A stretch of DNA of 64,000 nucleotides from the NCBI GenBank assembly GCA_903871605.1, contig CAIQHF010000043.1:34721-98720 (forward strand), written 5' to 3'. The stretch comes from an uncultured Sphingomonadaceae bacterium (GTDB taxonomy: Bacteria; Pseudomonadota; Alphaproteobacteria; Sphingomonadales; Sphingomonadaceae). Position numbers and translations under genes: made by a program. The notes under the pieces were generated by a model. That model worked only from the letters and a program-made list of their open reading frames with translations. It had not been told where the DNA came from and made no database searches. The stretch's first letter is position 1. The number at the start of each line of letters is the position of its first letter. This document shows, piece after piece, positions 1-64,000 of the stretch.

Positions 1-1218
1 CGACAGGATGCTGACGCAGGACATGCCGTCCTCGACCCCGTAGAAGCCACCCGAATTTTCCGCGATTGCGATCCGCGCGCCGGCCACCTGACGGCCCGCG
101 GCATCGCCGCGCAATTGGGCGACCAGCTCGTGGATCTGGGCGAGCCCGGTCGCCCCGAGCGGATGGCCCTTGGAAACGAGCCCGCCCGACGGATTGACCG
201 GAACGCGCCCGCCGATCGAGAAATCGCCACGCTCGGCGCCGGGGCCGCCACCCCCCGCCGCGCACAGCCCGAGCGCCTCGATCTGGACGATCTCGCCCGA
301 GGAACTCGCGTCGTGGACCTCGCCGAGATCGACGTCGGCCGGACCGATGCCGGCCATTTCATAGGCCGCGGCCGCGACCCCACGGGTGACGTGGCGGGCA
401 TAGTCGTCGGGCGCACGCGCGCGTCCGCTCTTCGAGCTGCAGGCGCGCACGCGGATCGGTCGATCGATCGCCAGCCGCCCGATCGCCTCCGCCGAACAGA
501 CGATGGCGGCAGCCGATCCGTCGCTGATCGGCGCGCACATCGGCACGGTCAGCGGCCAGGCGACCAGCCGCGCCGCGATCACCTCGTCGGTCGTCATCGC
601 CTTGCGATATTGCGACAGCGGGTTGTGCACCGAATGCGTGTGGTTCTTCGCCGCGACCGCCGCGATCTGGCGCGCCGTCGTGCCGTAGGTCGCCATGTGG
701 AGACGCGCCTGTGCCGCATAGGCGTCCATCAGCGCGTTGACGCTGGGCGCATCGGCGCCCGGCGGAGCCGGCGCCAGCTTGCCCGCGGTCGCGGCGAGAT
801 AGCGCTGCGCCTCCAGAATATCGAGCGGCTGCTGGAACACCGCGAACTTGCGCGCGGGATCGTCCGAATAGAGTTTCTCGGTGCCGACGACGAGCACCAC
901 GTCGGCGAGACCGGCGCGGACATAATCGAACGCGAGGTGGAAACCCATCGTGGCGCTCGCGCACGCCGCCTCGACGTGGATCGCGCGAACCCCCTCGATG
1001 CCCAGCGGACGCAGCGCGAATTCGCCGGGGATCGACATCTCGCCAGCGACGAAGCCCTGCGTGACATTGGCGTAGATCGCCATGTCAACCACACCCGCCA
1101 CCACCCCGGCATCGGCGAGCGCCTCGCGCACCGACGATTGGGTCAGCTGGCTGTGCGTCTTGTCGAGATGCCGGCCGAACGGCGTCATGCCGACACCGGC
1201 CACGAACACGTCGCGCAT
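1..1218 (-). CDS. Thiolase-family protein (SCP2-type/non-canonical thiolase), 3' end truncated by window edge
   Basis: Not in the ORF track (no stop in window). Manual translation from ATG 1218: MRDVFVAGVGMTPFGRHLDKT...HVEAACASATMGF...ENSGGFYGVEDGMSCVSILS. Start overlaps the upstream stop (TGATG). Confidence 0.85.
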   Translation of the reverse strand, partial: MRDVFVAGVGMTPFGRHLDKTHSQLTQSSVREALADAGVVAGVVDMAIYANVTQGFVAGEMSIPGEFALRPLGIEGVRAIHVEAACASATMGFHLAFDYVRAGLADVVLVVGTEKLYSDDPARKFAVFQQPLDILEAQRYLAATAGKLAPAPPGADAPSVNALMDAYAAQARLHMATYGTTARQIAAVAAKNHTHSVHNPLSQYRKAMTTDEVIAARLVAWPLTVPMCAPISDGSAAAIVCSAEAIGRLAIDRPIRVRACSSKSGRARAPDDYARHVTRGVAAAAYEMAGIGPADVDLGEVHDASSSGEIVQIEALGLCAAGGGGPGAERGDFSIGGRVPVNPSGGLVSKGHPLGATGLAQIHELVAQLRGDAAGRQVAGARIAIAENSGGFYGVEDGMSCVSILS

Positions 1219-2765
1219 CAGATCGTCCTTTCCCGGCCTTGCCAGAAGGGTCGCCGCAGCTCGGCGCGCAACACCTTGCCGGCGTTGCTGCGTGGCAGCG
1301 AATCGATGAAGCTCAGGCTCTTGGGTGTCTTCACCGGCCCCAGCCGCTCGCGCGCAAAGGCGAGTATGGCCGCCGTGTCGGCCGCGACACCGGCGCGCAA
1401 CTCGATCACCGCGGTGACGCTCTCGCCCCATTTGTCGTCGGGCACCCCGAACACCGCGCAATCCTGCACCGCCGGATGCGCCTGCAGCGCCTGCTCGACC
1501 TCTGCGGGATAGACGTTGAAGCCGCCGGTGATGATCATGTCCTTCTTGCGGTCGACGATGTAGAAAAAGCCGTCCTCATCGCGCATCCCGATGTCGCCGG
1601 TATGGTGCCAGCCGAAGCGCGAGACCTCCGCGGTCGCGCGCGGATCCTTGTAATAGCCCGCCATCACCAGCGGCCCGCGAACGACGATCTCGCCGCGCTC
1701 GCCGGGCGGCAGGATGGTGCCGTCGTCGTCCATAACCTCGACGATCGACAGAAGGTTGGCACGACCGCAGCTGCCCGGCCGCGCGAGATCGCCCCGGGCA
1801 TCGAGATGCTCGTGCGGCGGCAGCGCGGTGACGCACATCGGGCTCTCGGTCTGGCCGAAGCTGGCGTTCATCACCGGGCCGAACACCTCGATCGCCTCGC
1901 GCAGACGATCGAGCGACATCGGCGCGCCCGCATAGGAGATATATTCGAGGCTCGAGAGATCGCGGCGCCGCACGTCGGGCTCGCCGAGCAGCATGTAGAT
2001 CGCGGTCGGCGGCAGGAACATGTAGGTGACGCGGTGGCGCTCGATCGCGTCGAGCACCGCGGCAGGTTCGAATCTGGGAAGCACGACGACGGTACCCCCG
2101 AGCGCCATGCTAGCCAGCGCGAGCGGGCCCGCCGCGTGCGTCATCGGCGCCGCGACGCAGTTCACCGGCGCCACCTTCATCGGCATCGACGCGACCAGGC
2201 TCGACACCAGCGATTGCCAGACCAGATTCGTCAGCATCACCCCCTTGGAGCGGCCGGTGGTGCCGCCGGTCGCTCCGAGGAAGGCCAACTCCTCGGGGCG
2301 GCCCTCGCGTCGCTGCGCTACCTCGCCGTCGTCGCCCAGCCAGTCCTCGAGAAAGGCGTCGGCCTCCGGAAACGGCCGGTCGAGCGCGATGTAGCGGCGG
2401 ATCGTCGGGCAGTCGGCGCGGAAGCGCGCGATGCGATCGGCGACCTCGGAGTGGACGAACAGCGTGTCGACGTCGAGCAGGTCGAGCAGATAGGCGTTCT
2501 CGTCCTCGCTCGCGCGATGATTGGCCATCACCCACACGCCGTCGGCGCGCAGCAATCCCAATATGCACTCGAACGCGCGCGGATCGTTGCCGCTCAGCAC
2601 CGCGGCGTGCGCCCCGGACGCGAAACCGTCGCGGATCAGCCCGTTGCCGATGCGGTTGCTGCGCGCGCGCACCGCGTCATAGGTCCGCACGCGCTCGTCG
2701 GTGACGAGACAGGGCGACGCATGCGCGATGCGGGCGCCGCGATCGAAATAGTCGATCATCCGCAC
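1218..2765 (-). CDS. AMP-dependent acyl-CoA synthetase / CoA ligase
   Basis: TGGTTGRSKG P-loop, FGQTE, TGDIG, DRKKDMIITGGFNVYPAEVE, C-terminal GKVLR Lys; 515 aa. Confidence 0.93.
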   Translation of the reverse strand: MRMIDYFDRGARIAHASPCLVTDERVRTYDAVRARSNRIGNGLIRDGFASGAHAAVLSGNDPRAFECILGLLRADGVWVMANHRASEDENAYLLDLLDVDTLFVHSEVADRIARFRADCPTIRRYIALDRPFPEADAFLEDWLGDDGEVAQRREGRPEELAFLGATGGTTGRSKGVMLTNLVWQSLVSSLVASMPMKVAPVNCVAAPMTHAAGPLALASMALGGTVVVLPRFEPAAVLDAIERHRVTYMFLPPTAIYMLLGEPDVRRRDLSSLEYISYAGAPMSLDRLREAIEVFGPVMNASFGQTESPMCVTALPPHEHLDARGDLARPGSCGRANLLSIVEVMDDDGTILPPGERGEIVVRGPLVMAGYYKDPRATAEVSRFGWHHTGDIGMRDEDGFFYIVDRKKDMIITGGFNVYPAEVEQALQAHPAVQDCAVFGVPDDKWGESVTAVIELRAGVAADTAAILAFARERLGPVKTPKSLSFIDSLPRSNAGKVLRAELRRPFWQGRERTI

Positions 2766-2775
2766 CGGCGTGCGC

Positions 2776-4233
2776 TCAGCGTCGCAGCGTTAGGTCGAGC
2801 GCCTCGGAGCGAAGCCGCACATAGGGCGTCTTGGCGACCGCCATCAGCTTGCGCGCCTGCTCGAGCTCGGGCGACGACAATGTCGGATAGTCGCGGCGCG
2901 GCGGGCCGGCGCGGCGCATCTTCTCGATGTCCGACGCAGGCACCAGCGCGCGCAGGATCAGCTCGTCGTCGTCCTCGCCGGTGCCGTGCTGGCGGCGCAG
3001 ATCGTCGATGCTCGGCTGTTCGGGCGGATGCTCGACGATGTCCTTCGCACGCGGCGCCGCCATGATGCGGTCCATCACCTGCCCGTCGATCGGCGCGGGG
3101 GGCTCGCCATAATAGCCCGCGGCATATTGGATCACCTCGTCGGGCACGATGCCCCAGCGCTTGCCGGTGACGATGTTGAGCACCGCGACCGTGCCGACCA
3201 GCTGCGCGAACGGCGTCGCCATGCCGGGATAGCCGAGCTCGCGGCGGACCGCCGCGACCTCCTCCAGCACCTCGGGCAGTTTCTCGAGCATGTTCTGCTG
3301 GATCAGCTGGTTGCGGAGCGTACCCATCATCCCGCCGGGCACCTGCGAGGTCAGCGCCGCGACGTCATATTCATAATGCTGGTTGACCAGATAGCCTGCC
3401 GTCCGGCCGACGCGCTCGAAATGATCGGAGACGGGCTTGAGCAGCGCGGTGTCGATCCCGTGGCTGTGCCCCAGCGCCTCCATATTCTTGACCATGATGT
3501 CGATCGACGGGATCGAGGGGCCATTGGACATCGAGCGCGATGCGGTGTGCAGCACGGTCACGCCGAACTCGACCGCGTCGCAATAGGCCTTGGCGGACTG
3601 GCCGAGCATGTTGTTCGAATGCATCTCGATCGGCTTGCCGCGCGCCTTGGCGACGATCGCGGGCACCAGCGTCTTGATCCGGTCGCGATCGAGCACGCCG
3701 CCGGTGTCGTAGAGGAGAAGGCTGTCGACCTCGGGCAGCGCGGAGAGCTTGTCCGCCTTGTCCGCCCAAAAGGCGTCGTCATGGACCGGCGACAGCGTGA
3801 ACAGCATCGTGCCCGCGACCTTGCAGTCGTGCTTCTTCGCCAGGCTGGCGAGCCGCTGCATCTTGCCGATGTTGAACAGGACGTCGTAGATCCACCAGGA
3901 TCGCACGCCGTGCGCGCACAGCCGCTCCATCCACAGGTCCATCAGCGCGTCGGGCGTGAAGCCGAACGTCACCGAGCCGTTGGAGCGAATGCCACCGCGC
4001 ACCGGGGTCCGGCCGATCTGGCTCATCACCAGGTCGAGCCCCGCCCAGGGATCCTCCTGACAGTGGCGGATCAGCACCTCGAACAGCGAGGAGCCGGCGA
4101 AGCTGATCGTGTCGTAGCCCGTACGGTCGATCGTCGAGGCGACGGGATAGGCCATCCCGGCCTGCATCCGCATCCCCCACAGGCTCTGCTGGCCGTCGCG
4201 CATGGTCTCGTCGAGGAACTGGATATGCGCCAT
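2776..4233 (-). CDS. Biotin-dependent carboxyltransferase subunit (PycB/OadA TIM-barrel family), divergent active site
   Basis: DETMRDGQQSL, QVPGGMMGTL and ATPFAQLVG motifs; lies next to BC and BCCP genes. Confidence 0.85.
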   Translation of the reverse strand: MAHIQFLDETMRDGQQSLWGMRMQAGMAYPVASTIDRTGYDTISFAGSSLFEVLIRHCQEDPWAGLDLVMSQIGRTPVRGGIRSNGSVTFGFTPDALMDLWMERLCAHGVRSWWIYDVLFNIGKMQRLASLAKKHDCKVAGTMLFTLSPVHDDAFWADKADKLSALPEVDSLLLYDTGGVLDRDRIKTLVPAIVAKARGKPIEMHSNNMLGQSAKAYCDAVEFGVTVLHTASRSMSNGPSIPSIDIMVKNMEALGHSHGIDTALLKPVSDHFERVGRTAGYLVNQHYEYDVAALTSQVPGGMMGTLRNQLIQQNMLEKLPEVLEEVAAVRRELGYPGMATPFAQLVGTVAVLNIVTGKRWGIVPDEVIQYAAGYYGEPPAPIDGQVMDRIMAAPRAKDIVEHPPEQPSIDDLRRQHGTGEDDDELILRALVPASDIEKMRRAGPPRRDYPTLSSPELEQARKLMAVAKTPYVRLRSEALDLTLRR

Positions 4234-4240
4234 CAGCGCG

Positions 4241-5608
4241 TCACTCCGCAGCTATTGCGAGGCTCGGGAGCAGGGTCTGCTCGAGCCAGCGCGTGTGAAT
4301 GGTGTTGGCGACGAAATCGGGATGGGCGACGATCTCGCGGTGGAGCGGGATCGTCGTCGGCACGCCCTCGATGCGGAAATCGGCAAGCGCCTTTTGCAAG
4401 CGCTCGATCGCCTGGGCGCGGGTATCGCCGGTGACGATCAGCTTGCCGATCATGCTGTCGTAATATGGCGGGATCGTCGCCCCTTCGCCCATATGGCTGT
4501 CGAGGCGGATGCCGTCGCCTTCGGGCGGCTGCCAGCGCGTGATGCGGCCCGGCGACGGACGGAAATCGAGCGCCGGATCCTCGGCATTGATCCGGCATTC
4601 GATCGCATGACCCGCGATCGCGATATCCGACTGGTCGAGGCCGAGCGCCTCGCCGCCGGCGATGCGCAGCTGCCACTGGACCAGATCCTGCCCGGTGACC
4701 ATCTCGCTCACCGGATGCTCGACCTGGATGCGCGCATTGACCTCGATGAAGTAGATCTCCTGCCGCTCGACATCGTAGAGGAATTCGGCGGTGCCTGCGT
4801 TGCGATAGGCGACGCTCTTGGCCAGCCCGACCGCGGCGGCATGGAGCTGTGCGCGCAGCGCATCGGGCATCGCCGCGCAGGGCGCCTCCTCGATCAGCTT
4901 CTGGTAGCGGCGCTGAACCGAGCAGTCGCGCTCGCCGAAATGCAGCACCTTGCCGCGCCCGTCGCCCATCAGCTGGACCTCGACGTGGCGCGCCTTGCCG
5001 ACGAAGCGCTCCATGAACAGCGTGCCGTCGTTGAACGCGGCGAGCGCCTCGGCCGACGCCTTCTGGAACCCCGCCTCGACCTCGTCGCCGTCGTGCGCGA
5101 TCACCATGCCGCGTCCGCCCCCGCCCGCTGACGCCTTGAGCAGCACCGGATAACCGATCCGATCCGCCTCGCGGCGCGCATCGGAGGCGCTGGCGATCTC
5201 GTTGGTGCCTGGTACGAGCGGCACGCCCGCCGCCGCCGCCATCTCGCGCGCGCGCAGCTTGTCGCCGAGCGCCTCGATCATGTCGCCCTCGGGGCCGACG
5301 AAGACGATGCCATGCGCATCGCACAGCCGCGGCAGGACGGCGCGTTCCGAGAGGAAGCCATAGCCGGGGTGCAGCGCATCGCACCCCGTCTCGCGTGCGG
5401 CATGCACCACGAGCCGCGCGTCGAGATAGGATCTGGCGGCGGGCCCCGGCCCGAGGACGACGGCCCGATCGGCGAGCCGGGCGGCCGCGCTGTCGGTGTC
5501 CGCCGCCGAGACGCCGATCACCGTCTCGATACCGAGCGCCTGCGCGGCACGAACGACGCGAAGCGCGATCTCGCCCCGGTTGGCGACGAAGAGGCGGCGA
5601 ATGGCCAT
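4241..5608 (-). CDS. Biotin carboxylase subunit (AccC-like)
   Basis: ANRGEIALRV, HPGYGFLSE, KASAGGGGRGM, RDCSVQRRYQKLIEEAP, EVNARIQVEHPVSE, YYDSMIGKLI. Confidence 0.95.
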   Translation of the reverse strand: MAIRRLFVANRGEIALRVVRAAQALGIETVIGVSAADTDSAAARLADRAVVLGPGPAARSYLDARLVVHAARETGCDALHPGYGFLSERAVLPRLCDAHGIVFVGPEGDMIEALGDKLRAREMAAAAGVPLVPGTNEIASASDARREADRIGYPVLLKASAGGGGRGMVIAHDGDEVEAGFQKASAEALAAFNDGTLFMERFVGKARHVEVQLMGDGRGKVLHFGERDCSVQRRYQKLIEEAPCAAMPDALRAQLHAAAVGLAKSVAYRNAGTAEFLYDVERQEIYFIEVNARIQVEHPVSEMVTGQDLVQWQLRIAGGEALGLDQSDIAIAGHAIECRINAEDPALDFRPSPGRITRWQPPEGDGIRLDSHMGEGATIPPYYDSMIGKLIVTGDTRAQAIERLQKALADFRIEGVPTTIPLHREIVAHPDFVANTIHTRWLEQTLLPSLAIAAE

Positions 5609-5612
5609 CCGA

Positions 5613-6122
5613 TCAGCCCTTCGGATCGATCGCGAACAGCGGCTGGCCCGCCTCGACCATCGCGCCGTCGGTCGCCAGCACCTTCGCGACCCTGCCCGCC
5701 ACGCCGGCCCGGACCGCGGTAAACAGCTTCATCACCTCGACGAGGCAGAGGTCGCTGTCCGCCGTCACCTGCGCACCGATCTCGACATAGACGGGGTCGC
5801 CGGGCTTTGGTGCGCGGTAGAAGGTGCCGAGATAAGGGGCGCGGACGATCTCGAGACCGTCGAGGTCGTCCGCGCCAGGTGCCACCGGGGGCGGTGTTGT
5901 GGTCGTCCCGGCGACGGGGGGCAGAGCAGCGGCGGGGGGCGGAGAAGCGGCGGCGCCGGCTCGCGCGGGTGTCGCGCTGTGCTGGATCGTCGGCGATGCG
6001 GTGCCGTCGGTCGACAGATGCAGCTCGAACCCATCGAAGCGGATATGGAGTTCGGCGCAGTGCGACGCATCGAACCGCGCGACCAGCGCCTCGACATCCT
6101 CCGGGCGGATCGGATCAGCCAT
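5613..6122 (-). CDS. Biotin carboxyl carrier protein (AccB-like)
   Basis: Ala/Pro linker, APYLGTFYRAP, biotinylation motif EVMKL. Confidence 0.92.
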   Translation of the reverse strand: MADPIRPEDVEALVARFDASHCAELHIRFDGFELHLSTDGTASPTIQHSATPARAGAAASPPPAAALPPVAGTTTTPPPVAPGADDLDGLEIVRAPYLGTFYRAPKPGDPVYVEIGAQVTADSDLCLVEVMKLFTAVRAGVAGRVAKVLATDGAMVEAGQPLFAIDPKG

Positions 6123-7716
6123 GACGCAGCGCCTCGATCTCGTCGCGCGTCAGCCCGGCGCCGCGATCCTTCAGCCGGCGCGACTGACGCTGCTCGATCC
6201 GATACAGCGCGTCGACGCGCGGATCGTCGGGATGCCAGCGTATCCAGCTGTCGGAAAGCTTCCGGTAGTCGGGCGTCATCGCCGCGGGGGTGAAAGCCTG
6301 CGCGCGTTGGTTATACTCAGCAAGCGTCAGCCGGCCCTGCGTGGTCGTATAGACGTCGCGCTTGTCCGGATGGTGCGTCGATCCCGCGAGCGGCCGGTCA
6401 GGCGCAGCGGCGCCGGGTTCGTCGACGACGCTCAGCGGAACGTGCGACAGATAGCGCGCGGGGCGGTTGCTGTGCTGCATCATGCTGTAGGGGGACAGCT
6501 GCTGGCTCGGCAGGTCGACCAGCCCGACGAGCTCGCCGAGAAAATCGCGGCCGAACTCGTCGTTGAACAGATGGCGGAAACGATCGGCACGGTGGTCGAT
6601 CGTCATCCAGTCGTCGACGTCATAGACGCCCGCGACATGCGCCAGATCCTTGGGCATCGAGAAATAGATCAGCGCCCCCGCATCCATCATCTGGTCGCGC
6701 GACCATCCCGACATCTGCTTCCACAGCGCCACCGTCGCGTGCTTGAACGTCTCGGTCAGTCGCTCGAAGGTGTCGGCAAGCTCCTCGGCCGATCCCATGC
6801 CGACCGGCTGATAGCCCTCCGAGAGCACGTCCGACGTGTAGAGGCCGACACCGACCAGCTTGTCGCCGGTGAGTTCGGGGCGCGACTCGAAGCTGCCCCA
6901 ATCGTCCATCAGATAGAAATGGCAGTCCTTCACCGCCATCGTCACGGTCAGATGGTTGTAGGGAATGTCGTCGGCGACCCCATCGAGCCAGGGATAGTCG
7001 CCGACCGCGAGATCGGTGAAATCACGGACAATCATCTCGCGGTCGTCAGCGATACGATAGGGGCCGCTGTTGTTGAGCGTCACCCGGCTCTCGCAGCTGA
7101 CCAGGAACCCATATTGCGAGACGGCGGCGAGGAAGGTCTGCGCCGCCCTGTGGAGCCGGTCGCCCGCCACGCAGTCATGAAGATCGGCGTGGAAGACCTG
7201 GACGCGCCGCTCGGGCAGCGACTGGACACGCTGGCCGAATTCGCGTGCGTTGAGATGGCCGTCCTCGCGCTGGTAGGCGAGCTTGTAGCGCCGCCAGAAG
7301 TCCATGACGGTGATCACGTCCTCGGCATGATCCTCGGGCCGCAGCAGGCCGAAGTTGATCAGCATCTCGCGGCCAAGCAGGAAGAAGGTCGGCAGGCCCC
7401 AGCTCGGCAGGCTGCCGAACTTGCCGCCCATCGTCCGCGCGCGATCCCCGATCTCCTCGGCGCTCATCACCGCCTCGATCTTCCGCAGCAAGGCGGGATA
7501 GCGGTAGAAGCTCGTCAGATAGGAGAGCAGCATATAGGCCGGGACAGGGAATAGCTTGGATTCCTGGACCGTGCGCGTGACGCACAGCCAATAGGTGTCG
7601 TCGCCGATCGTCTGGATCGCATTATTGGCCTCGAGCACCGCGGCATAGCTCGGGCGGGCCACCGCCGGCGCCTCGACGATCCGCGCACCTTCCTGAATTT
7701 CGGACACTGACCGCAC
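6115..7716 (-). CDS. Hypothetical protein (~533 aa), first gene of the carboxylase operon
   Basis: Long ORF with typical codon usage. GTG 7716 is preceded by AAGGAG (alternative starts 7758/7785). Its end overlaps the BCCP start by 8 nt. No family motif recognised. Confidence 0.8.
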   Translation of the reverse strand: MRSVSEIQEGARIVEAPAVARPSYAAVLEANNAIQTIGDDTYWLCVTRTVQESKLFPVPAYMLLSYLTSFYRYPALLRKIEAVMSAEEIGDRARTMGGKFGSLPSWGLPTFFLLGREMLINFGLLRPEDHAEDVITVMDFWRRYKLAYQREDGHLNAREFGQRVQSLPERRVQVFHADLHDCVAGDRLHRAAQTFLAAVSQYGFLVSCESRVTLNNSGPYRIADDREMIVRDFTDLAVGDYPWLDGVADDIPYNHLTVTMAVKDCHFYLMDDWGSFESRPELTGDKLVGVGLYTSDVLSEGYQPVGMGSAEELADTFERLTETFKHATVALWKQMSGWSRDQMMDAGALIYFSMPKDLAHVAGVYDVDDWMTIDHRADRFRHLFNDEFGRDFLGELVGLVDLPSQQLSPYSMMQHSNRPARYLSHVPLSVVDEPGAAAPDRPLAGSTHHPDKRDVYTTTQGRLTLAEYNQRAQAFTPAAMTPDYRKLSDSWIRWHPDDPRVDALYRIEQRQSRRLKDRGAGLTRDEIEALRHG

Positions 7717-7798
7717 GACCCTCTCCTTGTCCGGGTCTCGTGCCCGCTGGTCGATCATGTGCCGCCCGAGACGAACCTCTGTCAAGACCGTTGGGCGT

Positions 7799-7813
7799 AA
7801 TCGTCGGACGATT
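7799..7813. promoter_or_regulatory. Perfect palindrome AATCGTC-G-GACGATT, candidate GntR/FadR-type operator
   Basis: 7-bp arms with a 1-nt centre in the divergent intergenic region. Confidence 0.45.
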
Positions 7814-7966
7814 TTGTCACTTTGTGGACGATGGCGCCCTTCCTGTGCCGCCCGCCATGCTTCGCCGTCCGGTTGCGGCGTCCGGCGTGCGCGGAAAAGC
7901 CACCAGCGCTTCCCCGCACCCCTGTCAGGCTGCTACGCCGGTGCGACGCGATGGACGGGGGATGCG

Positions 7967-8881
7967 ATGATCAGATCTTGGGCAGGCCGGGGCATGGCGC
8001 TTGGTGTCCTCGCGCTGCAGACGGTCCCGGCGGGCGCGCAGCCCGCCACACCGCCCCTGCCCGCCACACCGACCTTGCCCGCCGCGCTGACCACCGACCC
8101 GCCGCGCGACCCGCTCCATCCTGCACGGCTGGCCCAGATCCGTTTCACCACGCACGGACTCGCCGTCCCCGCGCGTTTGTTCGTCGCGGCCGGAGCGGGC
8201 ACGCATCCGACCATCCTGCTTCTGCACGGCTTTCCCGGGACCGAGCTCAACCTCGATCTCGCGCGCGTCCTTCAGCGCGACGGCTGGAACGTGCTGGCGA
8301 TACATTATCGCGGCGTCTGGGGCGCGCCGGGGCAGTTCAGCCTGACGCATGTCGTCGAGGACGCGCAGTCCGCGCTTGCCTGGCTGCGTTCGCCCGCGGC
8401 AGCGCCTTATGGCATCGACGCCGGACGGATCGTCCTGCTCGGCCACAGCATGGGGGGCTTCGCGACCGTCATGCTGGGTGCCGACAAGGGGGTTGCCGGC
8501 TACGTCCTGATCTCGGCGGCCGACATGGTGGCCGATACGTTGAAGGCGGCGGCGGAACCCAGCGAACGGGCGAGCTACGCGGACGATGCGAGCTACACCA
8601 ACGCCAGCTTCGACAGCCTCGCCGCCGACGTGCGCGCGCATGCGCGGGCGTGGGACTGGACGACGCGCGCCGCGCTGATGGCGGGGCGTCCGGTACTGGT
8701 TCTGACCTCGGACGATGGCCTGGCGCCAAGCGACGATGCGGCCGCGGCGGCGGTGGCGCAGGCCGGCGGCCCGGCGCCGACGGTCGAGCATATGACCACC
8801 GACCACAGCTATAACGATCATCGTATCGCGCTCGCCGCGACGATCGTCCGCTGGCTCGACGCCCACTTTCCGAAACGCTGA
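7967..8881 (+). CDS. Exported alpha/beta hydrolase (Ser-type)
   Basis: Signal-peptide-like N-terminus (LGVLALQTVPAGAQ), HGFPG oxyanion motif, GHSMGG elbow, late His (DHSYNDH). Confidence 0.85.
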   Translation: MIRSWAGRGMALGVLALQTVPAGAQPATPPLPATPTLPAALTTDPPRDPLHPARLAQIRFTTHGLAVPARLFVAAGAGTHPTILLLHGFPGTELNLDLARVLQRDGWNVLAIHYRGVWGAPGQFSLTHVVEDAQSALAWLRSPAAAPYGIDAGRIVLLGHSMGGFATVMLGADKGVAGYVLISAADMVADTLKAAAEPSERASYADDASYTNASFDSLAADVRAHARAWDWTTRAALMAGRPVLVLTSDDGLAPSDDAAAAAVAQAGGPAPTVEHMTTDHSYNDHRIALAATIVRWLDAHFPKR

Positions 8882-8889
8882 CAGCCGGT

Positions 8890-10509
8890 TCAGCGCGCGA
8901 TATCGGCCGCCAGCAGGTCGGCCGCCCGCTCGCCGATCATCATCGCGGTCGCGTTGCTATTGGCGCTGACCAGGCGGGGCATGATCGAGGTGTCCGCGAT
9001 CCGCAGACCGCTCAGGCCGATCACGCGCAGGCGCGGATCGACCACCGCGTCCGTGCCGCTGCCGATGCGGCACGTGCCCGAGGCGTGATAGAAGGGTTCG
9101 ATCGTGGCGGCGACATAGGAATCGAGCGATCGCTGGTCGGTGTCGTCGGCCGGCGGCTGGACCGAGCGACCGAAGACGCCCTCGAACGTCGCGCCCGAAA
9201 GCCATGTCTGGACCTTCGCGACAGCGGCCGTCATCCACCGCCGGTCGAGCGGATGCGACAGCATCGGGTACGAGATGACCGGCTGGTCGGCGGGATCGGC
9301 CGACCGGATCGACACCTGCCCGCGCGCATTGGGCCAGCAGAGATCAACGGTGAACATGGCCTGCCCGGTCTTCGCCAGCCGCAGCTTCCCGTCGCGCGTC
9401 TCGTAGCCGAACGGAAAGATGCTGAGCTTCGCCTTGGAGAGCGGATCGGCATCGTCGGCGAGGAAAAAGGCGGAGGCCTGGCTCACGAGATCGGTCAGCA
9501 GCCCCCGCCCGCGCAGATATCGCAGCGCGGCGCCGATCACCGCCGGGCTTCTGAGCTGCTGGTTGATCGACGGCATCGATGTGCCGCGCACCAGCCGCAC
9601 CCCGCAATGCTCCTGCAGATTGCATCCGACACCGGGCCGGTCCAGCCGCGTGCGCACGCCGATCGACGCAAGCGTCGCGGCGGGGCCGATTCCCGACCGC
9701 AGCAGGATGGCCGGCGTTGCGACCGCCCCCGCCGACAGGACGATCTCGTCGCCCGCCATGATGGTGCGCACCCCGCGACGATCGCGCACCACCACGCCGC
9801 TGGCGCGCCGTCCATCGAAGGTCAGGCGATCGCACAGCGTTTCGCAGACAATGTCCAGATTGGCGCGTCGCCCGTCCATTCCGGGATAGTCGATCGCCGG
9901 AGACGAGCGGCGACCCCGACGCTGATTGACCTGCCCGTAGGCCACGCTTCCGGGCGCGTGATCGCGATTATAGTCGTCGGTCAGGCGGAACCCCGATCGT
10001 TCGAGCCCCGCGACGAAACCGCGCGTGATCGGGTGCGCATCGGGCGCAAGCGAGCGGATGGCGAGCGGCCCGCCGTCGCCGCGGATCGAGGCGTCGCCGA
10101 ACCCGCAGCGTTCGAGGCGGCGATAGAAGGGGAGCACGCTGTCATAGTCCCAGCCGCTCGCGCCCATTGCCGACCACCAATCGAAATCCGCGCGCTCCCC
10201 CCAGATATAGAACATGGTGTTGATCGAGCCGCCGCCGCCGAGCAGCTTGCCCGCAGGCCATTCGGGCGCGCGCCCGCCGACGCTCGCATCGGGCTCGACG
10301 GTCCGCTTCCAGTCGTAGCGGGGATTGCCGACAAGCCATCTGACGCCCGCGGGATGCCGCACGATCGCGCGGCGCGCGTCCCCGCCCGCCTCCACGAGCA
10401 GGATCCGCCGCGACGGATCGTCGCTCAGCCGGCTGGCCAGCACGCATCCCGCCGCGCCGCCGCCGACCACGATCACGTCGTAGTGCGCGGCGGCCGCCGC
10501 ATGTCGCAT
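8890..10509 (-). CDS. GMC oxidoreductase (choline dehydrogenase-like)
   Basis: GGGAAG FAD motif, GKLLGGGGSIN, GVGCNLQEH, HASGTCRIG, ANSNATAMMIGE. Confidence 0.92.
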   Translation of the reverse strand: MRHAAAAAHYDVIVVGGGAAGCVLASRLSDDPSRRILLVEAGGDARRAIVRHPAGVRWLVGNPRYDWKRTVEPDASVGGRAPEWPAGKLLGGGGSINTMFYIWGERADFDWWSAMGASGWDYDSVLPFYRRLERCGFGDASIRGDGGPLAIRSLAPDAHPITRGFVAGLERSGFRLTDDYNRDHAPGSVAYGQVNQRRGRRSSPAIDYPGMDGRRANLDIVCETLCDRLTFDGRRASGVVVRDRRGVRTIMAGDEIVLSAGAVATPAILLRSGIGPAATLASIGVRTRLDRPGVGCNLQEHCGVRLVRGTSMPSINQQLRSPAVIGAALRYLRGRGLLTDLVSQASAFFLADDADPLSKAKLSIFPFGYETRDGKLRLAKTGQAMFTVDLCWPNARGQVSIRSADPADQPVISYPMLSHPLDRRWMTAAVAKVQTWLSGATFEGVFGRSVQPPADDTDQRSLDSYVAATIEPFYHASGTCRIGSGTDAVVDPRLRVIGLSGLRIADTSIMPRLVSANSNATAMMIGERAADLLAADIAR

Positions 10510-10521
10510 GCCGGCTTCGCC

Positions 10522-11868
10522 CTAGAGACGCCGCGCGACGCGCGCGCCGAAATAGAAGCAGGTCGCGGCGGGAAGCAGCAGCAGCGATGCCGTGATCGCC
10601 AGCGAATAGGGCAAGGCGAGCGGATTGTGGAACACCGCCTCGGTGAAGAAGGCGACGAGCCACGGCCCGCCGCCTGCGCCAACCAGCGTGGACAACATCA
10701 TCGTCACCGCGACGAACTGCGCGCGCATGATGTTGGGCACGAAAGCGGGGATCGCCGCCATCGCCGGCCCGATCGCGATCACGACGCAGAAGGTGATCCC
10801 GCCCAGCGCGATCGCCGCCACCGTCGCCGATCCGCTAAGCGCGAGCACGAGACCGAGCGGGAAGGTGACGGCGCTCGCGACCAGCGGGATCAGGAAATTC
10901 GCGTCGCGCCGGCCATTATCGCGCAGATGGTCGCAGAGCTTGCCGCCCATGATGCTCGCCAGCGCGCCGATGATCATGAAATAGAGGCCATAGACGAGGC
11001 CGATCTGGGTCGCGGTCCACCCGAATTTGCGCACGAACAGCGATACCGCCCAGTTGGTCAGGCCATATTGATAGGTGACCAGGAGGATGATGCCGCCCAG
11101 CAGCGTGCCGAGATAGCCACGATTCGCGATCGTATAGCGTGCGAAGGCGATCATGCTCGTGCCGTTGCCCGCGCCGTCCTCTTGTTCGCCGGGGCGGCGG
11201 GGCGGCTCGCGCACCGCGAACAGCGCCGCCAGCAGTGCGACCCCCGGCAAGCCCATGATCCCGAACGACAGCTGCCAGCCGTGAACCGCGCCGAACAGCG
11301 GCAGCACGACATCGCCGTTCATCGGCAGCAGCTTGAGCAGCAGCCCGCCGAACACGAGCGACGCGCCGGTGCCGAGAAAGCTGGCACCGGTCACCGTGCC
11401 GAGAGCGCCGGCAAGCTTGGCCTTGGGGAAATAGTCGCTGAGCAGCGAGAAGGCCGCCGGCAGCAGCGACGCATCGGCCAGACCGGTCAGCAGACGCGCG
11501 GCGAACAGTGCGGAATAGCTTTTCGCCATCATCGAGGCGACCGTCGCGACGACCCATAGCGCCGTACCGATGGTGATGATCCGGTCGCGCCGCCAACGGT
11601 CCGCCAGCCACCCGATCGGGATCGCCACCAGCGCGTAGAAGAGCGCGAAGGCCAGACCCTGAAGCAGGCTGACGTCGATATCCTGGATATGGAAGTCGCG
11701 CGACAGCGGCTCGACCGTGAGGCTGAGGATCTGGCGCTCCATGTTGCTGACCAGCTGGAGGCCGCTCAGGATCGTCACCACCAGCCAGGCATATCCGGCC
11801 GACCCGAACGCATAGCCCTTGACGGCGATCGGATCGGCGCTGGGCGGGACAAGGGTCTGGACGGTCAT
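10522..11868 (-). CDS. MFS transporter (spinster-like)
   Basis: About 12 hydrophobic segments, GWLADRWRRDR motif A; ATG 11868 with GAAGGA RBS. Confidence 0.9.
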   Translation of the reverse strand: MTVQTLVPPSADPIAVKGYAFGSAGYAWLVVTILSGLQLVSNMERQILSLTVEPLSRDFHIQDIDVSLLQGLAFALFYALVAIPIGWLADRWRRDRIITIGTALWVVATVASMMAKSYSALFAARLLTGLADASLLPAAFSLLSDYFPKAKLAGALGTVTGASFLGTGASLVFGGLLLKLLPMNGDVVLPLFGAVHGWQLSFGIMGLPGVALLAALFAVREPPRRPGEQEDGAGNGTSMIAFARYTIANRGYLGTLLGGIILLVTYQYGLTNWAVSLFVRKFGWTATQIGLVYGLYFMIIGALASIMGGKLCDHLRDNGRRDANFLIPLVASAVTFPLGLVLALSGSATVAAIALGGITFCVVIAIGPAMAAIPAFVPNIMRAQFVAVTMMLSTLVGAGGGPWLVAFFTEAVFHNPLALPYSLAITASLLLLPAATCFYFGARVARRL

Positions 11869-12102
11869 CAAATATCCTTCAGCTCGGCGGGGATCGCGCG
11901 CGGAGAGCGATCGGGAACGGGCCGGCCACGCCGCGGACGCGGCGTTGGTCATGCCGTCCATGACAGATCATGCTGCGATGCGGAACGCCCGTTCCAAAGC
12001 GATCGTCCCGCTTTTCTCCACCAGTTGGATAAGTGGGACATGTGGCGGGGCGGCGACCGCGCCGAACCCTAAGCTGCCCGCCGGCTGCTTAGGAGACGAT
12101 CG

Positions 12103-13677
12103 ATGCCCGCGCACGTCCACAGCGCCTTCGTCTATCTCGGTGACCGACGGGTATATTATCGCTGGGCGGGGCAAGGGCCGGCGATCGTCTTGCTCCACCA
12201 GTCTCCGCGCACATCGGCCGAGCATGCCGATTGGATGCGAACGCTTGGCGATCGCTACCTCGTCATCGCCCCCGACACGCCGGGATACGGGTTTTCCGAC
12301 GCCTTGCCCGAACAGTTCGGCGCGACCTGGATCGATCATTATGTCGATGCCCTCGCCGATCTCCTCGACGCATTGGGGCTGGACCGACCGACGCTCTACG
12401 GCAGCCATAGCGGCGCGATCATCGCCGTCCGCTTCGCAGGCCGCTATCCGAACAGGATCAGCGCGCTCGTCGCCAACGGGATCATGCTGAGCGACGTCGC
12501 CGAGCGCGCCGATCTCGCCGCCTATTATCTCGACCCGATCCGCCCACGGTGGGATGGGGCACATCTCGCCGAGATCTGGAGCAGGCTCCGGGACCAGCTG
12601 GTCTTCTATCCCTGGTACCGGCGCACGCCCGCCGCGCGGATCGACTGGGCGCAACCTCTCGCCGAAACCGACGCGTCGGCGCTCGACATGCTGCGCGCCG
12701 GGGATCGGTATCGCGGCGCATATGGCGCGGTGCTTGGCTATGACATCCGGCCCGATCTGGAGCGGCTCGCCTGCGATACGCTGCTGATCGTCGCGAAGCC
12801 GGACATATTGGCACGCTATGTCGATCACTATCCCACCATGCCCGGCCGGGTGACGGTCGAGCTGGCCGACGATTTCGCGTCCGTCCCGGCGGCGATCGAC
12901 CGCTTCGTCGCGCGTCGGCCCGGCCCGGTCATCCATTTCGCACCCCCGGCGTCGGCGCGGCGGCGGGGTCCATCGTCGGCGGTCGTGCCGCTCGCAGAGG
13001 GCGACATTCACATCCGCGCGATCGGGCCGCCACAGGCGATGTCGGCGATGGCCCTGCACGACATCGGGGCCTCGGCGGCGAGCCTCGACGCCTTGATCGG
13101 CGCGGCCGGGACGGACGTTCGGCTGGTCGCGCCCGATCTGCCAGGACACGGCGCCAGCGACGCCCGACCGGACCGGACGGCGGCCGGCGCGGCGTCGGCG
13201 CTGCTCGCGCTGGCAGACGCGCTCGGCTGGCAGCGCTTCCGGATCGTCGCCATCGGCGCGTCGGCGGCGATCGTCGGGGCCATGCTCGTCGCGGCGCCCG
13301 ATCGCATCATCCGCGCCGCGCTGATCGAGCCCCCGGAGCCGGGCGCGAATGCCGCATTGCCCGATCTTTCGCCGGACAGCGCCGGCTCGCACCTGACGCG
13401 CGCCTGGATGTATCTGCGCGACCGCGCGCTTTTCTCACCCTGGGATCGGCGATCCGCCGTGACCGCGACCGGCGGCGAGACGCCGCAGGCGCAGCAGCTT
13501 CACGAGCAACTCGTCGACCTGCTGACCGCGCGCGCGGTCATGCCCCCGCTGCTCGCCGACGCGCTGTCGCGGCCGCGACCGGACGCACCCGTCCTTGGCC
13601 GTCGCGGATCGGGGCATGAGCTGCCCGACCAGCCGATCCACTGGTGGCGCGCGATCGCGCCGCATCTCGGGCTGTGA
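12103..13677 (+). CDS. Tandem two-domain alpha/beta-hydrolase-fold protein
   Basis: Domain 1: LHQSP, PDTPGYG, GSHSG. Domain 2: LHDIG, PDLPGHG, degenerate elbow. Repeated W..LRD...F.PW. Confidence 0.85.
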   Translation: MPAHVHSAFVYLGDRRVYYRWAGQGPAIVLLHQSPRTSAEHADWMRTLGDRYLVIAPDTPGYGFSDALPEQFGATWIDHYVDALADLLDALGLDRPTLYGSHSGAIIAVRFAGRYPNRISALVANGIMLSDVAERADLAAYYLDPIRPRWDGAHLAEIWSRLRDQLVFYPWYRRTPAARIDWAQPLAETDASALDMLRAGDRYRGAYGAVLGYDIRPDLERLACDTLLIVAKPDILARYVDHYPTMPGRVTVELADDFASVPAAIDRFVARRPGPVIHFAPPASARRRGPSSAVVPLAEGDIHIRAIGPPQAMSAMALHDIGASAASLDALIGAAGTDVRLVAPDLPGHGASDARPDRTAAGAASALLALADALGWQRFRIVAIGASAAIVGAMLVAAPDRIIRAALIEPPEPGANAALPDLSPDSAGSHLTRAWMYLRDRALFSPWDRRSAVTATGGETPQAQQLHEQLVDLLTARAVMPPLLADALSRPRPDAPVLGRRGSGHELPDQPIHWWRAIAPHLGL

Positions 13678-13774
13678 CCGTTCGGCGCGCCCCCCGGGAC
13701 GCAGGTGCGGCATCGCCGACATTGCGTGACCGCAGGCTGCGACGCGGCTCTCGCCCCCGCCGCTATCCGCACTG

Positions 13775-13798
13775 CGGACATTGCACCTGGAATGTCTG
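13775..13798. promoter_or_regulatory. Imperfect inverted repeat CGGACATT-N8-AATGTCTG, candidate operator
   Basis: 7/8-matching arms about 130 bp upstream of the 13925 operon. Confidence 0.3.
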
Positions 13799-13924
13799 GC
13801 GCGACTCCCGCCACCGGCCCGACAGTCCGCCCACTGTGCAGCGCCAGACGAGCCGCACCAGACCTGCCAAACTGCCTGGAGGATGCGGACGCCGCGCCTC
13901 CCCACCATCGAGGAGAATATCGGT

Positions 13925-14638
13925 ATGTCTCTCACTCGGACGATTGGTTCCTATGTCATGGGACCGAGCGACGACCGCTCCAAATGGGTGAGCTGGGAAA
14001 ATTTCATCGTCACCACCAATCCGGACGGGTCGCATACCGCGCAGACCATGACGCGCTTCCCGGGCAATTCGATGATTCGTCACGTCACGCAGACGGTCGA
14101 CCGGGAATTCACGCCGATGGACGGCATCACCCGTTTCTTCGTCGACGAGGTCTATCAGGGCATATTGATCCGCCGCGTGGTCGGTGACACGATCACCTCG
14201 ATGGTGATGCTCCCCGACGGCAGCCCAATCGACGAGAAGACGCTCGCGATGGGTGGATCGGACATCGTGTTCGGCTACCACCCGACCTCGGTCGAGGGAT
14301 GGAAGTTCATCAAGGCGGACCGTGCCAACCCCGATCCTCAGATGGTGCGCATCCTGTCGAGCTCGCCGACCTGGAACGGCGGCGTGATCGGCCACGGCGC
14401 CGAGGTCAGCCTCAAGGTCCAGTATCTCGGCCCCGAGCAGATCACTGTGCCGGCCGGCACGTTCACCGGCCACCACTATCTCTGGCATACCGGCAATATC
14501 GATGGCGACATCGAGGTTTGGACGATCGGGCAGGACGAGATCTGCGCCCGTTGCATCGGCCACGCCAAGGGCGTCACCTACGAACTGGCGACATATGAGA
14601 GCACCGAGTTCGGCACCGTGCGCGAGTTCGACTTCTGA
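13925..14638 (+). CDS. Hypothetical protein (237 aa), paralogue of 28886-29563
   Basis: AGGAG RBS; GPEQITVPAGTF..HY motif; coupled to the nitrilase gene (TGATG). Confidence 0.8.
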   Translation: MSLTRTIGSYVMGPSDDRSKWVSWENFIVTTNPDGSHTAQTMTRFPGNSMIRHVTQTVDREFTPMDGITRFFVDEVYQGILIRRVVGDTITSMVMLPDGSPIDEKTLAMGGSDIVFGYHPTSVEGWKFIKADRANPDPQMVRILSSSPTWNGGVIGHGAEVSLKVQYLGPEQITVPAGTFTGHHYLWHTGNIDGDIEVWTIGQDEICARCIGHAKGVTYELATYESTEFGTVREFDF

Positions 14639-16374
14639 TGGCCGGGCCGCTCCCCACCACGCCAAGCGAGGGAGCGGCCCGCACGATCCGGGTCGCCACC
14701 GCGCAATTCGAGACCGGCAAGGACCGCGACCGCGTCCTCTCGCAGATGCTGGGCCTGATCGACGAAGGCGCCGCCGGCGGCGCGCAGCTCGTCCACTTCC
14801 AGGAATGCTGCAACTACCCGACCTCCTATGACGACCGCGAACATGCCTGGCGCGAGGCGATCACGATCCCGGGGCCGATGATCGACGCGATCTCGGCCCG
14901 CGCCCGGCAACATGGCGTCCACGTCTCGTTCAACGCCGCGGTCCGCGGCGCATTTCCCGATGCCTATATGGTCAATCATCTGATCGGCCCCGACGGCGCC
15001 TATATCGGTGGCAATGCGAAGCAGATCCTGATGTGGATCGAGCGCGACGCCTTCCGCCCCGCGGACCAGGAGAATCGCGTGTTCGACACGGCGATCGGCC
15101 GCATCGGGCTGATTTCGTGCATGGACGGACTGATCCCGGAGACCTCGCGGACGCTGGCCTGCCAGGGCGCCGACATCATCGTCAATTCGCTCTGCTCCAA
15201 CGGGCGCGACGAGGCACATTTCCACATTCCTGCGCGGTCTGCCGAAAACGGCGTCTACATGATCTATGCCAACCGCATCGGCGACATGGTCAAGGGCGAG
15301 GATCTCGAACGGCTGATGGCGGCCAGCGGGATGGACCGCGAGACGGTGAGCGGCGCGGGCGAAAGCGGCATCACCGGCCCCGCCGGCGAGGTGATCGCGC
15401 GCGCGGGCCAGAAGGATTTCGGTCTCACCTTCGCGGACATCGATCTCAGCCGCGTCCAGCGCACGCAGCGCCTCGCCGGCCGCCGGCCCGAATGCTACGG
15501 ACTGATCACCGAGGACAATAGCGCGCTCGCGGCGTTGACCGTGGGACGCCCGGCGGCGGGCACGGTCAGGATCACCACCGTCGTCCCCGACACCGGCGCC
15601 GGCCCCGCCACGGTCTCCAAGGCGGTGGCGATGATCGAGGCGGCCGAACCCGGTCTCGCGGTGCTTCCCGAGCTGTTCGCATGGGCGCCCGATACGCTGC
15701 AGGCCGGCGAAGCGCTGCAGGGCGAGATCGATCATGCGATCGCGCAATTGGCCGAGGCGGCGGCGACGCGCGGCACCTACATCGTCGCGGGCATCCCCGA
15801 GATCGATGACGGCCGCCTGATCAACCGCGCCATCTTGATCGGCCCCGAGGGCGTGCGCGGCAGCTATCGGCAGGTTCACGCCGATCCGGCGCTGGGCTGG
15901 GGCCCGGGCGGCGACGACTTCCCTGTGTTCGACCTGCCCTTCGGTCGGCTTGCGATGCTGCTCGGCGAGGATCTCCGCTATCCCGAGGCGGGGCGGATGG
16001 TCGCGCGCCAGGGCGTCGATCTCGTCGCCTGCCCCGCGACGTGGCGCAACGATTGGCAGTATCGCTTGATGCTGCCCGAGCGATCGGCGGAAAACCACAT
16101 CACCATCGCGGCGGTCGGCCGCGCGGATTCGCCGGTGCCGCAGCCCGCGACGATCGTCACCACCGCACCGGTCTATCGCTTCCCGGATACGATGGAGGTG
16201 AACAATCCCGATCGCTTCCAGGCCGATGCGCCCGCAGGCAGCCTGACCGTGGCGATCGATCTAGCGCCCAACCGCGACAAGCGGCTGATGGGCTCGACCG
16301 ACCTCATCATGGACACCCAGCCGGTGCTTTATGGCCGGCTGGTCGCTTCGGACCCGAAGATGGAGATGGTATGA
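14638..16374 (+). CDS. Two-domain nitrilase/carbon-nitrogen hydrolase
   Basis: Domain 1 has the E-K-C triad (FQE, AKQ, SCMD); domain 2 shows LPE, YRQVH, LGEDLRYPE. Confidence 0.88.
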   Translation: MAGPLPTTPSEGAARTIRVATAQFETGKDRDRVLSQMLGLIDEGAAGGAQLVHFQECCNYPTSYDDREHAWREAITIPGPMIDAISARARQHGVHVSFNAAVRGAFPDAYMVNHLIGPDGAYIGGNAKQILMWIERDAFRPADQENRVFDTAIGRIGLISCMDGLIPETSRTLACQGADIIVNSLCSNGRDEAHFHIPARSAENGVYMIYANRIGDMVKGEDLERLMAASGMDRETVSGAGESGITGPAGEVIARAGQKDFGLTFADIDLSRVQRTQRLAGRRPECYGLITEDNSALAALTVGRPAAGTVRITTVVPDTGAGPATVSKAVAMIEAAEPGLAVLPELFAWAPDTLQAGEALQGEIDHAIAQLAEAAATRGTYIVAGIPEIDDGRLINRAILIGPEGVRGSYRQVHADPALGWGPGGDDFPVFDLPFGRLAMLLGEDLRYPEAGRMVARQGVDLVACPATWRNDWQYRLMLPERSAENHITIAAVGRADSPVPQPATIVTTAPVYRFPDTMEVNNPDRFQADAPAGSLTVAIDLAPNRDKRLMGSTDLIMDTQPVLYGRLVASDPKMEMV

Positions 16375-17441
16375 GCAGGCCCGACATCGGCACGCTGCGG
16401 GGCGCAGCGACGCTCGACGACGAAAGCTACCTCGATTTCGTCGAGGGGCTTCGCGGTTTCAACCTCGGCACGATGGTGCCCAAGCTCGTCCAGTCCGGCA
16501 ACGCGATCGGCGCGGCGATGGGCAAGGCCGAGCCGCCGCCGTCGGTCCATGCGCTGTTCCATCGGCTGGGCGACGTGCCGGTCGCGCAGATGACGCGCCG
16601 GATGATGCGCAGCACGCAGCTGATGATGTGGAGCGGCTCCTTCCGGTCCTACGGCCGTTTCGGGGACGAGCTTGCCGGCTGGCTCGACGAGGCGGAGCAG
16701 GCGACGCCCGGCCTGCTCACGATCGATCCCGACTTCGCCTATCCCGATTATGCCCGGCAGCAGGACATCCACCTGATGCCCGGCAGCTATCAGGACGACG
16801 CGCTCGCCGGCTTCGTCTATCATTACGGCTCGAAGATCTTCTTCACCGGCGCCAATGACGACGACCATATCCACCGCGTGATGGCGGACTGGTGTCCGGT
16901 CGACGGCAAGCCCGGGCGCGTGCTCGATATCGGTTGCGGTATCGGCCAGTCGACCACCGCGCTGAAGCAGCGATTCCCTGACGCGGAAGTGTACGGGATC
17001 GACATTGCCGCCCCGATGCTGCGCTACGCCCACGCCCGCGCGCATCATATGGGCCTGGCGGTGCATTTCGCGCAGGCGAGCGCGGCGCACACCGACTTTG
17101 CGGACAATTCGATCGACGCGATCCTGTCGATGATCCTGTTCCACGAGCTCCCGCGCGAGACCGCCGAGGGCGTCATCCGCGAGGCCGCGCGCATCCTGCG
17201 TCCGGGCGGCACGATCACCATCGTCGACTTTCCGCACATCCCGCAGGACGAATTGAGCGGTCGCCACTGCATGCGGCTGTTCGACAGCTGGTATAATGGC
17301 GAGCCGTTCGCGCCCGGATTCGTCTATTCGGACTTCACCGCGCTGCTGCGCGAGCATTTCGACGATGTCGACGACGATTACCGGCCTGCGGCGACCTCGA
17401 CGGGCGCGCTGCAGATCCGCGTCTGCAGGAAATCAGCATGA
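16371..17441 (+). CDS. Class I SAM-dependent methyltransferase
   Basis: VLDIGCGIG motif I, GIDIAAPML, FHELP; ATGA overlap with upstream gene. Confidence 0.88.
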   Translation: MSRPDIGTLRGAATLDDESYLDFVEGLRGFNLGTMVPKLVQSGNAIGAAMGKAEPPPSVHALFHRLGDVPVAQMTRRMMRSTQLMMWSGSFRSYGRFGDELAGWLDEAEQATPGLLTIDPDFAYPDYARQQDIHLMPGSYQDDALAGFVYHYGSKIFFTGANDDDHIHRVMADWCPVDGKPGRVLDIGCGIGQSTTALKQRFPDAEVYGIDIAAPMLRYAHARAHHMGLAVHFAQASAAHTDFADNSIDAILSMILFHELPRETAEGVIREAARILRPGGTITIVDFPHIPQDELSGRHCMRLFDSWYNGEPFAPGFVYSDFTALLREHFDDVDDDYRPAATSTGALQIRVCRKSA

Positions 17442-17773
17442 CGCCTCGGGAGGTATCCGATCTGCGCCGCTGGCTCGACGCGAGCGGCGGCATCGCCGAT
17501 GGCAAGCCGTTCCTGGGCGATCGCCGGCTCGACGCGCTCGTCGATGTGGTGCTCGAGATGGCCGCCCAGCTGTGGGTGGTGAAGCGTCGCAACGCGATGC
17601 TCGAGTCGCTGCTCGTCGACAAGGGCGTGATCGCGACCGGCGACATGGAACACCATCGCCTCGCCGACGACGATGCCGCCCGGCTTCGCCGCGAGCGCAG
17701 CGAATATGTCGCCACACTTTTCCACAGCCTTTCCGAGCTCTCGACCGAGCCGACTTCAGAGGAAACCGAATGA
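17438..17773 (+). CDS. Small hypothetical helical protein (111 aa)
   Basis: ATGA overlaps on both sides; amphipathic helical sequence. Confidence 0.75.
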   Translation: MTPREVSDLRRWLDASGGIADGKPFLGDRRLDALVDVVLEMAAQLWVVKRRNAMLESLLVDKGVIATGDMEHHRLADDDAARLRRERSEYVATLFHSLSELSTEPTSEETE

Positions 17774-18576
17774 CCACCGAGGTACTCAACTTCAAGCGCG
17801 GCTACAGCAAATGCTTTCTCGGCCAGCTCCACTATCGCGAGCATGGCGAGGGCCAGCCCGTGCTCTGTCTCCACCAGTCGCCGCAATCGAGCGGGATGTT
17901 CGACACGGTGCTGCCGATGCTCGGCGAGCATTTCCGCGCGATCGCGATGGACACGATCGGCTACGGCATGTCCGACCGGCCCGGCCGGATGGTGGAGCCC
18001 GAGGAATATGGCCAGACGATCATCGACTTCCTCGATGACATGGGGCTGACCGATCCGATCCCGGTGATCGGCGTCCACACCGGCGCCTATTTCGCGACGC
18101 AGCTCGCCGTGCAGGCGCCCGAGCGGGTCAGCAAGATCGTGCTGTCGGGCCCGGTGCTGCTCGATCCCAAGGAGCCGATCACGCCGATGCGCGCGCCCGC
18201 CACCTTCCCGCGTCCCGACGGCGGCCATCTGACCGATCTGTGGAACCTGCGCTGGAAGAACGTCTCCCCGGTCAACAATATCGAGCGGTTCGAGAAGCTC
18301 TATGTCGCCGCGCTTTCGGCGGGCGAGAAGGCGCAGGCCGCCTATTATGCGGCCGGCAAGCTCAATACCTTGCAGCAGCTGCTCAACGACGTGACGGTCC
18401 CCGCCTACATCGTCTGGGGCGATCGCGATCTGTCGGCGCCGGGCATCATGGCCTGCCTGCCGTATCTCGAGGGCAAGGTCCCCGACTATCGGATCGCGGG
18501 CGGCACGCTCGATACGATCGAGGAATATCCCGAGGAGTGGACCGAGGCCTGCGTCCGCTTCATCAACCAAGGCTGA
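17770..18576 (+). CDS. Alpha/beta-hydrolase-fold protein with His at the nucleophile elbow
   Basis: LHQSP, MDTIGYGMSD, GVHTG; 268 aa. Confidence 0.88.
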   Translation: MTTEVLNFKRGYSKCFLGQLHYREHGEGQPVLCLHQSPQSSGMFDTVLPMLGEHFRAIAMDTIGYGMSDRPGRMVEPEEYGQTIIDFLDDMGLTDPIPVIGVHTGAYFATQLAVQAPERVSKIVLSGPVLLDPKEPITPMRAPATFPRPDGGHLTDLWNLRWKNVSPVNNIERFEKLYVAALSAGEKAQAAYYAAGKLNTLQQLLNDVTVPAYIVWGDRDLSAPGIMACLPYLEGKVPDYRIAGGTLDTIEEYPEEWTEACVRFINQG

Positions 18577-18586
18577 CGGCAGCGGC

Positions 18587-20035
18587 ATGGCGACGCTGGC
18601 AACCCCGATGATCACGCGCGAGAACCCCGCCCGGCCGTCCGAGACGGTCGGACAGGTTCGCGGGGACGATCCGGCGTCGGTCCGCTCGGCGGTCAAGCGC
18701 GCCGCCGCGGCGCAGACCGCCTGGGCGGCGCGGTCGCTGGAGGAGCGGACGCGGATCGTGCTCGCCGCCATCGATCGCGCCGCCGATCAGGCGCCCGAAC
18801 TGGGCCGCCTGCTGTCGCGCGAGATGGGCAAGCTGCTGCCCGATTGCCTGGGCGAGCTACGCTTCGCCCGCGCGCTCGCGCACGACCTCGCCGCCCGCGC
18901 GGCGCGACTGCTTCCCGATCAGCCGCGCGGCGAGGGTCCGGGCCGTCGCGTCGTCCGGCGCCGACCCTGCGGCGTCATCGCCGCGATCGTTCCCTGGAAC
19001 GCGCCGATCATCCTCGCGATGACCAAGATCGCGCCCGCGCTGATCTCGGGCAACGCGGTGGTCGTCAAACCCTCGCCGCTCTCGCCGCTTGCGCTGAGCG
19101 CGCTGATCACGGCAATCGCCGCGAACCTGCCCGATCCGGTGCTGCACGTCGTCAATGGCGGCGCCGAGGTCGGCGAGGCGCTGGTCGGTGCGGCCGAGAT
19201 CACCAAGGTCGCCTTCACCGGCGGCACAGCGGTCGGCGGCGCGGTGCTGCGCCAGGCTTCCGCGCGGTTCCTGCCCTGCGTGATGGAGCTCGGCGGCAAC
19301 GATCCGCTCGTCGTGCTCGACGATTTCGATCCGACGCCCGAGGCGATGGAGGCGATCGTCTGGGGCACCTTCCTCAACGCCGGACAGGTCTGCATGGCGG
19401 CCAAACGGCTGCTCGTACCGCAGGCGATGGTGCCGCGCTTCACCGATGCCTATGTCGATGTCGCGCGCCGCCTGTTCCGCCTGGGCGATCCCACCGCGGA
19501 GGGCGTGACGATGGGGCCGCTGATCAGCGCCGCCGCGCGCGGCCAGATCGCCGCGCTCGCCGAGGATTCGGCGCGGCGTGGCGGCACCGTCATCGATCTG
19601 CTCGAGCCGGGTGACCGCACGCCCGACGACGGCTATTTCCTGCCCCCGCGACTGGTCACCGGGCTGGGCGGCGACGCACCGCTGGTCGCCGAGGAGCAGT
19701 TCGGCCCGATCGTGCCGATCACCGGCTATCGCGACGAGGCCGAGATGCTCCAGCTCGCCAATGCGGGCGATCTCGGCCTCAGCGCATCGGTATGGACCGC
19801 CGACGGCGATCGCGGGTGGGCGCTGGTCGGCCGCATCCGCGCCGGTCTGTGCCTGGTCAACGCGCACAACCGCAGCGGCTTCGCATTCGACCTGCCGTTC
19901 GGCGGGATCGGTTCGAGCGGCTTCGGCCGCGAATATGGCGACGAGGGCCTGCTCGAATATTCCCAGCTCCAGTCGATGCATGCCCCCGCGCAACGCGCCG
20001 GCGGGGGCGCCGCCTATCCCACCACCGGCACCTGA
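18587..20035 (+). CDS. Aldehyde dehydrogenase
   Basis: PWN, KPS, FTGG, MELGGND, GQVC, EEQFGP. Confidence 0.95.
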   Translation: MATLATPMITRENPARPSETVGQVRGDDPASVRSAVKRAAAAQTAWAARSLEERTRIVLAAIDRAADQAPELGRLLSREMGKLLPDCLGELRFARALAHDLAARAARLLPDQPRGEGPGRRVVRRRPCGVIAAIVPWNAPIILAMTKIAPALISGNAVVVKPSPLSPLALSALITAIAANLPDPVLHVVNGGAEVGEALVGAAEITKVAFTGGTAVGGAVLRQASARFLPCVMELGGNDPLVVLDDFDPTPEAMEAIVWGTFLNAGQVCMAAKRLLVPQAMVPRFTDAYVDVARRLFRLGDPTAEGVTMGPLISAAARGQIAALAEDSARRGGTVIDLLEPGDRTPDDGYFLPPRLVTGLGGDAPLVAEEQFGPIVPITGYRDEAEMLQLANAGDLGLSASVWTADGDRGWALVGRIRAGLCLVNAHNRSGFAFDLPFGGIGSSGFGREYGDEGLLEYSQLQSMHAPAQRAGGGAAYPTTGT

Positions 20036-20046
20036 AGGATAATCGG

Positions 20047-21414
20047 TTGCACCAGACCATCGCGCAGGCGGATCGCGTCTCCGTAGCGGCCAAGATCGGC
20101 TACGGCGTCGGCGCCGTCGGCGGGCAAATCTTCCGTGACACGCCGGCGCTGATCCTGCCGATCTACATGATCACCGTGCTGGGCGTTCCGGCATGGATGG
20201 CGGGGATCGCGATCCTGATCCCCAAGGCGTGGATCATCTTCTGGGATCCGCTGGTCGGCGGCTGGTCCGATCGCAAGCGCAGCACGTGGGGGCGCGCGCC
20301 GTTCCTGCTTGCCGGCGCCTTGCTGGCGGGACTGGCCTTCGTGCTGATGTTCAGCGCACCCGATTTCGCGTCGCCCTGGGCGTCGGCGGGCTACATCACC
20401 TTCGCCTTCGCGCTGGCATCGACCGCCTACAGCCTGTTTTCGGTGCCCTATCTGTCCGCCGCGGCGGAGATGAGCGGCGATCCGCGCGAACGCACGCGCA
20501 TCCTCGCGGTGCGGATCTGCTTCCTCTCGGTCGGCGTTGCGGTGGGCGGCTATGCGCTGCCGGCCGCTCACGCGTTCGGGCCCGGCTGGACGGGCTTCAA
20601 CCGGATGGGAATGGTCTATGGCCTCGCCTGCGCGGTGACGATGTTGGTCACCTACGCGACGGTGCGCCGCCTCAAGCTGGTCGCCGCCGCCGCGCACGAG
20701 AGCGGCCCGGGCACCGGGCGTGGCGACATCCGCGCGATCTGGGCGAACAAGCCGTTCGTCATGCTCGCCGCGACCTATTTCATCGCGCTCACCGCGCAGG
20801 CGCTCACCTACACCGTGTTCGGGCTCTATTTCGTCTATATCATCAAGGATGCCGGCGCGCTTGCGATCGTCGGCGTGTCCGCGGCGCTGTCGGTGGTCGC
20901 CGGTCAGCCGCTGACGGTGTGGCTCAATCGCCGCATGTCGAAGCGCGCGCTGTTCACGCTTGGCATCGTCGGCTGGGGGCTCTGCTGCCTGTCGTTCATC
21001 ACCGCCGGCGCGGCCGAGACGGCATGGATCCCGAGCCATTTCGGGATCGCGATACCCCAGGCGATCCTGCTCGGCGGACGCGCCTTCGTCTGGGGCATGT
21101 TCAACTCGATGTACCTGCTGATGGCACTGTCGATGCTCACCGATACGATCAACGTCGATCGCCTGCGCACCGGCGTCGCGCGCAGCGGCGTCTATTCGGG
21201 CATATTCGGGGCGCTCGAAAAGGTCGGCTTCGCGCTCGGCCCGGCGATCGCCGGCGTCATTCTGAGCGCGGGGGGCTTTGCCGGCGCCAAGGGCGGCGGC
21301 ATGGTCGCGGAGACGCCCGCCGCGCTCACCACGTTGCTGCTCTGCTTCTGCGTCTTCCCGCCGCTTCTCGCAGGCGCCAGCCTGATCCCCTTCAGCCGCT
21401 ATGTGGACAAATGA
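20047..21414 (+). CDS. MFS transporter (GPH/MelB-like cation symporter)
   Basis: KIGYGVG, WDPLVGGWSDR..STWGRAPFLL, SVPYLS; TTG start after GAAGGA (start uncertain). Confidence 0.88.
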   Translation: MHQTIAQADRVSVAAKIGYGVGAVGGQIFRDTPALILPIYMITVLGVPAWMAGIAILIPKAWIIFWDPLVGGWSDRKRSTWGRAPFLLAGALLAGLAFVLMFSAPDFASPWASAGYITFAFALASTAYSLFSVPYLSAAAEMSGDPRERTRILAVRICFLSVGVAVGGYALPAAHAFGPGWTGFNRMGMVYGLACAVTMLVTYATVRRLKLVAAAAHESGPGTGRGDIRAIWANKPFVMLAATYFIALTAQALTYTVFGLYFVYIIKDAGALAIVGVSAALSVVAGQPLTVWLNRRMSKRALFTLGIVGWGLCCLSFITAGAAETAWIPSHFGIAIPQAILLGGRAFVWGMFNSMYLLMALSMLTDTINVDRLRTGVARSGVYSGIFGALEKVGFALGPAIAGVILSAGGFAGAKGGGMVAETPAALTTLLLCFCVFPPLLAGASLIPFSRYVDK

Positions 21415-22622
21415 CGATGGCCAGCGAAGCAATCAACGACGGCGCAGACGCGCGGCGCGTATCGCATGACACGCTGCGCCGCGATCTGGTCGACCGGTTG
21501 CGCGACGGCCGCACCGACATGGCGGCGGCGCCCATGGAGATCCCGCGCGCCGAATATGTCGATCCGGCGCGTCATGCCCGCGAGCGCGAGGCGTTCCGAC
21601 GCATCCCGATCCTCGCCTGCCTGAGCAACGACATCCCGAACCCCGGCGACAAGCTTCTGTTCGACGCGCTCGGCCCCGAGATACTGGTGCTCCGCGACGG
21701 CGAGGGCGTCGCCCGTGCCTTTCTCAACATCTGCCCGCACCGCGCGGCGCGCGTCGTCACCACCTGCGACGACCGCAAGCGGATGACCTGCCGCTTCCAC
21801 GGCTGGACCTTCGATCTCGAAGGCACGCTGATCGGCCTGCCTGGCAAGGAGGGCTTCGCCGGGCTCGATCGCGCCGAACACGGGCTGATCGCCGTGCCGA
21901 TCGCCGAATGGGCCGGCATGATCTTCGTCCGCGGCGATCCCGACGGCGGCCCGATCGACGTCGCGGCCCATCTCGGCGACTTTGCCGACGAGCTCCGCCA
22001 CCTCGAGCTCGACAAGGCCCGCCCCGCCCGCCACAGCCGGGTCGAATCGCGCACCAACTGGAAATATGCGTGGGACACCTATTGCGAGAGCTACCATTTC
22101 GCGACGCTGCACGCGACGACGGTCGCGCCGCGGCTGGTCTCGAACGTGATGGCGATGACGCCCTTTGGACGACATGCGCGGATGGGCTTTCCCCGCAAGG
22201 ACTGGCGCGCGCTCGCCGACCAGCCCGAGGCGGCCTGGCCGGCCAACGACTATGGCGGCAATTATTTCATCTTCCCTAACATCAACATGAACGTCTCCGC
22301 CGGCCCCAATGGCGAGATGTTCTACGGCTTCTATCATCTCTATCCGGGTGAAGAGCCCGGCCACACCGTCACGCGCATGGCGACCTATCGCCCCGGCCAT
22401 GCCGACGGGCCGCAACCCGATTCGGACTGGGCGGACCTCCACGACTTCATCGAAGGCGTCGTCGTCACCGAAGATTACAGCGTGTCCGAGGAAGGCTATC
22501 GCAATCTCCTTCATGCCCCGCGCGACTTTCGATCGATACTGGGCGCGAACGAAATCCTCGTGCAGAAATGGCATGACGACTGGAACGCGCAATTGGCCGA
22601 ACTCGGGCTGGTCGAAGGCTGA
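21411..22622 (+). CDS. Rieske non-heme iron oxygenase alpha subunit (choline monooxygenase/CntA-like group)
   Basis: CPHR...CRFHGW Rieske motif, ESYHFATLH and EDY iron ligands. Confidence 0.9.
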   Translation: MTMASEAINDGADARRVSHDTLRRDLVDRLRDGRTDMAAAPMEIPRAEYVDPARHAREREAFRRIPILACLSNDIPNPGDKLLFDALGPEILVLRDGEGVARAFLNICPHRAARVVTTCDDRKRMTCRFHGWTFDLEGTLIGLPGKEGFAGLDRAEHGLIAVPIAEWAGMIFVRGDPDGGPIDVAAHLGDFADELRHLELDKARPARHSRVESRTNWKYAWDTYCESYHFATLHATTVAPRLVSNVMAMTPFGRHARMGFPRKDWRALADQPEAAWPANDYGGNYFIFPNINMNVSAGPNGEMFYGFYHLYPGEEPGHTVTRMATYRPGHADGPQPDSDWADLHDFIEGVVVTEDYSVSEEGYRNLLHAPRDFRSILGANEILVQKWHDDWNAQLAELGLVEG

Positions 22623-22645
22623 GCCCGCAACACCGGATTGAGACC

Positions 22646-23773
22646 ATGACCACCATCACCGCCGCCGTGCTCGATCGCTGCGGCGACAATCCGCGCCCCT
22701 ATGCCCGGTCGATGCCGCTCTCGCTGCGCCGATTGACGCTCGACGCGCCGCGACCGGGTGAGTTGCTGATCCGCATCGATGCGGCCGGGCTGTGTCATTC
22801 CGACCTGTCGGTGGTGAACGGCGACCGGCCACGCCCGATGCCGATGGCGATCGGACACGAGGCGACCGGCATCGTCGAGGCGCTGGGCGATCCGCAGGAG
22901 ACGGGCTTCGCGGTCGGCGACCGCGTCATCCTCGCCTTCCTGCCGGCTTGCGGTGAATGCGTGCGCTGCCGATCGGGCGAGGCCTATATGTGCGCGGTCG
23001 GTGCGGCGGCGAACGGCGAGGGCCGGATGCTCGGCGGCGGCTGCCGTTTGCACGATGGCGACCATGACGTGATGCATCATCTGGGTGTCTCCGCCTTCGC
23101 GACGCACGCGGTGGTCGATCGGCGCTCGGCGGTGAAGGTCGATGCGGGCATGCCGCCCGAGATCGCCGCCTTGTTCGGCTGCGCGGTGCTGACCGGCGTC
23201 GGCGCGGTGATGAACTCGGCGGTGGTGCGCCCCGGCGAAAGCGCGGTGGTCTATGGGCTGGGCGGCGTCGGCCTCGCCGCGCTGCTCGGGCTGCGCGCAA
23301 GCGGCGCGACGCCGATCCTCGCGATCGACCCTTTTGGCGACAAGCGCGCGATCGCCGAGAAGCTTGGCGCGATCGCCGTGCCTCCCGAAGAGGCAGATGC
23401 CGCGATCGCGGCGCATTTTCCCGACGGCGGCGCCGATGTCGTGATCGAGACGGTCGGCAAGGCGGCGGTGCTGCGCGCGGCGTTCAAGGCGGCGCGGCGC
23501 GGTGGACGGATCGTGACGGTCGGCCTGCCGAACCCGGCCGAGTTGCTCGATCTGCCCGCGGTGGCGTTCGTCGCCGAGGGCAAGACGCTGATCGGGTCCT
23601 ATATGGGCTCGGCGATCCCGGCGCGCGACATTCCGCGCTACGTCGCGCTGTGGAAGGCGGGGCGGCTGCCGGTCGAGACGCTGCTCACCTCGGTGCACCG
23701 GCTCGACGAGATCAACACGCTGCTCGACGCGCTGGCGGACGGCCGCGCCATCCGCCAGATCGTGGTGCCGTAG
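22646..23773 (+). CDS. Zn-dependent alcohol dehydrogenase
   Basis: GLCHSD, GHEATG, CGECVRCRSG...C structural Zn, GLGGVG. Confidence 0.93.
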   Translation: MTTITAAVLDRCGDNPRPYARSMPLSLRRLTLDAPRPGELLIRIDAAGLCHSDLSVVNGDRPRPMPMAIGHEATGIVEALGDPQETGFAVGDRVILAFLPACGECVRCRSGEAYMCAVGAAANGEGRMLGGGCRLHDGDHDVMHHLGVSAFATHAVVDRRSAVKVDAGMPPEIAALFGCAVLTGVGAVMNSAVVRPGESAVVYGLGGVGLAALLGLRASGATPILAIDPFGDKRAIAEKLGAIAVPPEEADAAIAAHFPDGGADVVIETVGKAAVLRAAFKAARRGGRIVTVGLPNPAELLDLPAVAFVAEGKTLIGSYMGSAIPARDIPRYVALWKAGRLPVETLLTSVHRLDEINTLLDALADGRAIRQIVVP

Positions 23774-23789
23774 ACGCCGGCTTCACGGC

Positions 23790-24650
23790 TCAGCCGACCT
23801 CGTTCCATTTGCGGTCGAATGCCCAGACATCCTCGAAGCCGATCAGCCCGCAGAAGGTCTTGAAGTCGAACATCGCCATGTCGGCGGGCTCGCCGTCGCC
23901 GTGATCGCGCAGCTTGATCAGCGCGGTCTCGATCGCCGAGGCGGCGATCAGCGAGGTGAGCGAGGGATAGATGGCGAAGGCGTAGCCGATGTCCGCCAGC
24001 ACGTCGCCCTTGAGCACCGGGGTCAGGCCACCATTGGCCATGTTCGCCATCACGGGCACATCGAAGGCGGCGCACGCCGTGCGCATCTCCGCCACGCTGG
24101 TGAGCGCCTCCGGGAAGAGCACGTCCGCGCCCGCCTTGGCATAGGCCTCCAGCCGCCGCATCGTGCCGTCGAGCCCCTCCGATTGGCGCGCATCGGTACG
24201 CGCGATCACCAGCATGTCCTCGCGCGCCTCGACCGCGACCTTGATCTTGGCGACCATCTGCTCGATCGGGACGACGCGCTTATACGGGGTGTGCCCGCAT
24301 TTCTTGGGGAATTCCTGATCCTCCAGCTGGATCGCGGAAACGCCGGCCGCCTCATAGCCCTTCACCGTATGGTGGACGTTGAGCAGACCGCCATAGCCGG
24401 TGTCCGCGTCGGCGATCAGCGCCGCCTTGCTGGTGCGCTTGATCGTCGCCATGCGATCGACCATCTCGCTATAGCCGACGATGCCGGCATCGGGCAGCCC
24501 ATAGGCGGAGGCGGTCAGCCAATAGCCGGTGCCATAGACGATCTCGAAGCCGACGCGATCCGCGATCACCGCCGCGATCATGTCGTGCACGCCGGGTACG
24601 ACGAAAAATTTTTGGGTGGCGAGTTTGTCGCGCAGGCGGGTGTCAGTCAT
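23790..24650 (-). CDS. Isocitrate lyase/PEP mutase family C-C lyase (2,3-dimethylmalate lyase/PrpB-like)
   Basis: DADTGYG, LEDQEFPKKCGH, IARTDA. Confidence 0.9.
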   Translation of the reverse strand: MTDTRLRDKLATQKFFVVPGVHDMIAAVIADRVGFEIVYGTGYWLTASAYGLPDAGIVGYSEMVDRMATIKRTSKAALIADADTGYGGLLNVHHTVKGYEAAGVSAIQLEDQEFPKKCGHTPYKRVVPIEQMVAKIKVAVEAREDMLVIARTDARQSEGLDGTMRRLEAYAKAGADVLFPEALTSVAEMRTACAAFDVPVMANMANGGLTPVLKGDVLADIGYAFAIYPSLTSLIAASAIETALIKLRDHGDGEPADMAMFDFKTFCGLIGFEDVWAFDRKWNEVG

Positions 24651-25248
24651 GATGTCCTTCTGTCGTCCAGAGCCATGGCGCAGCCTTTCGCTGCACGGTT
24701 TCGAATCGCGCTATGTCGTCCGCGTGGAGTGCGCGTATCCGCGCGATCTCGTCCCAGCCGTTGAGCAGCGACTGACGGCGATCCTCGCTGATCGCGAACC
24801 GGAACGGCCCGGTGTCGGGCAGCGCGAGCGTGCCGGCGGCGAGATCGAGATCGAAGATCGCGCCCGCGCGCGCTGCCTCGTGCAGCCGAGCGATGGTCGG
24901 AGCCGGCAGAATGATCGGCAACATGCCGTTCTTGAAGCAGTTGGAATGGAATATCTCGCCGAAGCTCGGTGCGACGATCACCCGGAAGCCGAGGTCCGCC
25001 AATGCCCAGGGCGCCTGTTCGCGGCTCGAGCCGCACCCGAAATTGGCGCCCGCGACGAGGAAGGGCGCAGCCGGCATGTCGTCGGTGATGGGGAAGCCGG
25101 GATCGCTGCGTCGATCGTGGAACGCGTAACGCCCTAGCCCCCGCTTCTCGGTGATCAGCAGATAGCGCGCCGGGTAGATGATGTCCGTGTCGACGTCCGC
25201 CTCGGGCATCGAGATAGCGCGACCGCGCAGCGTGTCGAGCGCGCGCAT
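24643..25248 (-). CDS. leuD: 3-isopropylmalate dehydratase small subunit-like protein
   Basis: DVDTDIIYPAR, GANFGCGSSREQAPWAL, SFGEIFHSNCFKNG; physiological substrate may differ. Confidence 0.9.
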   Translation of the reverse strand: MRALDTLRGRAISMPEADVDTDIIYPARYLLITEKRGLGRYAFHDRRSDPGFPITDDMPAAPFLVAGANFGCGSSREQAPWALADLGFRVIVAPSFGEIFHSNCFKNGMLPIILPAPTIARLHEAARAGAIFDLDLAAGTLALPDTGPFRFAISEDRRQSLLNGWDEIARIRALHADDIARFETVQRKAAPWLWTTEGHHD

Positions 25249-26660
25249 CAGTGCCACGCCCGGATATCGGTGATGCGGCCGGTCAGCGCCGCCGCCGCAG
25301 CCATGGCGGGGCTCATCAGATGCGTGCGCGCGCCCACGCCCTGACGCCCCTCGAAATTGCGGTTGGAGGTCGATGCGCACCGCGCGCCCGGCGGCAAGCG
25401 GTCGTCGTTCATCGCCACGCACAGCGAGCAGCCGGCGTCGCGCCAGAGAAAGCCCGCGCGCGTGAATAAGCGGTCGAGTCCCTCGGCCTCGGCCTGCCGG
25501 CGCACCGCATCGGATCCCGGGACGACGAGCGCGCGCACGCCATCCGCGACATGGCGATCGCCGACCATCGCGGCGGCCGCGCGCAGATCCTCGATCCGCC
25601 CGTTGGTGCAGCTGCCGATGAAGGCATGGTCGATCGCGAGCCCGGCGAGCGGGCGACCGGATGTGATGTCCATATAGTCCAGCGCATGCGCGAGTCGCTC
25701 ACGCGCCGCCGCCGGGCTCGCGGTGGCCGGATCGGGTATGGCCTCGTCGACGCCGAGCACCTGATCGGGACTGGTGCCAAAGGTAACCTGCGGCGCGAGC
25801 GATCCGAGGTCGATCTCGATCTCGCGATCGAATTGCGCCGCAGGGTCGCTCGCGAGCATCCGCCACGACGCCAGCGCCTGCTCCCACGCCCTGCCCGACG
25901 CCACGCGCGGCCGGCCGGCGAGATAGGCGAATGTCGTCTCGTCGGGCGCGATCAGCCCGGTTCGCGATCCCGCCTCGATCGCCATGTTGCAGAGCGTCAT
26001 GCGCGCCTCCATCGACAGCGCGCGGACCGCGGCGCCGGCATATTCGATCGCATAGCCGGACGCCCCGCCCGCGCCGATCTGCCCGATCATCGCGAGCACC
26101 ATATCCTTTGCGGTGATGTGGGGGCCCGGGGTGCCGGTGAAGCGGACGCGCATGCGCTTCGCCTTCTCCTGCCACAGCACCTGCGTCGCCATCACCGTGC
26201 CGCACTCGCTGGCACCGATCCCGAAGGCGAGCGCACCGAAGGCGCCGTGCGTCGCGGTGTGGCTGTCGCCGCAGACCAGCGTGATGCCCGGGATGGTGAA
26301 GCCCTGTTCGGGACCGATGACGTGGACGATACCCTGACCGGGGCCGTCGAGCGGCAGATATTCGATCCCGAAGGCGGCGCAGTTCGCCTCGAGCAGCGCC
26401 ACCTGCGCGCGCGCCTGCGGGTCGCCGATCGGGCTGCCGCGGTCGTGCGTCGGCACCGCATGATCGGCGACGGCCAATTGGGTCGCGGGGCGGTGCACGC
26501 CGATCCCCGCCTCGCGCAGCGCCTCGAACGATTGCGGCGTGCTCACCTCGTGGAGCAGGTGCCGGTCCACATACAGCAGCGCGCGCGCCTCGCCCTGCCC
26601 GGCCACGACGTGCGCGTCCCACAGCTTGTCGTACAATGTGCGTGCGATCTGCTCGGCCAT
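25248..26660 (-). CDS. leuC: 3-isopropylmalate dehydratase large subunit-like protein ([4Fe-4S])
   Basis: [45 protein letters not shown]; GGAGGA RBS; physiological substrate may differ. Confidence 0.92.
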
Positions 26661-26834
26661 CCGGTCCTCCGGCGATTCCATGGGTGCGATCGGTCGGCGG
26701 GTCGACTGGCGGGACGGGTTTCTCCGCCCAGCGATCAGACTGCGGGAGGCGCGTTACTTTTCGCGCCGCGCCTGTTCCGATGTCGCCCGTTCTGCTGCTT
26801 TGCGTGTCGACCAGCCTCGTGACCGGAGACGGCC

Positions 26835-26957
26835 ATGGACCGCCTGCCACCCGATTATGCCAGCGTCGCGCTCCCGCTGCTGTGCACCGCCAGTTTCGTG
26901 TCGCTGGCGATCAGCCTTGCGATGATCTGGGCGCTGGGCGGATGGCCGATGATCTGA
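26835..26957 (+). CDS. Putative 40-aa single-pass membrane peptide
   Basis: GGAG RBS then MDRLPPDYASVALPLLCTASFVSLAISLAMIWALGGWPMI*; below the ORF-track cutoff. Confidence 0.45.
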   Translation: MDRLPPDYASVALPLLCTASFVSLAISLAMIWALGGWPMI

Positions 26958-27000
26958 ACCACGGCGCGACGGCCGCCGGCACCGCCCGCCCGCCGGCGGT

Positions 27001-27918
27001 TCATCCCGTCAGCTGGCCGGGAATGTGGCTCTCGTGGTTCTGGAGATACCAATCGGCGATCTCCTCGCGTGTCGCCCACCAGACCCCCGGCAGCGACTTG
27101 GCGTGCTCAATGAACTCCCTGAGCGCGCGGATCCGATGAGCGCGGCCCGAGACGTGCGGGTGCAGCCCGACGTTCATGATCCGGCCGGTGGTCGCGCCCT
27201 CCTCGTAGAGCACGTCGAGTTCCTCGATCAGCGCCTGGGCGAATTGGTCGGTGGTGAAGTTCTTGCGCGTGATGAAGGTGAAGTCGTTGATCTCGTTCGA
27301 ATAGGGCACGGAGACGATCGGCCCGTTGGGGGTGCGCAGCAGATAGGGCTGATCGTCGTTCATGATGTCGCAGTAGAAGGTGCACCCCTGTTCGGCGAGA
27401 ATGTCCGCCGTCTGCAACGTCCCGCGCAGCGAGGAGGAGAGCCAGCCCTTCGACTTGCGGCCGGTGAATTTCTCGAACTGATCGAGCGTGCGCAGCACGA
27501 TCTCGCGCTCCTTGGCCGGATCGCCCGCGAAGTTGGTGAGCAGCTCGCCCTGCTCCCAATTGTGCGTGAGCAGCTCCCAGCCGCGCTCGAGCACCGCGTC
27601 GGTCATCGCCTTGCGACGCTCGAAGGTGACCGCGTTGGTGGTGCAGCTCGCCTTGACGCCGAGCTTGTCGAACAGCTCGAACAGCCGCCAGATACCGACC
27701 CGCTGGCCATATTCGCGCCAGCTATAATTGGGGAAGTCGGGCGTGTTGCCGGGCAGTATGTCGGGCAGGATCGACGGGCCGCCGGCATAATAAGGCTTGT
27801 CGGTGTCCTTGGTGAGGTCCCACGTCTCGAGGTTGAAGGTCAGGATCAGAGCGACTCGCGCTCCGTTCGGCCATTTGAGCGGCTGGCGAGCGGGAAGCGG
27901 GACGTAATCATAATCCAT
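27001..27918 (-). CDS. Polysaccharide deacetylase-family (PuuE allantoinase-like) hydrolase
   Basis: KWPNGARVAL, REYGQRVGIWR, YSNEIND, LHPHVSGRAHR. Confidence 0.88.
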   Translation of the reverse strand: MDYDYVPLPARQPLKWPNGARVALILTFNLETWDLTKDTDKPYYAGGPSILPDILPGNTPDFPNYSWREYGQRVGIWRLFELFDKLGVKASCTTNAVTFERRKAMTDAVLERGWELLTHNWEQGELLTNFAGDPAKEREIVLRTLDQFEKFTGRKSKGWLSSSLRGTLQTADILAEQGCTFYCDIMNDDQPYLLRTPNGPIVSVPYSNEINDFTFITRKNFTTDQFAQALIEELDVLYEEGATTGRIMNVGLHPHVSGRAHRIRALREFIEHAKSLPGVWWATREEIADWYLQNHESHIPGQLTG

Positions 27919-27939
27919 CGCAGATTCTCCGTGAAAAGC

Positions 27940-28698
27940 TCAGAACTCGGCGAGAAGGCGACCGAAGCCGTCCATCTGGTCCGCAATGCCCATGGTGCGC
28001 AGCGCATGCCAGTAGGTGGCGGTATTGATCGCGATCACCGGCTTTTCCAACCAGAACTCCGCCATCGCCGCAACCTCTGCGAACGCCAGGTTGGTGCCGG
28101 CCTGGATGATCGCATCGACGCCTTCGGAGACCGCGATCGCGGTCCGCTTGAGCTTTTGCTTGTCCTCATGCGCGATCATCATCGGCGAAGGCGATTTGAG
28201 CCCGACGATGTGCACCACCTCATAGCCCTGATCCTCGAAGAACTTCTTCACATTGGCGTCGCCGACCGGCGCATAGGGGGTCAGGATGCCGATCTTCCGG
28301 ATCGGCGCGCGGCCCGTCTCATACGCCTTGATCGCCGCGTCGACCGCGGTCGACCCCATGATCACCGGCACGCCTCCAGTGCGCTCGAGCATTTTCTTGT
28401 GCAGCCGGTCGGCGCCCTCGGCACCGTCCCAGAACGTCTCTGCCGACATGCCCATGATCACGCAGCCCGGATCCATCGACATCGAGATGTCGACCGCGTC
28501 GAAGGTCGAATCGCGGATCGTCTGCAGCATCACCATGAAGCTGTCATCGTCGGTCACCCGTGTGTCGGGAATCGCGATGCGCGAGAAATGGTTGGTCACG
28601 CCGCGCGGCCGCATCGCCGCATATTCGGGCTCGACGCTGGTGTTCGTTGACGGGGCAACCACCGCAAACTTCATTCGATAGCCCAGGGAATCGGTCAC
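27940..28698 (-). CDS. Asp/Glu racemase-superfamily protein (maleate isomerase/arylmalonate decarboxylase-like)
   Basis: VVAPSTNTSVEPE, GILTPY, QAGTNL, PVIAIN; GTG start 28698. Confidence 0.82.
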   Translation of the reverse strand: MTDSLGYRMKFAVVAPSTNTSVEPEYAAMRPRGVTNHFSRIAIPDTRVTDDDSFMVMLQTIRDSTFDAVDISMSMDPGCVIMGMSAETFWDGAEGADRLHKKMLERTGGVPVIMGSTAVDAAIKAYETGRAPIRKIGILTPYAPVGDANVKKFFEDQGYEVVHIVGLKSPSPMMIAHEDKQKLKRTAIAVSEGVDAIIQAGTNLAFAEVAAMAEFWLEKPVIAINTATYWHALRTMGIADQMDGFGRLLAEF

Positions 28699-28885
28699 GG
28701 CGGCGGCCCTCTCATTGCTGCGGAACGCCTGTCTAGCCTCGCCGCCGGTCGCGGCGAACAACCGGCACCGCACCTCTCCGCGGTGCGGAGATATCATCGC
28801 GCGCCGCTGGCCACCTGACGGTCATTCTCGCGCGCCGGCCCTGCCTGCGCGACGCGCTCTGCTAACCGCGTCGCAGGGAGACGCT

Positions 28886-29563
28886 ATGAGACGACATGCC
28901 GGCACCATCGCCTATCGCGGCGAACAGGGGATTTGCGGCCGCGAGGTCTTCGCGATCGACGTCCGGGCCGACGGCCGCACGATCCGCTCCTATTGCGAGA
29001 TGGACGAGGGCGATCTGACCCGCGATGCGAGCTGGACGCTGGCCCCCGACGGATCGCCCGTCGAGGGCCATGTCCGCGTCACCAACGGCGGAGCGCTGGT
29101 CGGCAGCAGCTGGTTCCGCTGCACCGAGACCGAGACCGAATGCGAGAGCCTGATCGCGCACATGGGTCGGGTCTCGCAGCGCCTGCCGGGGCGCCGCAGC
29201 TATCTCGGCCTGCACCCCCTCGTCGGCGACGGCATGATCGCGCTGGCGCGTGGCCGCGAGGCGCCGGGCGAGCAGCGGGTGATCGACAGCGTCACCTGCT
29301 CCTACGACATCAAGGGCGAGACAAGCCTCGTCGCGCTGCCGATCGCGATCGGCGTCACCTATGTCGGCGAAACCGAGATCGAGGTGGCCGCAGGCCGCTT
29401 CGCCGCCGATCACTATCTTCTCCATTGGCAGCCCCATTGGCCTCCCGCCGAGCTCCATGTGCACGGCGAAGATGCCATCTTCCTACGGCTGCAATGGGAG
29501 ATATCGAGACGCACCTATGAACTGACGTCGCTGCACAGCGGCCCGACCAGCCTCACGGCCTGA
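28886..29563 (+). CDS. Hypothetical protein (225 aa), paralogue of 13925-14638
   Basis: GGGAG RBS; GETEIEVAAGRF..HY motif; C-terminal TYEL. Confidence 0.78.
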   Translation: MRRHAGTIAYRGEQGICGREVFAIDVRADGRTIRSYCEMDEGDLTRDASWTLAPDGSPVEGHVRVTNGGALVGSSWFRCTETETECESLIAHMGRVSQRLPGRRSYLGLHPLVGDGMIALARGREAPGEQRVIDSVTCSYDIKGETSLVALPIAIGVTYVGETEIEVAAGRFAADHYLLHWQPHWPPAELHVHGEDAIFLRLQWEISRRTYELTSLHSGPTSLTA

Positions 29564-29577
29564 CCCAAGGACGACGC

Positions 29578-30075
29578 ATGCCCCTGCCCCATGTCTCTTC
29601 GTTGATCCGCGCCTCGATCTTCGTCCGCGATATCGAGCGTGCCGCGGCCTTCTATGCGCTGCTCGGCTTCACCGACGTCTATTATGAGGGAAAGCTCGAC
29701 AACCCGTCGGCCTCCTCGGTGATCGGACTGACGCTCCACCGCCCCTATCGCGTCAAGATCGTCAAGCAGCCCGGACCCAATCACGGCATGATCGGGCTGT
29801 TCGAGCTCGATCCCGAGGCCGCGCCCGAGGCGCTGCCCGCGCCGGCCGGCCCTGCCCGTCGTGGCGAGGTCGCGCTGGTCTTCTACGTCCGCTCGATGAC
29901 CGACACGCTCGCTGCACTCCGCGCGGCCGGGGCGACCTGGTCGCCCGACCCCGAATTGTTCACCATGGCGCATCGTTCGCAATTCGAGGTCTGTCTGCGC
30001 GATTGCGACGGCGTGTTCATCAACCTCGTCGAGACCGATCCGGCCGAGCAGCACCGAACCGAACGCGAAGGCTGA
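29578..30075 (+). CDS. VOC/glyoxalase-family protein
   Basis: IFVRDIERAAAFY..LLG, LRDCDGVFINLVE. Confidence 0.8.
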   Translation: MPLPHVSSLIRASIFVRDIERAAAFYALLGFTDVYYEGKLDNPSASSVIGLTLHRPYRVKIVKQPGPNHGMIGLFELDPEAAPEALPAPAGPARRGEVALVFYVRSMTDTLAALRAAGATWSPDPELFTMAHRSQFEVCLRDCDGVFINLVETDPAEQHRTEREG

Positions 30076-30266
30076 ACCGCGCCGACCGGGCGGGTTTCAG
30101 CGGGACGGCCCCGCTCCGTACATCCCGCGCATACCGACGCCGCGAAATGGCACGCGCGCTGAAGCGGCTCTGAAGCGCGGACAGGAGCTGAACCTCTGTC
30201 GATCCACCGCGGTCGGATGCGACGCACATCGCATCGTTCGCGCCTCGAACCGCAACCGCATCGCGC

Positions 30267-31619
30267 TCACGCGAGCGGCGTTTCGCGGTAACGCAGGCTG
30301 AGCAACGCCAATGCGGCGCAAAGGGTGCCGCAGCCCATTGCGGCTGCCACCCACTGGACCGACAATCCGTGCGCGAAGAGAAGACCCGCCACGATCGGAC
30401 CCAATGCGGCGCCGCCACGGCCTATCCCGATGACGATCCCGGTCCCGCCCGCGCGGAGATGCGCGGGGAAGGATTGTGCGATCACGGCGTAAAGACCCGC
30501 CGTGGCACCGTTGGTGAAGAAGCCGGCCACGGCCGCGGCAATCGACAGAAACAGCACGCTGCTCCCGCTTTGGCCAAATAGGCCCACTGCGACCGCGCCC
30601 GCGATCATCGCCCCGATCACCAGCGCTCGCACCCCGAGACGCTGGGTGAGCAGGCTCAGCGTCACCGCCCCCGACGCACCGCCGACATTCGCCCAGACCA
30701 GCACCGAACCGGCCGCCGATGGCGACGATCCCATGTCCACGACGATCTTCGGGATCCATTTCATCAGGAAATAGAAGGTCAGCATGTGGGCGGAATAGGC
30801 GCCGACCAGCACGAGCGTCACCCCGGCCATGCCCGGCGCGAACGCCTGCCCGAGCCCGACGCGGCGTACCGTCGCCTGCTTCGCGGGCAGCGCCGCGAGC
30901 GGCGCCCTGCCCTGCAGCGTCAGGGTGCGATTGATCCTTTGCAGCGCGTCGGCCGGCTGGCGATAGCAGAGGAAGGCGATCGTCTCGGGCACGCGCCACA
31001 GCACGAGCGGGATGAACATTGTCGTCACCAGCGCACCGAACAGGAAGATCGACTGCCAATGACCCGTCGCCGCCAGCAGCGTCGACGCGATAATGCCGCC
31101 GACGACCGCCCCCATGGGATAGCCGCCGGCCATGATCGCGACGGAGAGGTTGCGGCGTTTCGCGTTCGAGCATTCCGCGACGATCGCATTCGTGCAGGCG
31201 AGCATCCCGCCGATACCGAGCCCGGTGTAGAGCCGCAACAGCGACAGCACGAAAACCCCCGGCGCTACGGACGCGAGCGCCATGCCGCTTGCCATGATGG
31301 CGAGGCAGGCGAGGATCGTCGGGCGGCGCCCGAGCCGATCGGCGAGCGCGCCGAGCGCGAAGGCGCCGAGCGCCATGCCGATCAATTCCATCGACAGCAC
31401 GACGCCGAGCGCCGCCTTCTGGACCCCCCATTGCGCGGCTATGCCGGGCGAGGCGAAGCTGATCGACAGCACGTCAAACCCGTCGAGCGCATTGAGCGCG
31501 GTCGCGATCGCGATGGCGAGCAGCTGGCGACGGTGCATGGGCTCGCGCGCGATGATGGCGCGGGGATCCTCGTTCACGCCGTCATCCTCTCCGACCCGCC
31601 GGGTCGCGTCCATGGTCAC
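30267..31619 (-). CDS. Aromatic acid:H+ symporter family MFS transporter (likely gallate uptake)
   Basis: ALDGFD, GALADRLGRRP, ECSNAKRRN; GTGA overlap with the dioxygenase gene. Confidence 0.88.
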   Translation of the reverse strand: MTMDATRRVGEDDGVNEDPRAIIAREPMHRRQLLAIAIATALNALDGFDVLSISFASPGIAAQWGVQKAALGVVLSMELIGMALGAFALGALADRLGRRPTILACLAIMASGMALASVAPGVFVLSLLRLYTGLGIGGMLACTNAIVAECSNAKRRNLSVAIMAGGYPMGAVVGGIIASTLLAATGHWQSIFLFGALVTTMFIPLVLWRVPETIAFLCYRQPADALQRINRTLTLQGRAPLAALPAKQATVRRVGLGQAFAPGMAGVTLVLVGAYSAHMLTFYFLMKWIPKIVVDMGSSPSAAGSVLVWANVGGASGAVTLSLLTQRLGVRALVIGAMIAGAVAVGLFGQSGSSVLFLSIAAAVAGFFTNGATAGLYAVIAQSFPAHLRAGGTGIVIGIGRGGAALGPIVAGLLFAHGLSVQWVAAAMGCGTLCAALALLSLRYRETPLA

Positions 31620-32872
31620 GCCTCGTCGCCGCTCTTCAGGCTGCTACCGACCGAATAGAGCGCGCCGGGAGCATTGCGGCTCGCCTGGAACTGTTCGAGT
31701 GTCTCGCCGCGCATCCCCGCATAAACCGCGGCATTGGGAAGTCCGAGCACGGCTGCAAGCTTCTCGAGCCCGAAGAAGATCGCGCCCTTTTCGATGAGCC
31801 CCGTCCAGTCGCGCGTGCGGATGAGATGCTGGTCGGACGCGTCGAGCCCGGAGGCGGCGAGGCTCGCCTCTTCATCGGCGAGGAATGCGGCGCGATGCCC
31901 GGGCTCGATCATCTGCTGGAGATAGCGATTGAGATCATAGTTTTGCACGCTCACGTCGAGCGTGAAGGGATGGCTGGCGGGCAATTGCAGGACATCCGGG
32001 TCGAGCTGGTCAAGCGGCTTGAGGCCCTCGACGCCGGCGCGGTTTTCGAGCAGCAGCGTTGCGATCCCGGTCATCGAAGGCAGATAATAATCGCGCGAGA
32101 GCACTTCGGGCCGCGCCGACAGCGCGCCGCGCATGATCAGCCACATCACGACCTCCGAGCTTTCCCAGCCGCCGCGCATCGCGAGTTCGGCCTGCCCCAT
32201 CCGCGCGAGCGTCTCCGGATCGTCGACGAGCAGGTCGACGAACTGCCGATCCCATGTCGGGTCGTTGAACCCCGCGCGCCTGCCGTGCACCTGGTGGGAG
32301 AGACCGCCGGTCGCGATGATCACGACCGACAGATCCTCGGCATAGCTCTCGATCGCCCGCCTGAGCGCCTGCCCGAGTTTCCAGCAGCGCCGCGCGGAGG
32401 GAACCGGATTCTGCAGAACCCCCACCGCGAGCGGGATCAGCGCGACCGGCCAGCCGTCGCGATGTTCGTAGAGCAGGCTCATCGGCGAGAAGCAGCCATG
32501 ATCGAGCGGTCGACGCTGGAACAGCGACATGTCGAACTCGTCGGCGACCAGCTGCTCCGCGATATGCCGTGCCAGACCGGGGTGCCCGGCCATCGTCGGG
32601 ATCGCGCGCGCGCCGCCGCCTTCGTCCGCCACGTCGTGCGACGCGCCGATGCCGAGCGCGAAGACCGAATAATGGTCGAAGAAGAAGGATGTGACGTGAT
32701 CATTGTAGATCACGAAGGCGACGTCGGGCTTCTTCTCGGCCAGCCATGACTTGAGCGGCGCATAGGCCTCGAAGATCGGCGCCCAGGCTGGATCCTCATG
32801 CTTGCCGGCATCGAGCGCGAAACCGATGGTCGGGGTGTGGGAGGTGCCGATGCCACCTATGATGCGTGCCAT
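31616..32872 (-). CDS. desB: Gallate dioxygenase (LigB-type domain fused to C-terminal LigA-like domain)
   Basis: MARIIGGIGTSHTPTIGFA, YNDH, GGLSHQVHG, SEVVMWLIMRGAL, C-terminal FFGLEKLAA; 418 aa. Confidence 0.9.
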   Translation of the reverse strand: MARIIGGIGTSHTPTIGFALDAGKHEDPAWAPIFEAYAPLKSWLAEKKPDVAFVIYNDHVTSFFFDHYSVFALGIGASHDVADEGGGARAIPTMAGHPGLARHIAEQLVADEFDMSLFQRRPLDHGCFSPMSLLYEHRDGWPVALIPLAVGVLQNPVPSARRCWKLGQALRRAIESYAEDLSVVIIATGGLSHQVHGRRAGFNDPTWDRQFVDLLVDDPETLARMGQAELAMRGGWESSEVVMWLIMRGALSARPEVLSRDYYLPSMTGIATLLLENRAGVEGLKPLDQLDPDVLQLPASHPFTLDVSVQNYDLNRYLQQMIEPGHRAAFLADEEASLAASGLDASDQHLIRTRDWTGLIEKGAIFFGLEKLAAVLGLPNAAVYAGMRGETLEQFQASRNAPGALYSVGSSLKSGDEA

Positions 32873-33119
32873 GGGCGATGATCCTGATGCGAGTTGGTGG
32901 GAGACTTGCCGGCAAAGCCAGCCTCGAGAAAGCGAACGACCATGGCGGGGTTTGCCGGTTTGTCGAACACGCGATCGATATGATGCGCATCGGGAATGAT
33001 ATCCAGATGGACGGCCTTGTGGACGCGGCCGCCGCGATGCGCCGGACCAGGCGGCCTCGGGTTTGTCTCCGGCCTCCCTTGCATGGCCCGTCGCATGGCG
33101 GTGCCGCGTCTCGCCAAGC

Positions 33120-35555
33120 TCAGAACTTCACGCCAAGCCGGACGCCGAAATAGCGCGGCGTCGATACGCCGTAGGCGACCGAATTCTCGGGGAAAGCCGA
33201 ACCCGGCACTTCCGGCGTCGCCTGGCCGCCGGTGAAGCCGCCATAGGCGCCGTTATAGCCGCCGGGGCCCGATGTCCTCTGCAGCTTGTTCTCGATGTTC
33301 TCGACAAACAGCTGGATCGTGTAGCGGTCTTCGGGCGCGGCGTAGGTCAGGCTCGCATCGGTCCGCGTGAAGCTCTTCTGCTTATATTCGACGGCGTTCG
33401 CGAAGTCGGTGAGCAAATAGCTCGAACTGAGCTTGGTCGCCGCGCGCAGGCGGAGCTCCGCCCCGTTCCCCAGGTCGATCGCGTGCGTCGCGGAGAGATT
33501 GGCGACGAAGTGCGGCGCGTTGGGCAATTGGTGTCCCGCGAAGTTCGCGAAGGCGCCGGTCAGATAGCCGAGGAAGCCCGTCTCGAGCGCGACGATCTTC
33601 GAATGCTCGTAGGCGAGCGACGCATTCAACATGGTGGAACGCCCGAGCTGATAATGGACCTCGCCCTCCACGCCGTAGATCTTGACCGGCGCCAATTGGG
33701 TGAAGAGCACGCCGACGACGCCGGCGGACGTCGGAAACAGCGTCAGTCCGTTGATCTGATCCTTCGAGTAATCATAATAATAGGCGTCGGCCGTGACGGT
33801 CAGGTTCTTGAGAGGGCGGCCCTTATAGCCGATTTCATAGGCGGTGAGGGACTCGGGGCCGTAGGGCGCCGTGGTCCCCGTCCGCGGGTCGAAATCGTTG
33901 AAACCGCCCGCCTTGAAGCCGCTCGAGACCGAGGCATAGAAGAGATCGCGCGGGGTCGCCTGGAAATTGATCCCGGCCTTGTAGGTGATCTTGTGGTCGG
34001 TCTCGTAGCCGTTGTTGGGGCCACCCACGCAATTGTTCGGGTAAAAGCATCCGGGCACGGCGCCGACCGAGAAGGTGCCCGCCCGCGTGCTCTGGTCATG
34101 CGTGTAGCGGACGCCGCCGATGATCGCGAATTTTTCGATCGGATGAAGAGTGATCTGCCCGAAGATGCCGTAGGACTTGTGCTCGGTCGTGTTGATCGGG
34201 TCGATGTCGTTGATCCACGCCGACGTGTCGCTGAGCCCGCCCGTCGCCGAGAGCGGCGCCAGCCAATTATGATCGCTTTCGTGGATTTTCTCGTGATAAT
34301 AATTGGCGCCCGCGACATATTCGAACAAGCCCGGGTTGACGTTCGACAAGCGCGCCTCGAACTGGGTGGTGTCGAACACGCCATTATATTGATCGAGATA
34401 GAAGGATCCCGCGGCGGTCGGGGTTCCGGTATCGAACGGGTTGCCGTTGGTGGTCTGCTGGCTGTGGTCCTTGAAATGCTGCTCGCTCCCGAGGACGTCG
34501 AGCTGAACGTTGCCCAGTTTCCAATTGGCCTGCTCGTTGAAATTCCGGAAATTCTCGCGAACGTAGGACGGCACGAGATTGGGCAGGATATCCAACGGAT
34601 TGCCGCGATCGAAGGCGTCCGCGGTGACCGTGCCGGTCCCCACGCCACCGATATGGCCGACCGTCGCGATCACGGTCGCGGTGAAACTGTCCGACGGCTT
34701 GAACAGCAGCGACGCGCGACCTGTCGCATCCTTCTGGTCGTTCTTGGCGGGCAATCCGGCCGCGCTGAGCCGCGCGCTGCTCGGGCCCGCGCCGTTGTTC
34801 GCGAGGGGCGAGCCGCTGACGGTCGTGTCGACCGGCCTGAGGTAGCCGTCGCGATCGTTGAAGCTGCCCGCGAAGCGGACCGCGAACATATCGCCGAGCG
34901 GCACGTTTACCGCCCCCTCGGCCCGCTTCGTGTCGTAATTGCCATATTCGACCTTGGCGTAGCCGCCCGTCTCGCCCAGCACGGGCTTCTTGGTGATGAT
35001 GTTGATGGCGCCGCCGGTCGAACTCCGGCCATAGAGCGTGCCCTGCGGACCCTTGAGGACCTCGACGCGCTCGAGATCGAAGAACGCCACGCCCTCTTCC
35101 TGCCCGCGCCCGACGAAGGCACCGTCGATGTTGAACGCGATGCCGAGCTCGCCCTTGCTGGTCTGGTCCGTCGACGTGACGCCGCGGATGCTCACATTGG
35201 TGCCGAACGAGCCGGCGCCGATGTTGACGCCCGCAACGAGGTTCTGGATATCGTTGACCGTGTTCACGCCGACCGTCTTGAGGTCGTTGCCGTTGAGCAC
35301 GGATATCGTTGCGGGAACCTTCAATACGCTCTCGGAGCGGCGCAGCGCGGTCACGATGATGTCTCCCGGCTGCTGCGCACTGCTGTCGGAGAGCGGGGCG
35401 GCGGGAGTCGTCGCAGTCGTATCGGTCGGCGCGGGTACGGACGTCATGGTCTGGGGTGCCGCCGCCTGCTGATCCTGCGCCGTCGCCGCCGTGCCGAGGC
35501 CGATCGCGATGGCGATGGCGGACGCACACGACGGGTTGAGTCCGGAGCTCTTCAT
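33120..35555 (-). CDS. TonB-dependent receptor
   Basis: Signal peptide, IIVTALRRSE plug, VEVLKGPQGTLYG, C-terminal Phe; GGGGAGG RBS. Confidence 0.95.
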   Translation of the reverse strand: MKSSGLNPSCASAIAIAIGLGTAATAQDQQAAAPQTMTSVPAPTDTTATTPAAPLSDSSAQQPGDIIVTALRRSESVLKVPATISVLNGNDLKTVGVNTVNDIQNLVAGVNIGAGSFGTNVSIRGVTSTDQTSKGELGIAFNIDGAFVGRGQEEGVAFFDLERVEVLKGPQGTLYGRSSTGGAINIITKKPVLGETGGYAKVEYGNYDTKRAEGAVNVPLGDMFAVRFAGSFNDRDGYLRPVDTTVSGSPLANNGAGPSSARLSAAGLPAKNDQKDATGRASLLFKPSDSFTATVIATVGHIGGVGTGTVTADAFDRGNPLDILPNLVPSYVRENFRNFNEQANWKLGNVQLDVLGSEQHFKDHSQQTTNGNPFDTGTPTAAGSFYLDQYNGVFDTTQFEARLSNVNPGLFEYVAGANYYHEKIHESDHNWLAPLSATGGLSDTSAWINDIDPINTTEHKSYGIFGQITLHPIEKFAIIGGVRYTHDQSTRAGTFSVGAVPGCFYPNNCVGGPNNGYETDHKITYKAGINFQATPRDLFYASVSSGFKAGGFNDFDPRTGTTAPYGPESLTAYEIGYKGRPLKNLTVTADAYYYDYSKDQINGLTLFPTSAGVVGVLFTQLAPVKIYGVEGEVHYQLGRSTMLNASLAYEHSKIVALETGFLGYLTGAFANFAGHQLPNAPHFVANLSATHAIDLGNGAELRLRAATKLSSSYLLTDFANAVEYKQKSFTRTDASLTYAAPEDRYTIQLFVENIENKLQRTSGPGGYNGAYGGFTGGQATPEVPGSAFPENSVAYGVSTPRYFGVRLGVKF

Positions 35556-35570
35556 AAATCCTCCCCTTGT

Positions 35571-35610
35571 CTCGGCAGTGATGACGGACCTTTGCGGTCT
35601 CTCTGCCGAG
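35571..35610 (-). promoter_or_regulatory. Leader hairpin upstream of the TonB receptor RBS
   Basis: 8-bp CTCGGCAG/CTGCCGAG stem enclosing GACC-GCAAA-GGTC. Confidence 0.4.
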
Positions 35611-35645
35611 TTGCCCTCTTTTGCGCACAAGCATAAAGCGAGTGA

Positions 35646-36614
35646 ATGGCTAAAACTGAAATTCGTATGGACTTTTCGCATCAGGCGCCCGCGCAGATCG
35701 GCAGCGTCAGCGCAGCGGAAGTGCCCCGATATATTCTCTATGGCGACGCGAGCGCGCGCCCGGACTGGTTCGTCAATGTCGAACTATTGGATCAGCGTTG
35801 CCGCGAGCGCGGCTGGATGATCGCGCCGCACACGCATCCGCGCTTCATGCAGATCATCATCTGCGAGATCGGCGGCGGCGACATGTCGATCGAAGGCGCG
35901 ACGATTCCGTTCGGTCCGGCAAGTATCCTCGTGATCCCGCCCCATCGTATTCATGGATTTCACTATGCAGATGCGACGGTCGGCTGGGTGTTGACCATCG
36001 AGAACAACTATCTCGCCGACCTGCTCGTCCGGGCGCCCGCGCTCAAGACCGTGCTCGAGATTCCCGGCGTGTTCGACGTCGATCCTGCGATCATCCCGGC
36101 CATTGGCGAACAGGTCGCGGGACTTGCCGAAGAACTGGGCGAGATGAGAGCGGGCAACGCGATCGGCGCCGAGATCAGGCTGTTGTCGGTATTGCTTCTG
36201 CTGCTGCGGAACTGGCCACAGGCCGACCAGCAGCGCAAGACATCTGCCGACAGCCGCTCCGATCTCGTCGGACGATACAAGGAATTGGTCGAGCGACGCT
36301 ATCGCGAGCAACCCGCTCTGCCGGCGGTGGCGGACGAGCTGGGGGTGAGCGTGTCTCAGCTTCGCCTCGCCTGCAAGACGATTGCGGGTATCTCGCCGCT
36401 CGAGATGATGCACGATCGCATCCTTGCGGAGGCCAAACGGTGTCTCATCTACACGACGATGAGCGTCACCGAGATCGCGGATTGGGTGGGCTTTGCCGAC
36501 GGCGCCTATTTCTCCCGCTTCTTCCGCAAGGCATCGGGTCAGGCGCCGACAGATTATCGGCGCAGGCAGGACTTCAGCGGCGATGCGCTGAGATCGCCCG
36601 AGACGGCCCCGTAG
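35646..36614 (+). CDS. AraC-family regulator (PobR-like cupin + HTH)
   Basis: HTHPRFMQI cupin, GFADGAYFSRFFRKASG; divergent from the receptor; start may be 35667. Confidence 0.92.
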   Translation: MAKTEIRMDFSHQAPAQIGSVSAAEVPRYILYGDASARPDWFVNVELLDQRCRERGWMIAPHTHPRFMQIIICEIGGGDMSIEGATIPFGPASILVIPPHRIHGFHYADATVGWVLTIENNYLADLLVRAPALKTVLEIPGVFDVDPAIIPAIGEQVAGLAEELGEMRAGNAIGAEIRLLSVLLLLLRNWPQADQQRKTSADSRSDLVGRYKELVERRYREQPALPAVADELGVSVSQLRLACKTIAGISPLEMMHDRILAEAKRCLIYTTMSVTEIADWVGFADGAYFSRFFRKASGQAPTDYRRRQDFSGDALRSPETAP

Positions 36615-36617
36615 CAA

Positions 36618-36648
36618 GAGGGCCGAGCCTTTTGCGGGCCCGGCCCTC
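36618..36648. terminator. GC-rich hairpin between convergent genes
   Basis: GAGGGCCG...CGGCCCTC stem between araC and tannase stop codons. Confidence 0.5.
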
Positions 36649-36655
36649 GCCCCCG

Positions 36656-38476
36656 TCAATCGATCACCCCGGCATAGGGTTTGTAGAAGTTCGAGCCCGC
36701 CCACGCCGGGACGTCGACGGGCATGGCGCGGCCTTCGCGCCAGTTCGCCGCCGCATTCGGATCGCCATGCCCGGAATAGGTCGCGATCGCCGGATAGGGA
36801 TAGACCGGACGGCTCCGCGCAGGGCCTGTCGGTTCGGGGGGCATGCCCGGCGGCGGCCCAAAGGCATGCGGGGGCTGCCCGTCCTTCGGGCCTTCCCCGG
36901 GGGCGGGCATGCCCTTGCGCGGCGGTCCACCGGGTCCGTGAGGATCGCCACCGGGCAGGCCGAACATGCTGGTCTTGTCGGGCGTGTGCGTGACGATGCC
37001 GTCGGGCGCCGTTCCGCGCTCGACCCAGGCCATGACGGGCGTGAGCAGATCGAAGGCGCTCGGGCCTTCGCCCCCCGAACAATGGCCCATGCCCGGCATC
37101 AGGTAGAGGCGCTCGAACGCCTCGGCCCGCGCCACACCCATCTGCGCCCGCACCGCGTCGTGATAGGCGATCGTGTTGAGCGGCGAGATATGTGGATCGG
37201 CCCAGCCGTGGAAAAGGATGAGCTTGCCGCCCCGCCCGGCAAATCGCGAAAGATCGGGATTGGTCGAATCGAACAGCGCGTAGCGCTCGGCGAGCCGGTC
37301 GAACGTCGCCTGATCGAACGACACGGTGTCGACGCTGGCGGGCCGGCCGTCGGCGAAGATCAGATTGGCCATCGATCCGTTGGCGATCATCGAGCTGAAG
37401 ATCGGCTGGTCGGGTGCGCTGGGCACATAGACGCCCGCCCACTGGAGTTCGGAGCCGAACTGCGGCCCTCCCGCGGTCAGACGCGCACCGGTCTTCGCAT
37501 CGCGCGGTCCGTCGTAGAAGCGGCGGGCGACATTTGCCTCCTGCCGGGTGAGGCAGGTCGCCGGGTCCTGGTTGGCGCGGCACACCGTCGTCATCGGATC
37601 GAAGCGGCACTGGCCGGGTGCCGAGATCAACCCGTCGATCCGCCCGTCGAGCCCGTCGCACGCCTTGAGCACCGCGGCATGCAGGATCGGCAGGCGCGAC
37701 GCGAGCAGGATCGCCTTGCCGTCGGGGCCGGTATTCGATCGCGCCTGCCAGGCATGATAGAGGCTGTTCTGGACGACGAAGTTCATCGCCGGCGCGCCCG
37801 CGACGATGCCGTCGAAATCGTCCGGAAAGCGCTGGGCCTCGACGAGCGCCTCGCGCCCGCCATCCGAGCAGCCCGAGAAATAGGCATAGCGTTCGGGCCG
37901 TCCGTAATAGGCGCGGATCAACGCCTTGGCGGCGACCGCGGTCAGGTGGACGCCGCGATAGGCGAAATCGGCACGTTTCTGGGGATCGCGACCGAAGTCG
38001 CCGCCCATGCCTTCGTGACCCATGTCGGTGGAGGCGACGACGAAGCCGGTGCCATCGACGGTCGGGCAGCCGTCTGCGGCGCCGATGCGAAGGTTGAGAT
38101 TGCCGCAAAGCCCGCCGCATCCCACCTGCAGATAGCGCTGCGTCCACGTGGCCGTCGGCAGTTCGACGCGGAAGCGGATGGCGGGCGCGAGCGTGCCCTC
38201 GACCGCGCAGACGCTTCCCTTCTGGACGCCCCTGGTCTCGGCGGCGCTGCTGATCATGCTGCCCTCGCCGCCGATCCTGGTCAGATCGAGCTTTGCAAGA
38301 TCGGCGCAGGCACGCGCGGCCGGCAGCACCGGAAGCGGCTCGATCGCCGCGGCTCCGCTCGGCGGGGCGCTTCGCGCCTGCGGCTGAAACAGCAACAAGG
38401 CGCCAAGGCCGCACAGGCGGAGGACCATGGCGAGCCATCCTCGCTTGGCCCCTAATGTCGTCGTCGCGGTCACCAC
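36656..38476 (-). CDS. Exported tannase/feruloyl esterase family hydrolase
   Basis: GCGGLCG, FSGCSDGGRE nucleophile, HGWADP, GMGHCSGG (CS-D-HC motif), signal peptide; GTG start after GGGGAGG. Confidence 0.9.
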   Translation of the reverse strand: MVTATTTLGAKRGWLAMVLRLCGLGALLLFQPQARSAPPSGAAAIEPLPVLPAARACADLAKLDLTRIGGEGSMISSAAETRGVQKGSVCAVEGTLAPAIRFRVELPTATWTQRYLQVGCGGLCGNLNLRIGAADGCPTVDGTGFVVASTDMGHEGMGGDFGRDPQKRADFAYRGVHLTAVAAKALIRAYYGRPERYAYFSGCSDGGREALVEAQRFPDDFDGIVAGAPAMNFVVQNSLYHAWQARSNTGPDGKAILLASRLPILHAAVLKACDGLDGRIDGLISAPGQCRFDPMTTVCRANQDPATCLTRQEANVARRFYDGPRDAKTGARLTAGGPQFGSELQWAGVYVPSAPDQPIFSSMIANGSMANLIFADGRPASVDTVSFDQATFDRLAERYALFDSTNPDLSRFAGRGGKLILFHGWADPHISPLNTIAYHDAVRAQMGVARAEAFERLYLMPGMGHCSGGEGPSAFDLLTPVMAWVERGTAPDGIVTHTPDKTSMFGLPGGDPHGPGGPPRKGMPAPGEGPKDGQPPHAFGPPPGMPPEPTGPARSRPVYPYPAIATYSGHGDPNAAANWREGRAMPVDVPAWAGSNFYKPYAGVID

Positions 38477-38502
38477 GGATGGTCCTCCCCTTATTGTCTC
38501 GA

Positions 38503-39558
38503 TCAGGCGAACACGTCGCCGTCCATGAGCTTGCGCGCCGTTCTGAGCAGTGCGGCGCTGGTGACGGTGCCGTCCGCCGAGAGATTGAGCACGCAACTCA
38601 TCTCGCCGGTGGGATGCTCGACCGATAGCGTCTTCCTCGGGCCATCGGCCACGACGGCAACCGCGGCGGCCGGCGAGCCATCGATCAGGCATGCGGTCGC
38701 AACGCTCACCGCTGCCAGTACGCCGATGGTCGCGTGCGCACGATGCGGGATGAAGCTGCGAACCGTGATGCTGCCGCCGAAGCGCGGCTCGGCCACGAGC
38801 ATGACCTTCGGGACACTCTGCGCACGCACGTCCCCGAGGTTCATCATCGGGCCTGCCTTGAGGCGGATGGCCTCGATGCGCGCCTTGAGTTCGGTCGCGC
38901 CGTCGAGCAGGTCGCGATCCTCATAGCCGGTGACGCCGACATCGACCGCCTTGAGCACGATGCAGGGCATGCCGTTGTCGATCAGCGTGCACGCAACGCC
39001 GTCGATGCGGTCGACGGCGTTCCCCGTCGGCAGGAGCGCGCCGCAGGTCGATCCCGCGGTATCGCGGAATTCGAGCGGGATCGGCGCGGACGTGCCGGGC
39101 ACGCCGTCGATCTTCGCCGAGCCCGCATAGCTGACGCGACCGCCAGGCGTCGCGACGGTCGCGACCGCGACCTGCGCGGTATTCGCCATATAGATGGCGA
39201 CGCGCGTCTCGTCGCCGGCCGCGTCGACGAGCCCGCGCTCGATCGCGAACGGCCCGACACCGGCGAGCATATTCCCGCAATTCTGCGTGTCCGCGACGAT
39301 CGCACGATCGACGAATATCTGCAGGAAGAGATAATCGATATCCACGTCGTCGCGATCCGAGCGCGAGACGATCGCCACCTTCGAGGTCAGCGGATCGGCG
39401 CCGCCCATGCCGTCGATCTGCCGGGCATCGGGGGATCCCATGATCCTGAGCAGGAAGGCATCGCGTGCGGCAACGTCGGCCGGCAGGTCGGACGCGAGGA
39501 AGAACGCCCCCTTGGAGGTGCCCCCGCGCATCCACATGCACGGCACGCCCTCATTCAT
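38503..39558 (-). CDS. ligU: 4-oxalomesaconate tautomerase (PrpF family; GalD/LigU)
   Basis: [34 protein letters not shown]. Confidence 0.92.
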
Positions 39559-40225
39559 ATCGCAGCCCCAGACCCGCAAGCTTGGCGCGCATGGCGTAGA
39601 TGTCGAGCCCGAGTTCGCCGGCCGCCAGCCTGTCGCGCTTCGACGCCTCGTTGGCTTCGCGCGCCTCCGCCGCCTCGAGCACGGCGGTCGCCGCCTCGCG
39701 CGGCACGACGCAGACCCCGTCGTCGTCGGCGACGACGATATCGCCCGCATTGACCAGCGCGCCGGCGCAGACGATCGGGACGTTGACCGATCCCAGCGTC
39801 GCCTTGACGGTGCCCTGCGCGGAGACCGCCTTCGACCAGACCGGGAACCCCATCCGCGTCAGATCGCGAATGTCGCGCACGCCGGCGTCGATGATCAGCC
39901 CGCGGCACCCCCGCGCCATCGCGGACGTCGCGAGGAGATCCCCGAAATACCCGTCCGTGCAGGGGCTGGTCGGCGCCAGCACGAGGATGTCGCCCTCCCG
40001 CACTTGCTCGATCGCGACGTGCAGCATCCAGTTGTCGCCCGGGGGCGCCGAGATCGTCACCGCCGATCCCGCGATGCGCGCGCCGGGATAGATCGGCCGC
40101 ATATGGCTCGCGAGCAACCCGGTACGGCCCTGCGCTTCATGAACCGTCGCCACGCCAGCGCCCGCCAGCCCGGCGATCGTGCCGACGTCCGCGCGGTGGA
40201 TGTTCTGGATGACGCGTCCGGCCAT
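39551..40225 (-). CDS. ligK: 4-carboxy-4-hydroxy-2-oxoadipate aldolase (LigK/GalC)
   Basis: [34 protein letters not shown]. Confidence 0.93.
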
Positions 40226-40281
40226 TGTGGCTCTCCCGTGGCAAGCCTCCCAATTCACGATGGCGCCTGACGTGACCAATC

Positions 40282-40313
40282 GATAGGCTGGCGGGCGATA
40301 AGCATAAGCTAAT
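40282..40313. promoter_or_regulatory. Candidate LysR box in the ligK/ligR divergent promoter
   Basis: ATAGGC/ATAAGC/ATAAGC repeats; T-N11-A in TAAGCATAAGCTA. Confidence 0.35.
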
Positions 40314-40321
40314 GGGACGCG

Positions 40322-41527
40322 ATGGACCCGTTCGAACTCAACCTTCGCCATCTGCGCGCCTTGGGCGCGATCATCCGCCTGCGCAGCATGCGGGCGGCGG
40401 CCGACGAGGTCGGCATGTCGCAACCGGCGCTGACGCAAGGGCTGGCCAAGCTCGAGCAGCGGCTCGGCGTCGTGCTGTTCGATCGACGTTCCGACGGCGT
40501 CGAGCCAACCGAGGCGGGGCGGATCGTGGCTGGCCGCGCGGCGTCCGCCTTCGCGCATCTGGCCAAGGCCGCCAAGGGCGACATGCGAACCAGCGCACGC
40601 GGCTTTTCCCACCCGGAGTGGCTGATGACCGGAACGCAGTTGCGAGCCTTTCTAGCGGTTGCCGATCATGGCGGTTTTGCCGGCGCCGCTCGCGCGACCG
40701 GGATGGCCCCTCCCTCCTTGCACCGCGCGGTTCGCGATCTCGAACAGATCGGCCGGATGTCGCTTCTCGAGAATCACGGCCGCGGCGTTCAGCTGAGTCC
40801 GGCCGGGCGGCGCCTGGCGCGCGGCGTGCGCCTCGCCGCGTCCGAGATCGCCGCCGCCATTGCCGAGGCGGCGGGCGACGATGGGGGGCTCGATGGCGGT
40901 ATCGTGCTGGGCGCCATGCCGCTGGCCCGCGCCCGCGTTCTTCCCGCCGCCATCGCGACGTTCCTGAACGGGACGCCGCGGTGCGACATCCGCATCGTCG
41001 AGGGCTCGTGGCGCGAACTGGTCGAGCCCCTGCATGACGGGATCATCGACTTCATGATCGGCGCGCTGCGCGACGAACTGCCCGCCGATCTCGAGCAGCG
41101 CCCGCTCTTCGAGGACGGACTGGTGGTCGTCGGCCGTGCCGCGCATCCGCTGGCGGGCCGGACTCCCACGATCGCCGACCTGAGGCGGTTCGAATGGGTA
41201 TTGCCATCGGCCGGCACGCCGCTGCGCGCGCAGTGGACGGCCCTGTTCGAAGGCGGCGATCCGCCGGCGACGCCTGTCGAATGCGGCTCGATCATGGTGA
41301 TACGCGGCATCCTCGCCGGCACCGATCTGCTCACGCTGCTGTCGCCCGATCAGGTCAGCGTCGAGACCGAGGCCGGCCTCTTGACCCAGATCGGCCAACC
41401 GATCGCGCGCGGTGTCCGCGCCATCGGCGTGACCTCGCGGCGCGGGTGGCGTCCCCGTGCCATCCAGAGGCGCTTCCTGGACGCGCTCGACCGCGCCGCG
41501 CAATCGACAATTCGGGAAAACCTATAG
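40322..41527 (+). CDS. ligR: LysR-type regulator with two HTH domains (LigR/GalR type)
   Basis: Two LysR HTH segments (LRHLRAL..SQPALT and [13 protein letters not shown]) then a substrate domain; divergent from ligK. Confidence 0.88.
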
Positions 41528-41579
41528 CCAACGAGAGTTGTGATTGGGCGGGCGCGCCAACCCCGATTAGGCGCTGTGC

Positions 41580-42470
41580 ATGGACATGCAGACGACCGCG
41601 ATGATCGGCTTCGGCGAGGCGGCGCAGGCGTTCGCGGGGACGATGATCGGCGCGCGCATCGGCTATGACCGCAAGACCGACAGCGCCGGCACGCGTGCCG
41701 ACAAGCTCGCGGACGGCGTCCGGCTCGGCATAACGCTCGCCGAGAGCAATGCGCGCGCGACCGCCGCGGCCGACCTCATCCTGTCGCTGGTCACCGCCGA
41801 TCAGGCACTGGCCGCGGCCGAGGAGACGGCGCGCAGCATTCTTCCGGGCAGCATCTATTTCGATATGAACTCGGTGGCGCCCGATACCAAGCGCGCCGCC
41901 GCGCTCGCGATCGCGAATGGCGGAGGGCGGTACGTCGATGTCGCGGTGATGGCGCCCGTCCATCCCGCCCGGCTCGCCGTCCCGCTGCTCGTCGGCGGGC
42001 CGTCGGCGCAGGACGGCGCCGCGATGCTGCAGCGGATCGGCTTCGCGAACGTGCGCGTGGTCGGCGACGAAATCGGCGCGGCCAGCGCGATCAAGATGAT
42101 CCGCTCGGTCATGGTCAAGGGGATCGAGGCGCTGACGGCGGAATGCCTGCTCGCCGCCGATCTGGCCGGCGTGCGAGAGGAGGTGATCGCCTCGCTCGAT
42201 GCGAGCCGGACCGGCGCCGACTGGGACAGGCGTGGCGACTATAATCTCGATCGCATGCTCGCGCACGGCCTGCGCCGCGCCGCCGAGATGGACGAGGTGG
42301 TCAAGACGATCGAGGCGCTCGGCATGACGGCGACCATGTCGCGAAGCACCGTTGCTCGCCAGCGCGAGATCGGCGGGTTCGGCCTGCCGTCGCCCGTCGG
42401 GCTCGACCGCAAGCTTGAGCAGTTGCGACCGCTGCTGTCCCATCACGACGAAGGGAGGAGACGCGCATGA
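41580..42470 (+). CDS. NAD(P)-dependent oxidoreductase (3-hydroxyisobutyrate/6-PGDH family)
   Basis: IGFGEAA Rossmann motif, DMNSVAP, IKMIRSVMVKG. Confidence 0.85.
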   Translation: MDMQTTAMIGFGEAAQAFAGTMIGARIGYDRKTDSAGTRADKLADGVRLGITLAESNARATAAADLILSLVTADQALAAAEETARSILPGSIYFDMNSVAPDTKRAAALAIANGGGRYVDVAVMAPVHPARLAVPLLVGGPSAQDGAAMLQRIGFANVRVVGDEIGAASAIKMIRSVMVKGIEALTAECLLAADLAGVREEVIASLDASRTGADWDRRGDYNLDRMLAHGLRRAAEMDEVVKTIEALGMTATMSRSTVARQREIGGFGLPSPVGLDRKLEQLRPLLSHHDEGRRRA

Positions 42471-43492
42471 CGCTGATCATCGACTGCCACGGCCATTACA
42501 CGACCGCGCCTCCCGCGCATGACGCCTGGCGGGAAAGCCAGGTCGCCGCCTGGAAGGCGGGCGAGTCCGCGCCTCCCTATCCGCCGATCTCCGACGACGA
42601 TATTCGCGAGACGATCGAGCGGAATCAGCTACGCCTGCTGCGCGAGCGCGGCGCGGACATGACGATCTTCAGCCCGCGTGCCTCGACGATGGCGCCGCAT
42701 GTCGGCGACGCGGCGGTGGCGACGCAGTGGGCGCGCGTGTCGAACGACCTGATCGCGCGCGTCTGCGGCCTCTATCCCGACATCTTCGCCGGGGTGTGCA
42801 TGCTGCCGCAGAGCCCCACAGGGGACCTTGCCGGATCGATCGCCGAGCTCGAGCGATGCACGACCGAACTCGGCTTCGTCGGGTGCAACCTCAATCCCGA
42901 TCCGGGCGGTGGACACTTCACCGCGCCGCCGCTGACCGATCGCTTCTGGTATCCCTTCTACGAGAAGATGGTCGAGCTCGACGTGCCCGCGATGATCCAC
43001 GTCTCGGGCAGCTGCAATCCCGGACTGCATGCGACAGGTGGCTATTATATCGCCGCCGATACCATCGCGTTCATGCAACTCCTCCAGGGCGATCTGTTCG
43101 CCGATTTTCCGACACTCCGGTTGATCATCCCGCATGGCGGGGGCGCGGTGCCCTATCATTGGGGCCGGTATCGCGGCCTCGCCGACATGCTCAAACAGCC
43201 GAGCCTCGACGCGCACCTCATGAACAACGTCTTTTTCGACACCTGCGTCTATCACCAGCCCGGCATCGACCTGCTCGCCGACGTGATCGATACCAAGAAC
43301 ATCCTGTTCGGATCGGAGATGGTCGGCGCGGTGCGCGGCATCGATCCCCAGACCGGCCATTATTTCGACGACACCAAACGCTATGTCGACGCGCTGCCGA
43401 TCACCGACGAACGGCGGCACGCGATCTTCGAGGGCAATGCCCGCCGCGTCTATCCGCGCCTCGATGCGCGTTTGCGCGAACGCGGATTGTAG
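42467..43492 (+). CDS. ligJ: 4-oxalomesaconate hydratase (amidohydrolase fold)
   Basis: MTLIIDCHGHYTTAP, IFSPRASTMAPH, NILFGSEMVGAVRGIDP. Confidence 0.93.
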   Translation: MTLIIDCHGHYTTAPPAHDAWRESQVAAWKAGESAPPYPPISDDDIRETIERNQLRLLRERGADMTIFSPRASTMAPHVGDAAVATQWARVSNDLIARVCGLYPDIFAGVCMLPQSPTGDLAGSIAELERCTTELGFVGCNLNPDPGGGHFTAPPLTDRFWYPFYEKMVELDVPAMIHVSGSCNPGLHATGGYYIAADTIAFMQLLQGDLFADFPTLRLIIPHGGGAVPYHWGRYRGLADMLKQPSLDAHLMNNVFFDTCVYHQPGIDLLADVIDTKNILFGSEMVGAVRGIDPQTGHYFDDTKRYVDALPITDERRHAIFEGNARRVYPRLDARLRERGL

Positions 43493-43599
43493 GCGCCGAT
43501 GCCATGCCGGAGGCGGCGCACGCCCGGGTCACCCCCTCGGCGTTGCCGGAGCAGAGTTGTTCGAACGCCGGCCTGACCGTTCTGACTAACGCTGCCGTC

Positions 43600-44481
43600 T
43601 CAACGGCTGACATGGTCGGCACGGTAGGCGCGCGGCGATCGCCCGACCCGTTGCGAGAAGAACCGCGAAAAATAGGCCGCATCGGGCAGCCCCAAGCTGT
43701 CCGCAATCTCCGCGACCGACAGATTGGAGTAAAGCAAGGCGCGCTGCGCCTCGACGACCGCGCGCTGGTCGAGGATTTGCATCGGCGATTGCTGCGCGAC
43801 GACAGCGCAGGCTGCCCGGAGGCGCGTTGGGCTGGTGCGCAACGCCTGCGCGTGGATGGCTACCCGTTCACGCAACCGGAAGCGTGCTTCGACGCGTTCG
43901 CGATACCGCGCGACCAGCGCCGCCTGTCGACCAGGAGCACTGCGATGGACCTCGGTCTGCGTCCCGATCGCACGCAAGGCGCTTACCAGAATGTCGAGCA
44001 AGCCGGACTCGGCGGCAGCCCTGTGCCCCGGCGCCGCCCAGCCGAGCTCGGCCATCAGCCGCTTGCCCGTACGCGCATAGCGCTCTGAGTCAGGGGCATT
44101 GATCGTTACGGCGGCGGCGGACTGGAACAGGACAGACAGCGCCGGGTCAGTCTCCCTCAGATGCTCGAGATAGTTGCTCGAGACAGTGATTACCGTACCC
44201 TTGGACTCAGAGGTCCAGCTAAATCCGTGGACGATACCGGCAGGGACGAGCAGCAGGCATGGCGCCTGGAAAGACAGCATCACATTCTCTGCCTGCATCG
44301 CCCCGCCGCCTTCGGCGATGTGAAAGACGTGGTTGAGATCGGCATGCGCATGCGGGCGGATCGTCCACTCGCTGGCGCGCGAGCGATCGTCGAGACTTTC
44401 GACATGGACGAAACGGCCGTCGGCCACGCGATGCGGCTCCCCGTAGAGATAGAATCTCGGTATCACGGCGGCGGGATCCAT
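43600..44481 (-). CDS. pobR: AraC-family 4-hydroxybenzoate regulator
   Basis: IPRFYLYGE, HAHADL, DAAYFSRFF; divergent from pobA. Confidence 0.82.
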   Translation of the reverse strand: MDPAAVIPRFYLYGEPHRVADGRFVHVESLDDRSRASEWTIRPHAHADLNHVFHIAEGGGAMQAENVMLSFQAPCLLLVPAGIVHGFSWTSESKGTVITVSSNYLEHLRETDPALSVLFQSAAAVTINAPDSERYARTGKRLMAELGWAAPGHRAAAESGLLDILVSALRAIGTQTEVHRSAPGRQAALVARYRERVEARFRLRERVAIHAQALRTSPTRLRAACAVVAQQSPMQILDQRAVVEAQRALLYSNLSVAEIADSLGLPDAAYFSRFFSQRVGRSPRAYRADHVSR

Positions 44482-44544
44482 ACGCGGCAAGCTCCGACGA
44501 AAAGATGGGCGGATTGTCCAATATTTCCTTCGCTCCGTCCATAG

Positions 44545-46510
<1,966 letters not shown>

Positions 46511-46511
<1 letters not shown>

Positions 46512-47173
46512 TGGCTTGGTCAAGAGAACAGGTCGCCGCCCGCGCCGCGCAGGAGCTCGAGGACGGCTTCTACGTCAATTTGGGCATCGGCATCCCGACG
46601 CTGGTCGCCAACTATATTCCCGACGGCATCGACGTCACGCTGCAGTCGGAGAACGGCATGCTCGGCATGGGGCCTTTCCCCTATGAGGGCGAAGCCGACC
46701 CCGACCTGATCAACGCCGGCAAGCAGACGATCACCGCGCTGCCGACCTCGAGCTTCTTCTCGTCCGCCGACAGCTTCGCGATGATCCGCGGCGGGCATAT
46801 CGACTTGACCGTGCTCGGCGCGATGGAGGTGTCGGCGAATGGCGACATCGCCAACTGGACGATCCCCGGCAAGATGGTGAAGGGCATGGGCGGTGCGATG
46901 GACCTCGTCGCCGGCGTCGAGCGCGTCGTCGTCGTGATGGATCACGCCAACAAGCATGGCGAACCCAAGATCCTCGATCGCTGCACGCTGCCGCTGACCG
47001 GCGCGGGCGTGGTCGACCTGATCGTCACCGACCTGTGCGTGATGGCGTGCGACAAGAAGGCGGGCGGCCTGACGCTGCTCGAGCTGGCGCCGGGCGTCAC
47101 GCTCGACGAGGTGGTCGCCAAGACCGGCGCGCGCTTCGACGCGGGTGCCTTCGCCGCGGAGGCGGTGGCATGA
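46511..47173 (+). CDS. pcaJ: 3-oxoadipate CoA-transferase subunit B
   Basis: NLGIGIP, QSENG catalytic Glu, GMGGAMDL. Confidence 0.9.
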
Positions 47174-47883
47174 GCGACGTCATCCCCTATGCGCGCGAGG
47201 ATGCGGGATCGCCGCCGTCGCTCTTCCCCGACTATGGCTCCACGGTCGCGCGCAGCCCGCGCGAGCCGCTGATCCGCGTTCCCCAGACGCTGACCGAGGT
47301 CACCGGCCCGAGCGGCTGGGACCAGCTAATGGGTCCCGCGCTCGCCGACCTCACCACGCAGCACAAAAGCCCGCCGCTGGGCCAGCGCATCATCGTCACC
47401 GGCCGCGTGCTCGACGAGGCGGGCAGGCCCGTTCCCTATACCGTGATGGAGATCTGGCAGGCCAATGCCGCGGGCCGCTACATCCACAGCAAGGACAATT
47501 GGGATGCGCCGCTCGATCCGCACTTCACCGGCGCCGGCCGCGTCGTCACCGATGCCGAGGGGCGCTATCGCTTCATCACCATCCGCCCCGGCGCCTATCC
47601 GTGGGGCAACCACAAAAATGCCTGGCGCCCGGCGCACATCCATCTGTCGCTGCTCGGCCCCGCCTTCGCGACGCGGCTGGTGACGCAGCTCTATTTCCCC
47701 GACGATCCGCTGATCGAGATCGATCCGATCGCCAATGCGGTGCCGATGCCCTATCGCCAGCGCATGGTCTGCCGCTTCGACATCGGCGTCACCGAGCCCA
47801 ATTGGGCGCTGGGCTATGTCTTCGACGTCGTGCTCAAGGGCCGCAACCAGACCCCGTTCGAGGAGGGTCAGCATGACCATTGA
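47170..47883 (+). CDS. pcaH: Protocatechuate 3,4-dioxygenase beta subunit
   Basis: [34 protein letters not shown]. Confidence 0.95.
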
Positions 47884-48568
47884 TCCCGCCGACCGCGTCA
47901 CCGCACCGCGCCTCGACAACCAGGATTCCGCCCTGTTCGGGCAAACCCCGTCGCAGACCGTCGGGCCGTTCTTCCATTACGGGCTGCCCTGGAAGGGCGG
48001 CGCCGATCTGGTCGGCAAGTCCGACATGGGCGCGCGGCCCGAGCTCTTCCCCGAAGACCATTATGTCCTCAACCTCTCGTCGCCGACGGGCACGCCCGAA
48101 GGCGAGGTGATCGAGGTCGCCGGGCGCGTGATCGACGGCCACGGCGAGATTGTCTCCGATGCGATGATCGAGCTTTGGCAGGCCAACGCCGCCGGCCGCT
48201 ACGCCAGCGACGACGACACCCGCGAGGCGGTCCCGCGCGATCCGCACTTCGTCGGGTTCGGCCGCGCCTCGACCGATGCCGACGGCGTCTACCGCTTCCG
48301 CACGATCCGCCCCGGCCGCGTCCCCGGCCCGGGCAACAGTTTGCAGGCGCCGCATCTGGCGCTCTCGGTGTTCGGGCGCGGGCTGATCAAGCGGCTCGCG
48401 ACGCGACTCTATTTCGCCGACGGCGAAGGCAATGACGTCGATCCGATCCTCAATGCGGTCCCCGAAGCGCGGCGTGGCACGCTGGTCGCCGAGCGCAAGG
48501 GCGACGGCAGCTGGTGGCTCGATATCATCCTCAAGGGTGATAATGAGACGGTGTTCTTCGACCTGTGA
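47873..48568 (+). CDS. pcaG: Protocatechuate 3,4-dioxygenase alpha subunit
   Basis: TPSQTVGPFFH, QAPHLALSVFGRG, ETVFFD. Confidence 0.95.
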   Translation: MTIDPADRVTAPRLDNQDSALFGQTPSQTVGPFFHYGLPWKGGADLVGKSDMGARPELFPEDHYVLNLSSPTGTPEGEVIEVAGRVIDGHGEIVSDAMIELWQANAAGRYASDDDTREAVPRDPHFVGFGRASTDADGVYRFRTIRPGRVPGPGNSLQAPHLALSVFGRGLIKRLATRLYFADGEGNDVDPILNAVPEARRGTLVAERKGDGSWWLDIILKGDNETVFFDL

Positions 48569-48578
48569 GGACGCGACC

Positions 48579-49727
48579 GTGACCGATCTGCTGCGGACGC
48601 GCCCGGCGAGCACGCCGGCGATGCTGGCGCTGTTCGACGACGCCGCCACGATCCGCCACGCGCTGGCGTTCGAAGCCGCGCTGGCGCGCGCCGAGGCCGC
48701 CGAAGGATTGATCCCGGGCGAGACCGGCGGGGCGATCGTCGCGGCCTGTTCCGGTCTGGTCATCGACCCTGCCGCGCTTGCCGAGGAGGCGGCGCTCGCG
48801 GGCACGCTGGCGATCCCGCTCGTCAAGCGGCTGCGCGCCGCGGTCGGCGGCGAGGCGGGCGCGGCGGTTCACAAGGGCGCAACCAGCCAGGATGTCGCCG
48901 ACACCGTGCTGATGCTGCAGGTGAAGGCCGGCGTCACGCTGCTCGCGATCGATCTCGACCGCATCTGCGCCGCGCTCTACGCGCTCGCCGGACGCCACGC
49001 CGCGACGCCCGCAATCGGACGGACGCTGCTGCAGGATGCGATGCCGTTGGGCTTCGGATTGCGGCTCGCGCAGGCGGCTGCCGGGATCGACAATGCCGCA
49101 CGGCGGCTCGATGCCGAGGTCGCCGCCAACGCCAAGCTGCAGTTCGGCGGTGCGGCCGGTACGCGCGCCGGGCTCGACGGCAAGGGTGACGCGATCGCGC
49201 GGGCGATGGCGGACGAACTCGGCCTTGCCGCGGGGGTGCCGTGGCAGGCGCGCCGCGTCGGCGTCGCCGCGATCGCCGCGGCGCTCGGTATCGTCATCGG
49301 CGCGCTCGGCAAATTCGCGCGCGACGTCTCGCTGCTCGCACAGAATGCGATCGGCGAGGCACGCGAGCCCGCGATCGCCGGGCGCGGCGGTTCGTCCGCG
49401 ATGGCGCACAAGCGCAACCCGACCGGTTGCCAGGTCGCGCTCTCGGCCGCGATCCGCGCGCCGGGGCTGGTCGCTACGATCCTCGGCGGGCTGCCGCAGG
49501 AGGAGGAGCGCGGGCTCGGCGGCTGGCAGGCCGAGGGCCCGGCGCTCGCCGACCTGTTCCTGCTCGCCTCGGGCAGCGCCGCCGCGATGGCGACCGTCGC
49601 CGGGGGGCTGGAGATCGACGAGGCCGCGATCGCGCGCAACCTTGCCGCCGCCGATGTCGGCTCCGACATCGGCGAATCCGAGGCGATCGTCGCCGCGATC
49701 CTCGCCCACCACAGAAAGCCTGCCTGA
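48579..49727 (+). CDS. pcaB: 3-carboxy-cis,cis-muconate cycloisomerase (short type)
   Basis: HKGATSQDVADT, GRTLLQ, QFGGAAG, GSSAMAHKRNP; 382 aa. Confidence 0.92.
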   Translation: MTDLLRTRPASTPAMLALFDDAATIRHALAFEAALARAEAAEGLIPGETGGAIVAACSGLVIDPAALAEEAALAGTLAIPLVKRLRAAVGGEAGAAVHKGATSQDVADTVLMLQVKAGVTLLAIDLDRICAALYALAGRHAATPAIGRTLLQDAMPLGFGLRLAQAAAGIDNAARRLDAEVAANAKLQFGGAAGTRAGLDGKGDAIARAMADELGLAAGVPWQARRVGVAAIAAALGIVIGALGKFARDVSLLAQNAIGEAREPAIAGRGGSSAMAHKRNPTGCQVALSAAIRAPGLVATILGGLPQEEERGLGGWQAEGPALADLFLLASGSAAAMATVAGGLEIDEAAIARNLAAADVGSDIGESEAIVAAILAHHRKPA

Positions 49728-50911
49728 TGCCCTTTGCCATGCGCGACGGAGTGCGCCTCTACTGGAAGCTCGACGGCGCCGCCGACAGGCCGCCGCTGGT
49801 GCTGCTCAACTCGATCGGCACCGACATGGCGCTGTGGGACGCCGCGCTGCCGCATCTGCTTCCTGCCTTCCGGCTGCTGCGGATCGACACGCGTGGACAT
49901 GGCGCTTCCGATGCAACCGAAGGCGACTCCAGCATGGCGATGCTCGCCGATGACGTGGCCGCCGTGATGGACGCCGCTGGAATCGCGACGGCGGCGGTCG
50001 CCGGCGTGTCGCTGGGCGGGATGATCGCGATGCAGCTCGCGCTCGACCATCCCGAGCGCGTGTCGGCACTTGCGCTGGTCTGCACCTCGGCGGCGATGGA
50101 CCCGGCCGCCTGGGTGGCGCGGATCGAGACGGTGCGCGCGCAGGGCACCGGCGCGATCGCCGAGATGGCGGTCGGCCGCTTCCTCTCCGCCCCCTTCGCC
50201 GAGCAACACCCCGAGATCGTCGACAGCCTCACGCGCGCGATCATGGCGCAGTCGGACGCGGGCTATGCCGGTGCCGGCGCCGCGATCCGCGACATGGCGC
50301 TCGCCGACCGGATCTCGGCGATCGCCGTCCCGGTGCTCGTCGTCACCGGCGACGCCGACGTCTCGACCCCGTTCGACGGCCATGGCGATCGGCTGCTGGC
50401 CGCACTGCCCACCGCGCACCACGTCGAGCTTGCCTCCGCGCACCTCCCGCCGATCGAGGCCCCCGCCCCGCTCGCCACCGCGCTGCGCCGCTTCCTACAG
50501 CCCGCCACCTCAGCCGACGTCGCCGCCGACATCCTGTTCGAGGCCGGGTTGGTCAATCGCCGGCGCGTGCTGGGCGACGCGTGGGTCGATAAGTCGCTGG
50601 CCGCCCGCACGCCGTTCAACGCCGATTTCCAGGCGATGATCACGCGGATCGCATGGAACGAGATCTGGGGGCGCCCCGGGCTCGACGACCGCACGCGGCG
50701 CCTGCTGGTGCTCGCGATCACCGTCAGCCTCGGCCGCTGGGAGGAGTTCGCGCTCCACGTCCGCGCCGGTCTCGCGCGCGGCGGCTTCACGCGCGACGAG
50801 CTCAAGGAGGTGCTGATGCAGACCGCAATCTATGCGGGCGTCCCCGCCGCCAACACCGCCTTCGCCGAAGCCGGCAAGATCATCGCCGATCTCGACAAGG
50901 ATTCCCAATGA
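49727..50911 (+). CDS. pcaL: Fused 3-oxoadipate enol-lactonase / 4-carboxymuconolactone decarboxylase (PcaD-PcaC)
   Basis: LNSIGTD, GVSLGG, then CMD domain (WGRPGLDDRTR, QTAIYAGVPAAN) in one frame. Confidence 0.92.
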   Translation: MPFAMRDGVRLYWKLDGAADRPPLVLLNSIGTDMALWDAALPHLLPAFRLLRIDTRGHGASDATEGDSSMAMLADDVAAVMDAAGIATAAVAGVSLGGMIAMQLALDHPERVSALALVCTSAAMDPAAWVARIETVRAQGTGAIAEMAVGRFLSAPFAEQHPEIVDSLTRAIMAQSDAGYAGAGAAIRDMALADRISAIAVPVLVVTGDADVSTPFDGHGDRLLAALPTAHHVELASAHLPPIEAPAPLATALRRFLQPATSADVAADILFEAGLVNRRRVLGDAWVDKSLAARTPFNADFQAMITRIAWNEIWGRPGLDDRTRRLLVLAITVSLGRWEEFALHVRAGLARGGFTRDELKEVLMQTAIYAGVPAANTAFAEAGKIIADLDKDSQ

Positions 50912-52110
50912 CCGACGCCTTTCTCTGCGACGCGATCCGTACGCCGATTGGCAAGCTCAACGGATCGCTTTCGAGCATCCGCGCCGACGATCTCGCCGCC
51001 ATCCCGATCCGCGCGCTGATCGAGCGCAACCCGGGCGTTGACTGGGCCGCAGTCGACGACACGCTGCTCGGCTGCGCCAACCAGGCGGGCGAGGACAATC
51101 GCAACGTCGCGCGCATGGCGGTGCTGCTCGCGGGGCTTCCCGAGCAGGTGCCGGGCGCGACGGTCAACCGGCTGTGCGGTTCGGGGCTCAACGCGGTCGG
51201 CATGGCGGCGCAGGCGATCCGCAGCGGCGACGCCGAACTGATCATCGCCGGTGGCGTCGAGAGCATGACGCGCGCGCCCTATATCATGGGCAAGGCCGAC
51301 AGCGCCTTCGACCGGGCGCAGAAACTCGAGGACACGACGCTTGGCTGGCGGTTCGTCAATCCGGCGATGAAGGCGGCGTACGGCGTCGACACGATGCCGC
51401 AGACCGGCGAGAACGTCGCCGACGAATGGCGCGTGTCGCGCGCGGACCAGGATGCGTTTGCGCTCCGCAGCCAGGAAAAGGCGGCCGCGGCGCAGGCCAG
51501 CGGGCGGTTGGCCGCCGAGATCGTTCCGGTCAGCATTCCGCAGAAGAAGGGCGACCCTGTCGTCTTCGCCGCCGACGAACATCTGCGCGCGACCAGCCTC
51601 GAGGCACTGGCGAAGCTCAAGCCGGTGGTACGGGCGGACGGGACGGTGACGGCGGGCAACGCGTCCGGGCTCAACGACGGCGCGGCAGCAATGTTGGTCG
51701 CGTCCGAGGCGGCAGCGGCGAAGCATGGCCTCACGCCCCGCGCGCGCATACTGGCGATGGCATCCGCAGGGACCGCGCCGCGGATCATGGGGGTCGGCCC
51801 GATTGAGGCGGCGCGCAAGCTGCTCCGGCTGGGGGGCCTGGCGATCGACCAGCTCGACGTGATCGAGCTCAACGAGGCGTTCGCGTCGCAGGCGATCGCG
51901 ACACTGCGCGATCTCGGCCTCGATCCCGCCGACGACCGCGTCAACCGCAACGGCGGCGCGATCGCGCTCGGCCACCCGCTCGGCATGTCCGGCGCGCGGA
52001 TCACGATGTCGGCGGCGGAGGAACTGCACCGCACCGGCGGCCGCTATGCGATGGCGTTCATGTGCATCGGCGTCGGCCAGGGCATCGGGCTGCTGCTCGA
52101 GCGCGTGTAG
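50908..52110 (+). CDS. pcaF: 3-oxoadipyl-CoA thiolase
   Basis: ANQAGEDNRNVAR, NRLCGSG, GGAIALGHPLG, MCIGVGQG. Confidence 0.95.
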   Translation: MTDAFLCDAIRTPIGKLNGSLSSIRADDLAAIPIRALIERNPGVDWAAVDDTLLGCANQAGEDNRNVARMAVLLAGLPEQVPGATVNRLCGSGLNAVGMAAQAIRSGDAELIIAGGVESMTRAPYIMGKADSAFDRAQKLEDTTLGWRFVNPAMKAAYGVDTMPQTGENVADEWRVSRADQDAFALRSQEKAAAAQASGRLAAEIVPVSIPQKKGDPVVFAADEHLRATSLEALAKLKPVVRADGTVTAGNASGLNDGAAAMLVASEAAAAKHGLTPRARILAMASAGTAPRIMGVGPIEAARKLLRLGGLAIDQLDVIELNEAFASQAIATLRDLGLDPADDRVNRNGGAIALGHPLGMSGARITMSAAEELHRTGGRYAMAFMCIGVGQGIGLLLERV

Positions 52111-52307
52111 GTGAATGCAGATTGCCGTCCAGGAAGGCCGGCAGCCGCCGAACGTCGGTAGAAGGCTAACCGCTGCGCGAACGCGCGCCGTTTATGCTGA
52201 AGCCGGAAAGCCGACCGACAAGATCCGCGCGAGTCTAGCGGGCGCAGCCTATCCGGCGGCGGCATGGGCGTGAAGACACAGCCGCGACCGAACGATATGA
52301 GCCCGGC

Positions 52308-52889
52308 ATGGCCCGACTTCTCCTGTTCAACAAACCCTACGGGGTCTTGTCGCAATTCACCGACCGCGGATCGCCAACGGTTCGGTCGACATTGTCGGAC
52401 TTCATTACGGTGAAGGGCGTCTATCCCGCCGGAAGGCTCGATCGGGACAGCGAGGGCCTTCTGCTGCTATGCGATGACGGGCGGCTGCAGGCGCGGATTG
52501 CCGATCCGCGCTTCAAGCTGCCCAAGACCTACCTCGTGCAGGTCGAAGGCGATCCGCAGGAACCGGACTTGGAGCGCTTGCGGCGGGGCGTCCGACTCAA
52601 GGACGGCATGACCCTGCCGTCCGACGTGTCCCGCATCGACGAGCCGGACCTGTGGCCGCGCGATCCGCCGATACGCCAGCGCAGGCTCATCCCCGACAGC
52701 TGGCTGAAAATCACCATTCGCGAAGGGCGCAACCGGCAAGTGCGCCGAATGACCGCGGCAATCGGGTTGCCCACTTTAAGGCTGGTCCGCTGGTCGATCG
52801 GCGACTGGGCGGTCGCCGATATCGCGCCGGGCCGGTTCGAGGAGCGGTCCAGTCCGAGCGAGATCAGCAGCAACAGGTATAACCGATGA
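52308..52889 (+). CDS. rluE: 23S rRNA pseudouridine synthase (RluE-like)
   Basis: [31 protein letters not shown]. Confidence 0.85.
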
Positions 52890-52935
52890 CGCAGTTTGGC
52901 GCGTACGAGGAAGATCGGCAGGATTTCGAATTCCA

Positions 52936-53766
52936 ATGAATTACCGCCACTCCTTCCATGCCGGCAACAGCGCCGATGTCGTGAAGCACAGCCTGCTGAT
53001 CGCCCTCGTCCGCGCCTTGCAGCTCAAGCAAGGCGCGCTGACGCTGATCGACACCCATTCCGGTTGCGGGCTCTACGACCTCGACGGCGATCGCGCCCAA
53101 CGCACCGGCGAGGCCATGCAGGGCGTGCTGCGGACCTTTGCCGACCCAAACCCTCTGCTGAACGACTATCGCGCCGCCGTACAGGCGGTGAATGTCGGCG
53201 CCGCGCCGCGTCTCTATCCCGGCTCGCCGCGCATTCTGGCGCAGGTGATGCGCCCCCGCGACGTGCTGATCCTCAATGAAAAACATCCCGAGGACGCCAG
53301 TGCCTTGCGCAGCGCGATGCGCGGCACGACCGCTGCCGTGCACGAGCGCGACGCCTACGAGCTATGGCTGGCGATGCTCCCGACGCGCACCGGGCGCGGC
53401 GTGGTGGTGGTCGATCCGCCATATGAGCAGACCGACGAACGCGCGCGTATCACCGCGACCCTCGCCGCCGCGTATCGCAAATGGGCGCATGGCGTGACGG
53501 TGATCTGGTATCCGCTGAAAGACCCCGCCACGCATTGGCGGTGGAAGGCGCAGTTGCGCACGCTCGGCATTCCCAAATTCATGGGCGTGGAGCATTGGCT
53601 GTACGATAGCGTTCAGCCCGGCCTCTACAACGGCGCGGGCCTGTTCATCGTCAACCCGCCATATGCCTTCACGCAGACGCTGCCGCCTCTGTTGGAAGCC
53701 CTCCGCGCCGCGCTGGCGCCGGAAGGGCATAGCGGCAAGATCACCGCGGACTGGTTGGACGATTAA
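52936..53766 (+). CDS. rlmJ: 23S rRNA m6A2030 methyltransferase
   Basis: MNYRHSFHAGNSADVVKH, DTHSG, YPGSP, DPPYE, WYP. Confidence 0.92.
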   Translation: MNYRHSFHAGNSADVVKHSLLIALVRALQLKQGALTLIDTHSGCGLYDLDGDRAQRTGEAMQGVLRTFADPNPLLNDYRAAVQAVNVGAAPRLYPGSPRILAQVMRPRDVLILNEKHPEDASALRSAMRGTTAAVHERDAYELWLAMLPTRTGRGVVVVDPPYEQTDERARITATLAAAYRKWAHGVTVIWYPLKDPATHWRWKAQLRTLGIPKFMGVEHWLYDSVQPGLYNGAGLFIVNPPYAFTQTLPPLLEALRAALAPEGHSGKITADWLDD

Positions 53767-53814
53767 ATGGGCGGCCCGCTTCCGGTCATATCCAACGGAC
53801 GCCATCGGCTGCGT

Positions 53815-55083
53815 TCAATCGGCGACCGCCGAGCCCAGGCCATGGCCGTTGGGGCCGCGCTCCCGCACCCAAAGCGCCACCGTCGCGATGAAACCCACTG
53901 TCGCCAGCAGACCGAACAGCCATAGCATCGACGCGTAGCCACCCGGATTGTGCGGCCCCGCACGCGACGCGTCGTTGAGCCTCCCCGCGGCAAGATTGCA
54001 TATCGTAAGGCCCAGGCTCTGCAGCACGTTGATCAGCCCATAGGCCGTGCCGAGCCGCCTCGGGGCGACGAGCATCGCGGTTGCCGGCCAGATCACGGCC
54101 GGGACGACCGAAAAGCTCAGCCCCATCATCGCGGTGGATATCCACAGGCTCCAATGCGTCGCGCCCAGCGTCAGGAAGGTCATCGGCATCAGCGCCGCGC
54201 CGAGCGCCAGCATCGACGCACGGTGACCGAACCGATCGGCGACGAGGCCGAAGATCGGCGTCGCGAAGATCGCGGTGAAGAACACCCAGCTGTTGACCAG
54301 ACCCGCGTCGCCGAGCGTCAATCCCTTGGCATCCTGGAAATAGACGATCGCGAACGTGCTTCGGAACGGGAAGAATACCGAGGCGAACAATACGTTCAGC
54401 GTCAATATGTACCAATAGGATCGATCGAAGCCGCCGACGTCGAACAGGCCTGCCCAACTCTGCCGTCCCCGTGCGGCGGTGCCGCGGCTGTGCAGATCGA
54501 GCGAGAAATAGGCCAGCGCGCCGCCGAAGCTGATCGCGGTCAGCCCCGCCGCCAGCCATAGGGGCGGTTGCCAGCCGCCGTCGTAAAGGCCTGCCGCCCA
54601 GCGCGGCGAAATGTCGGCCATGTAGGAGCCGACCCGGGCAAGACTGAACAGCAACGACATCGCCAGCGCCGCACTGCGCGCGTGGAACCACTGAGCGAGG
54701 CCCGCGAGCAGCGCGATCAGCAGCGTCTCCTGGCCGATGCCGAACAGCAGTCTGCCGAACACCATAAGCCCGAACGGATCTCCGATCGCGCTCAATATGG
54801 TGCCCGCGAAGCACAGGCCCGCGGTGCCGACCGCGATGCGCGAGGCGCCGAAGCGATCGATCAACAGGCCGCCGGCCAGCGAGAGCGGTATATTGGGGAG
54901 CCCCAGCACGGCGTTGAGCAGGCCGATCTGCGACTGGCTGAACCCGCGCTGCGTCCGCAGCAGATCGGCTACCGGCGCGATCGAATCGAAGGCGTAGTAA
55001 TTGCCGGCGATGGCGATGCTGGCCAGCGCGAGCACCAGCCATTTCAGTCGCCCGTCCCGCTGCACCGCGCGCCCTCCGAACAT
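53815..55083 (-). CDS. MFS transporter (MFSD1-like)
   Basis: GNYYAFD N-terminal helix, GLLIDRFG, GLVADRFGHR; ~12 hydrophobic segments; start uncertain. Confidence 0.85.
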   Translation of the reverse strand: MFGGRAVQRDGRLKWLVLALASIAIAGNYYAFDSIAPVADLLRTQRGFSQSQIGLLNAVLGLPNIPLSLAGGLLIDRFGASRIAVGTAGLCFAGTILSAIGDPFGLMVFGRLLFGIGQETLLIALLAGLAQWFHARSAALAMSLLFSLARVGSYMADISPRWAAGLYDGGWQPPLWLAAGLTAISFGGALAYFSLDLHSRGTAARGRQSWAGLFDVGGFDRSYWYILTLNVLFASVFFPFRSTFAIVYFQDAKGLTLGDAGLVNSWVFFTAIFATPIFGLVADRFGHRASMLALGAALMPMTFLTLGATHWSLWISTAMMGLSFSVVPAVIWPATAMLVAPRRLGTAYGLINVLQSLGLTICNLAAGRLNDASRAGPHNPGGYASMLWLFGLLATVGFIATVALWVRERGPNGHGLGSAVAD

Positions 55084-55088
55084 CCATC

Positions 55089-56462
55089 CTAATGAATACG
55101 GGCGCCTTGTCGCTGCAATTCGGCCTGGACGAGGTTCATGTCCAGACGATCGAGCGGCTGGCCCGATCTCACCGACACTGCCGCGGCGACACCGGCGCCT
55201 TGCCCGCTGACCGCACAGCACATCATGTTGCGGACGGCGGCATGCGAAATCTGGTCGCCGCCGATCGCGCGACCGGCGACCAGCAGATTGTCGACGTACC
55301 GCGGCAGCAGCGCGCGATAGGGCAGGTGGAAATACCGCCCGGTGGTCGGCAGGATCAGCAACCCGTAGCCGTCAATGAATTCGGGGAAAATGCCGATGCT
55401 GTCGTCGAAGCGCGCCTGCTCGCGGACATCGGTTTCGGTCATGTTGTAGGCGGCGTCGATCTTGCGCGTGTCGCGGACGCCGAGCGTCATCCCGAAATTG
55501 CGCAGCTTGGCGTCCTCGCAGCCCGGCATGAAGCGCTTGAGCGCCTCCACCGCCATCACCGCCTGCCATCGCCCGTCGATCTCGCCGCGGGTCAGGTCGT
55601 CGGGATCGGTGCCGTCGATCCCGGCGATGTGCACGAGGTTGAGGTAGGTCAGGTCGCCCTGGTCGGAGACCGTGCCCCAGGTGCCGGCGATCGTCGCCAG
55701 GTTTGCGGGAAGCAATCCGGTCTCGAGCGCCTTCTTGAACGGCTTGCGGAGGAAGGGCGAGAACATCGCATCCTCCTTGCCATCGGTCCGGATGTCCCAT
55801 TCGCCGTTGCCGCCCCAATCGGCATAGGTCTGCGGATCGGCCTTCACCTGTTCGATGAAGCGCGCCTTGTTGACGCCGCTCATCGAGAACATCACCGATG
55901 CCGCCATCATCTGTTCGCGCGGCGTCTTGCGGACAGGAGCGGCGCAGCGCGCCGCGATATCAGCGTCGCCCGTCGCATCGATCACGCGCCTGGCGAGGAT
56001 CGCCTCGCGGCCGGCCTTGCTCTCGACGATCACGCCTCTGATCGTGCGGCCGTCCATGATCGGCGCCACGCACAGCCGATGCAGCATGGGCTGGACGCCG
56101 GCCTCCTCGACCAGGACGTCGGCGACATATTTGAACAACTCGGCATCGAGCGCGTGGCTCATCGACTGAGGCTCCGGCAAGGCCGCACCCATCGCGATCG
56201 CGCGCTGCTCGAATTCGGGTCCTATGCCTTCGCTGTCAATCGTCGCCGGATGCCGATACCACGCCAGTCCCTCGACCCCGACCTGCGTCATGTTGCCGCC
56301 CAGGCAGCCATAGCGTTCGAGTAATATGGTCTGGACCCCGGAACGGGCGGCGGCGAGCGCGGCGGCCAGCCCGCCGGGGCCACTGCCGACGACCAGCACG
56401 TCGGTCTCGCGGATCACGTCGACCTCGCGACGGGGTTCGCTGATCCGCTTCATCGGCAGCAC
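55089..56462 (-). CDS. FAD-dependent oxidoreductase (FAD_oxidored family)
   Basis: DVLVVGSGPGG, ERYGCLGG, IDATGDAD, PYRALLP, NLLVAGRAI, GQGAGVAAA. Confidence 0.88.
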   Translation of the reverse strand: MLPMKRISEPRREVDVIRETDVLVVGSGPGGLAAALAAARSGVQTILLERYGCLGGNMTQVGVEGLAWYRHPATIDSEGIGPEFEQRAIAMGAALPEPQSMSHALDAELFKYVADVLVEEAGVQPMLHRLCVAPIMDGRTIRGVIVESKAGREAILARRVIDATGDADIAARCAAPVRKTPREQMMAASVMFSMSGVNKARFIEQVKADPQTYADWGGNGEWDIRTDGKEDAMFSPFLRKPFKKALETGLLPANLATIAGTWGTVSDQGDLTYLNLVHIAGIDGTDPDDLTRGEIDGRWQAVMAVEALKRFMPGCEDAKLRNFGMTLGVRDTRKIDAAYNMTETDVREQARFDDSIGIFPEFIDGYGLLILPTTGRYFHLPYRALLPRYVDNLLVAGRAIGGDQISHAAVRNMMCCAVSGQGAGVAAAVSVRSGQPLDRLDMNLVQAELQRQGARIH

Positions 56463-56747
56463 GACCTTTCGGGGTTGAGAGAGACGGTGTTCGTCATCGA
56501 ATCGACGTCGAGAATGTCTTTATGGATCATGGACGAACCGCGGCTTCCGGGGAACCGCCAAGACCGTCGGCGCGATGGCGATCGGCGCAATCGAGACGAA
56601 CTTTTCCGATCGCTTTCCGTCGTTTCAGCGATGTGATTCCACGCAGGCGTCCGACATCACGGGCAAGCCTGAGTGGCGTGTGGCGAATGCGTGAGGCGAT
56701 GCTAGACCGAAGCCGGAGCGACCATCGCTCGCAACGCCTGGAACGCG

Positions 56748-56777
56748 CCGACATCAATCTGTCATGCACGGTGACAA
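56748..56777 (+). promoter_or_regulatory. Pho-box-like direct repeat CCGACAT-caat-CTGTCAT upstream of the response regulator
   Basis: 11-bp-spaced half sites; CTGTCATGCA recurs at 58960-58969. Confidence 0.4.
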
Positions 56778-56802
56778 GAAGGCGCCTTTGGGGAAGGCGC
56801 CT

Positions 56803-57486
56803 ATGCATTTGCTCATCGTGGAAGACGATCGGGTCATCGCCGATCATATCGTTTCGGGCTTGAACCGTATCGGGCACAGCACCACCCTCGCCCGCACCGG
56901 CGCCGAGGCGATCAAGGCGTGCGCCGATCGATCGCACCATGCCGTCATCCTCGATCGGATGCTTCCCGACATCGACGGCATGGCGGTGATCGATCATGTA
57001 CGCGCCAGCGGCGATGCCGTCCCAGTGCTCATGCTGAGCGCGCTCGGATCGGTGAAGAACCGCATCGAGGGTCTGCGGCGAGGCGCGGACGATTATCTCG
57101 CCAAGCCGTTCAGCATCGACGAACTGGCTGCGCGTCTGGACGCGATCGCCCGGCGCAGCCCGGCCCGGCCCGGCAAGGCCCGGATCGAGATCGGCCTGCT
57201 GCAGCTTGACGCCAGCAGCCACCGCGCAACCTATCGGGGCAGGACGGCGGTGCTCAACCGCAAACAATATTCGTTGCTCGCGCACCTCATGGGCCATGCC
57301 GACACTATCGTCACCCGCGCCATGCTGCTCGAGGCCGTATGGTCCCTCTCTGTCTCCACCACCACCACCAACATCGTCGAGAGCAATATGAGCCGGCTGC
57401 GCACCGCGCTGCAGGATCTCGGCTGCGATCCGATCGAGACGCAGCGCGGCTCAGGCTATGTCCTGCGTTCCGATCGATGCGGCTGA
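56803..57486 (+). CDS. OmpR-family response regulator
   Basis: LIVEDD, ILDRMLP, MLSA, DDYLAKPF, winged helix ending TQRGSGY. Confidence 0.93.
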   Translation: MHLLIVEDDRVIADHIVSGLNRIGHSTTLARTGAEAIKACADRSHHAVILDRMLPDIDGMAVIDHVRASGDAVPVLMLSALGSVKNRIEGLRRGADDYLAKPFSIDELAARLDAIARRSPARPGKARIEIGLLQLDASSHRATYRGRTAVLNRKQYSLLAHLMGHADTIVTRAMLLEAVWSLSVSTTTTNIVESNMSRLRTALQDLGCDPIETQRGSGYVLRSDRCG

Positions 57487-58880
57487 TCCGGCGGATGGCC
57501 GCGCGCAGAGCGCGGCCCGGTCGGCTCGCCATACAGGTCGGCCTTGCCTTTGCGCTGGCGATGATCACGATCGGGATCGTCGGCTTCGGCGTCGCGGATC
57601 ATTGGGTGTCGAGCCGCATCGATCGGTCGCTGACCTACCACGCCAACAAATATGTCTCGAAGGTCGAAGGCGATCCCGCGGCGGAAGCCCATCTGCGCTC
57701 GGCGATCCTCGAATGGCAGCGCCGCAAGGTCTTGAGCGAGCGGACCTACGTAGTGTTCGATCGCGACGGCCGCCGAATTGCCGGACGGCTTGATATCAGG
57801 CCGCCGAAGCCCGGCTTCTCCTATGTGCGCTTCACCGCCGGCGGCCGCCATGTCGAAGAGGGGCGCGCGCTTGCCACGCGGGTGCCCGGCGGCGGACTCT
57901 TCGTCGTCGTCCAGTACAGCGAAGCCGTCGAAGGGCTGCACGAGATCCTGCCGATGGCGGTGCTGGCCATCTGTCTTGTCGCGCTGCTGCTCGGCATGTC
58001 GGCGACCTTCCTCTTTGCCCGGCTCACCGCAGAGCGCCTGGCGGAAACGCAGAATATCGCCGCCGCCATCGCGGCAGGCGATCTCAGCCGCCGGATCGCG
58101 ACCGACCGACTGGATGGAATGTTCGCCGTGCAGGCCGATAGTTTGAACCAGATGCTCGATCACATGGAAGAACTGGTTCGGTCACAGCAGCTCTTCTCCA
58201 GCAATCTCGCGCACGACCTGCGCACGCCGCTGATGCGCCTGCGCAGTCTGCTCGAAAGGGCATCCCGCGACGATCGGTCTGCCTTCGAGCCGATGTTGGA
58301 GCGTGCCGAGCGGGAATGCGCCTCGATCATCGCCATTTTCGACGCCTTGCTCCGCCTCGCCGAGATCGAGACAGGGCGACATCCGACCGCGATGAGGCCG
58401 ATCTCGCTCCGACCGCTGCTGGAGGATATCGCCGAAACGATGGAGCCGGTCATCACCGATCACGGCGGGACGCTCGCTATCCGCCAACTCGACGACGTCA
58501 CCGTCACCGGCGATGTCGACCTGATCAACCAGTTGCTGATCAACCTCCTCGAGAATGTCGCGACCCACACACCACGCGGAACGCGCGTCACGCTGGCGCT
58601 CGAACGCAACGAACGCGGCGCGATGATCACGTTGAACGATGACGGACCCGGCCTCTCGACCGGAGAGTTCGCCCGCGTCACGCGGCCGTTCGAACGCGGC
58701 TCGGCCGTCTCGGCGCGGACGGGCAGCGGCCTCGGCCTGGCGATCGCCAGCGCGATCGCACGTTTCCACCATGGCCACCTCGAACTGCTGGACGCTGCGC
58801 CCGGTCTCGAAGTCCGGATTAGCATTCCGGCCAATGACGGCGTCGATCTGCCCGCACAGGACGCCCGCCAGGCCTCGTGA
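57477..58880 (+). CDS. Sensor histidine kinase (HAMP-HisKA-HATPase)
   Basis: Two TM segments, AHDLRTPL H-box, NLLENV, DDGPG, GSGLGL. Confidence 0.94.
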   Translation: MRLIRRMAARRARPGRLAIQVGLAFALAMITIGIVGFGVADHWVSSRIDRSLTYHANKYVSKVEGDPAAEAHLRSAILEWQRRKVLSERTYVVFDRDGRRIAGRLDIRPPKPGFSYVRFTAGGRHVEEGRALATRVPGGGLFVVVQYSEAVEGLHEILPMAVLAICLVALLLGMSATFLFARLTAERLAETQNIAAAIAAGDLSRRIATDRLDGMFAVQADSLNQMLDHMEELVRSQQLFSSNLAHDLRTPLMRLRSLLERASRDDRSAFEPMLERAERECASIIAIFDALLRLAEIETGRHPTAMRPISLRPLLEDIAETMEPVITDHGGTLAIRQLDDVTVTGDVDLINQLLINLLENVATHTPRGTRVTLALERNERGAMITLNDDGPGLSTGEFARVTRPFERGSAVSARTGSGLGLAIASAIARFHHGHLELLDAAPGLEVRISIPANDGVDLPAQDARQAS

Positions 58881-59022
58881 GGGACGACACCGCACGTCGG
58901 CACATTGTAAATTCAAAACCTTGCAGGCGTGCAACCTTCGCCGCCGAACCCCTCTCGAACTGTCATGCATCGCACCTACCGGCAGGGCCACACATGCACC
59001 GACTGCCAGGGGATTTTACAGC

Positions 59023-61332
59023 ATGACGGCTTCCTACCGGCTATTGCCCGCCCGTACATTCGCCTCCGCGTTCGTTCTGGCGATCGCGATCTCGAACCAT
59101 GCCGCCTATGCGGCGGATACGCCGCCGGCCAGCACCGACAACGGGATCGCGGAAGGTTCGGACATCCTCGTGACGGCCACCAGGGCAAACGAGATCGCGC
59201 CGGTCACCGCATCGCTCAAGGAAACCCAGCCCGCCTCGATCGTGTCACGCTCCTTCATCGAGGATTCACTGCCCGCCAGCGCAGACTTCAACGATATCGC
59301 GCTGATCTCGCCGTCGGTCAGCAACGCCGGTGGCGAGAACGGCGTCGGCCTCAACGAGAGCAAGACGACGATCCGTGGCTTCCAGGACGGCGAATATAAT
59401 ATCACCTATGATGGCGTGCCGTTCGGCGACACCAACGGCCCGACCCACCACTCCAACACGTTCTTCCCCTCGAACACCATCGAGACGCTGGTGGTCGACC
59501 GCGGCCCCGGCAACGCCAGTCAGCTCGGTGAGTCGACCTATGGCGGCAACATGAACCTCTTCTCACGCGAGACGCGGGCCGATCCATCGGCCGAGTTCAA
59601 GGCCGCCTATGGCAGCTTCAACACCTATTTGCTGCGCGGGCTTCTCCAATCGGGTGCGATCGACAAGCTGAACGGCACCGAGGCGGTCCTCTCGGCGCAA
59701 TATGTCAAGACCGACGGACGGCTGAGCCTCAGCGGCTACAATCAGAAGAATATCTTCGGCAAGGTGGTGATCCCGATCGGATCGAGCGTGCATCTCTCGC
59801 TGCTCAGCACCTACAACAAGAACCACTTCTTCCAGCCGGACAAGAACGGCGTCACGCTCCAGCAGGTCGGGCTGTACGGCAAATATTATAATCTCAACGA
59901 CGACCCGACCAGCGAGAGCTACCGCAAATACAACCACACGACCAAGACGACCGACTTCGAGATCGCAAAGCTCGATGCCGAGATCGCGCCGGGCACGACC
60001 TTCGTGAACACGGCCTATACCTATTATTACGACAACGAGACGCTGAGCGGCAGCAGCGCGACCACCATCCCGGTTTCCGCCGGCGGCCCCGCCCAGACCG
60101 TGACGCTCGCGCCGGGCGCCAAGCCCGTGCTCGGCGTGCCGGGCTACACCAAGACCAACAAGTATCGCGTGTGGGGCGACATCCCCAAGACGCGCTTCGA
60201 TTTCGGCTTCGGCGCGCTGACCGCGGGCCTGTGGATCGAGCGTGCGGATACCTTTCGCCAGCAGACCGATGTCGATCTGGTCTCCGGCGGGTTCAACTAT
60301 GTCGAGAAGACGATCAAATTGCCCAACGGCAAGGCGAACCCCCTTGGCGCGCCGGCATATATCAAATTCAACCAGAATAGCGGTTTCAACCACACCGAGG
60401 AGTTTGCCGAGCTCGAGCTCCGCCCCCTGTCGGGGCTGACGATCACGCCAGGCTTCAAGCACGTCGACTTCAATCTGGAGATCAACGCAGAATATAACCA
60501 GACCACCCGCGTCCCGCAGGCCATCAGCAAGACCTATACGAAGAACCTGCCGTTCGCGACGATCAACTATTCGATCAATCCGCGCCTGTCGGTCTACGGC
60601 CAATATGCCCAGGGCATGGCGGTGCCGATCCTCGGCGATCTCTACGTCGCAAATCCGAGCCTGTCGTCGATCGAACCTCAGACGTCGACCAACTATCAGG
60701 CGGGTCTGGTCTATCACGGCGACCACCTGAGCTTCGACGCCGATGCCTATTACATCAAGATCAACAACAAGATCCAGCAAGAGACGGTGATCGACGATAC
60801 CGGCACCTCCCAGACCGCTTACTTCAACGCGGGCAAGGTGCTCTACAAGGGCATCGAGGGCCAGGTGACCTATGCGTTGCGCGGCGGACTCGCGTTGTTC
60901 GCCAACGGATCGTTCAACTACGCCAAGGAGGCAGGCACGCATAACCCCGTTTCCAACGCGCCCAAATCGACCGCCGCGGCGGGCCTCATCTACAAGCACG
61001 GCCCGTTCCGCTTCTCGCTGATCGACAAGTGGACCGGCCCGCAATATGCGACGCAGGAGGCGCTCGATCCGACGCAGACGTTCTTCGTCGTGTCGCGCTC
61101 GGTCCGCATCTCCGCCTATAACGACGCGATCCTCGCGGCGAGCTACCAGTGGCGCAACCTGCGCTTCGGGCTCAACGTCACCGATCTGTTCAATTCGGAG
61201 AAGATCGAGAATATCGGCCTTTCCGGCAACGGGCCAAATGGCGACGCGGTGCACGGCGTGAACATGACGGCCGATCAATTCTACTATCAGCCCGGCCGCC
61301 AGATCACCGGCGACATCACGGTGAAATTCTGA
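59023..61332 (+). CDS. TonB-dependent receptor
   Basis: Signal peptide, ILVTATR, IRGF, VDRGPG, C-terminal VKF. Confidence 0.94.
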   Translation: MTASYRLLPARTFASAFVLAIAISNHAAYAADTPPASTDNGIAEGSDILVTATRANEIAPVTASLKETQPASIVSRSFIEDSLPASADFNDIALISPSVSNAGGENGVGLNESKTTIRGFQDGEYNITYDGVPFGDTNGPTHHSNTFFPSNTIETLVVDRGPGNASQLGESTYGGNMNLFSRETRADPSAEFKAAYGSFNTYLLRGLLQSGAIDKLNGTEAVLSAQYVKTDGRLSLSGYNQKNIFGKVVIPIGSSVHLSLLSTYNKNHFFQPDKNGVTLQQVGLYGKYYNLNDDPTSESYRKYNHTTKTTDFEIAKLDAEIAPGTTFVNTAYTYYYDNETLSGSSATTIPVSAGGPAQTVTLAPGAKPVLGVPGYTKTNKYRVWGDIPKTRFDFGFGALTAGLWIERADTFRQQTDVDLVSGGFNYVEKTIKLPNGKANPLGAPAYIKFNQNSGFNHTEEFAELELRPLSGLTITPGFKHVDFNLEINAEYNQTTRVPQAISKTYTKNLPFATINYSINPRLSVYGQYAQGMAVPILGDLYVANPSLSSIEPQTSTNYQAGLVYHGDHLSFDADAYYIKINNKIQQETVIDDTGTSQTAYFNAGKVLYKGIEGQVTYALRGGLALFANGSFNYAKEAGTHNPVSNAPKSTAAAGLIYKHGPFRFSLIDKWTGPQYATQEALDPTQTFFVVSRSVRISAYNDAILAASYQWRNLRFGLNVTDLFNSEKIENIGLSGNGPNGDAVHGVNMTADQFYYQPGRQITGDITVKF

Positions 61333-62021
61333 TGCGCCGCCTCCTGCTGTTCGCCGCCGCCACGATGCTCGTGGCGGCCAAGCATGCGCCGGAAGCGCCG
61401 CTGCTGCTCAATCCCGGCAATTTCGATCCCGCGCAGCTGCTGCCGCCTGCCCCGCGCGACGACAGCGCGGCTGGACGGGCGGAGCTCGCGCAGCTTCACG
61501 TCATCGACAGGACGCGGACCTCCGAGGAGGTCCTCCACGCCAAGGCCGACGGCGAAGTGAAGAACGTGACGATCTTCGCGGCGGCAATGGGGCCGCGCTT
61601 CGATCTCGACAGGCTGCCCGCCACCAAGGCCCTCTTCCATATGGTGCGCGAGGAGGAAAAAGCGGCCGCTGATCGCGCCAAGGATCATTTCAAGCGCAAC
61701 CGGCCGTGGATCACCGATCCGACGCTCCACCCGTGCGCCACCGACGACGAGCCGCAGAGCAGCTACCCAAGTGGCCACACCTCGATGGGCTATGCGATGG
61801 CCGCCATCCTGGCGCGGCTCGTTCCCGCCAGAGCACCGGGTATCATGGCCCGCGCCGCCGACTATGCCCACAGCCGGCTGGTCTGCGAGGTGCATTTTCC
61901 CGCCGACGTCGCCGCCGGACAGGCATTTGGCATGATGATCGCCGAGCGGCTGATCGAGCAGCCGGCATTCCGCACATCCTTCGAAGCGGCGCAATCCGAG
62001 CTCAAAGCAGCGGGATTTTGA
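61332..62021 (+). CDS. Class A non-specific acid phosphatase (PAP2)
   Basis: KDHFKRNRP, YPSGH, SRLVCEVHFPADV; signal peptide; TGATG coupling to the receptor. Confidence 0.92.
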   Translation: MRRLLLFAAATMLVAAKHAPEAPLLLNPGNFDPAQLLPPAPRDDSAAGRAELAQLHVIDRTRTSEEVLHAKADGEVKNVTIFAAAMGPRFDLDRLPATKALFHMVREEEKAAADRAKDHFKRNRPWITDPTLHPCATDDEPQSSYPSGHTSMGYAMAAILARLVPARAPGIMARAADYAHSRLVCEVHFPADVAAGQAFGMMIAERLIEQPAFRTSFEAAQSELKAAGF

Positions 62022-62153
62022 GGGACAGCGCATCAGAGGCAGATGATGATCGCCTGGCGGTGCGTCGCGACGATGACACCTCGCTCGCGGGCGGCACGGC
62101 ATGATCGAACGGGCCCGAGCGATCGATCAAGGCGACGCAACCCGGATGGGCAA

Positions 62154-62277
62154 ATGCAACGCCGCGCCTATGTGCTCGCCGACAACAAGCTGGCGCTCGC
62201 GGCGGGCTGGTCGAGCGAGCTGCTCGCGATCGAACTCCAGGCGCTGATCGATCGCGACTTCGACGTCGAGCTGACCG
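62154..62277 (+). pseudogene. Remnant of a ParB-N-domain/DNA-methylase gene of mobile-element type
   Basis: RRAYVLADNKLALAAGWSSELLAIELQALIDRDFDVELT, with no intact flanking frame. Confidence 0.6.
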
Positions 62278-62403
62278 CACCAGATCGACCAACAGCTCGC
62301 CGTGAACACCGCACAAACCGTTCAAGGTGCACCAAATTCTCTGATCGATGAGACCGGGCTGCCCGCAGGACGACGAGCGAACCCGATCTCTCCGACGGCA
62401 TCG

Positions 62404-62955
62404 TTACGGCATGAGGACGGTATCGACGACATGGATTACGCCGTTCGATTGCATGACGTCCTTGATCGTCACCGTCGACATGCCGCCCTTGGCATCGGTC
62501 AGGACGAGCTTGCCCATTTTCATACTCGCGGTGAGCGGCTCGCCCTGGACTGTTGTGAGCGTTGCGGTGCCGTGACCAGCCTTGATAGCCTTCGCGATTG
62601 CCTTGGACGTCATCGTGCCGGCGACGACATGATAAGTCAGGATGCCGACCAGTGTCGCCTTATTCTCAGGCTTGAGCAGGGTGTCGATAGTGCCCGCGGG
62701 AAGCTTGGCAAAGGCCTCGTTGGTGGGCGCGAAAACGGTGAAGGGGCCAGGGCCGGACAACGTATCGACCAGACCCGCGGCCTTGACCGCGGCGACCAGA
62801 GTGGTGTGGTCCTTGGAATTGACCGCATTATCGACGATCGTCTTGGTTGGATACATTGCGGCGCCGCCGACCATCGGATTGGCTGACGCGAGCGACGGCG
62901 TAAGCGCGCCGAGCGCAAATGCTACGATCGCGGTGTTGAAGCGGATTTTTGTCAT
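62404..62955 (-). CDS. Secreted fasciclin (FAS1) domain protein
   Basis: Signal peptide, TLVAAVKAAGL, FTVFAPTNEAF, LTYHVV, NGVIHVVDTVL; AAGGA RBS. Confidence 0.93.
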   Translation of the reverse strand: MTKIRFNTAIVAFALGALTPSLASANPMVGGAAMYPTKTIVDNAVNSKDHTTLVAAVKAAGLVDTLSGPGPFTVFAPTNEAFAKLPAGTIDTLLKPENKATLVGILTYHVVAGTMTSKAIAKAIKAGHGTATLTTVQGEPLTASMKMGKLVLTDAKGGMSTVTIKDVMQSNGVIHVVDTVLMP

Positions 62956-62999
62956 CGGTGCATCCTTCTCAAGCCACTCTACGCGGAGCGGCGACGAAG

Positions 63000-63026
63000 T
63001 TACGGAGGCAGACGATGGATGGATGC
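63000..63026 (-). promoter_or_regulatory. ECF (SigK-like) promoter GCATCC-N15-CCGTAA for the fasciclin gene
   Basis: Resembles the M. tuberculosis SigK consensus CCATCC-N15-CCGAA; 45 bp upstream of the start. Confidence 0.55.
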
Positions 63027-63121
63027 ACCGGATCAGGATTTTGGATACGTGGATGCCGCCGGCCCGACCCCATGATATCTTCGATCCGCAGATGCGATCT
63101 CTTCGGCCACGGGGCATTCGG

Positions 63122-63823
63122 TCAGACCGCCACCATTTCGCCGGAAAGGATCACCGGGCCAGTTGGCAGGCCGCTCGGCGAGCCACCGAGCGGCTCGACT
63201 GAGACGGCAATCGTCACGCCCGCGGACAGTATCGCACGGGCGTCCGCCGGCACCTTGGCCCAACCAGGCGCCGAGGAATTCATGATCCCCATCATGCGCG
63301 GTTTGCCGTCCCTTGGGATTGCCCATAATTCGGGAGAATGGTGACCGATATCGAGACCGCTCGCCACCGACGTCATGCGGCCCGACGCCGGATCGAAACT
63401 GATGGTGACGAGGCCCTTTGCACCTGTCAGCACCGCCACCATAGGGGCTGCCGGTGCCTCTGCGACCGGGACGCGAACGAAAATCCGCGTCGGCGCTCGC
63501 AATGCGACCGCGCCAAGAATGAGCGCTGCAGCGGTCGCGGCGACCGTCCCGGTCTGCCACCAACGCAATGAAGCGCGCGAGCGCGGCGACGTGATGTCGT
63601 TAGCCGGCAGGCGGGAAACGATTGCGGTCCATGTCGAGGGACGCGGCGCCTCGCCCGGATCCGCAAACAGCGCCGCGGCATGCGCCTGCCAGCGTTGATG
63701 AGCCTGCGCGAAGGCAGGGTCTTCGACCAGCCGCTGCTCTGCGAGATGCCGGTCGGCATCGTCGATCAGCCCGAAGGCGAGTTCCGCCGCCAGAAGGTCG
63801 TCGTCGGTGGAGAATGCCGTCAC
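63122..63823 (-). CDS. Anti-sigma factor (RskA-like)
   Basis: LLAAELAFGL, single TM, ELWAI, IAVSVEPLGGSPSGLPTGPVI. Confidence 0.88.
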   Translation of the reverse strand: MTAFSTDDDLLAAELAFGLIDDADRHLAEQRLVEDPAFAQAHQRWQAHAAALFADPGEAPRPSTWTAIVSRLPANDITSPRSRASLRWWQTGTVAATAAALILGAVALRAPTRIFVRVPVAEAPAAPMVAVLTGAKGLVTISFDPASGRMTSVASGLDIGHHSPELWAIPRDGKPRMMGIMNSSAPGWAKVPADARAILSAGVTIAVSVEPLGGSPSGLPTGPVILSGEMVAV

Positions 63824-64000
63824 GACAAACAGTCCTTTAGCGTCAGCAAAGCCCGCCGGATACGGCTCTTGATCGTGCCCAGCGGCTTCGCGGCGCGTTC
63901 CGCCAACTCAGCGTATGTCGCCCCCTCGAAAAATGCGGTGCGGATCAGTTCTGCATCGCTGGCTGCCAAAGTTCCGATACACTTGGCCACCCGTCGCTCG
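63820..64000 (-). CDS. ECF sigma-70 factor, C-terminal region 4 only (window edge)
   Basis: Manual translation LIRTAFFEGATYAELAERAAKPLGTIKSRIRRALLTLKDCLS*; GTGA overlap with the anti-sigma gene. Confidence 0.85.
   Translation of the reverse strand, partial: ERRVAKCIGTLAASDAELIRTAFFEGATYAELAERAAKPLGTIKSRIRRALLTLKDCLS

Follow-up and report, generated by a model that had tools for sequence, protein, structure and literature searches.

Among described systems, those that one part of the locus analysed here resembles are the Hpe, Acv and Xcc pathways of ketone carboxylation. The Hpe pathway includes a kinase, a carboxylase, a phosphatase and a CoA synthetase (PMC9618137); in the Acv pathway, acvC, acvD and acvE follow the order BCCP, BC, CT, AcvE being PycB-like (bioRxiv 10.1101/2022.04.28.489975). 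For another part of the locus the relevant precedent is the PuuE family, whose enzymes hydrolyse cyclic imides (BpIH, PMC11424739).

The stretch of DNA analysed, hereafter the window, comprises 64,000 nucleotides, positions 34,721-98,720 of the forward strand of contig CAIQHF010000043.1 (GCA_903871605.1, a lake-water Sphingomonadaceae MAG); the region studied corresponds to its positions 1-30075. This region is very probably a juxtaposition of accessory catabolic modules that differ in their distribution among genomes, at least three of them separately inherited, rather than one pathway island, and the same high confidence applies to the module boundaries: Module A at 1-7716, plus a left flank on the same contig to about -7,900; module C at 13925-22622 (g11-g17); modules D/E at 22646-30075. 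The fuller reading, in which the mosaic combines a Module A of the Hpe/Acv kind with loosely linked modules C, D and E, is likely. The individual features are listed in Table 1.

Table 1. Genes and gene groups in positions 1-30075 of the window, in order of position.
Feature	Description	Position	Strand	Evidence or remark
g01	SCP-x-type thiolase	1..1221	-	Pfam Thiolase_N + Thiolase_C_1
g02	AMP-forming acyl-CoA ligase	1218..2765	-	Pfam AMP-binding E 7.7e-65; orthologues 72-77% identical
g03	PycB/OadA-type carboxyltransferase	2776..4233	-	Pfam, NCBIfam, PDB matches
g04	Biotin carboxylase	4241..5608	-	Pfam CPSase_L_D2, Biotin_carb_N/C; NCBIfam PRK08591 601.8, above cutoff 597
g05	Biotin carboxyl carrier protein	5613..6122	-	Pfam Biotin_lipoyl; TIGR00531 97.6 bits
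g06	533-aa orphan, heads carboxylase operon	6115..7716	-	No Pfam/PDB sequence match
g07	Alpha/beta hydrolase, stand-alone, start uncertain	7967..8881	+	Pfam Abhydrolase_6
g09>g08	MFS transporter, then GMC (choline-dehydrogenase-like) oxidoreductase	8890..11961	-	Pfam MFS_1, GMC_oxred_N/C
g10	Tandem double alpha/beta hydrolase	12103..13677	+	N-half elbow GSHSG
g11	LolA/VioE-like open beta-barrel, first module C gene	13925..14638	+	AF2 pLDDT 90.5; Foldseek
g12	Tandem CN-hydrolase	14638..16374	+	N-half E-K-C, predicted active; C-half dead (Q, G)
g13	Class I SAM methyltransferase, ~170-aa N-terminal extension	16371..17441	+	
g13b	Conserved 111-aa protein without family	17438..17773	+	52-68% identical elsewhere
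g14	Alpha/beta-fold protein, His at nucleophile position (GVHTG)	17770..18576	+	
g15	Aldehyde dehydrogenase	18587..20035	+	Pfam Aldedh E 4.3e-120
g16	GPH/MFS_2-type transporter	20047..21414	+	
g17	Alpha-only Rieske oxygenase	21411..22622	+	Homologues carry PF00355, PF00848
g18	Zn alcohol dehydrogenase, class III-like	22646..23773	+	Part of LeuCD-PrpB operon in relatives
g21>g20>g19	LeuC-like, LeuD-like, PrpB/ICL-family lyase; Module D	23790..26681	-	
g23>g22	One-Cys Amdase/maleate-isomerase-fold protein, then PuuE-like hydrolase; Module E	27001..28698	-	
g24>g25	LolA-like g11 paralogue, then VOC/glyoxalase-fold protein; Module E	28886..30075	+	

GC3-based gene calling, Pfam and NCBIfam give about 26 tightly packed genes, in line with the count in the earlier note, while the five transcription units proposed there become seven when strand and gap are considered (g06>g01; g07; g09>g08; g10>g18; g21>g19; g23>g22; g24>g25). 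The block had also been described as free of regulators. Indeed, no Pfam-recognisable regulator gene lies inside 1-30075, but the block begins to the left of base 1: its first operon extends about 8 kb leftward, and the conserved GntR gene of that operon sits there. The four proteins noted as unknown correspond to g06, g11, g24 and g13b, which belong to no family and are all conserved elsewhere.

In module C, the g11 model matches the DUF1849 structure 6ntr (E 5e-7, TM 0.54) and also VioE in Foldseek searches; the protein has only 25 homologue clusters and is a distant paralogue of g24 (23% identity, E 2e-7). The g13b protein has no Pfam match, and its counterparts at three other loci are called genes of 113-116 aa. 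The half-dead nitrilase, the His-elbow hydrolases and the CntA-type Rieske oxygenase reported previously are all recovered: the C-terminal half of g12 carries K->Q and C->G in all homologues, while the N-terminal half retains the triad; the GVHTG of g14 aligns with the HDWG Asp of haloalkane dehalogenases, its His being conserved in orthologues (82-86% identity at two loci), and g10 has a comparable elbow in its N-half; the closest PDB match of g17 is CntA (E 1.9e-22). Homologues of g10, 42-50% identical, adjoin module C at two loci, L003 and L040, and g10 probably belongs to this module.

In modules D/E, the PuuE-like hydrolase of the earlier note stands, g22 matching TIGR03212 at 148 bits, though the cutoff is 424.6, and being predicted as a metal-independent cyclic amide/imide hydrolase. 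Its neighbour g23, by contrast, is not the Cys-less racemase fold it had been taken for: when HMMER aligns it to maleate isomerase 4fq7, the Cys of PGCVIMG falls on the first catalytic Cys, and Gly takes the place of the second alone. The PrpB-like lyase scores 251.5 against TIGR02317, under the cutoff of 354.4. Among the enzymes of C, D and E, the equivalog cutoff is passed only by LeuC/LeuD, scored as ordinary isopropylmalate dehydratase; g21 shares 56% identity with the housekeeping LeuC of contig C51. In three other genomes the LeuC, LeuD, PrpB, in part a hydrolase, and ADH genes form, in this order, one co-directional operon.

Module C is rare, being found in 3 of 401 family genomes; its synteny is kept in Sphingobium boeckii, three Novosphingobium genomes, a Steroidobacteraceae MAG and JGI contigs. 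D/E are pieces of a gene set widespread in Sphingomonadaceae, present in about 10% of the family genomes: g22 orthologues (at least 65% identity) occur in 37 other genomes, 38 of 401 with the window's own, and in 24 of 112 genera. The PuuE-like, racemase-fold, LeuCD-like, PrpB-like and ADH genes recur as a group in different genera; the PuuE-like, Amdase-like, g24-like and VOC genes likewise recur jointly. Elsewhere the set takes in HyuAB, IclR and module C paralogues, with methyltransferase-like and ALDH-like genes among the members of mixed D/E clusters. Of 12 other genomes tested, seven have g21 orthologues (68-76% identical), and no module-A-only genome is among those seven; the four tested genomes that carry Module A only lack one. 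A LeuC-like orthologue is present in all five module C genomes checked, out of seven. All seven module C genomes carry a g22 orthologue (at least 73% identity), the base rate being about 9%; these are raw counts uncorrected for phylogeny. Since every module C genome also has D/E, g10-g25 may be functionally linked.

On these grounds, module C, occurring only in D/E-bearing genomes, can be read as a feeder into a D/E trunk. Our guess is that the substrate would be a cyclic amide or imide, and the HyuA/HyuB and amidohydrolase neighbours seen elsewhere are consistent with an N-heterocycle or cyclic amide. The peripheral operon would import the substrate via the MFS_2 transporter; the Rieske enzyme would cleave a C-N or C-O bond oxidatively, yielding an aldehyde to be oxidised by the ALDH, and the E-K-C half of the tandem nitrilase would hydrolyse an amide, carbamoyl or nitrile group. 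The methyltransferase, the His-elbow alpha/beta-fold protein, the 111-aa protein and the LolA-like protein have no step assigned in this scheme. In the trunk, the PuuE-like hydrolase might open the cyclic amide or imide to an alkyl-substituted unsaturated dicarboxylate, which the one-Cys racemase-fold enzyme would process, the LeuCD paralogue would hydrate and the PrpB-like lyase would finally split. That D/E form such a cyclic-amide trunk is put forward tentatively.

Possible, if rather unlikely, is the alternative that C, D and E are mutually unrelated, paralogue-rich catabolic cassettes that build up in shared flexible regions of sphingomonad genomes; their co-occurrence would then stem from shared ecology or genome size and not from one pathway. 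Order, orientation and neighbours do differ in every genome, module C being flanked by LacI, LysR or HyuAB according to the genome, a further paralogous cluster lies on contig C27 of the window's own genome, and the genomes of the carriers S. boeckii and Novosphingobium are both large and catabolically rich. The excess of g22 orthologues among module C genomes argues against it, as do the g24-like and g10-like genes attached to module C at L003 and L040, and the direct adjacency of Amdase-like, LeuCD-like and PrpB-like genes at three other loci.

Positions 1-7716 of the window are the right half of the conserved Module A system, which has about 13 genes, GntR-family regulator included; the g01 stop codon falls some 9 bases beyond the window's left edge. 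Homology assigns to the system an ATP-driven split PPDK-like dikinase (made up of a PPDK_N+swivel protein, another swivel-His protein and the unknown unk205, of 205 aa), an APH-type kinase, a SurE-type phosphatase, an acyl-CoA ligase, an SCP-x thiolase and a three-subunit biotin carboxylase; two metal ligands are missing from the PycB-like carboxyltransferase of the last. The genes for swivel, unk205 and PPDK_N map to C43:30966-33744 of the window's own genome, with SurE, APH, unk425 and GntR alongside. These left-flank genes are kept beside the operon at six orthologous loci and are interleaved with it at two more. The g06-g01 genes are syntenic at 65-80% identity at five of these six (the sixth, L022, is a variant), g01 keeping its operon position with orthologues 65-70% identical. 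The g06 protein has at least 941 homologues, and among the 120 matches listed all those named at source are 'hypothetical'; its AF2 model (pLDDT 78.5, pTM 0.82) matches no solved structure, the best Foldseek E value against PDB being 0.19. In paralogous operons a g06 homologue adjoins the swivel-His and PPDK_N proteins, and g06 may form the substrate-side part of this enzyme system.

By analogy with HpeHI/HpeCBA/HpeD/HpeE, AcvAB/AcvCDE/AcvF and XccABC/AcsA/TioL, a ketone-carboxylation system of this kind is the somewhat favoured interpretation of Module A. A ketone would be activated through phosphorylation and carboxylated next to the carbonyl, giving a beta-keto acid; this would be thioesterified and thiolytically cleaved to acetyl-CoA and an acyl- or aroyl-CoA. 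A non-aromatic compound could instead be the thiolase substrate. The dikinase trio is missing from the fetched flank at L023 and L047, and the edge of L021 shows SurE plus a fragmentary swivel match only; the kinase-dependent mechanism may thus be non-obligatory.

Module A might alternatively be an anaplerotic or 2-oxoacid carboxylase/decarboxylase (of pyruvate, oxaloacetate or 2-oxoglutarate type) with no role in ketone catabolism, since g03 matches pyruvate carboxylase subunit B and oxaloacetate decarboxylase alpha best in NCBIfam and PDB. This is improbable: every g03 score falls under the curated cutoff (296 vs 402), and alignment to OadA 2nx9 and PycB 5ks8 bears out the altered motif pointed out before, with Tyr for the carbamylated Lys of the metal site (LLYDTGG) and HSN for HxH, both substitutions holding throughout the g03 clade. 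In addition, linkage to CoA ligase, thiolase, dikinase and phosphatase is obligatory or frequent, and the system is patchy and accessory (15 of 401 family genomes).

Ketone carboxylation also bears on the idea, advanced in the earlier note, that all of the roughly 26 genes make up one undescribed route for uptake and catabolism of a single N-heterocyclic or N-methylated substrate. The genes do adjoin one another here, and modules A, C, D and E all occur somewhere in S. boeckii, but there they are spread over four contigs (C3, C2, C7, C8). At least 12 genomes have Module A without C, D or E, at least 35 have D/E without A, and three Novosphingobium genomes have C/D/E without A. In at least eight other genomes the carboxylase operon has been inherited independently, as a unit, and no g07-g25 gene lies within 10 kb of it there; in Sphingopyxis sp. 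J-6 it lies between housekeeping genes, and in same-genus genomes it was not found (4 searched for g06, 6 for CT). The operon is distributed independently of the PuuE-like marker, only one of 14 carriers having both when the window's own genome is excluded. Module A is also present in two of the three module C genomes of the family, the window's own and S. boeckii, and A and C may therefore be loosely associated. The g07, g08 and g09 genes are unlinked accessory genes: g07 orthologues (68-73%) in same-genus genomes lie in unrelated contexts, and g09-g08 were not found beside any other module in other genomes. The single-route idea thus fails for g01-g09, which do not co-occur with the remaining genes elsewhere, and survives in a weaker form for g10-g25, which form no fixed island, being scattered, shuffled and often on different contigs in other genomes. 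Moreover, Module A comes with a regulator of its own and is complete in its internal logic, and it maps onto a known kind of pathway. A single route for the whole block is accordingly very improbable.

The DNA of 1-30075 is genuine and contiguous, its layout being backed by the assemblies of two samples, and a metagenome-assembly chimera, for which the origin in a 54-contig MAG from lake-water metagenomes and a Logan contig break at 29105-29128 might speak, is barely credible, given an independent Logan contig from sample X1 that covers 1530-29128 with zero differences and an even depth of about 14-16, contigs of sample X2 that bridge three module junctions (7489-10043, 11413-13488 and 23014-25140), and a uniform GC content of 0.65-0.70.

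The logic of Module A, then, resembles that of the Hpe, Acv and Xcc aryl-methyl-ketone pathways, with differences in its parts. At L039, verified as a locus of acv layout, the BC is 56% identical to g04, whereas the CT shares only 36% identity with g03; Acv-type CTs keep the K and HxH, and g03 has a different active site. Likewise, the Module A phosphatase is of the SurE type, as opposed to HAD.

Gene calling by third-position GC, combined with Pfam and NCBIfam searches, yielded 26 genes in positions 1-30075 of the window, in agreement with the count of about 26 in the earlier note; gene starts are heuristic calls. The genes, numbered g01 to g25 (plus g13b) from left to right, are collected in the table with flanking and related loci. 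The genome, G000, measures 4.28 Mb in 54 contigs, and the window, C43:34721-98720, has a GC content of 0.63-0.72. One Logan contig from sample X1 spans 1530-29128 with zero mismatches, and three inter-module junctions are bridged by Logan contigs of sample X2: these independent contigs indicate that the gene arrangement is real. The X1 contigs break inside g24, at 29105-29128, where two of them overlap by 24 bases, the rest of the stretch being uninterrupted. Within g22, an X2 contig departs from the window at five closely grouped bases (C>G, G>C, C>T, G>A, G>C) at 27565-27589, a pattern suggestive of variation between strains or of a recombination tract, in a gene that is highly conserved. 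The organism was seen in lake-water metagenomes only; no RNA runs were found, and the sole matching runs are lake-water and oil-field metagenome DNA.

Genes of the studied stretch and related loci, with strand as read in the window
Feature	Position	Strand	Content
Module A (g01-g06)	1-7716, continuing left of the window	minus	
g06 (first of six in transcription order)		minus	533-aa protein, no family
g05		minus	BCCP
g04		minus	biotin carboxylase (BC)
g03		minus	PycB/OadA-type carboxyltransferase (CT)
g02		minus	acyl-CoA ligase
g01		minus	SCP-x thiolase
g07		plus	alpha/beta hydrolase
g09>g08		minus	MFS transporter, then GMC oxidoreductase
g10		plus	double alpha/beta hydrolase
g11		plus	no assigned family
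g12		plus	tandem CN-hydrolase
g13		plus	SAM methyltransferase
g13b		plus	111 aa
g14		plus	alpha/beta-fold protein
g15		plus	ALDH
g16		plus	MFS_2 transporter
g17		plus	Rieske oxygenase
g18		plus	Zn-ADH
g21>g20>g19		minus	LeuC-like, LeuD-like, PrpB-like
g23>g22		minus	Amdase-fold protein, then PuuE-like hydrolase
g24>g25		plus	no-family protein, then VOC-fold protein
Gallate/tannin locus	30267-43492		aromatic-acid MFS transporter, gallate dioxygenase, TonB receptor, AraC, 754-aa tannase
Module A left flank	G000 C43:26804-34708 (window about -7,900 to -13)		GntR/FCD regulator, 425-aa protein, APH-family kinase, PPDK_N+swivel protein, 205-aa protein, swivel-His protein, SurE-family phosphatase
Dikinase trio	C43:30966-33744, just left of the window		PPDK_N+PEP-utilizers, 205-aa and swivel proteins
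G000 paralogous cluster (L056, L057)	C27:14-42 kb		TonB receptor, two N-extended methyltransferase paralogues, two g24/g11-family genes, hydrolase, PrpB-like (43%), HyuA/HyuB (77-83%), IclR, ALDH
L022	G082:C1:586901-606900		carboxylase-operon variant
L035	G089:C1:2031001-2051000		carboxylase-operon variant
L052	G080:C2:1428501-1448500, 13067-14584		g08-like gene and its neighbours

The studied stretch, which had been read as a single co-inherited island of about 30 kb serving one undescribed route for an N-heterocyclic or N-methylated substrate, is a mosaic. Genes g01-g06 (module A) travel without g07-g25, and the members of the stretch are not kept together in other genomes. Among 401 Sphingomonadaceae genomes of 112 genera, an evenly drawn, non-exhaustive sample, carriers number 15 for the CT clade of module A, 38 for g22, the marker of module E (g22-g25), and 3 for module C (g11-g17, probably with g10). 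Module A and the g22 marker were found together only in Sphingobium boeckii besides the window's own genome, about 1.4 overlaps being expected by chance in the 401 genomes. None of g07-g25 was found within 10 kb of the carboxylase operon in other genomes, and g06 is absent from three Novosphingobium genomes carrying modules C, D and E. This corrects a tempting over-reading, adjacency in a single MAG not being equivalent to a pathway.

Genes g07-g09 are unlinked genes, and orthologues of g07 in relatives occupy unrelated contexts. At locus L052, in a distant member of the Sphingomonadaceae, a g08-like GMC oxidoreductase (39%) adjoins a PuuE-like/Amdase-like pair, the sole hint that g08 might belong with module E. 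An HpvZ-like role of g08 in beta-hydroxypropiovanillone catabolism was considered and is not claimed.

A g22 orthologue with at least 73% identity is present in all 7 genomes featuring module C or a partial copy, against a base rate of about 9%; inside the 401-genome sample this holds for 3 out of 3 (hypergeometric p ~8e-4, phylogeny ignored). An orthologue of the LeuC-like gene of module D (g18-g21) was found in all 5 module C genomes checked, out of seven, and is absent from the 4 module-A-only genomes tested. Despite their co-occurrence in 7 out of 7 genomes, C and D/E are mostly unlinked physically; in Novosphingobium resinovorum and in genome G222, modules C, D and E share one contig, 20-80 kb apart, while in S. 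boeckii modules A, C, D and E sit on separate contigs. Genes g10-g25 may well be linked in function, module C feeding a D/E trunk from the periphery. The idea of one pathway is thus abandoned for g01-g09 and retained in part for g10-g25, including, as an interpretation, the terminal hydration and cleavage of a branched dicarboxylate.

The order of module C (g11, tandem nitrilase, methyltransferase, a protein of about 113 aa, His-elbow hydrolase, (ALDH), MFS_2 transporter, Rieske oxygenase) is kept in S. boeckii, N. resinovorum, N. guangzhouense, a Novosphingobium MAG, a Steroidobacteraceae MAG and JGI metagenome contigs, with identities of 46-86%, lowest for the transporter. At the DNA level, the module was found in none of 30 close relatives. 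Its flanks vary: S. boeckii has LacI and an MFS transporter for sugars there, the Steroidobacteraceae MAG has LysR, and Novosphingobium has a divergent hydantoinase A/B accompanied by amidohydrolase, CobW and PEP-mutase-like genes.

Two altered catalytic motifs, already noticed in this module, were borne out by alignment. In alignment, the His of the g14 elbow takes the position that the nucleophilic Asp has in haloalkane dehalogenases, GVHTG being invariant in the orthologues, and the N-terminal half of g10 carries GSHSG. The N-terminal half of the "half-dead" nitrilase g12 retains E56, K128 and C161, as do 6 homologues; its C-terminal half, predicted to be inactive, carries Q and G throughout the homologues. 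The g11 protein is predicted to fold as a LolA/DUF1849/VioE-like open barrel (pLDDT 90.5; TM 0.54), has homologues in only 25 clusters among 5.8 billion sequences, and is a true distant paralogue of g24 (23% identity, E 2e-7). PDB matches of the g13 methyltransferase extend over the common SAM-binding core only and offer no hint of its function. At 16041-16374, tblastn aligned, across homologues and with similar overall identity, a frame overlapping the nitrilase 3' end, upstream of the methyltransferase ATG at 16371: as the methyltransferase calls of other assemblies begin at the nitrilase stop, we take this alignment to be an alternate-frame artefact of high-GC DNA.

As to module D, three genomes of the same genus (G305, G308 and G301) feature the order LeuC-LeuD-PrpB-(hydrolase)-ADH on one strand, indicating that the g18 ADH ancestrally belongs with g19-g21; in the window, the two blocks are mutually inverted. 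Both g21 and g20 pass the LeuC and LeuD cutoffs (711 vs 531 and 181 vs 167, respectively); a separate housekeeping LeuC, 56% identical, lies on contig C51, and g21 orthologues (68-76%), found in 7 of 12 other genomes tested, always lie in catabolic contexts. The PrpB-like g19 scores 251.5 bits with TIGR02317, for a cutoff of 354.4.

Orthologues of g22 (65-95%) were detected in 37 other genomes of the 401, in 24 of the 112 genera. Near them, in varying order, lie Amdase-fold, g24-like and VOC genes, as well as LeuCD-like, PrpB-like and ADH genes; also recurrent are paralogues of the module C methyltransferase (32-38%), ALDH and hydrolase, and, besides these, HyuA/HyuB, IclR, FAD monooxygenase and DUF1838 genes. 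The content of the paralogous cluster on C27 shows that the combination of LolA-like protein, methyltransferase, hydrolase and ALDH occurs at least three times in G000. The g23 protein, earlier described as Cys-less, proved to have one Cys: HMMER aligns the Cys of PGCVIMG with the first catalytic Cys (Cys82) of maleate isomerase 4fq7, the second being replaced by Gly (QAGTNL). It therefore lacks the two-Cys set of maleate cis-trans isomerase and of Asp/Glu/hydantoin racemases; arylmalonate decarboxylase shows the opposite arrangement, its single Cys being at the second (C-terminal) site, and g23 scores 46 bits with NF052327 (cutoff 225). To the right, g22-g25 adjoin the gallate/tannin locus, whose gallate dioxygenase is a fused LigB-LigA protein (NF009904, 629 bits vs a cutoff of 412). 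For this reason DesC/DesD, the CHMOD methylesterase and isomerase of syringate catabolism, were considered as counterparts of g22-g25, and discarded because DesD is a glutathione S-transferase and does not have the racemase fold; MgaC/MgaD of NGC7 belong to other families as well.

The families found in C, D and E (PuuE-like hydrolase, HyuAB and amidohydrolase in related clusters, nitrilase-fold amidase, racemase fold) suggest chemistry at C-N bonds, with cyclic amides, imides or ureides as the compounds attacked. One specific proposal, which we regard as improbable, is that g10-g25, together with the HyuAB/IclR cluster of C27, form an aerobic pathway, so far undescribed, acting on substituted cyclic imides or lactams, alkyl-maleimides from tetrapyrrole breakdown in lake water being candidate substrates. 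Ring opening would fall to the PuuE-like hydrolase or HyuAB, and the half-amide would then be hydrolysed by the tandem nitrilase; the resulting dialkylmaleate might be isomerised or processed by the one-Cys racemase-fold enzyme, hydrated by the recruited LeuCD paralogue and split by the PrpB-like lyase. The LolA-like and 111-aa proteins, the N-extended methyltransferase and the alpha/beta-fold protein with the His elbow, a recurring set, could provide a new transient methyl-ester (BioC/BioH-like) or cofactor-free step. In the literature searched, no relevant described pathway joins an imidase to a maleate hydratase, and no paper was found describing the gene set of either module A or C/D/E. 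The C/D/E set, found in about 10% of Sphingomonadaceae genomes with no published function found, repeatedly unites unusual variants, namely a hydrolase fold with a His elbow, a racemase fold with one Cys, a half-dead nitrilase and a LolA-like protein, and genetics is feasible in the cultured carriers S. boeckii DSM 25079 (G029), N. resinovorum and N. guangzhouense.

Three known systems resemble parts of this set. Eubacterium barkeri has the dimethylmaleate hydratase DmdAB and the 2,3-dimethylmalate lyase Dml, and HbzIJ is a maleate hydratase. With these, g19-g21 share an aconitase-family two-subunit hydratase and an ICL/PEP-mutase-family lyase, with no leuA/leuB nearby; in contrast to DmdAB, however, g20/g21 are bacterial LeuCD-type paralogues and not of the DmdAB/archaeal type (TIGR02087, only 81.8 bits), and the organism is aerobic. 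The Rieske and ALDH pair may, by analogy, recall the chemistry of the carnitine monooxygenase CntA/CntB: an alpha-only Rieske oxygenase linked to an ALDH is common to both, and CntA is the closest solved relative of g17. The similarity is nevertheless weak (83 bits; with NF058607, 73 bits vs a cutoff of 670), no reductase gene is present in the module C operon, and the other module C genes have no counterpart. The allantoinase PuuE and its relatives, which are imidases and include BpIH, are metal-independent cyclic amide hydrolases with the CE4 fold (PMC11424739); their pairing partners are hydantoin or allantoin racemases. They share with g22 the fold, the aligned Glu and two His residues, and the pairing with a protein of the Asp/Glu-racemase superfamily; in g22, however, the score is below the cutoff (TIGR03212, 148.3 vs 424.6 bits), the Trp of the E-H-W triad is out of register by two positions, the partner g23 keeps only the first catalytic Cys, and no purine-catabolic genes lie nearby.

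Judged by analogy, g01-g06 can be regarded as one end of a ketone-carboxylation-type system that includes a regulator and forms a logically complete whole. Homologues of g06 are found in 10 of 300 other Sphingomonadaceae genomes, and the order g06-BCCP-BC-CT-ligase-thiolase is kept, at 65-80% identity, in the carriers; in Sphingopyxis sp. J-6, which has module A only, the operon lies between phoH and ybeY, and it was not found in the same-genus genomes searched. The left-flank genes are also kept beside the operon in several genera, the dikinase proteins in six loci (L017-L019, L022, L025, L036) and the SurE phosphatase, at 62-69%, in four (L017-L019 and L021). In the paralogous operon of genome G215 (L025), genes for a swivel PEP-utilizers protein, a CoA ligase, a 210-aa protein and a PPDK_N+swivel protein surround the g06-like gene. 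The g06 family might handle the substrate within a split dikinase, which in turn would feed the biotin carboxylase. At least 941 homologues of g06 exist, and among the 120 listed every one named by its source is "hypothetical" and none carries a Pfam domain. Its AF2 model is confident (pLDDT 78.5, pTM 0.82), and no relative was found in the PDB by sequence or fold, the best Foldseek E value being 0.19. Matches resembling START domains were set aside as weak (probability <=0.11).

In the 401 genomes, CT homologues fall into three tiers, orthologues at 75-80%, paralogous operons at 59-63% and a third tier at 31-37%. Alignment to OadA and PycB upheld the altered CT motif, with Tyr at the position of the carbamylated Lys and HSN in place of HxH, and showed it to be fixed clade-wide. 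In G175, G245 and G082 the CT clade is represented by two or three paralogues, and operon variants L022 and L035 have no biotin carboxylase gene, L022 also being devoid of the CoA ligase. Module A would represent a widespread second lineage of kinase and biotin-carboxylase ketone activation, itself found recently for lignin-derived acetovanillone, featuring a CT devoid of the usual metal site and a large orphan family unmatched by solved folds. These two features lend themselves to direct testing and bear on the valorisation of lignin and ketones. The literature search returned no relevant described pathway joining biotin carboxylase, kinase and thiolase on methyl ketones.

A comparable order of steps is found in the anaerobe Aromatoleum aromaticum EbN1, where the route through XccABC, AcsA and TioL leads from 4-hydroxyacetophenone to 4-hydroxybenzoyl-CoA and acetyl-CoA; to our knowledge, no g06-family protein has been reported for EbN1. 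Module A shares with XccABC, AcsA and TioL the succession of carboxylase, CoA ligase and thiolase. The role of XccABC is cited in the reports on the two systems closest in layout (PMC9618137; bioRxiv 10.1101/2022.04.28.489975). These are the Hpe pathway of Rhodococcus rhodochrous GD02, consisting of the HpeHI kinase, HpeCBA biotin carboxylase, HpeD phosphatase, HpeE CoA synthetase and HpeF hydrolase (PMC9618137), and AcvABCDEF of Sphingobium sp. SYK-6, with its PycB-like AcvE and an AcvAB pair similar to phenylphosphate synthase (bioRxiv 10.1101/2022.04.28.489975). The sequence comparison was made with L039, the one third-tier locus inspected, whose genes (AraC, PEP-utilizers, PPDK_N, BCCP, BC, CT, HAD) have the acvR-ABCDEF layout; XccABC, HpeCBA and AcvCDE were likened by description.

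Module A and the Hpe/Acv systems have in common an ATP-dependent kinase of the PPDK/PEP-synthase type, a three-subunit biotin carboxylase with a PycB-like CT, a phosphatase, an enzyme for CoA activation of the beta-keto acid product and a dedicated regulator; the gene order g05-g04-g03 matches acvC-acvD-acvE. The kinase of module A is split differently from AcvAB, into a PPDK_N+swivel protein, a separate swivel protein, the 205-aa protein and the orphan g06; no HAD protein is present at the locus, where a SurE-family phosphatase appears to replace the HAD phosphatase (AcvF/HpeD); a thiolase stands where Hpe/Acv have a hydrolase or VceAB, the regulator is GntR instead of AraC, and the APH kinase and the 425-aa protein are additional. 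The CT of module A is 36% identical to that of L039 and lacks, clade-wide, the carbamylated Lys (K->Y) and the second His (H->N) of HxH, whereas the third-tier Acv-like CTs retain both, which argues that module A is a separate lineage of the Hpe/Acv kind of system, and not an orthologue.

What the first reader, a model, noticed from the sequence alone, without database searches (positions are those of the whole stretch)
2776..6122. Split biotin carboxylase whose carboxyltransferase lacks canonical metal ligands
Seen: separate BCCP, BC and CT genes. The CT keeps RDGQQS but reads LLYDTGG where PycB/OadA have IKDMAG (the carbamylated Lys), and HSN where they have HxH. It is co-operonic with a CoA ligase and a thiolase. 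Known: that Lys and both His residues bind the metal in pyruvate carboxylase CT domains. Inference: a carboxylase or decarboxylase for a substrate other than pyruvate/oxaloacetate.
Basis: partly seen in the sequence, partly recalled or inferred. Interest (0 to 1): 0.75.

Follow-up and report, generated by a model that had tools for sequence, protein, structure and literature searches.

The report
Kinase-coupled biotin carboxylase, altered metal pocket
These three genes encode an ATP- and biotin-dependent carboxylase whose CO2-transfer subunit has replaced two of its four usual metal-binding residues. It belongs to an uncharacterised, strongly conserved sister branch of the ketone carboxylases discovered in 2022, and it works with a previously undescribed multi-protein kinase.

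Summary
Window 2776-6122 (minus strand) encodes separate BCCP, biotin carboxylase (BC) and a PycB/OadA-like carboxyltransferase (CT). HMMER alignment to OadA (2nx9) puts Tyr175 at the carbamylated Lys178 and Asn207 at His209. Asp13 and His205 are kept.

Both substitutions are invariant in 121 close homologues and in 12 clade members from several alphaproteobacterial families. The characterised AcvE of Sphingobium SYK-6 (36% identical) keeps IKDPGG and HAH. In the tree the Tyr/Asn clade is monophyletic and sister to the Acv/MarK-type clade.

Conserved synteny shows a larger system:
- Operon A: unknown 533-aa protein, BCCP, BC, CT, acyl-CoA ligase, thiolase.
- A dedicated SurE phosphatase paralogue.
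- Operon B, just outside the window: His-swivel protein, 200-aa protein, VadK-like barrel-less PPDK, 127-aa protein.

Gene fusions tie the 533-aa protein to the kinase. Its confident model has no match in the PDB.

Best reading: a kinase, carboxylase, phosphatase, CoA-activation and thiolysis route for an unknown ketone, analogous to the Hpe/Acv pathway. It is not a pyruvate carboxylase. Substrate and metal status are unresolved. I class it as a new variant of a known kind.

The parts
6115..7716 (-). Unknown 533-aa protein ('hyp'), probable acceptor-binding component of the partner kinase. The start is probably GTG 7716, preceded by AAGGAG. The longest ORF reaches 7785.
   Evidence: No Pfam, NCBIfam or PDB sequence hit. 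996 homologues, all annotated hypothetical. It overlaps the BCCP start by 8 nt. Relatives are fused to a PEP-utilizers His domain or to the 200-aa protein of operon B. AF2 with an MSA gives pLDDT 89 and pTM 0.88, and Foldseek finds no PDB match with E<0.3. Start site.
5613..6122 (-). Free-standing biotin carboxyl carrier protein; biotinyl Lys132 in EVMKL.
   Evidence: PF00364 59 bits; TIGR00531 97.6 bits, below its cut-off of 115.
4241..5608 (-). Dedicated biotin carboxylase (ATP-grasp).
   Evidence: Biotin_carb_N, CPSase_L_D2 and Biotin_carb_C matched full length; PRK08591 601.8 bits, above its cut-off. It is one of five BC paralogues in the genome and 49% identical to the probable housekeeping AccC.
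2776..4233 (-). PycB/OadA-like carboxyltransferase without a biotinyl domain. Asp13, Tyr175, His205 and Asn207 stand where the canonical enzymes have Asp, carbamyl-Lys, His and His.
   Evidence: tree.
1218..2765 (-). AMP-forming acyl-CoA ligase (FadD-like), probably activating the carboxylation product.
   Evidence: PF00501 and PF13193; best NCBIfam match PRK06187, below cut-off. Conserved in this position in four other genomes. Replaced by two family III CoA-transferases in G462.
1..1218 (-). SCP2/Ltp-type thiolase (409 aa). Its ATG shares one base with the ligase stop codon, and its last 9 nt lie before the window start.
   Evidence: PF22691 and PF00108; PRK08256/PRK06064, below cut-off; start site.

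Best explanation
The BCCP, BC and CT genes are the carboxylase core of an uncharacterised catabolic system. I propose that it phosphorylates, carboxylates and dephosphorylates its substrate, then activates and cleaves the product.

Proposed sequence (inferred by analogy with the Hpe/Acv pathway):
1. A multi-protein dikinase phosphorylates the substrate. Its parts are a VadK-like barrel-less PPDK, a second His-swivel protein, the 533-aa novel-fold protein and a 200-aa protein.
2. BC carboxylates biotin on BCCP using ATP and bicarbonate.
3. The CT moves CO2 from carboxybiotin to the carbon next to a ketone of the phosphorylated substrate, giving a beta-keto acid.
4. The dedicated SurE paralogue removes the phosphate.
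5. The acyl-CoA ligase makes the beta-ketoacyl-CoA.
6. The thiolase splits off acetyl-CoA.

What is shown: the gene content, its conservation, the fusions and the active-site substitutions. The CT keeps Arg12, Asp13, Gln16, Arg83 and His205, but has Tyr for the carbamylated Lys and Asn for the second His. Its enolate-stabilising pocket is therefore rebuilt. It may hold a harder metal on Asp/His/Asn, or no protein-bound metal at all.

What is inferred: the order of steps, the ketone nature of the substrate and the metal status.
For: (a) Substitutions. The CT is full length, aligns end to end with OadA, PycB and 5S, and carries the substitutions. They are invariant across 121 close and 12 more distant orthologues. 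That indicates selection, not decay.

(b) Relationship to AcvE. The CT is 36% identical over the full length to characterised AcvE. It shares the GGMxGT motif and the roughly 90-aa C-terminal extension with Acv/MarK-type CTs. The tree places the clade as sister to them, with 91/90 support.

(c) Synteny. The order hyp-BCCP-BC-CT-ligase-thiolase / SurE / swivel-200aa-PPDK_N+swivel-127aa is conserved in Sphingomonas SUN019, Novosphingobium PASSN1, Aquisediminimonas and the own genome. In G462 the kinase and carboxylase genes form one operon.

(d) hyp belongs to the kinase. It is fused to the His domain in P0297, P0302 and P0312 and to the 200-aa protein in P0244 and G462.

(e) Kinase donor. K4 scores 668 bits on NF004531, against a cut-off of 456. 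The characterised member of that family is the autophosphorylating VadK (PMC13400623).

(f) Dedicated paralogues. The cluster has its own SurE and its own BC.

(g) Precedent. The published Hpe and Acv pathways use the same logic (PMC9618137; bioRxiv 10.1101/2022.04.28.489975; PMC12624787).
Against: - There are no biochemical or expression data. The genome is a lake-water MAG and no RNA runs were found.
- The kinase module also occurs without a carboxylase in a PKS-rich locus, so its acceptor need not be a ketone.
- One orthologous CT (G095) sits with a BCCP but without BC or hyp, inside an acyl-CoA dehydrogenase/hydratase cluster.
- Loss of the carbamyl-Lys would be expected to abolish activity in canonical enzymes (background knowledge on PC mutants, not tested here). 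A non-catalytic or different role is therefore not excluded.
- The flanking genes differ between genomes, so the substrate class (aromatic or alicyclic/aliphatic) is open.
Confidence: 0.62

Rival explanations
1. Same system, but with different chemistry. The PPDK-derived kinase places the phosphate on, or next to, the reacting carbonyl: an enol phosphate, or an ortho/alpha phosphate ester. The substrate phosphate, perhaps with Mg2+, then takes over the role of the lost carbamyl-Lys and His ligands. This would allow carboxylation of non-phenolic ketones.
For: - PPDK and PEP synthase chemistry phosphorylates an enol oxygen (background knowledge).
- The kinase acceptor domain is unrelated to AcvA (hhalign probability 0.1%) and to MarK.
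- The clade keeps Arg83 of the LLRG motif and Gln16. In PC these bind the anionic group next to the carbonyl (recalled from the PC literature). Acv-type CTs have Thr at that Arg position.
- The new ligand set is harder (Asp/Asn/Tyr oxygens).
- Non-aromatic contexts occur: acyl-CoA dehydrogenases, hydratase and P450 in G095, and P450 plus a luciferase-like monooxygenase in G462.
Against: - A conserved dedicated phosphatase (SurE) suggests the phosphate survives carboxylation, as in Hpe. An enol phosphate would not survive it.
- An enol phosphate has no proton to return to biotin.
- The roles assigned to Arg83 and Gln16 rest on alignment and memory, not on a structure.
Confidence: 0.2
2. The CT is a catalytically dead or regulatory/scaffolding paralogue, and the operon's chemistry does not involve carboxyl transfer by this protein.
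For: Two of the four metal ligands are lost. No clade-specific Lys could replace the carbamyl-Lys.
Against: - Conservation is very strong: 62-93% identity across families, with a long list of invariant residues that includes Arg12, Asp13, Gln16, Arg83, His205 and the GGMMGT biotin-site motif.
- The gene is always paired with a biotinylatable BCCP, and almost always with a dedicated BC.
- No other CT candidate lies in the cluster or elsewhere in the genome.
Confidence: 0.07
3. It works in the reverse or transfer direction, as a biotin-dependent decarboxylase or transcarboxylase acting on a beta-keto acid, like OadA or transcarboxylase 5S.
For: The closest solved structures are OadA and 5S. In G095 the CT and BCCP lack an adjacent BC. 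G498 has a CT plus a BCCP only.
Against: In 10 of the 12 clade members with examined context, an ATP-grasp BC is translationally linked between BCCP and CT. There are no membrane OadB/OadG-type partners and no 12S-type subunit nearby. Beta-keto acids decarboxylate readily without biotin (background knowledge).
Confidence: 0.07
4. An ordinary two-subunit pyruvate carboxylase or oxaloacetate decarboxylase, as the public annotations of homologues say.
For: Homologues are named 'pyruvate carboxylase' or 'oxaloacetate decarboxylase alpha subunit' by NCBI and JGI. The best NCBIfam hit is PRK09282.
Against: - The score is below the curated cut-off (296 against 402).
- The carbamyl-Lys and one His are missing.
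- There is no fused biotinyl domain.
- The context is a catabolic operon.
- PEP carboxylase is present in the genome.
- The sister group is the ketone carboxylases.
Confidence: 0.03

Closest known systems
AcvCDE of Sphingobium sp. SYK-6 (SLG_06520-06500), with the AcvAB kinase and AcvF phosphatase
   Same: It has three separate subunits: BCCP, BC, and a PycB-like CT without a biotinyl domain. CT identity to AcvE is 36% over the full length. The GGMxGT motif and the C-terminal extension are shared. The carboxylase is coupled to a kinase and a phosphatase, and the product is a beta-keto acid that goes on to CoA chemistry.
   Different: AcvE keeps the carbamyl-Lys (IKDPGG) and HAH; this CT has LLYDTGG and HSN. 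The kinase is a PpsAB-like pair, with no detectable homology to hyp. The phosphatase is HAD rather than SurE. The two CTs fall in separate clades with long stems.
HpeCBA of Rhodococcus rhodochrous GD02 (PMC9618137) and the predicted XccABC of Aromatoleum aromaticum
   Same: It is a biochemically proven ATP/HCO3/biotin-dependent carboxylase that accepts only the phosphorylated ketone, followed by a phosphatase and a CoA synthetase. The pathway logic is the same.
   Different: Its sequences were not compared directly here. The kinase HpeHI is CreHI/Pps-like. The final step is a hydrolase (HpeF) rather than a thiolase.
MarK-linked acetovanillone cluster of Novosphingobium aromaticivorans (PMC12624787)
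   Same: It is a sphingomonad BCCP-BC-CT-HAD cluster with an alternative kinase. This shows that kinases are interchangeable modules around this type of carboxylase. A cluster of the same type was seen in G090.
   Different: MarK is a single UPF0261 protein. Its CT is of the canonical Lys/HxH type.
PycB, OadA and transcarboxylase 5S carboxyltransferases (2nx9, 5ks8, 1rqb)
   Same: They share the TIM-barrel plus PYC_OADA fold by sequence (E 1e-43 to 1e-62), and the RDxxQS Asp, the LLRG-type Arg and the first His are kept.
   Different: Here the carbamyl-Lys is Tyr and the second His is Asn. The catalytic Thr/Ser of GGxx[TS]N is shifted by one position. There is no fused biotinyl domain. All curated cut-offs are missed.
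VadK (Rv1127c), the barrel-less PPDK-derived histidine-autophosphorylating kinase of Mycobacterium tuberculosis (PMC13400623)
   Same: The 577-aa PPDK_N plus His-swivel protein of operon B passes the NCBIfam model of this family (668 bits against 456). It likewise lacks the PEP/pyruvate barrel.
   Different: VadK is described as a regulator of the methylcitrate cycle. Here the protein is embedded with three or four partner proteins and a carboxylase.
Acetone and acetophenone carboxylases (hydantoinase-type, biotin-independent)
   Same: They are functionally analogous: ATP-dependent activation of a ketone followed by carboxylation to a beta-keto acid, then CoA ligase and thiolase (background knowledge; the Acv preprint discusses Apc).
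   Different: They are unrelated proteins, use no biotin and have no separate kinase.

Membership tests
PycB/OadA/5S-type carboxyltransferase (pyruvate/oxaloacetate) | HMGL-like TIM barrel plus the PYC_OADA domain | tested here: met
   PF02436 scores 91 bits against a cut-off of 27. PF00682 scores only 22.5 bits, below its 29 cut-off. Full-length alignment to 2nx9 and 5ks8.
PycB/OadA/5S-type carboxyltransferase (pyruvate/oxaloacetate) | Four metal ligands: Asp, carbamylated Lys and His-x-His | tested here: not met
   Asp13 and His205 are kept. Lys is replaced by Tyr175 and the second His by Asn207. Invariant in the clade.
PycB/OadA/5S-type carboxyltransferase (pyruvate/oxaloacetate) | Passes the curated NCBIfam cut-off of a PycB, OadA or 5S model | tested here: not met
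   The best hit is PRK09282 at 296 bits against 402. All 10 related models fall below their cut-offs.
PycB/OadA/5S-type carboxyltransferase (pyruvate/oxaloacetate) | Biotinyl domain fused to the C-terminus of the CT subunit (PycB, OadA) | tested here: not met
   The CT has no Biotin_lipoyl hit. BCCP is a separate gene.
Kinase-coupled ketone carboxylase (AcvCDE/HpeCBA type) | Separate BCCP, BC and PycB-like CT genes in one operon | tested here: met
Kinase-coupled ketone carboxylase (AcvCDE/HpeCBA type) | CT falls inside the clade of characterised AcvE/MarK-linked CTs | tested here: not met
   It is a sister clade, not a member: 36% identity to AcvE, and separate 100/100 clades joined at 91/90.
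Kinase-coupled ketone carboxylase (AcvCDE/HpeCBA type) | Partner kinase of PpsAB/CreHI type or of MarK (UPF0261) type | tested here: not met
   The neighbours are a VadK-like PPDK, a swivel protein, hyp and a 200-aa protein. hyp shows no profile similarity to AcvA.
Kinase-coupled ketone carboxylase (AcvCDE/HpeCBA type) | Dedicated phosphatase in the cluster | tested here: met
   A SurE paralogue is conserved between the two operons. It belongs to a different family from the HAD enzymes AcvF and HpeD.
Kinase-coupled ketone carboxylase (AcvCDE/HpeCBA type) | ATP/HCO3-dependent carboxylation of a phosphorylated ketone only | not testable with these tools
   This needs enzyme assays.
VadK-like barrel-less PPDK (NF004531) | PPDK_N ATP-grasp plus His-swivel domain, no PEP/pyruvate barrel, and passes the curated cut-off | tested here: met
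   The protein at G000:C43:30666-32399 scores 667.9 bits against 456, and carries PF01326 and PF00391.

The most novel reading that the evidence does not exclude
The Tyr/Asn-type carboxyltransferase and the four- or five-protein PPDK-derived kinase together form a new biotin-dependent way to carboxylate ketones that lack a para-phenol handle, such as alicyclic, isoprenoid or aliphatic methyl ketones or ortho-substituted aryl ketones. The kinase's novel-fold acceptor protein would place a phosphate on or beside the carbonyl. That phosphate, with Mg2+, would replace the lost carbamyl-lysine metal centre during enolate formation.
Probability: 0.2. Interest if true: 0.85.

Novelty: new variant of a known kind. 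Interest (0 to 1): 0.68.

Why it matters
The carbamylated lysine and the His-x-His pair are treated as defining catalytic features of pyruvate-carboxylase-type carboxyltransferases. A large, strongly conserved clade that has replaced two of them and still sits in an intact BC/BCCP operon is a natural experiment on how this TIM-barrel site stabilises an enolate. It would be directly testable by metal analysis and by reciprocal mutants with AcvE.

The system also adds a third and much more elaborate kinase solution to the 'phosphorylate, then carboxylate' strategy for ketone catabolism, which was first described in 2022. That kinase includes a 533-aa protein with no detectable structural relative.

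Homologues are currently annotated as pyruvate carboxylase or oxaloacetate decarboxylase. That annotation is almost certainly wrong and distorts metabolic reconstructions of sphingomonads.

Identifying the substrate could reveal a new route for degrading lignin-, terpenoid- or steroid-derived ketones.

Tried and rejected
- Ordinary pyruvate carboxylase: rejected on cut-offs, ligands, context and the presence of PEP carboxylase.
- Membership of the Acv/Hpe clade proper: rejected. AcvE and all Acv/MarK-type CTs examined keep Lys and HxH and form a separate clade.
- hyp as a diverged N-terminal domain of AcvA/PpsA: no support. BLASTP E is 0.95 and hhalign probability is 0.1%.
- hyp as a carboxylase subunit: less likely than a kinase subunit, because it is fused to kinase parts and occurs in a kinase module without a carboxylase.
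- Single-sequence AF2 of hyp was useless (pLDDT 33). The MSA-based model was good, but Foldseek against the PDB found nothing.
- A compensating clade-specific Lys in the CT: none found.
- Expression evidence: only metagenome DNA runs hold the sequence.
- Literature confirmation of the ligand numbering in Tong's review and in the 5ks8 paper failed. Only Lys178 of OadA could be confirmed from a held paper.
- A phylum-level sample found no further orthologues outside Alphaproteobacteria.
- Python access to most fetched loci was not available, so neighbourhood comparisons were done with the listed tools instead.
Full report
**What is at the coordinates**

The minus strand of window 1-7785 carries six tightly packed genes:
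- An unknown protein at 6115-7716, with a probable GTG start preceded by AAGGAG.
- BCCP at 5613-6122, overlapping the preceding gene by 8 nt. Its biotinyl Lys132 lies in EVMKL.
- Biotin carboxylase (BC) at 4241-5608.
- A PycB/OadA-like carboxyltransferase (CT) at 2776-4233.
- An AMP-forming acyl-CoA ligase at 1218-2765.
- An SCP2/Ltp-type thiolase, whose ATG at 1218 shares a base with the ligase stop codon and which runs 9 nt off the window start.

The window is G000:C43:34721-98720 of a 4.28-Mb, 100%-complete genome. That genome was assembled from lake-water metagenomes. The nearest public homologues come from Sphingomonas, Novosphingobium and Sphingopyxis.

HMMER alignments of the CT to the solved OadA (2nx9), two-subunit PC (5ks8) and transcarboxylase 5S (1rqb) run from residue 1-8 to about 396-406. 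They have no gaps at the motifs. Counting residues gives these equivalences:

| This CT | OadA (2nx9) |
|---|---|
| Asp13 (RDGQQS) | Asp17 |
| Tyr175 (LLYDTGG) | Lys178 |
| His205 | His207 |
| Asn207 (MHSNN) | His209 |

Lys178 is the carbamylated lysine at the Zn site of OadA (PMC2881705). That Asp17, His207 and His209 complete the site, and that the equivalent residues do so in PC and 5S, is background knowledge I could not re-verify in a held paper.

Tyr175, His205, Asn207, Arg12, Asp13, Gln16 and Arg83 are invariant in 121 of 121 homologues of 76-93% identity. The motifs L[LF]YDT[GA]G and H[SA]NN are present in all 12 clade members down to 62% identity. These members come from at least four alphaproteobacterial families. 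This is a selected state, not an error or a pseudogene.

**Where the CT sits among relatives**

Genome sampling shows a bimodal picture. Orthologues have 62% identity or more. A second group has 29-36%, and single-chain PCs have about 25%.

The 31-36% group lies in clusters of the published acetovanillone type. Some have a PpsA/PpsB-like kinase with BCCP, BC, CT and a HAD phosphatase (L016). Others have a UPF0261 MarK-type kinase with the same four genes (L019) (PMC12624787).

I fetched the characterised acvABCDEF locus of Sphingobium sp. SYK-6. AcvE is 36% identical to this CT over its full length, and it reads IKDPGG and HAHC. All other Acv/MarK-type CTs examined also keep Lys and HxH.

A maximum-likelihood tree gives a monophyletic Tyr/Asn clade (100/100, stem 0.86). 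It is sister, at 91/90, to the Acv/MarK-type clade (100/100). The two clades share the GGMxGT motif, where PycB and OadA have GGM[LI][ST]N, and a roughly 90-residue C-terminal extension.

One distant CT on another branch (G498, 29% identity) independently has FYDASG and N-I-H. The Lys-to-Tyr change coupled to one His-to-Asn change has therefore arisen at least twice.

No clade-specific Lys exists that could substitute for the carbamyl-Lys. The 35 clade-specific invariant residues include several hydrophobic replacements at positions which, by alignment, lie on barrel strands 4 and 6: Trp114, Val118, Phe120 and Leu173. Their structural placement is my inference.

**The wider system**

The gene order is conserved in Sphingomonas sp. 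SUN019, Novosphingobium sp. PASSN1, Aquisediminimonas sediminicola and the own genome:
- Operon A, as described above.
- An antisense SurE gene.
- Operon B: a 250-aa protein ending in a PEP-utilizers His-swivel domain (K1), a 200-aa unknown protein (K3), a 490-590-aa PPDK_N plus His-swivel protein (K4), and a 127-138-aa unknown protein (K5).

In the own genome SurE and operon B lie just before the window, at G000:C43:30283-34708.

K4 passes the NCBIfam model for barrel-less PPDK (NF004531, 668 bits against 456). The characterised member of that family is the autophosphorylating VadK of M. tuberculosis (PMC13400623). The SurE is a second copy in the genome, and the BC is one of five paralogues.

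In genome G462 everything is in one operon: P450, luciferase-like monooxygenase, K1, a hyp-K3 fusion, K4, BCCP, BC, CT and two family III CoA-transferases.

**The unknown 533-aa protein belongs to the kinase**

It has no Pfam, NCBIfam or PDB sequence match. It does have about 1000 homologues, all annotated hypothetical. An exhaustive search found 426 representative relatives.

Three of these carry an N-terminal His-swivel domain fused to the hyp-like domain. In P0244 and G462, hyp is fused to K3, with 48% identity to the free-standing K3. The P0244 locus has K1, hyp-K3 and K4 but no carboxylase.

An AlphaFold2 model built from a 40-sequence alignment is confident (pLDDT 89.3, pTM 0.88). Foldseek nevertheless finds no PDB match better than E = 0.33. 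Profile comparison with the AcvA family gives probability 0.1%. The nearly invariant residues include five arginines, which fits phosphate handling.

I therefore read hyp as the acceptor-binding component that replaces the missing PEP/pyruvate barrel of the PPDK-derived kinase. This is inference from the fusions and the context.

**Mechanism proposed**

By analogy with Hpe and Acv, I propose this sequence:
1. The kinase phosphorylates the substrate.
2. BC, BCCP and CT carboxylate the carbon next to a ketone.
3. SurE removes the phosphate.
4. The ligase (or CoA-transferases) forms the beta-ketoacyl-CoA.
5. The thiolase releases acetyl-CoA.

The gene content and its conservation are shown. The order of steps, the ketone nature of the substrate and its identity are inferred.

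The genome has PEP carboxylase and no other PycB-like gene. The public annotation of homologues as 'pyruvate carboxylase' is almost certainly wrong.

**What the altered pocket may mean**

Asp13, His205 and Asn207 could still hold a metal, probably a harder one. Alternatively the pocket may be metal-free, with Tyr175 as a hydrogen-bond donor.

The clade keeps the Arg of the LLRG motif (Arg83) and Gln16. In PC these contact the carboxylate next to the reacting carbonyl (recalled from the PC literature). Acv-type CTs have Thr at that Arg position. This hints that the anionic group of the substrate, possibly the phosphate, lies close to the carbonyl. That is the basis of the more novel reading, which I put at probability about 0.2.

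Against that reading, a conserved phosphatase suggests the phosphate survives carboxylation.

**Caveats**

- There are no expression or biochemical data.
- One orthologue (G095) has CT and BCCP without an adjacent BC or hyp, inside an acyl-CoA dehydrogenase/hydratase/thiolase/P450 cluster.
- Flanking genes vary. The own window is an aromatic-catabolism island according to earlier first-reader notes. Other genomes show P450s, alcohol dehydrogenases and APH-type kinases paired with small proteins. The substrate class is therefore open.

**Earlier notes of this scan**

Earlier notes describe the same kind of system in other genomes and reach similar readings. They are AI notes, not independent evidence. 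One supplied the name VadK, which I then checked against the paper and against my prior NCBIfam result.

**Verdict**

This is a new variant of a known kind: kinase-coupled biotin-dependent ketone carboxylases. It has two unusual features, the rebuilt CT pocket and the multi-protein kinase with a novel-fold component.

Noticed in passing
window 6115-7716 (-): The 533-aa unknown protein gives a confident AF2 model (pLDDT 89) with no Foldseek match in the PDB (best E 0.33). It has five nearly invariant arginines. It looks like a new fold that acts as the acceptor domain of a PPDK-derived kinase.
   Followed up: yes
G000:C43:30283-30669 (-), just before the window (L013:10284-10670): The 127-aa last gene of the kinase operon weakly resembles a BCCP (BLASTP E 0.02). 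Its homologue in L044 has a weak Biotin_lipoyl hit. It has LLGES where BCCP has VMKLF, so it would be a biotinyl-domain-like protein without the biotinylated lysine.
   Followed up: partly
G000:C43:27962-30233 (L013:7963-10234, +); also L022, L043 and L044: An APH-family phosphotransferase (about 327-342 aa) recurs next to the cluster in several genomes. It is paired either with a 394-425-aa unknown protein or with a 139-143-aa small protein. The arrangement is reminiscent of LvaAB-type hydroxyacyl-CoA kinases.
   Followed up: no
L040:10029-11603 (G498:C4): A distant PycB-like CT (29% identity, different branch of the tree) independently has Tyr at the carbamyl-Lys position. It has N-x-H instead of H-x-N, and is followed only by a BCCP gene.
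   Followed up: partly
L015 (G095:C1:2031001-2051000): An orthologous Tyr/Asn CT (62% identity) and a BCCP lie without BC or the unknown protein. They sit in a cluster of two acyl-CoA dehydrogenases, an enoyl-CoA hydratase, an MBL-fold protein, an SCP2-type thiolase and a P450.
   Followed up: partly
L026/L027 (GCA_902829765.1): The kinase module (swivel protein, hyp fused to the 200-aa protein, barrel-less PPDK) occurs without any carboxylase, in a locus rich in type I PKS, KAS III and ACP genes.
   Followed up: no
L044 (ENA MAG contig): A copy of the cluster lacks the BC and the barrel-less PPDK, and has a split thiolase and a truncated BCCP. This is either gene decay or an assembly artefact.
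   Followed up: no
window 7727-8881 (+) and 8890-11961 (-): An alpha/beta hydrolase with a long N-terminal extension lies divergent from the operon, followed by a GMC oxidoreductase and an MFS transporter. These are not conserved next to the cluster in the other genomes examined.
   Followed up: partly

What the first reader, a model, noticed from the sequence alone, without database searches (positions are those of the whole stretch)
6115..7716. Large unknown protein heading the carboxylase operon
Seen: a 533-aa soluble-looking protein rich in Trp/Tyr/Asp/His (YWLCVTRTVQESKLFP, SCESRV, DDWGSFES) whose end overlaps the BCCP start. I recognise no family motif. Inference: a fourth subunit or the substrate-forming enzyme of the carboxylase system.
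Basis: partly seen in the sequence, partly recalled or inferred. Interest (0 to 1): 0.62.

Follow-up and report, generated by a model that had tools for sequence, protein, structure and literature searches.

The report
Orphan acceptor subunit of split dikinase
The 533-residue orphan protein is real and strongly conserved, but it is probably not a carboxylase subunit: it looks like the substrate-binding part of an undescribed four-protein ATP-driven kinase that phosphorylates an unknown ketone before a biotin carboxylase, a CoA ligase and a thiolase degrade it.

Summary
The ORF at 6115-7716 (minus strand) is a real gene. It has a strong ribosome-binding site, GC3 of 0.85, and hundreds of homologues at 57-92% identity. 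It matches no Pfam, NCBIfam or PDB sequence. Its AlphaFold model is very confident (pLDDT 94.5, pTM 0.93) and has no Foldseek match in the PDB.

Comparative genomics, however, ties it to a kinase rather than to the carboxylase:
- In other lineages it sits directly after a phosphohistidine "swivel" protein (PF00391).
- Distant relatives are fused to that domain.
- Some homologues are fused to a 200-aa protein ("p204") that lies beside a truncated pyruvate phosphate dikinase.
- All three partner genes lie just outside this window, behind a dedicated SurE phosphatase.

The conserved set is four kinase proteins, BCCP, biotin carboxylase (BC), a PycB-like carboxyltransferase (CT), a phosphatase, a CoA ligase and a thiolase. 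This repeats the "phosphorylate, carboxylate, dephosphorylate" logic of the Hpe/Acv acetovanillone pathways, but the kinase is not the Hpe/Acv type.

Best reading (about 0.6): the protein is the acceptor-substrate module of a split PPDK-type dikinase. The substrate is unknown. Nothing has been tested biochemically.

The parts
6115..7716 (-). Target: 533-aa orphan protein. Proposed acceptor-substrate module of a split PPDK-type dikinase. Core is residues ~25-400; the C-terminal extension ~400-533 is seen only in relatives that have p204 and the truncated PPDK nearby.
   Evidence: ORF; homologues; AlphaFold pLDDT 94.5, pTM 0.93; no PDB fold match; linked to PF00391 by fusion and adjacency.
7721..7730 (-). 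Shine-Dalgarno region (ACAAGGAGAG) ahead of GTG 7716.
   Evidence: Read directly from the sequence.
5613..6122 (-). Biotin carboxyl carrier protein (169 aa). Its start overlaps the target's stop by 8 nt.
   Evidence: PF00364, 59 bits; TIGR00531-like; overlap seen.
4241..5608 (-). Biotin carboxylase (455 aa).
   Evidence: PF00289, PF02786 and PF02785; NF006367 at 602 bits, above its cut-off.
2776..4233 (-). PycB/OadA-like carboxyltransferase (485 aa) with a remodelled metal site: Lys->Tyr at the carbamyl-lysine position, and HxH->HSN.
   Evidence: PF02436; PDB 2nx9 at E 2e-62 with alignment; comparison alignments A5 and A6.
1218..2765 (-). AMP-forming acyl-CoA ligase (515 aa).
   Evidence: PF00501 and PF13193; closest to NF004837 (387 bits, below its cut-off of 476).
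1..1218 (-). Thiolase (SCP-x / Thiolase_C_1 type, ~408 aa). Its start overlaps the ligase stop by 1 nt, and its last 9 nt run off the window start.
   Evidence: ORF; orthologues carry PF00108, PF02803 and PF22691.

Best explanation
The protein is one of four components of a split, PPDK-derived small-molecule dikinase. The other three are encoded 1-4 kb beyond the window's left edge. They are a 248-aa protein with a C-terminal phosphohistidine swivel domain (PEPut), a 201-aa protein with a winged-helix domain and a helical bundle (p204), and a truncated pyruvate phosphate dikinase with an ATP-grasp and a swivel domain but no PEP/pyruvate-binding barrel (PPDKN). Proposed mechanism (inferred): PPDKN uses ATP to load a phosphoryl group onto a swivel histidine. 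The swivel domain of PEPut carries it to the target, which binds the acceptor substrate in a site lined by the family's conserved Arg, Tyr, Trp and Asp residues (R48, R116, R143, R211, Y220, R231, W243, D272). There the substrate is phosphorylated. The target therefore takes the place of the missing C-terminal domain of PPDK, or of the rifampin-binding-like domain of HpeH/AcvA. p204 probably tethers the target to PPDKN. The phosphorylated ketone would then be carboxylated on its methyl or methylene group by the BCCP/BC/CT carboxylase, dephosphorylated by the dedicated SurE paralogue, activated by the CoA ligase and cleaved by the thiolase. The substrate is unknown. A hydroxylated, probably phenolic, ketone is the best guess.
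For: 1. Fusion and adjacency to the swivel domain. The target's residues ~30-400 are homologous (26-34% identity, E 1e-20 to 1e-45) to a ~375-aa family. Two members carry an N-terminal PF00391 domain in the same chain (P0174, P0179). One member is preceded by a 114-aa PF00391 gene with an 8-nt overlap.
2. Gene order. In 34 of 80 related loci (57.6-62.6% identity) the order is thiolase, ligase, PEPut, TARGET, ligase2, p204, PPDKN, BCCP, BC, CT. In 36 loci (67.6-78.8% identity) it is the order seen here: TARGET, BCCP, BC, CT, ligase, thiolase | SurE | PEPut, p204, PPDKN.
3. Fusion to p204. P0121 and P0123 (726 and 728 aa) are target homologues whose C-terminal ~200 aa align with p204.
4. Own genome. 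SurE, PEPut (PF00391), p204 and PPDKN (PF01326 + PF00391; NF004531 at 669 bits, cut-off 456) lie directly beyond the thiolase. The genome also has a full-length PPDK-sized copy and a second SurE elsewhere, so the local copies are dedicated paralogues.
5. Co-occurrence. Of 35 loci with at least 9 kb on both sides, 33 have PEPut in the flank. All four genomes checked in which the held flank shows no kinase gene, including both of the remaining full-flank loci, carry a p204 orthologue elsewhere at 58-62% identity.
6. Deep relatives keep the kinase set. L100 (33% identity) reads PEPut, target-like, p204-like, PPDKN, with no carboxylase in 12.6 kb. L098 is similar.
7. A phosphatase always travels with the set, but its family changes. 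It is SurE in proteobacteria. On two Rhodococcus plasmids that carry the whole system it is Y_phosphatase3, and eight proteobacterial loci carry a Y_phosphatase3 gene as well. In the known Hpe/Acv pathways it is a HAD enzyme (PMC9618137; bioRxiv 10.1101/2022.04.28.489975).
8. The catalytic histidine motif is present in PEPut (GGSVRSH) and in PPDKN (GGATSH).
9. Precedent. In HpeHI the substrate-plus-swivel component alone transfers phosphate between substrates (PMC12167813). A truncated PPDK, VadK, autophosphorylates its histidine and co-purifies with its operon partner (PMC13400623).
Against: There is no biochemical evidence. No coordinates were available from the model, so I could not check whether the conserved residues form a pocket or face a docking surface. 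The system has two swivel domains (PEPut and PPDKN), and their division of labour is unexplained. In this genome the target is translationally coupled to BCCP rather than to PEPut, which would also fit a role at the carboxylase. Short relatives on contigs L005-L007 have a swivel domain but no ATP-grasp gene nearby, so the domain could instead be a donor-side module.
Confidence: 0.6

Rival explanations
1. The target is a fourth, non-catalytic or substrate-presenting subunit of the biotin carboxylase. It binds the (phospho)ketone and hands it to the remodelled CT.
For: Its stop overlaps the BCCP start by 8 nt. It heads the carboxylase operon in 36 sphingomonad-type loci, and CT is present in 35 of 35 loci with full flanks. 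The associated CTs have all lost the carbamyl-lysine ligand (Tyr or Glu instead), so they might need help from a partner.
Against: In 34 loci the target is separated from BCCP by ligase2, p204 and PPDKN, and it directly follows PEPut. Relatives at 33-35% identity keep the kinase genes with no carboxylase seen on their contigs. Fusions are to PF00391 and to p204, never to BCCP, BC or CT. In the other gene order it is PPDKN whose end overlaps the BCCP start, so coupling to BCCP is a feature of operon position, not of this protein.
Confidence: 0.12
2. The target belongs to the kinase but is not the acceptor site. It is a donor-side or relay module that loads or unloads the PEPut histidine from another phosphoryl donor or from PPDKN, or it is a scaffold. 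The true substrate site would lie elsewhere, for example in the N-terminal ~150 aa of PEPut or in p204.
For: Short relatives paired with a swivel domain have no ATP-grasp gene on their contigs. Two swivel domains imply some relay step. p204 has invariant His/Asp/Glu motifs (NDH, YHT, HE) that could form a metal or active site.
Against: The cluster already has an ATP-grasp donor, and what it lacks compared with PPDK is exactly an acceptor domain. The target is the largest and best conserved orphan in the set, at 57-79% identity across the alpha- and gammaproteobacterial loci. The order swivel domain then target-like domain in the fusions mirrors swivel then PEP/pyruvate domain in PPDK, PEP synthase and Enzyme I (established domain order of those enzymes, from my own knowledge).
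Confidence: 0.15
3. The target is an enzyme for a different step, for example a lyase, isomerase or decarboxylase acting on the phosphorylated beta-keto acid, and it is merely co-regulated with the kinase.
For: The fold is unknown, so no chemistry can be excluded. The conserved Asp and Arg residues would also suit such enzymes.
Against: Covalent fusion to a swivel phosphohistidine domain and to p204 points to direct participation in phosphotransfer. The kinase, carboxylase, phosphatase, ligase and thiolase already account for every step of a complete Hpe-like route.
Confidence: 0.06

Closest known systems
HpeHI / AcvAB (also PpsAB, CreHI): two-component phenolic dikinases of the rifampin-phosphotransferase type, feeding HpeCBA / AcvCDE (PMC9618137; PMC12167813; bioRxiv 10.1101/2022.04.28.489975)
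   Same: The system logic is the same: an ATP-grasp and swivel-histidine kinase, a PycB-like three-part biotin carboxylase, a phosphatase, then a CoA ligase and a C-C cleaving enzyme. The kinase is split into separate proteins.
   Different: This kinase has four proteins. Its ATP-grasp component is PPDK-type (NF004531) and keeps its own swivel domain. The presumed substrate module (the target) shows no sequence or fold similarity to the rifampin-binding-like domain of HpeH. The phosphatase is SurE or Y_phosphatase3 rather than HAD. The CT lacks the carbamyl-lysine.
Pyruvate phosphate dikinase / PEP synthase, C-terminal PEP/pyruvate-binding TIM barrel (PF02896)
   Same: Proposed role: the domain that receives the phosphoryl group from the swivel histidine and passes it to the acceptor. 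In the fused relatives it lies C-terminal to the swivel domain.
   Different: There is no PF02896 match. The predicted secondary structure is a helical bundle, then a six-stranded sheet, then helices, which is not an alpha/beta barrel. It is a separate polypeptide.
VadK (Rv1127c) with its operon partner Rv1126c, M. tuberculosis (PMC13400623)
   Same: The locus's PPDKN is a truncated PPDK (ATP-grasp plus histidine domain, no PEP domain). That is the domain layout reported for VadK, which autophosphorylates on His422 and binds its small operon partner tightly. Here too a ~200-aa gene directly precedes the truncated PPDK.
   Different: VadK is described as a regulatory histidine kinase with no known small-molecule acceptor module. 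Homology of p204 to Rv1126c was not tested here, and no target homologue is known from that organism.
Tm-1-like (UPF0261) kinase, BCCP, BC, CT and HAD cluster on pBAR1 of Sphingomonas bisphenolicum AO1 (L104)
   Same: This is another case of a PycB-like carboxylase and a phosphatase joined to a kinase of a different family. It supports the idea that the kinase module is interchangeable.
   Different: It has no target, PEPut, p204 or PPDKN. Its CT keeps the canonical Lys and HxH. Its function is inferred from annotation only.

Membership tests
Biotin-dependent carboxylase subunits (BC, BCCP, CT) | Sequence or fold homology to an ATP-grasp BC, a biotinyl domain, or a crotonase-type or TIM-barrel-type CT | tested here: not met
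   No Pfam, NCBIfam or PDB sequence hit. No Foldseek hit (best E 0.5, TM <= 0.13).
Biotin-dependent carboxylase subunits (BC, BCCP, CT) | Constant genomic association with the carboxylase genes across the family | tested here: inconclusive
   CT is present in 35 of 35 full-flank loci of the close family. Relatives at 33-35% identity show kinase genes and no carboxylase on 12-15 kb contigs.
RPH-type small-molecule dikinase, substrate component (HpeH / AcvA / PpsA / CreH) | Rifampin-binding-like substrate domain | tested here: not met
   No PDB chain matched by sequence, profile or fold at E<=0.1; none of the weak hits listed is a rifampin phosphotransferase or a PPDK.
RPH-type small-molecule dikinase, substrate component (HpeH / AcvA / PpsA / CreH) | Swivel phosphohistidine domain (PF00391) in the same polypeptide | tested here: not met
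   The target has no PF00391. The domain is on the separate PEPut protein, and it is fused only in distant relatives P0174 and P0179.
RPH-type small-molecule dikinase, substrate component (HpeH / AcvA / PpsA / CreH) | Catalyses phosphotransfer from phosphohistidine to a small-molecule acceptor | not testable with these tools
   This needs enzyme assays with labelled ATP and candidate ketones.
PPDK / PEP synthase / Enzyme I PEP-pyruvate-binding domain (PF02896) | TIM-barrel domain matching PF02896 | tested here: not met
   No PF02896 hit in the target or in 25 diverse relatives. The predicted topology is not a barrel.
Hpe/Acv/Xcc-type 'phosphorylate, carboxylate, dephosphorylate' ketone pathway (system level) | ATP-grasp plus swivel-histidine kinase genes in the gene set | tested here: met
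   PPDKN (PF01326 + PF00391) and PEPut (PF00391) are in the own genome and in 33 of 35 full-flank loci.
Hpe/Acv/Xcc-type 'phosphorylate, carboxylate, dephosphorylate' ketone pathway (system level) | Three-part biotin carboxylase with a PycB/OadA-like CT | tested here: met
Hpe/Acv/Xcc-type 'phosphorylate, carboxylate, dephosphorylate' ketone pathway (system level) | A dedicated phosphatase in the set | tested here: met
   A SurE paralogue is present (two SurE genes in the genome), found in 29 of 35 full-flank loci. Rhodococcus plasmids carry Y_phosphatase3 instead, and 8 proteobacterial loci carry it as well.
Hpe/Acv/Xcc-type 'phosphorylate, carboxylate, dephosphorylate' ketone pathway (system level) | Kinase subunits orthologous to HpeH/HpeI (AcvA/AcvB) | tested here: not met
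   The ATP-grasp protein is PPDK-type (NF004531, 669 bits; it scores only 47 bits against the rifamycin-phosphotransferase model, whose cut-off is 999). The target and p204 have no counterpart in the published hpe or acv clusters.
Hpe/Acv/Xcc-type 'phosphorylate, carboxylate, dephosphorylate' ketone pathway (system level) | Substrate is a 4-hydroxyphenyl methyl ketone | not testable with these tools
   There are only indirect hints: a tyrosine-phosphatase-type enzyme in some versions, and aromatic-catabolic neighbours in the window and on the Rhodococcus plasmids.

The most novel reading that the evidence does not exclude
The target family is a previously unseen protein fold that serves as a plug-in acceptor module for truncated, VadK-type PPDKs. 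If so, 'orphan' truncated PPDKs would generally be phosphoryl donors for separate small-molecule-binding subunits reached through a two-histidine relay. In this operon the module might even phosphorylate the enol of a non-phenolic ketone, giving an enol phosphate as the carboxyl acceptor of a biotin enzyme.
Probability: 0.15. Interest if true: 0.85.

Novelty: new variant of a known kind. Interest (0 to 1): 0.66.

Why it matters
Pathways that phosphorylate a ketone and then carboxylate it were discovered only in 2022, and only one kinase type is known for them. This locus shows that the same carboxylase logic is served by a different, four-protein kinase built around a truncated PPDK. The kinase includes an orphan protein with a confident model and no fold relative in the PDB, and the family occurs in at least 319 species genomes across Alpha- and Gammaproteobacteria and on Rhodococcus plasmids.

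Working out its substrate would add a catabolic route that could be useful for lignin or pollutant conversion, and would define a new acceptor module for swivel-histidine phosphotransfer. It could also suggest what truncated PPDKs such as VadK of M. tuberculosis, whose acceptor is unknown, hand their phosphate to.

Tried and rejected
- Family assignment failed by every route tried: Pfam and NCBIfam on the target, Pfam on 25 diverse relatives, PDB sequence search with the single sequence and with an 86-sequence profile, and Foldseek against the PDB. The only faint fold hints were START / helix-grip domains at probability 0.04, which I did not accept.
- I tested whether the 214-aa gene after the fused relative in L005 equals p204. 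It does not (E 0.24).
- I looked for the VadK partner Rv1126c among p204 homologues. The list of the best 120 held only close orthologues, all unnamed or 'hypothetical', so that link stays untested. The named control genomes do not include a mycobacterium.
- Foldseek on the p204 model found only a generic winged-helix match over 70-90 residues.
- Literature searches for this gene combination found no paper describing it. Searches on Rhodococcus oxybenzonivorans S2-17 found no paper that I could link to this cluster; I did not open any of the listed papers.
- The promoter scan of the divergent region 7600-8100 found no sigma-70-like site.
- I could not fetch AcvE, HpeB or XccA sequences to compare CT active sites. 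The pBAR1 CT was used as an Acv-like stand-in.
Full report
**1. The observation**

The minus-strand ORF 6115..7785 is 556 aa from its first TTG. The closest homologue, P0001 (92% identity), is also 533 aa.

The three quoted motifs are at residues 42, 207 and 271. The protein is acidic (pI 5.4), has no hydrophobic segment of membrane type, and is mildly rich in Trp, Tyr, Asp and His compared with its operon neighbours. GC at the third codon position is 0.85.

The stop codon overlaps the ATG of the next gene in ATGGCTGA. [quoted passage not shown] It is followed by:
- a biotin carboxylase (BC);
- a PycB/OadA-like carboxyltransferase (CT);
- an AMP-forming CoA ligase;
- a thiolase whose start overlaps the ligase stop by one base.

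**2. No known family and no known fold**

- Pfam gives only a sub-threshold DUF1707 hit, and NCBIfam gives nothing.
- Neither the sequence nor an 86-sequence profile matches any PDB chain at E<=10.
- An AlphaFold2 model built on that alignment is very confident (mean pLDDT 94.5, pTM 0.93).
- Foldseek against 350,542 PDB chains finds nothing better than E 0.5 with TM 0.13 or less.

The predicted layout is an N-terminal bundle of seven helices (24-206), a six-stranded sheet (214-294), further helices (310-399), and a mostly irregular C-terminal part (400-533).

**3. The family**

The word-indexed search found 941 homologues. The best 120 are 69-92% identical, and every one is unnamed or 'hypothetical'.

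The exhaustive search of 50%-identity representatives found 428 clusters. These include full-length relatives down to 33% identity. They also include a set of ~375-aa proteins that match only residues ~30-400, at 26-34% identity.

In 25 diverse sequences the invariant or near-invariant residues are R48, P57, Y61, P74, G115, R116, R143, R211, G218, P219, Y220, R231, W243, D272, P280, Y351, G363 and W370. A cluster of conserved arginines suits a site that binds an anion such as a phosphoryl group. This is an inference.

Within the window's own family-level taxon the gene is patchy: 7 of 201 genomes, and absent from two genomes of the same genus. Across species-representative genomes it occurs at 319 loci. 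These are in Sphingomonadaceae, Steroidobacteraceae, Porticoccaceae, Roseiarcus, Rhodobacteraceae and other Alpha- and Gammaproteobacteria. It is also on two Rhodococcus megaplasmids. It is therefore an accessory, horizontally mobile gene under strong constraint.

**4. What it travels with**

Four independent links tie the protein to a swivel-histidine phosphotransfer system.

- *Fusion and adjacency to the swivel domain.* Two of the short relatives carry an N-terminal PF00391 'PEP-utilizers' mobile domain in the same chain. Another is preceded by a 114-aa PF00391 gene with overlapping stop and start.
- *Fusion to p204.* Two full-length homologues of 726 and 728 aa carry a C-terminal ~200 residues that align with a free-standing 201-aa protein, here called p204.
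- *Own genome.* I fetched the DNA to the left of the window. Directly beyond the thiolase lie three things:
  - a SurE gene on the opposite strand;
  - then, on the target's strand, a 248-aa protein with a C-terminal PF00391 domain (PEPut) and p204;
  - then a truncated pyruvate phosphate dikinase (PPDKN). It has PF01326 and PF00391 and scores 669 bits on NF004531 (cut-off 456), but has no PEP/pyruvate-binding domain.

  The genome also has a full-length PPDK-sized copy and a second SurE elsewhere, so the local copies are extra, dedicated paralogues.
- *Synteny in 80 loci.* tblastn of the ten proteins against the 80 fetched loci shows two gene orders:

| Gene order | Loci | Identity to target |
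|---|---|---|
| target, BCCP, BC, CT, ligase, thiolase \| SurE \| PEPut, p204, PPDKN | 36 | 67.6-78.8% |
| SurE \| thiolase, ligase, PEPut, **target**, second ligase, p204, PPDKN, BCCP, BC, CT | 34 | 57.6-62.6% |

Among the 35 loci with at least 9 kb on both sides, CT is present in 35 and PEPut in 33. I checked four genomes whose held flank shows no kinase gene, including both of the remaining full-flank loci. Each carries a p204 orthologue elsewhere at 58-62% identity.

The Rhodococcus plasmids show the second order. There the thiolase has a DUF35 partner, and a Y_phosphatase3 'tyrosine phosphatase' is present where the proteobacterial loci have SurE.

Deeper relatives keep the kinase genes. 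L100 (33% identity) reads PEPut, target-like, p204-like, PPDKN, then TetR, thiolase and DUF35, with no carboxylase in 12.6 kb. L098 is similar.

**5. Interpretation**

The gene most constantly found next to this family is the swivel-histidine gene, not BCCP. The overlap with BCCP in this window is a consequence of operon position. In the other gene order it is PPDKN whose end overlaps the BCCP start.

Compared with a normal PPDK, the cluster encodes the ATP-grasp donor and the swivel carrier but lacks the domain that presents the acceptor. The target is the large, highly conserved orphan that is fused or adjacent to the carrier. The most economical reading is that it is the acceptor-substrate module of a split dikinase.

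The C-terminal extension (~400-533) is found only in relatives that have p204 and PPDKN nearby, and it is the point at which p204 is fused. I therefore suggest that it docks p204, which in turn holds PPDKN. This is an inference from few cases.

*Shown here:* the gene content, fusions, synteny, domain assignments, model confidence, and the absence of fold relatives in the PDB.

*Inferred:* the direction of phosphoryl flow, the acceptor role, the function of the second swivel domain, and the substrate.

**6. The pathway**

The whole set reproduces the logic of the Hpe pathway of Rhodococcus rhodochrous GD02 and the Acv pathway of Sphingobium SYK-6:
- a dikinase phosphorylates a 4-hydroxyphenyl methyl ketone;
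- a PycB-like biotin carboxylase carboxylates only the phosphorylated form;
- a phosphatase removes the phosphate;
- a CoA ligase and a cleaving enzyme finish the route (PMC9618137; bioRxiv 10.1101/2022.04.28.489975).

In HpeHI the ATP-grasp protein and the substrate-plus-swivel protein are homologous to rifampin phosphotransferase domains. The substrate component alone can exchange phosphate between substrates (PMC12167813).

The present kinase is not of that type. Its ATP-grasp protein is PPDK-like, and the target has no similarity to the rifampin-binding-like domain.

Three unrelated phosphatase families (HAD, SurE, Y_phosphatase3) accompany equivalent gene sets. This argues that the phosphate survives carboxylation, and so that it sits on a hydroxyl group away from the reacting carbon. 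That disfavours, but does not exclude, an enol-phosphate mechanism.

A tyrosine-phosphatase-type enzyme, the aromatic-catabolic neighbourhood of this window, and a 4-hydroxyphenylacetate-hydroxylase-like gene beside the cluster on the R. pyridinivorans plasmid hint at a phenolic ketone. The substrate remains unknown.

**7. Related observations**

*The carboxyltransferase.* The CT here is unusual. Aligned with OadA (PDB 2nx9), it keeps the RDG Asp and the first His. It has Tyr where the carbamylated Lys should be (LLYDTGG) and Asn in place of the second His (HSN). The comparison with other CTs:

| CT source | Carbamyl-Lys position | HxH motif |
|---|---|---|
| This window and proteobacterial locus L064 (second gene order) | Tyr | HSN |
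| Rhodococcus plasmid pRB98 and metagenome contig L101 (target-associated) | Glu | HxH kept |
| pBAR1, Sphingomonas bisphenolicum (Acv-like) | Lys kept | HxH kept |
| OadA, Catenovulum adriaticum plasmid | Lys kept | HxH kept |

*pBAR1.* That cluster pairs BCCP, BC, CT and HAD with a Tm-1-like (UPF0261) ATP-binding protein, next to a carotenoid-oxygenase-family gene. It is a further hint that kinase modules are swapped around this carboxylase.

*VadK.* The truncated PPDK has the same domain layout as VadK (Rv1127c) of M. tuberculosis. VadK autophosphorylates on histidine and co-purifies with its small operon partner Rv1126c (PMC13400623). I did not test whether p204 is homologous to Rv1126c.

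*p204.* The p204 model (pLDDT 95.3) is a winged-helix domain followed by a helical bundle with invariant NDH, YHT and HE motifs. Only the winged helix has PDB relatives.

**8. Earlier notes of this scan**

After I had formed my reading, I found that other agents had described the second gene order in other genomes and had reached a similar conclusion. These notes are not independent evidence. The VadK lead came from one of them. I checked it only as far as the NCBIfam assignment and the published paper.

**9. Verdict**

The protein is a member of an uncharacterised family with no known fold relative. It is best explained as the acceptor module of a new, four-protein, PPDK-derived version of the small-molecule dikinases that prime ketones for biotin-dependent carboxylation. 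I am about 85% confident that it belongs to the kinase rather than to the carboxylase, and about 60% confident that it is the acceptor site.

Noticed in passing
window 2776-4233 (-): The carboxyltransferase has Tyr at the carbamyl-lysine position (LLYDTGG), HSN instead of HxH, and RDGQQS instead of RDAHQS. Target-associated CTs on a Rhodococcus plasmid and metagenome contig L101 have Glu at the Lys position but keep HxH. An Acv-like CT on plasmid pBAR1 keeps both canonical features.
   Followed up: partly
L008 9946-13988 (= G000:C43, 12 to 4054 bases left of window position 1): The window edge cuts off the rest of the system: a SurE paralogue (plus strand), then PEPut (248 aa), p204 (201 aa) and a truncated PPDK on the minus strand, with overlapping or abutting stops and starts. 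The genome has a second SurE (C45) and a full-length PPDK-sized copy (C6).
   Followed up: yes
L104 (Sphingomonas bisphenolicum AO1 plasmid pBAR1, 65201-80312): A cluster reading carotenoid-oxygenase-family gene, aldehyde dehydrogenase, BKACE-family gene, Tm-1-like (UPF0261) ATP-binding protein, BCCP, BC, CT, HAD phosphatase. It may be a third kinase type paired with an Acv-like carboxylase in a bisphenol-A degrader.
   Followed up: partly
L102 and L103 (Rhodococcus oxybenzonivorans pRB98; R. pyridinivorans pA): Beside the full system lies a second operon: a 126-aa swivel protein, a 398-aa orphan, a 543-aa swivel + target-like fusion, and a 381-aa protein with a faint DUF7065 hit. The target matches 3-4 places in each plasmid, so the family has local paralogues.
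   Followed up: partly
L008 11676-12281 (-) and alignment A4: p204 has invariant NDH (114-116), D122, YHT (180-182), W184, HE (188-189) and R193. This looks like a metal or catalytic site in a helical bundle that follows a winged-helix domain.
   Followed up: partly
loci L053-L086 (second gene order): A second AMP-binding ligase (about 35% identical to the window's ligase) sits between the target and p204. Its role in a kinase operon is unexplained.
   Followed up: no
29 of 80 related loci, e.g. L014 17740-18450 (-): A GntR/FCD regulator lies between the thiolase and SurE in many sphingomonad loci. It is absent at that position in the window's genome, where the thiolase and SurE genes nearly abut.
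   Followed up: partly
L008 8530-9513 (+), and L017, L031, L045: An APH-family phosphotransferase gene (65-72% identity between loci) recurs near the system in several genomes.
   Followed up: no
window 7964-8881 (+): A divergently transcribed alpha/beta hydrolase (PF12697 and others) with a signal-peptide-like N-terminus. The longest ORF, from 7727, is probably over-extended.
   Followed up: partly
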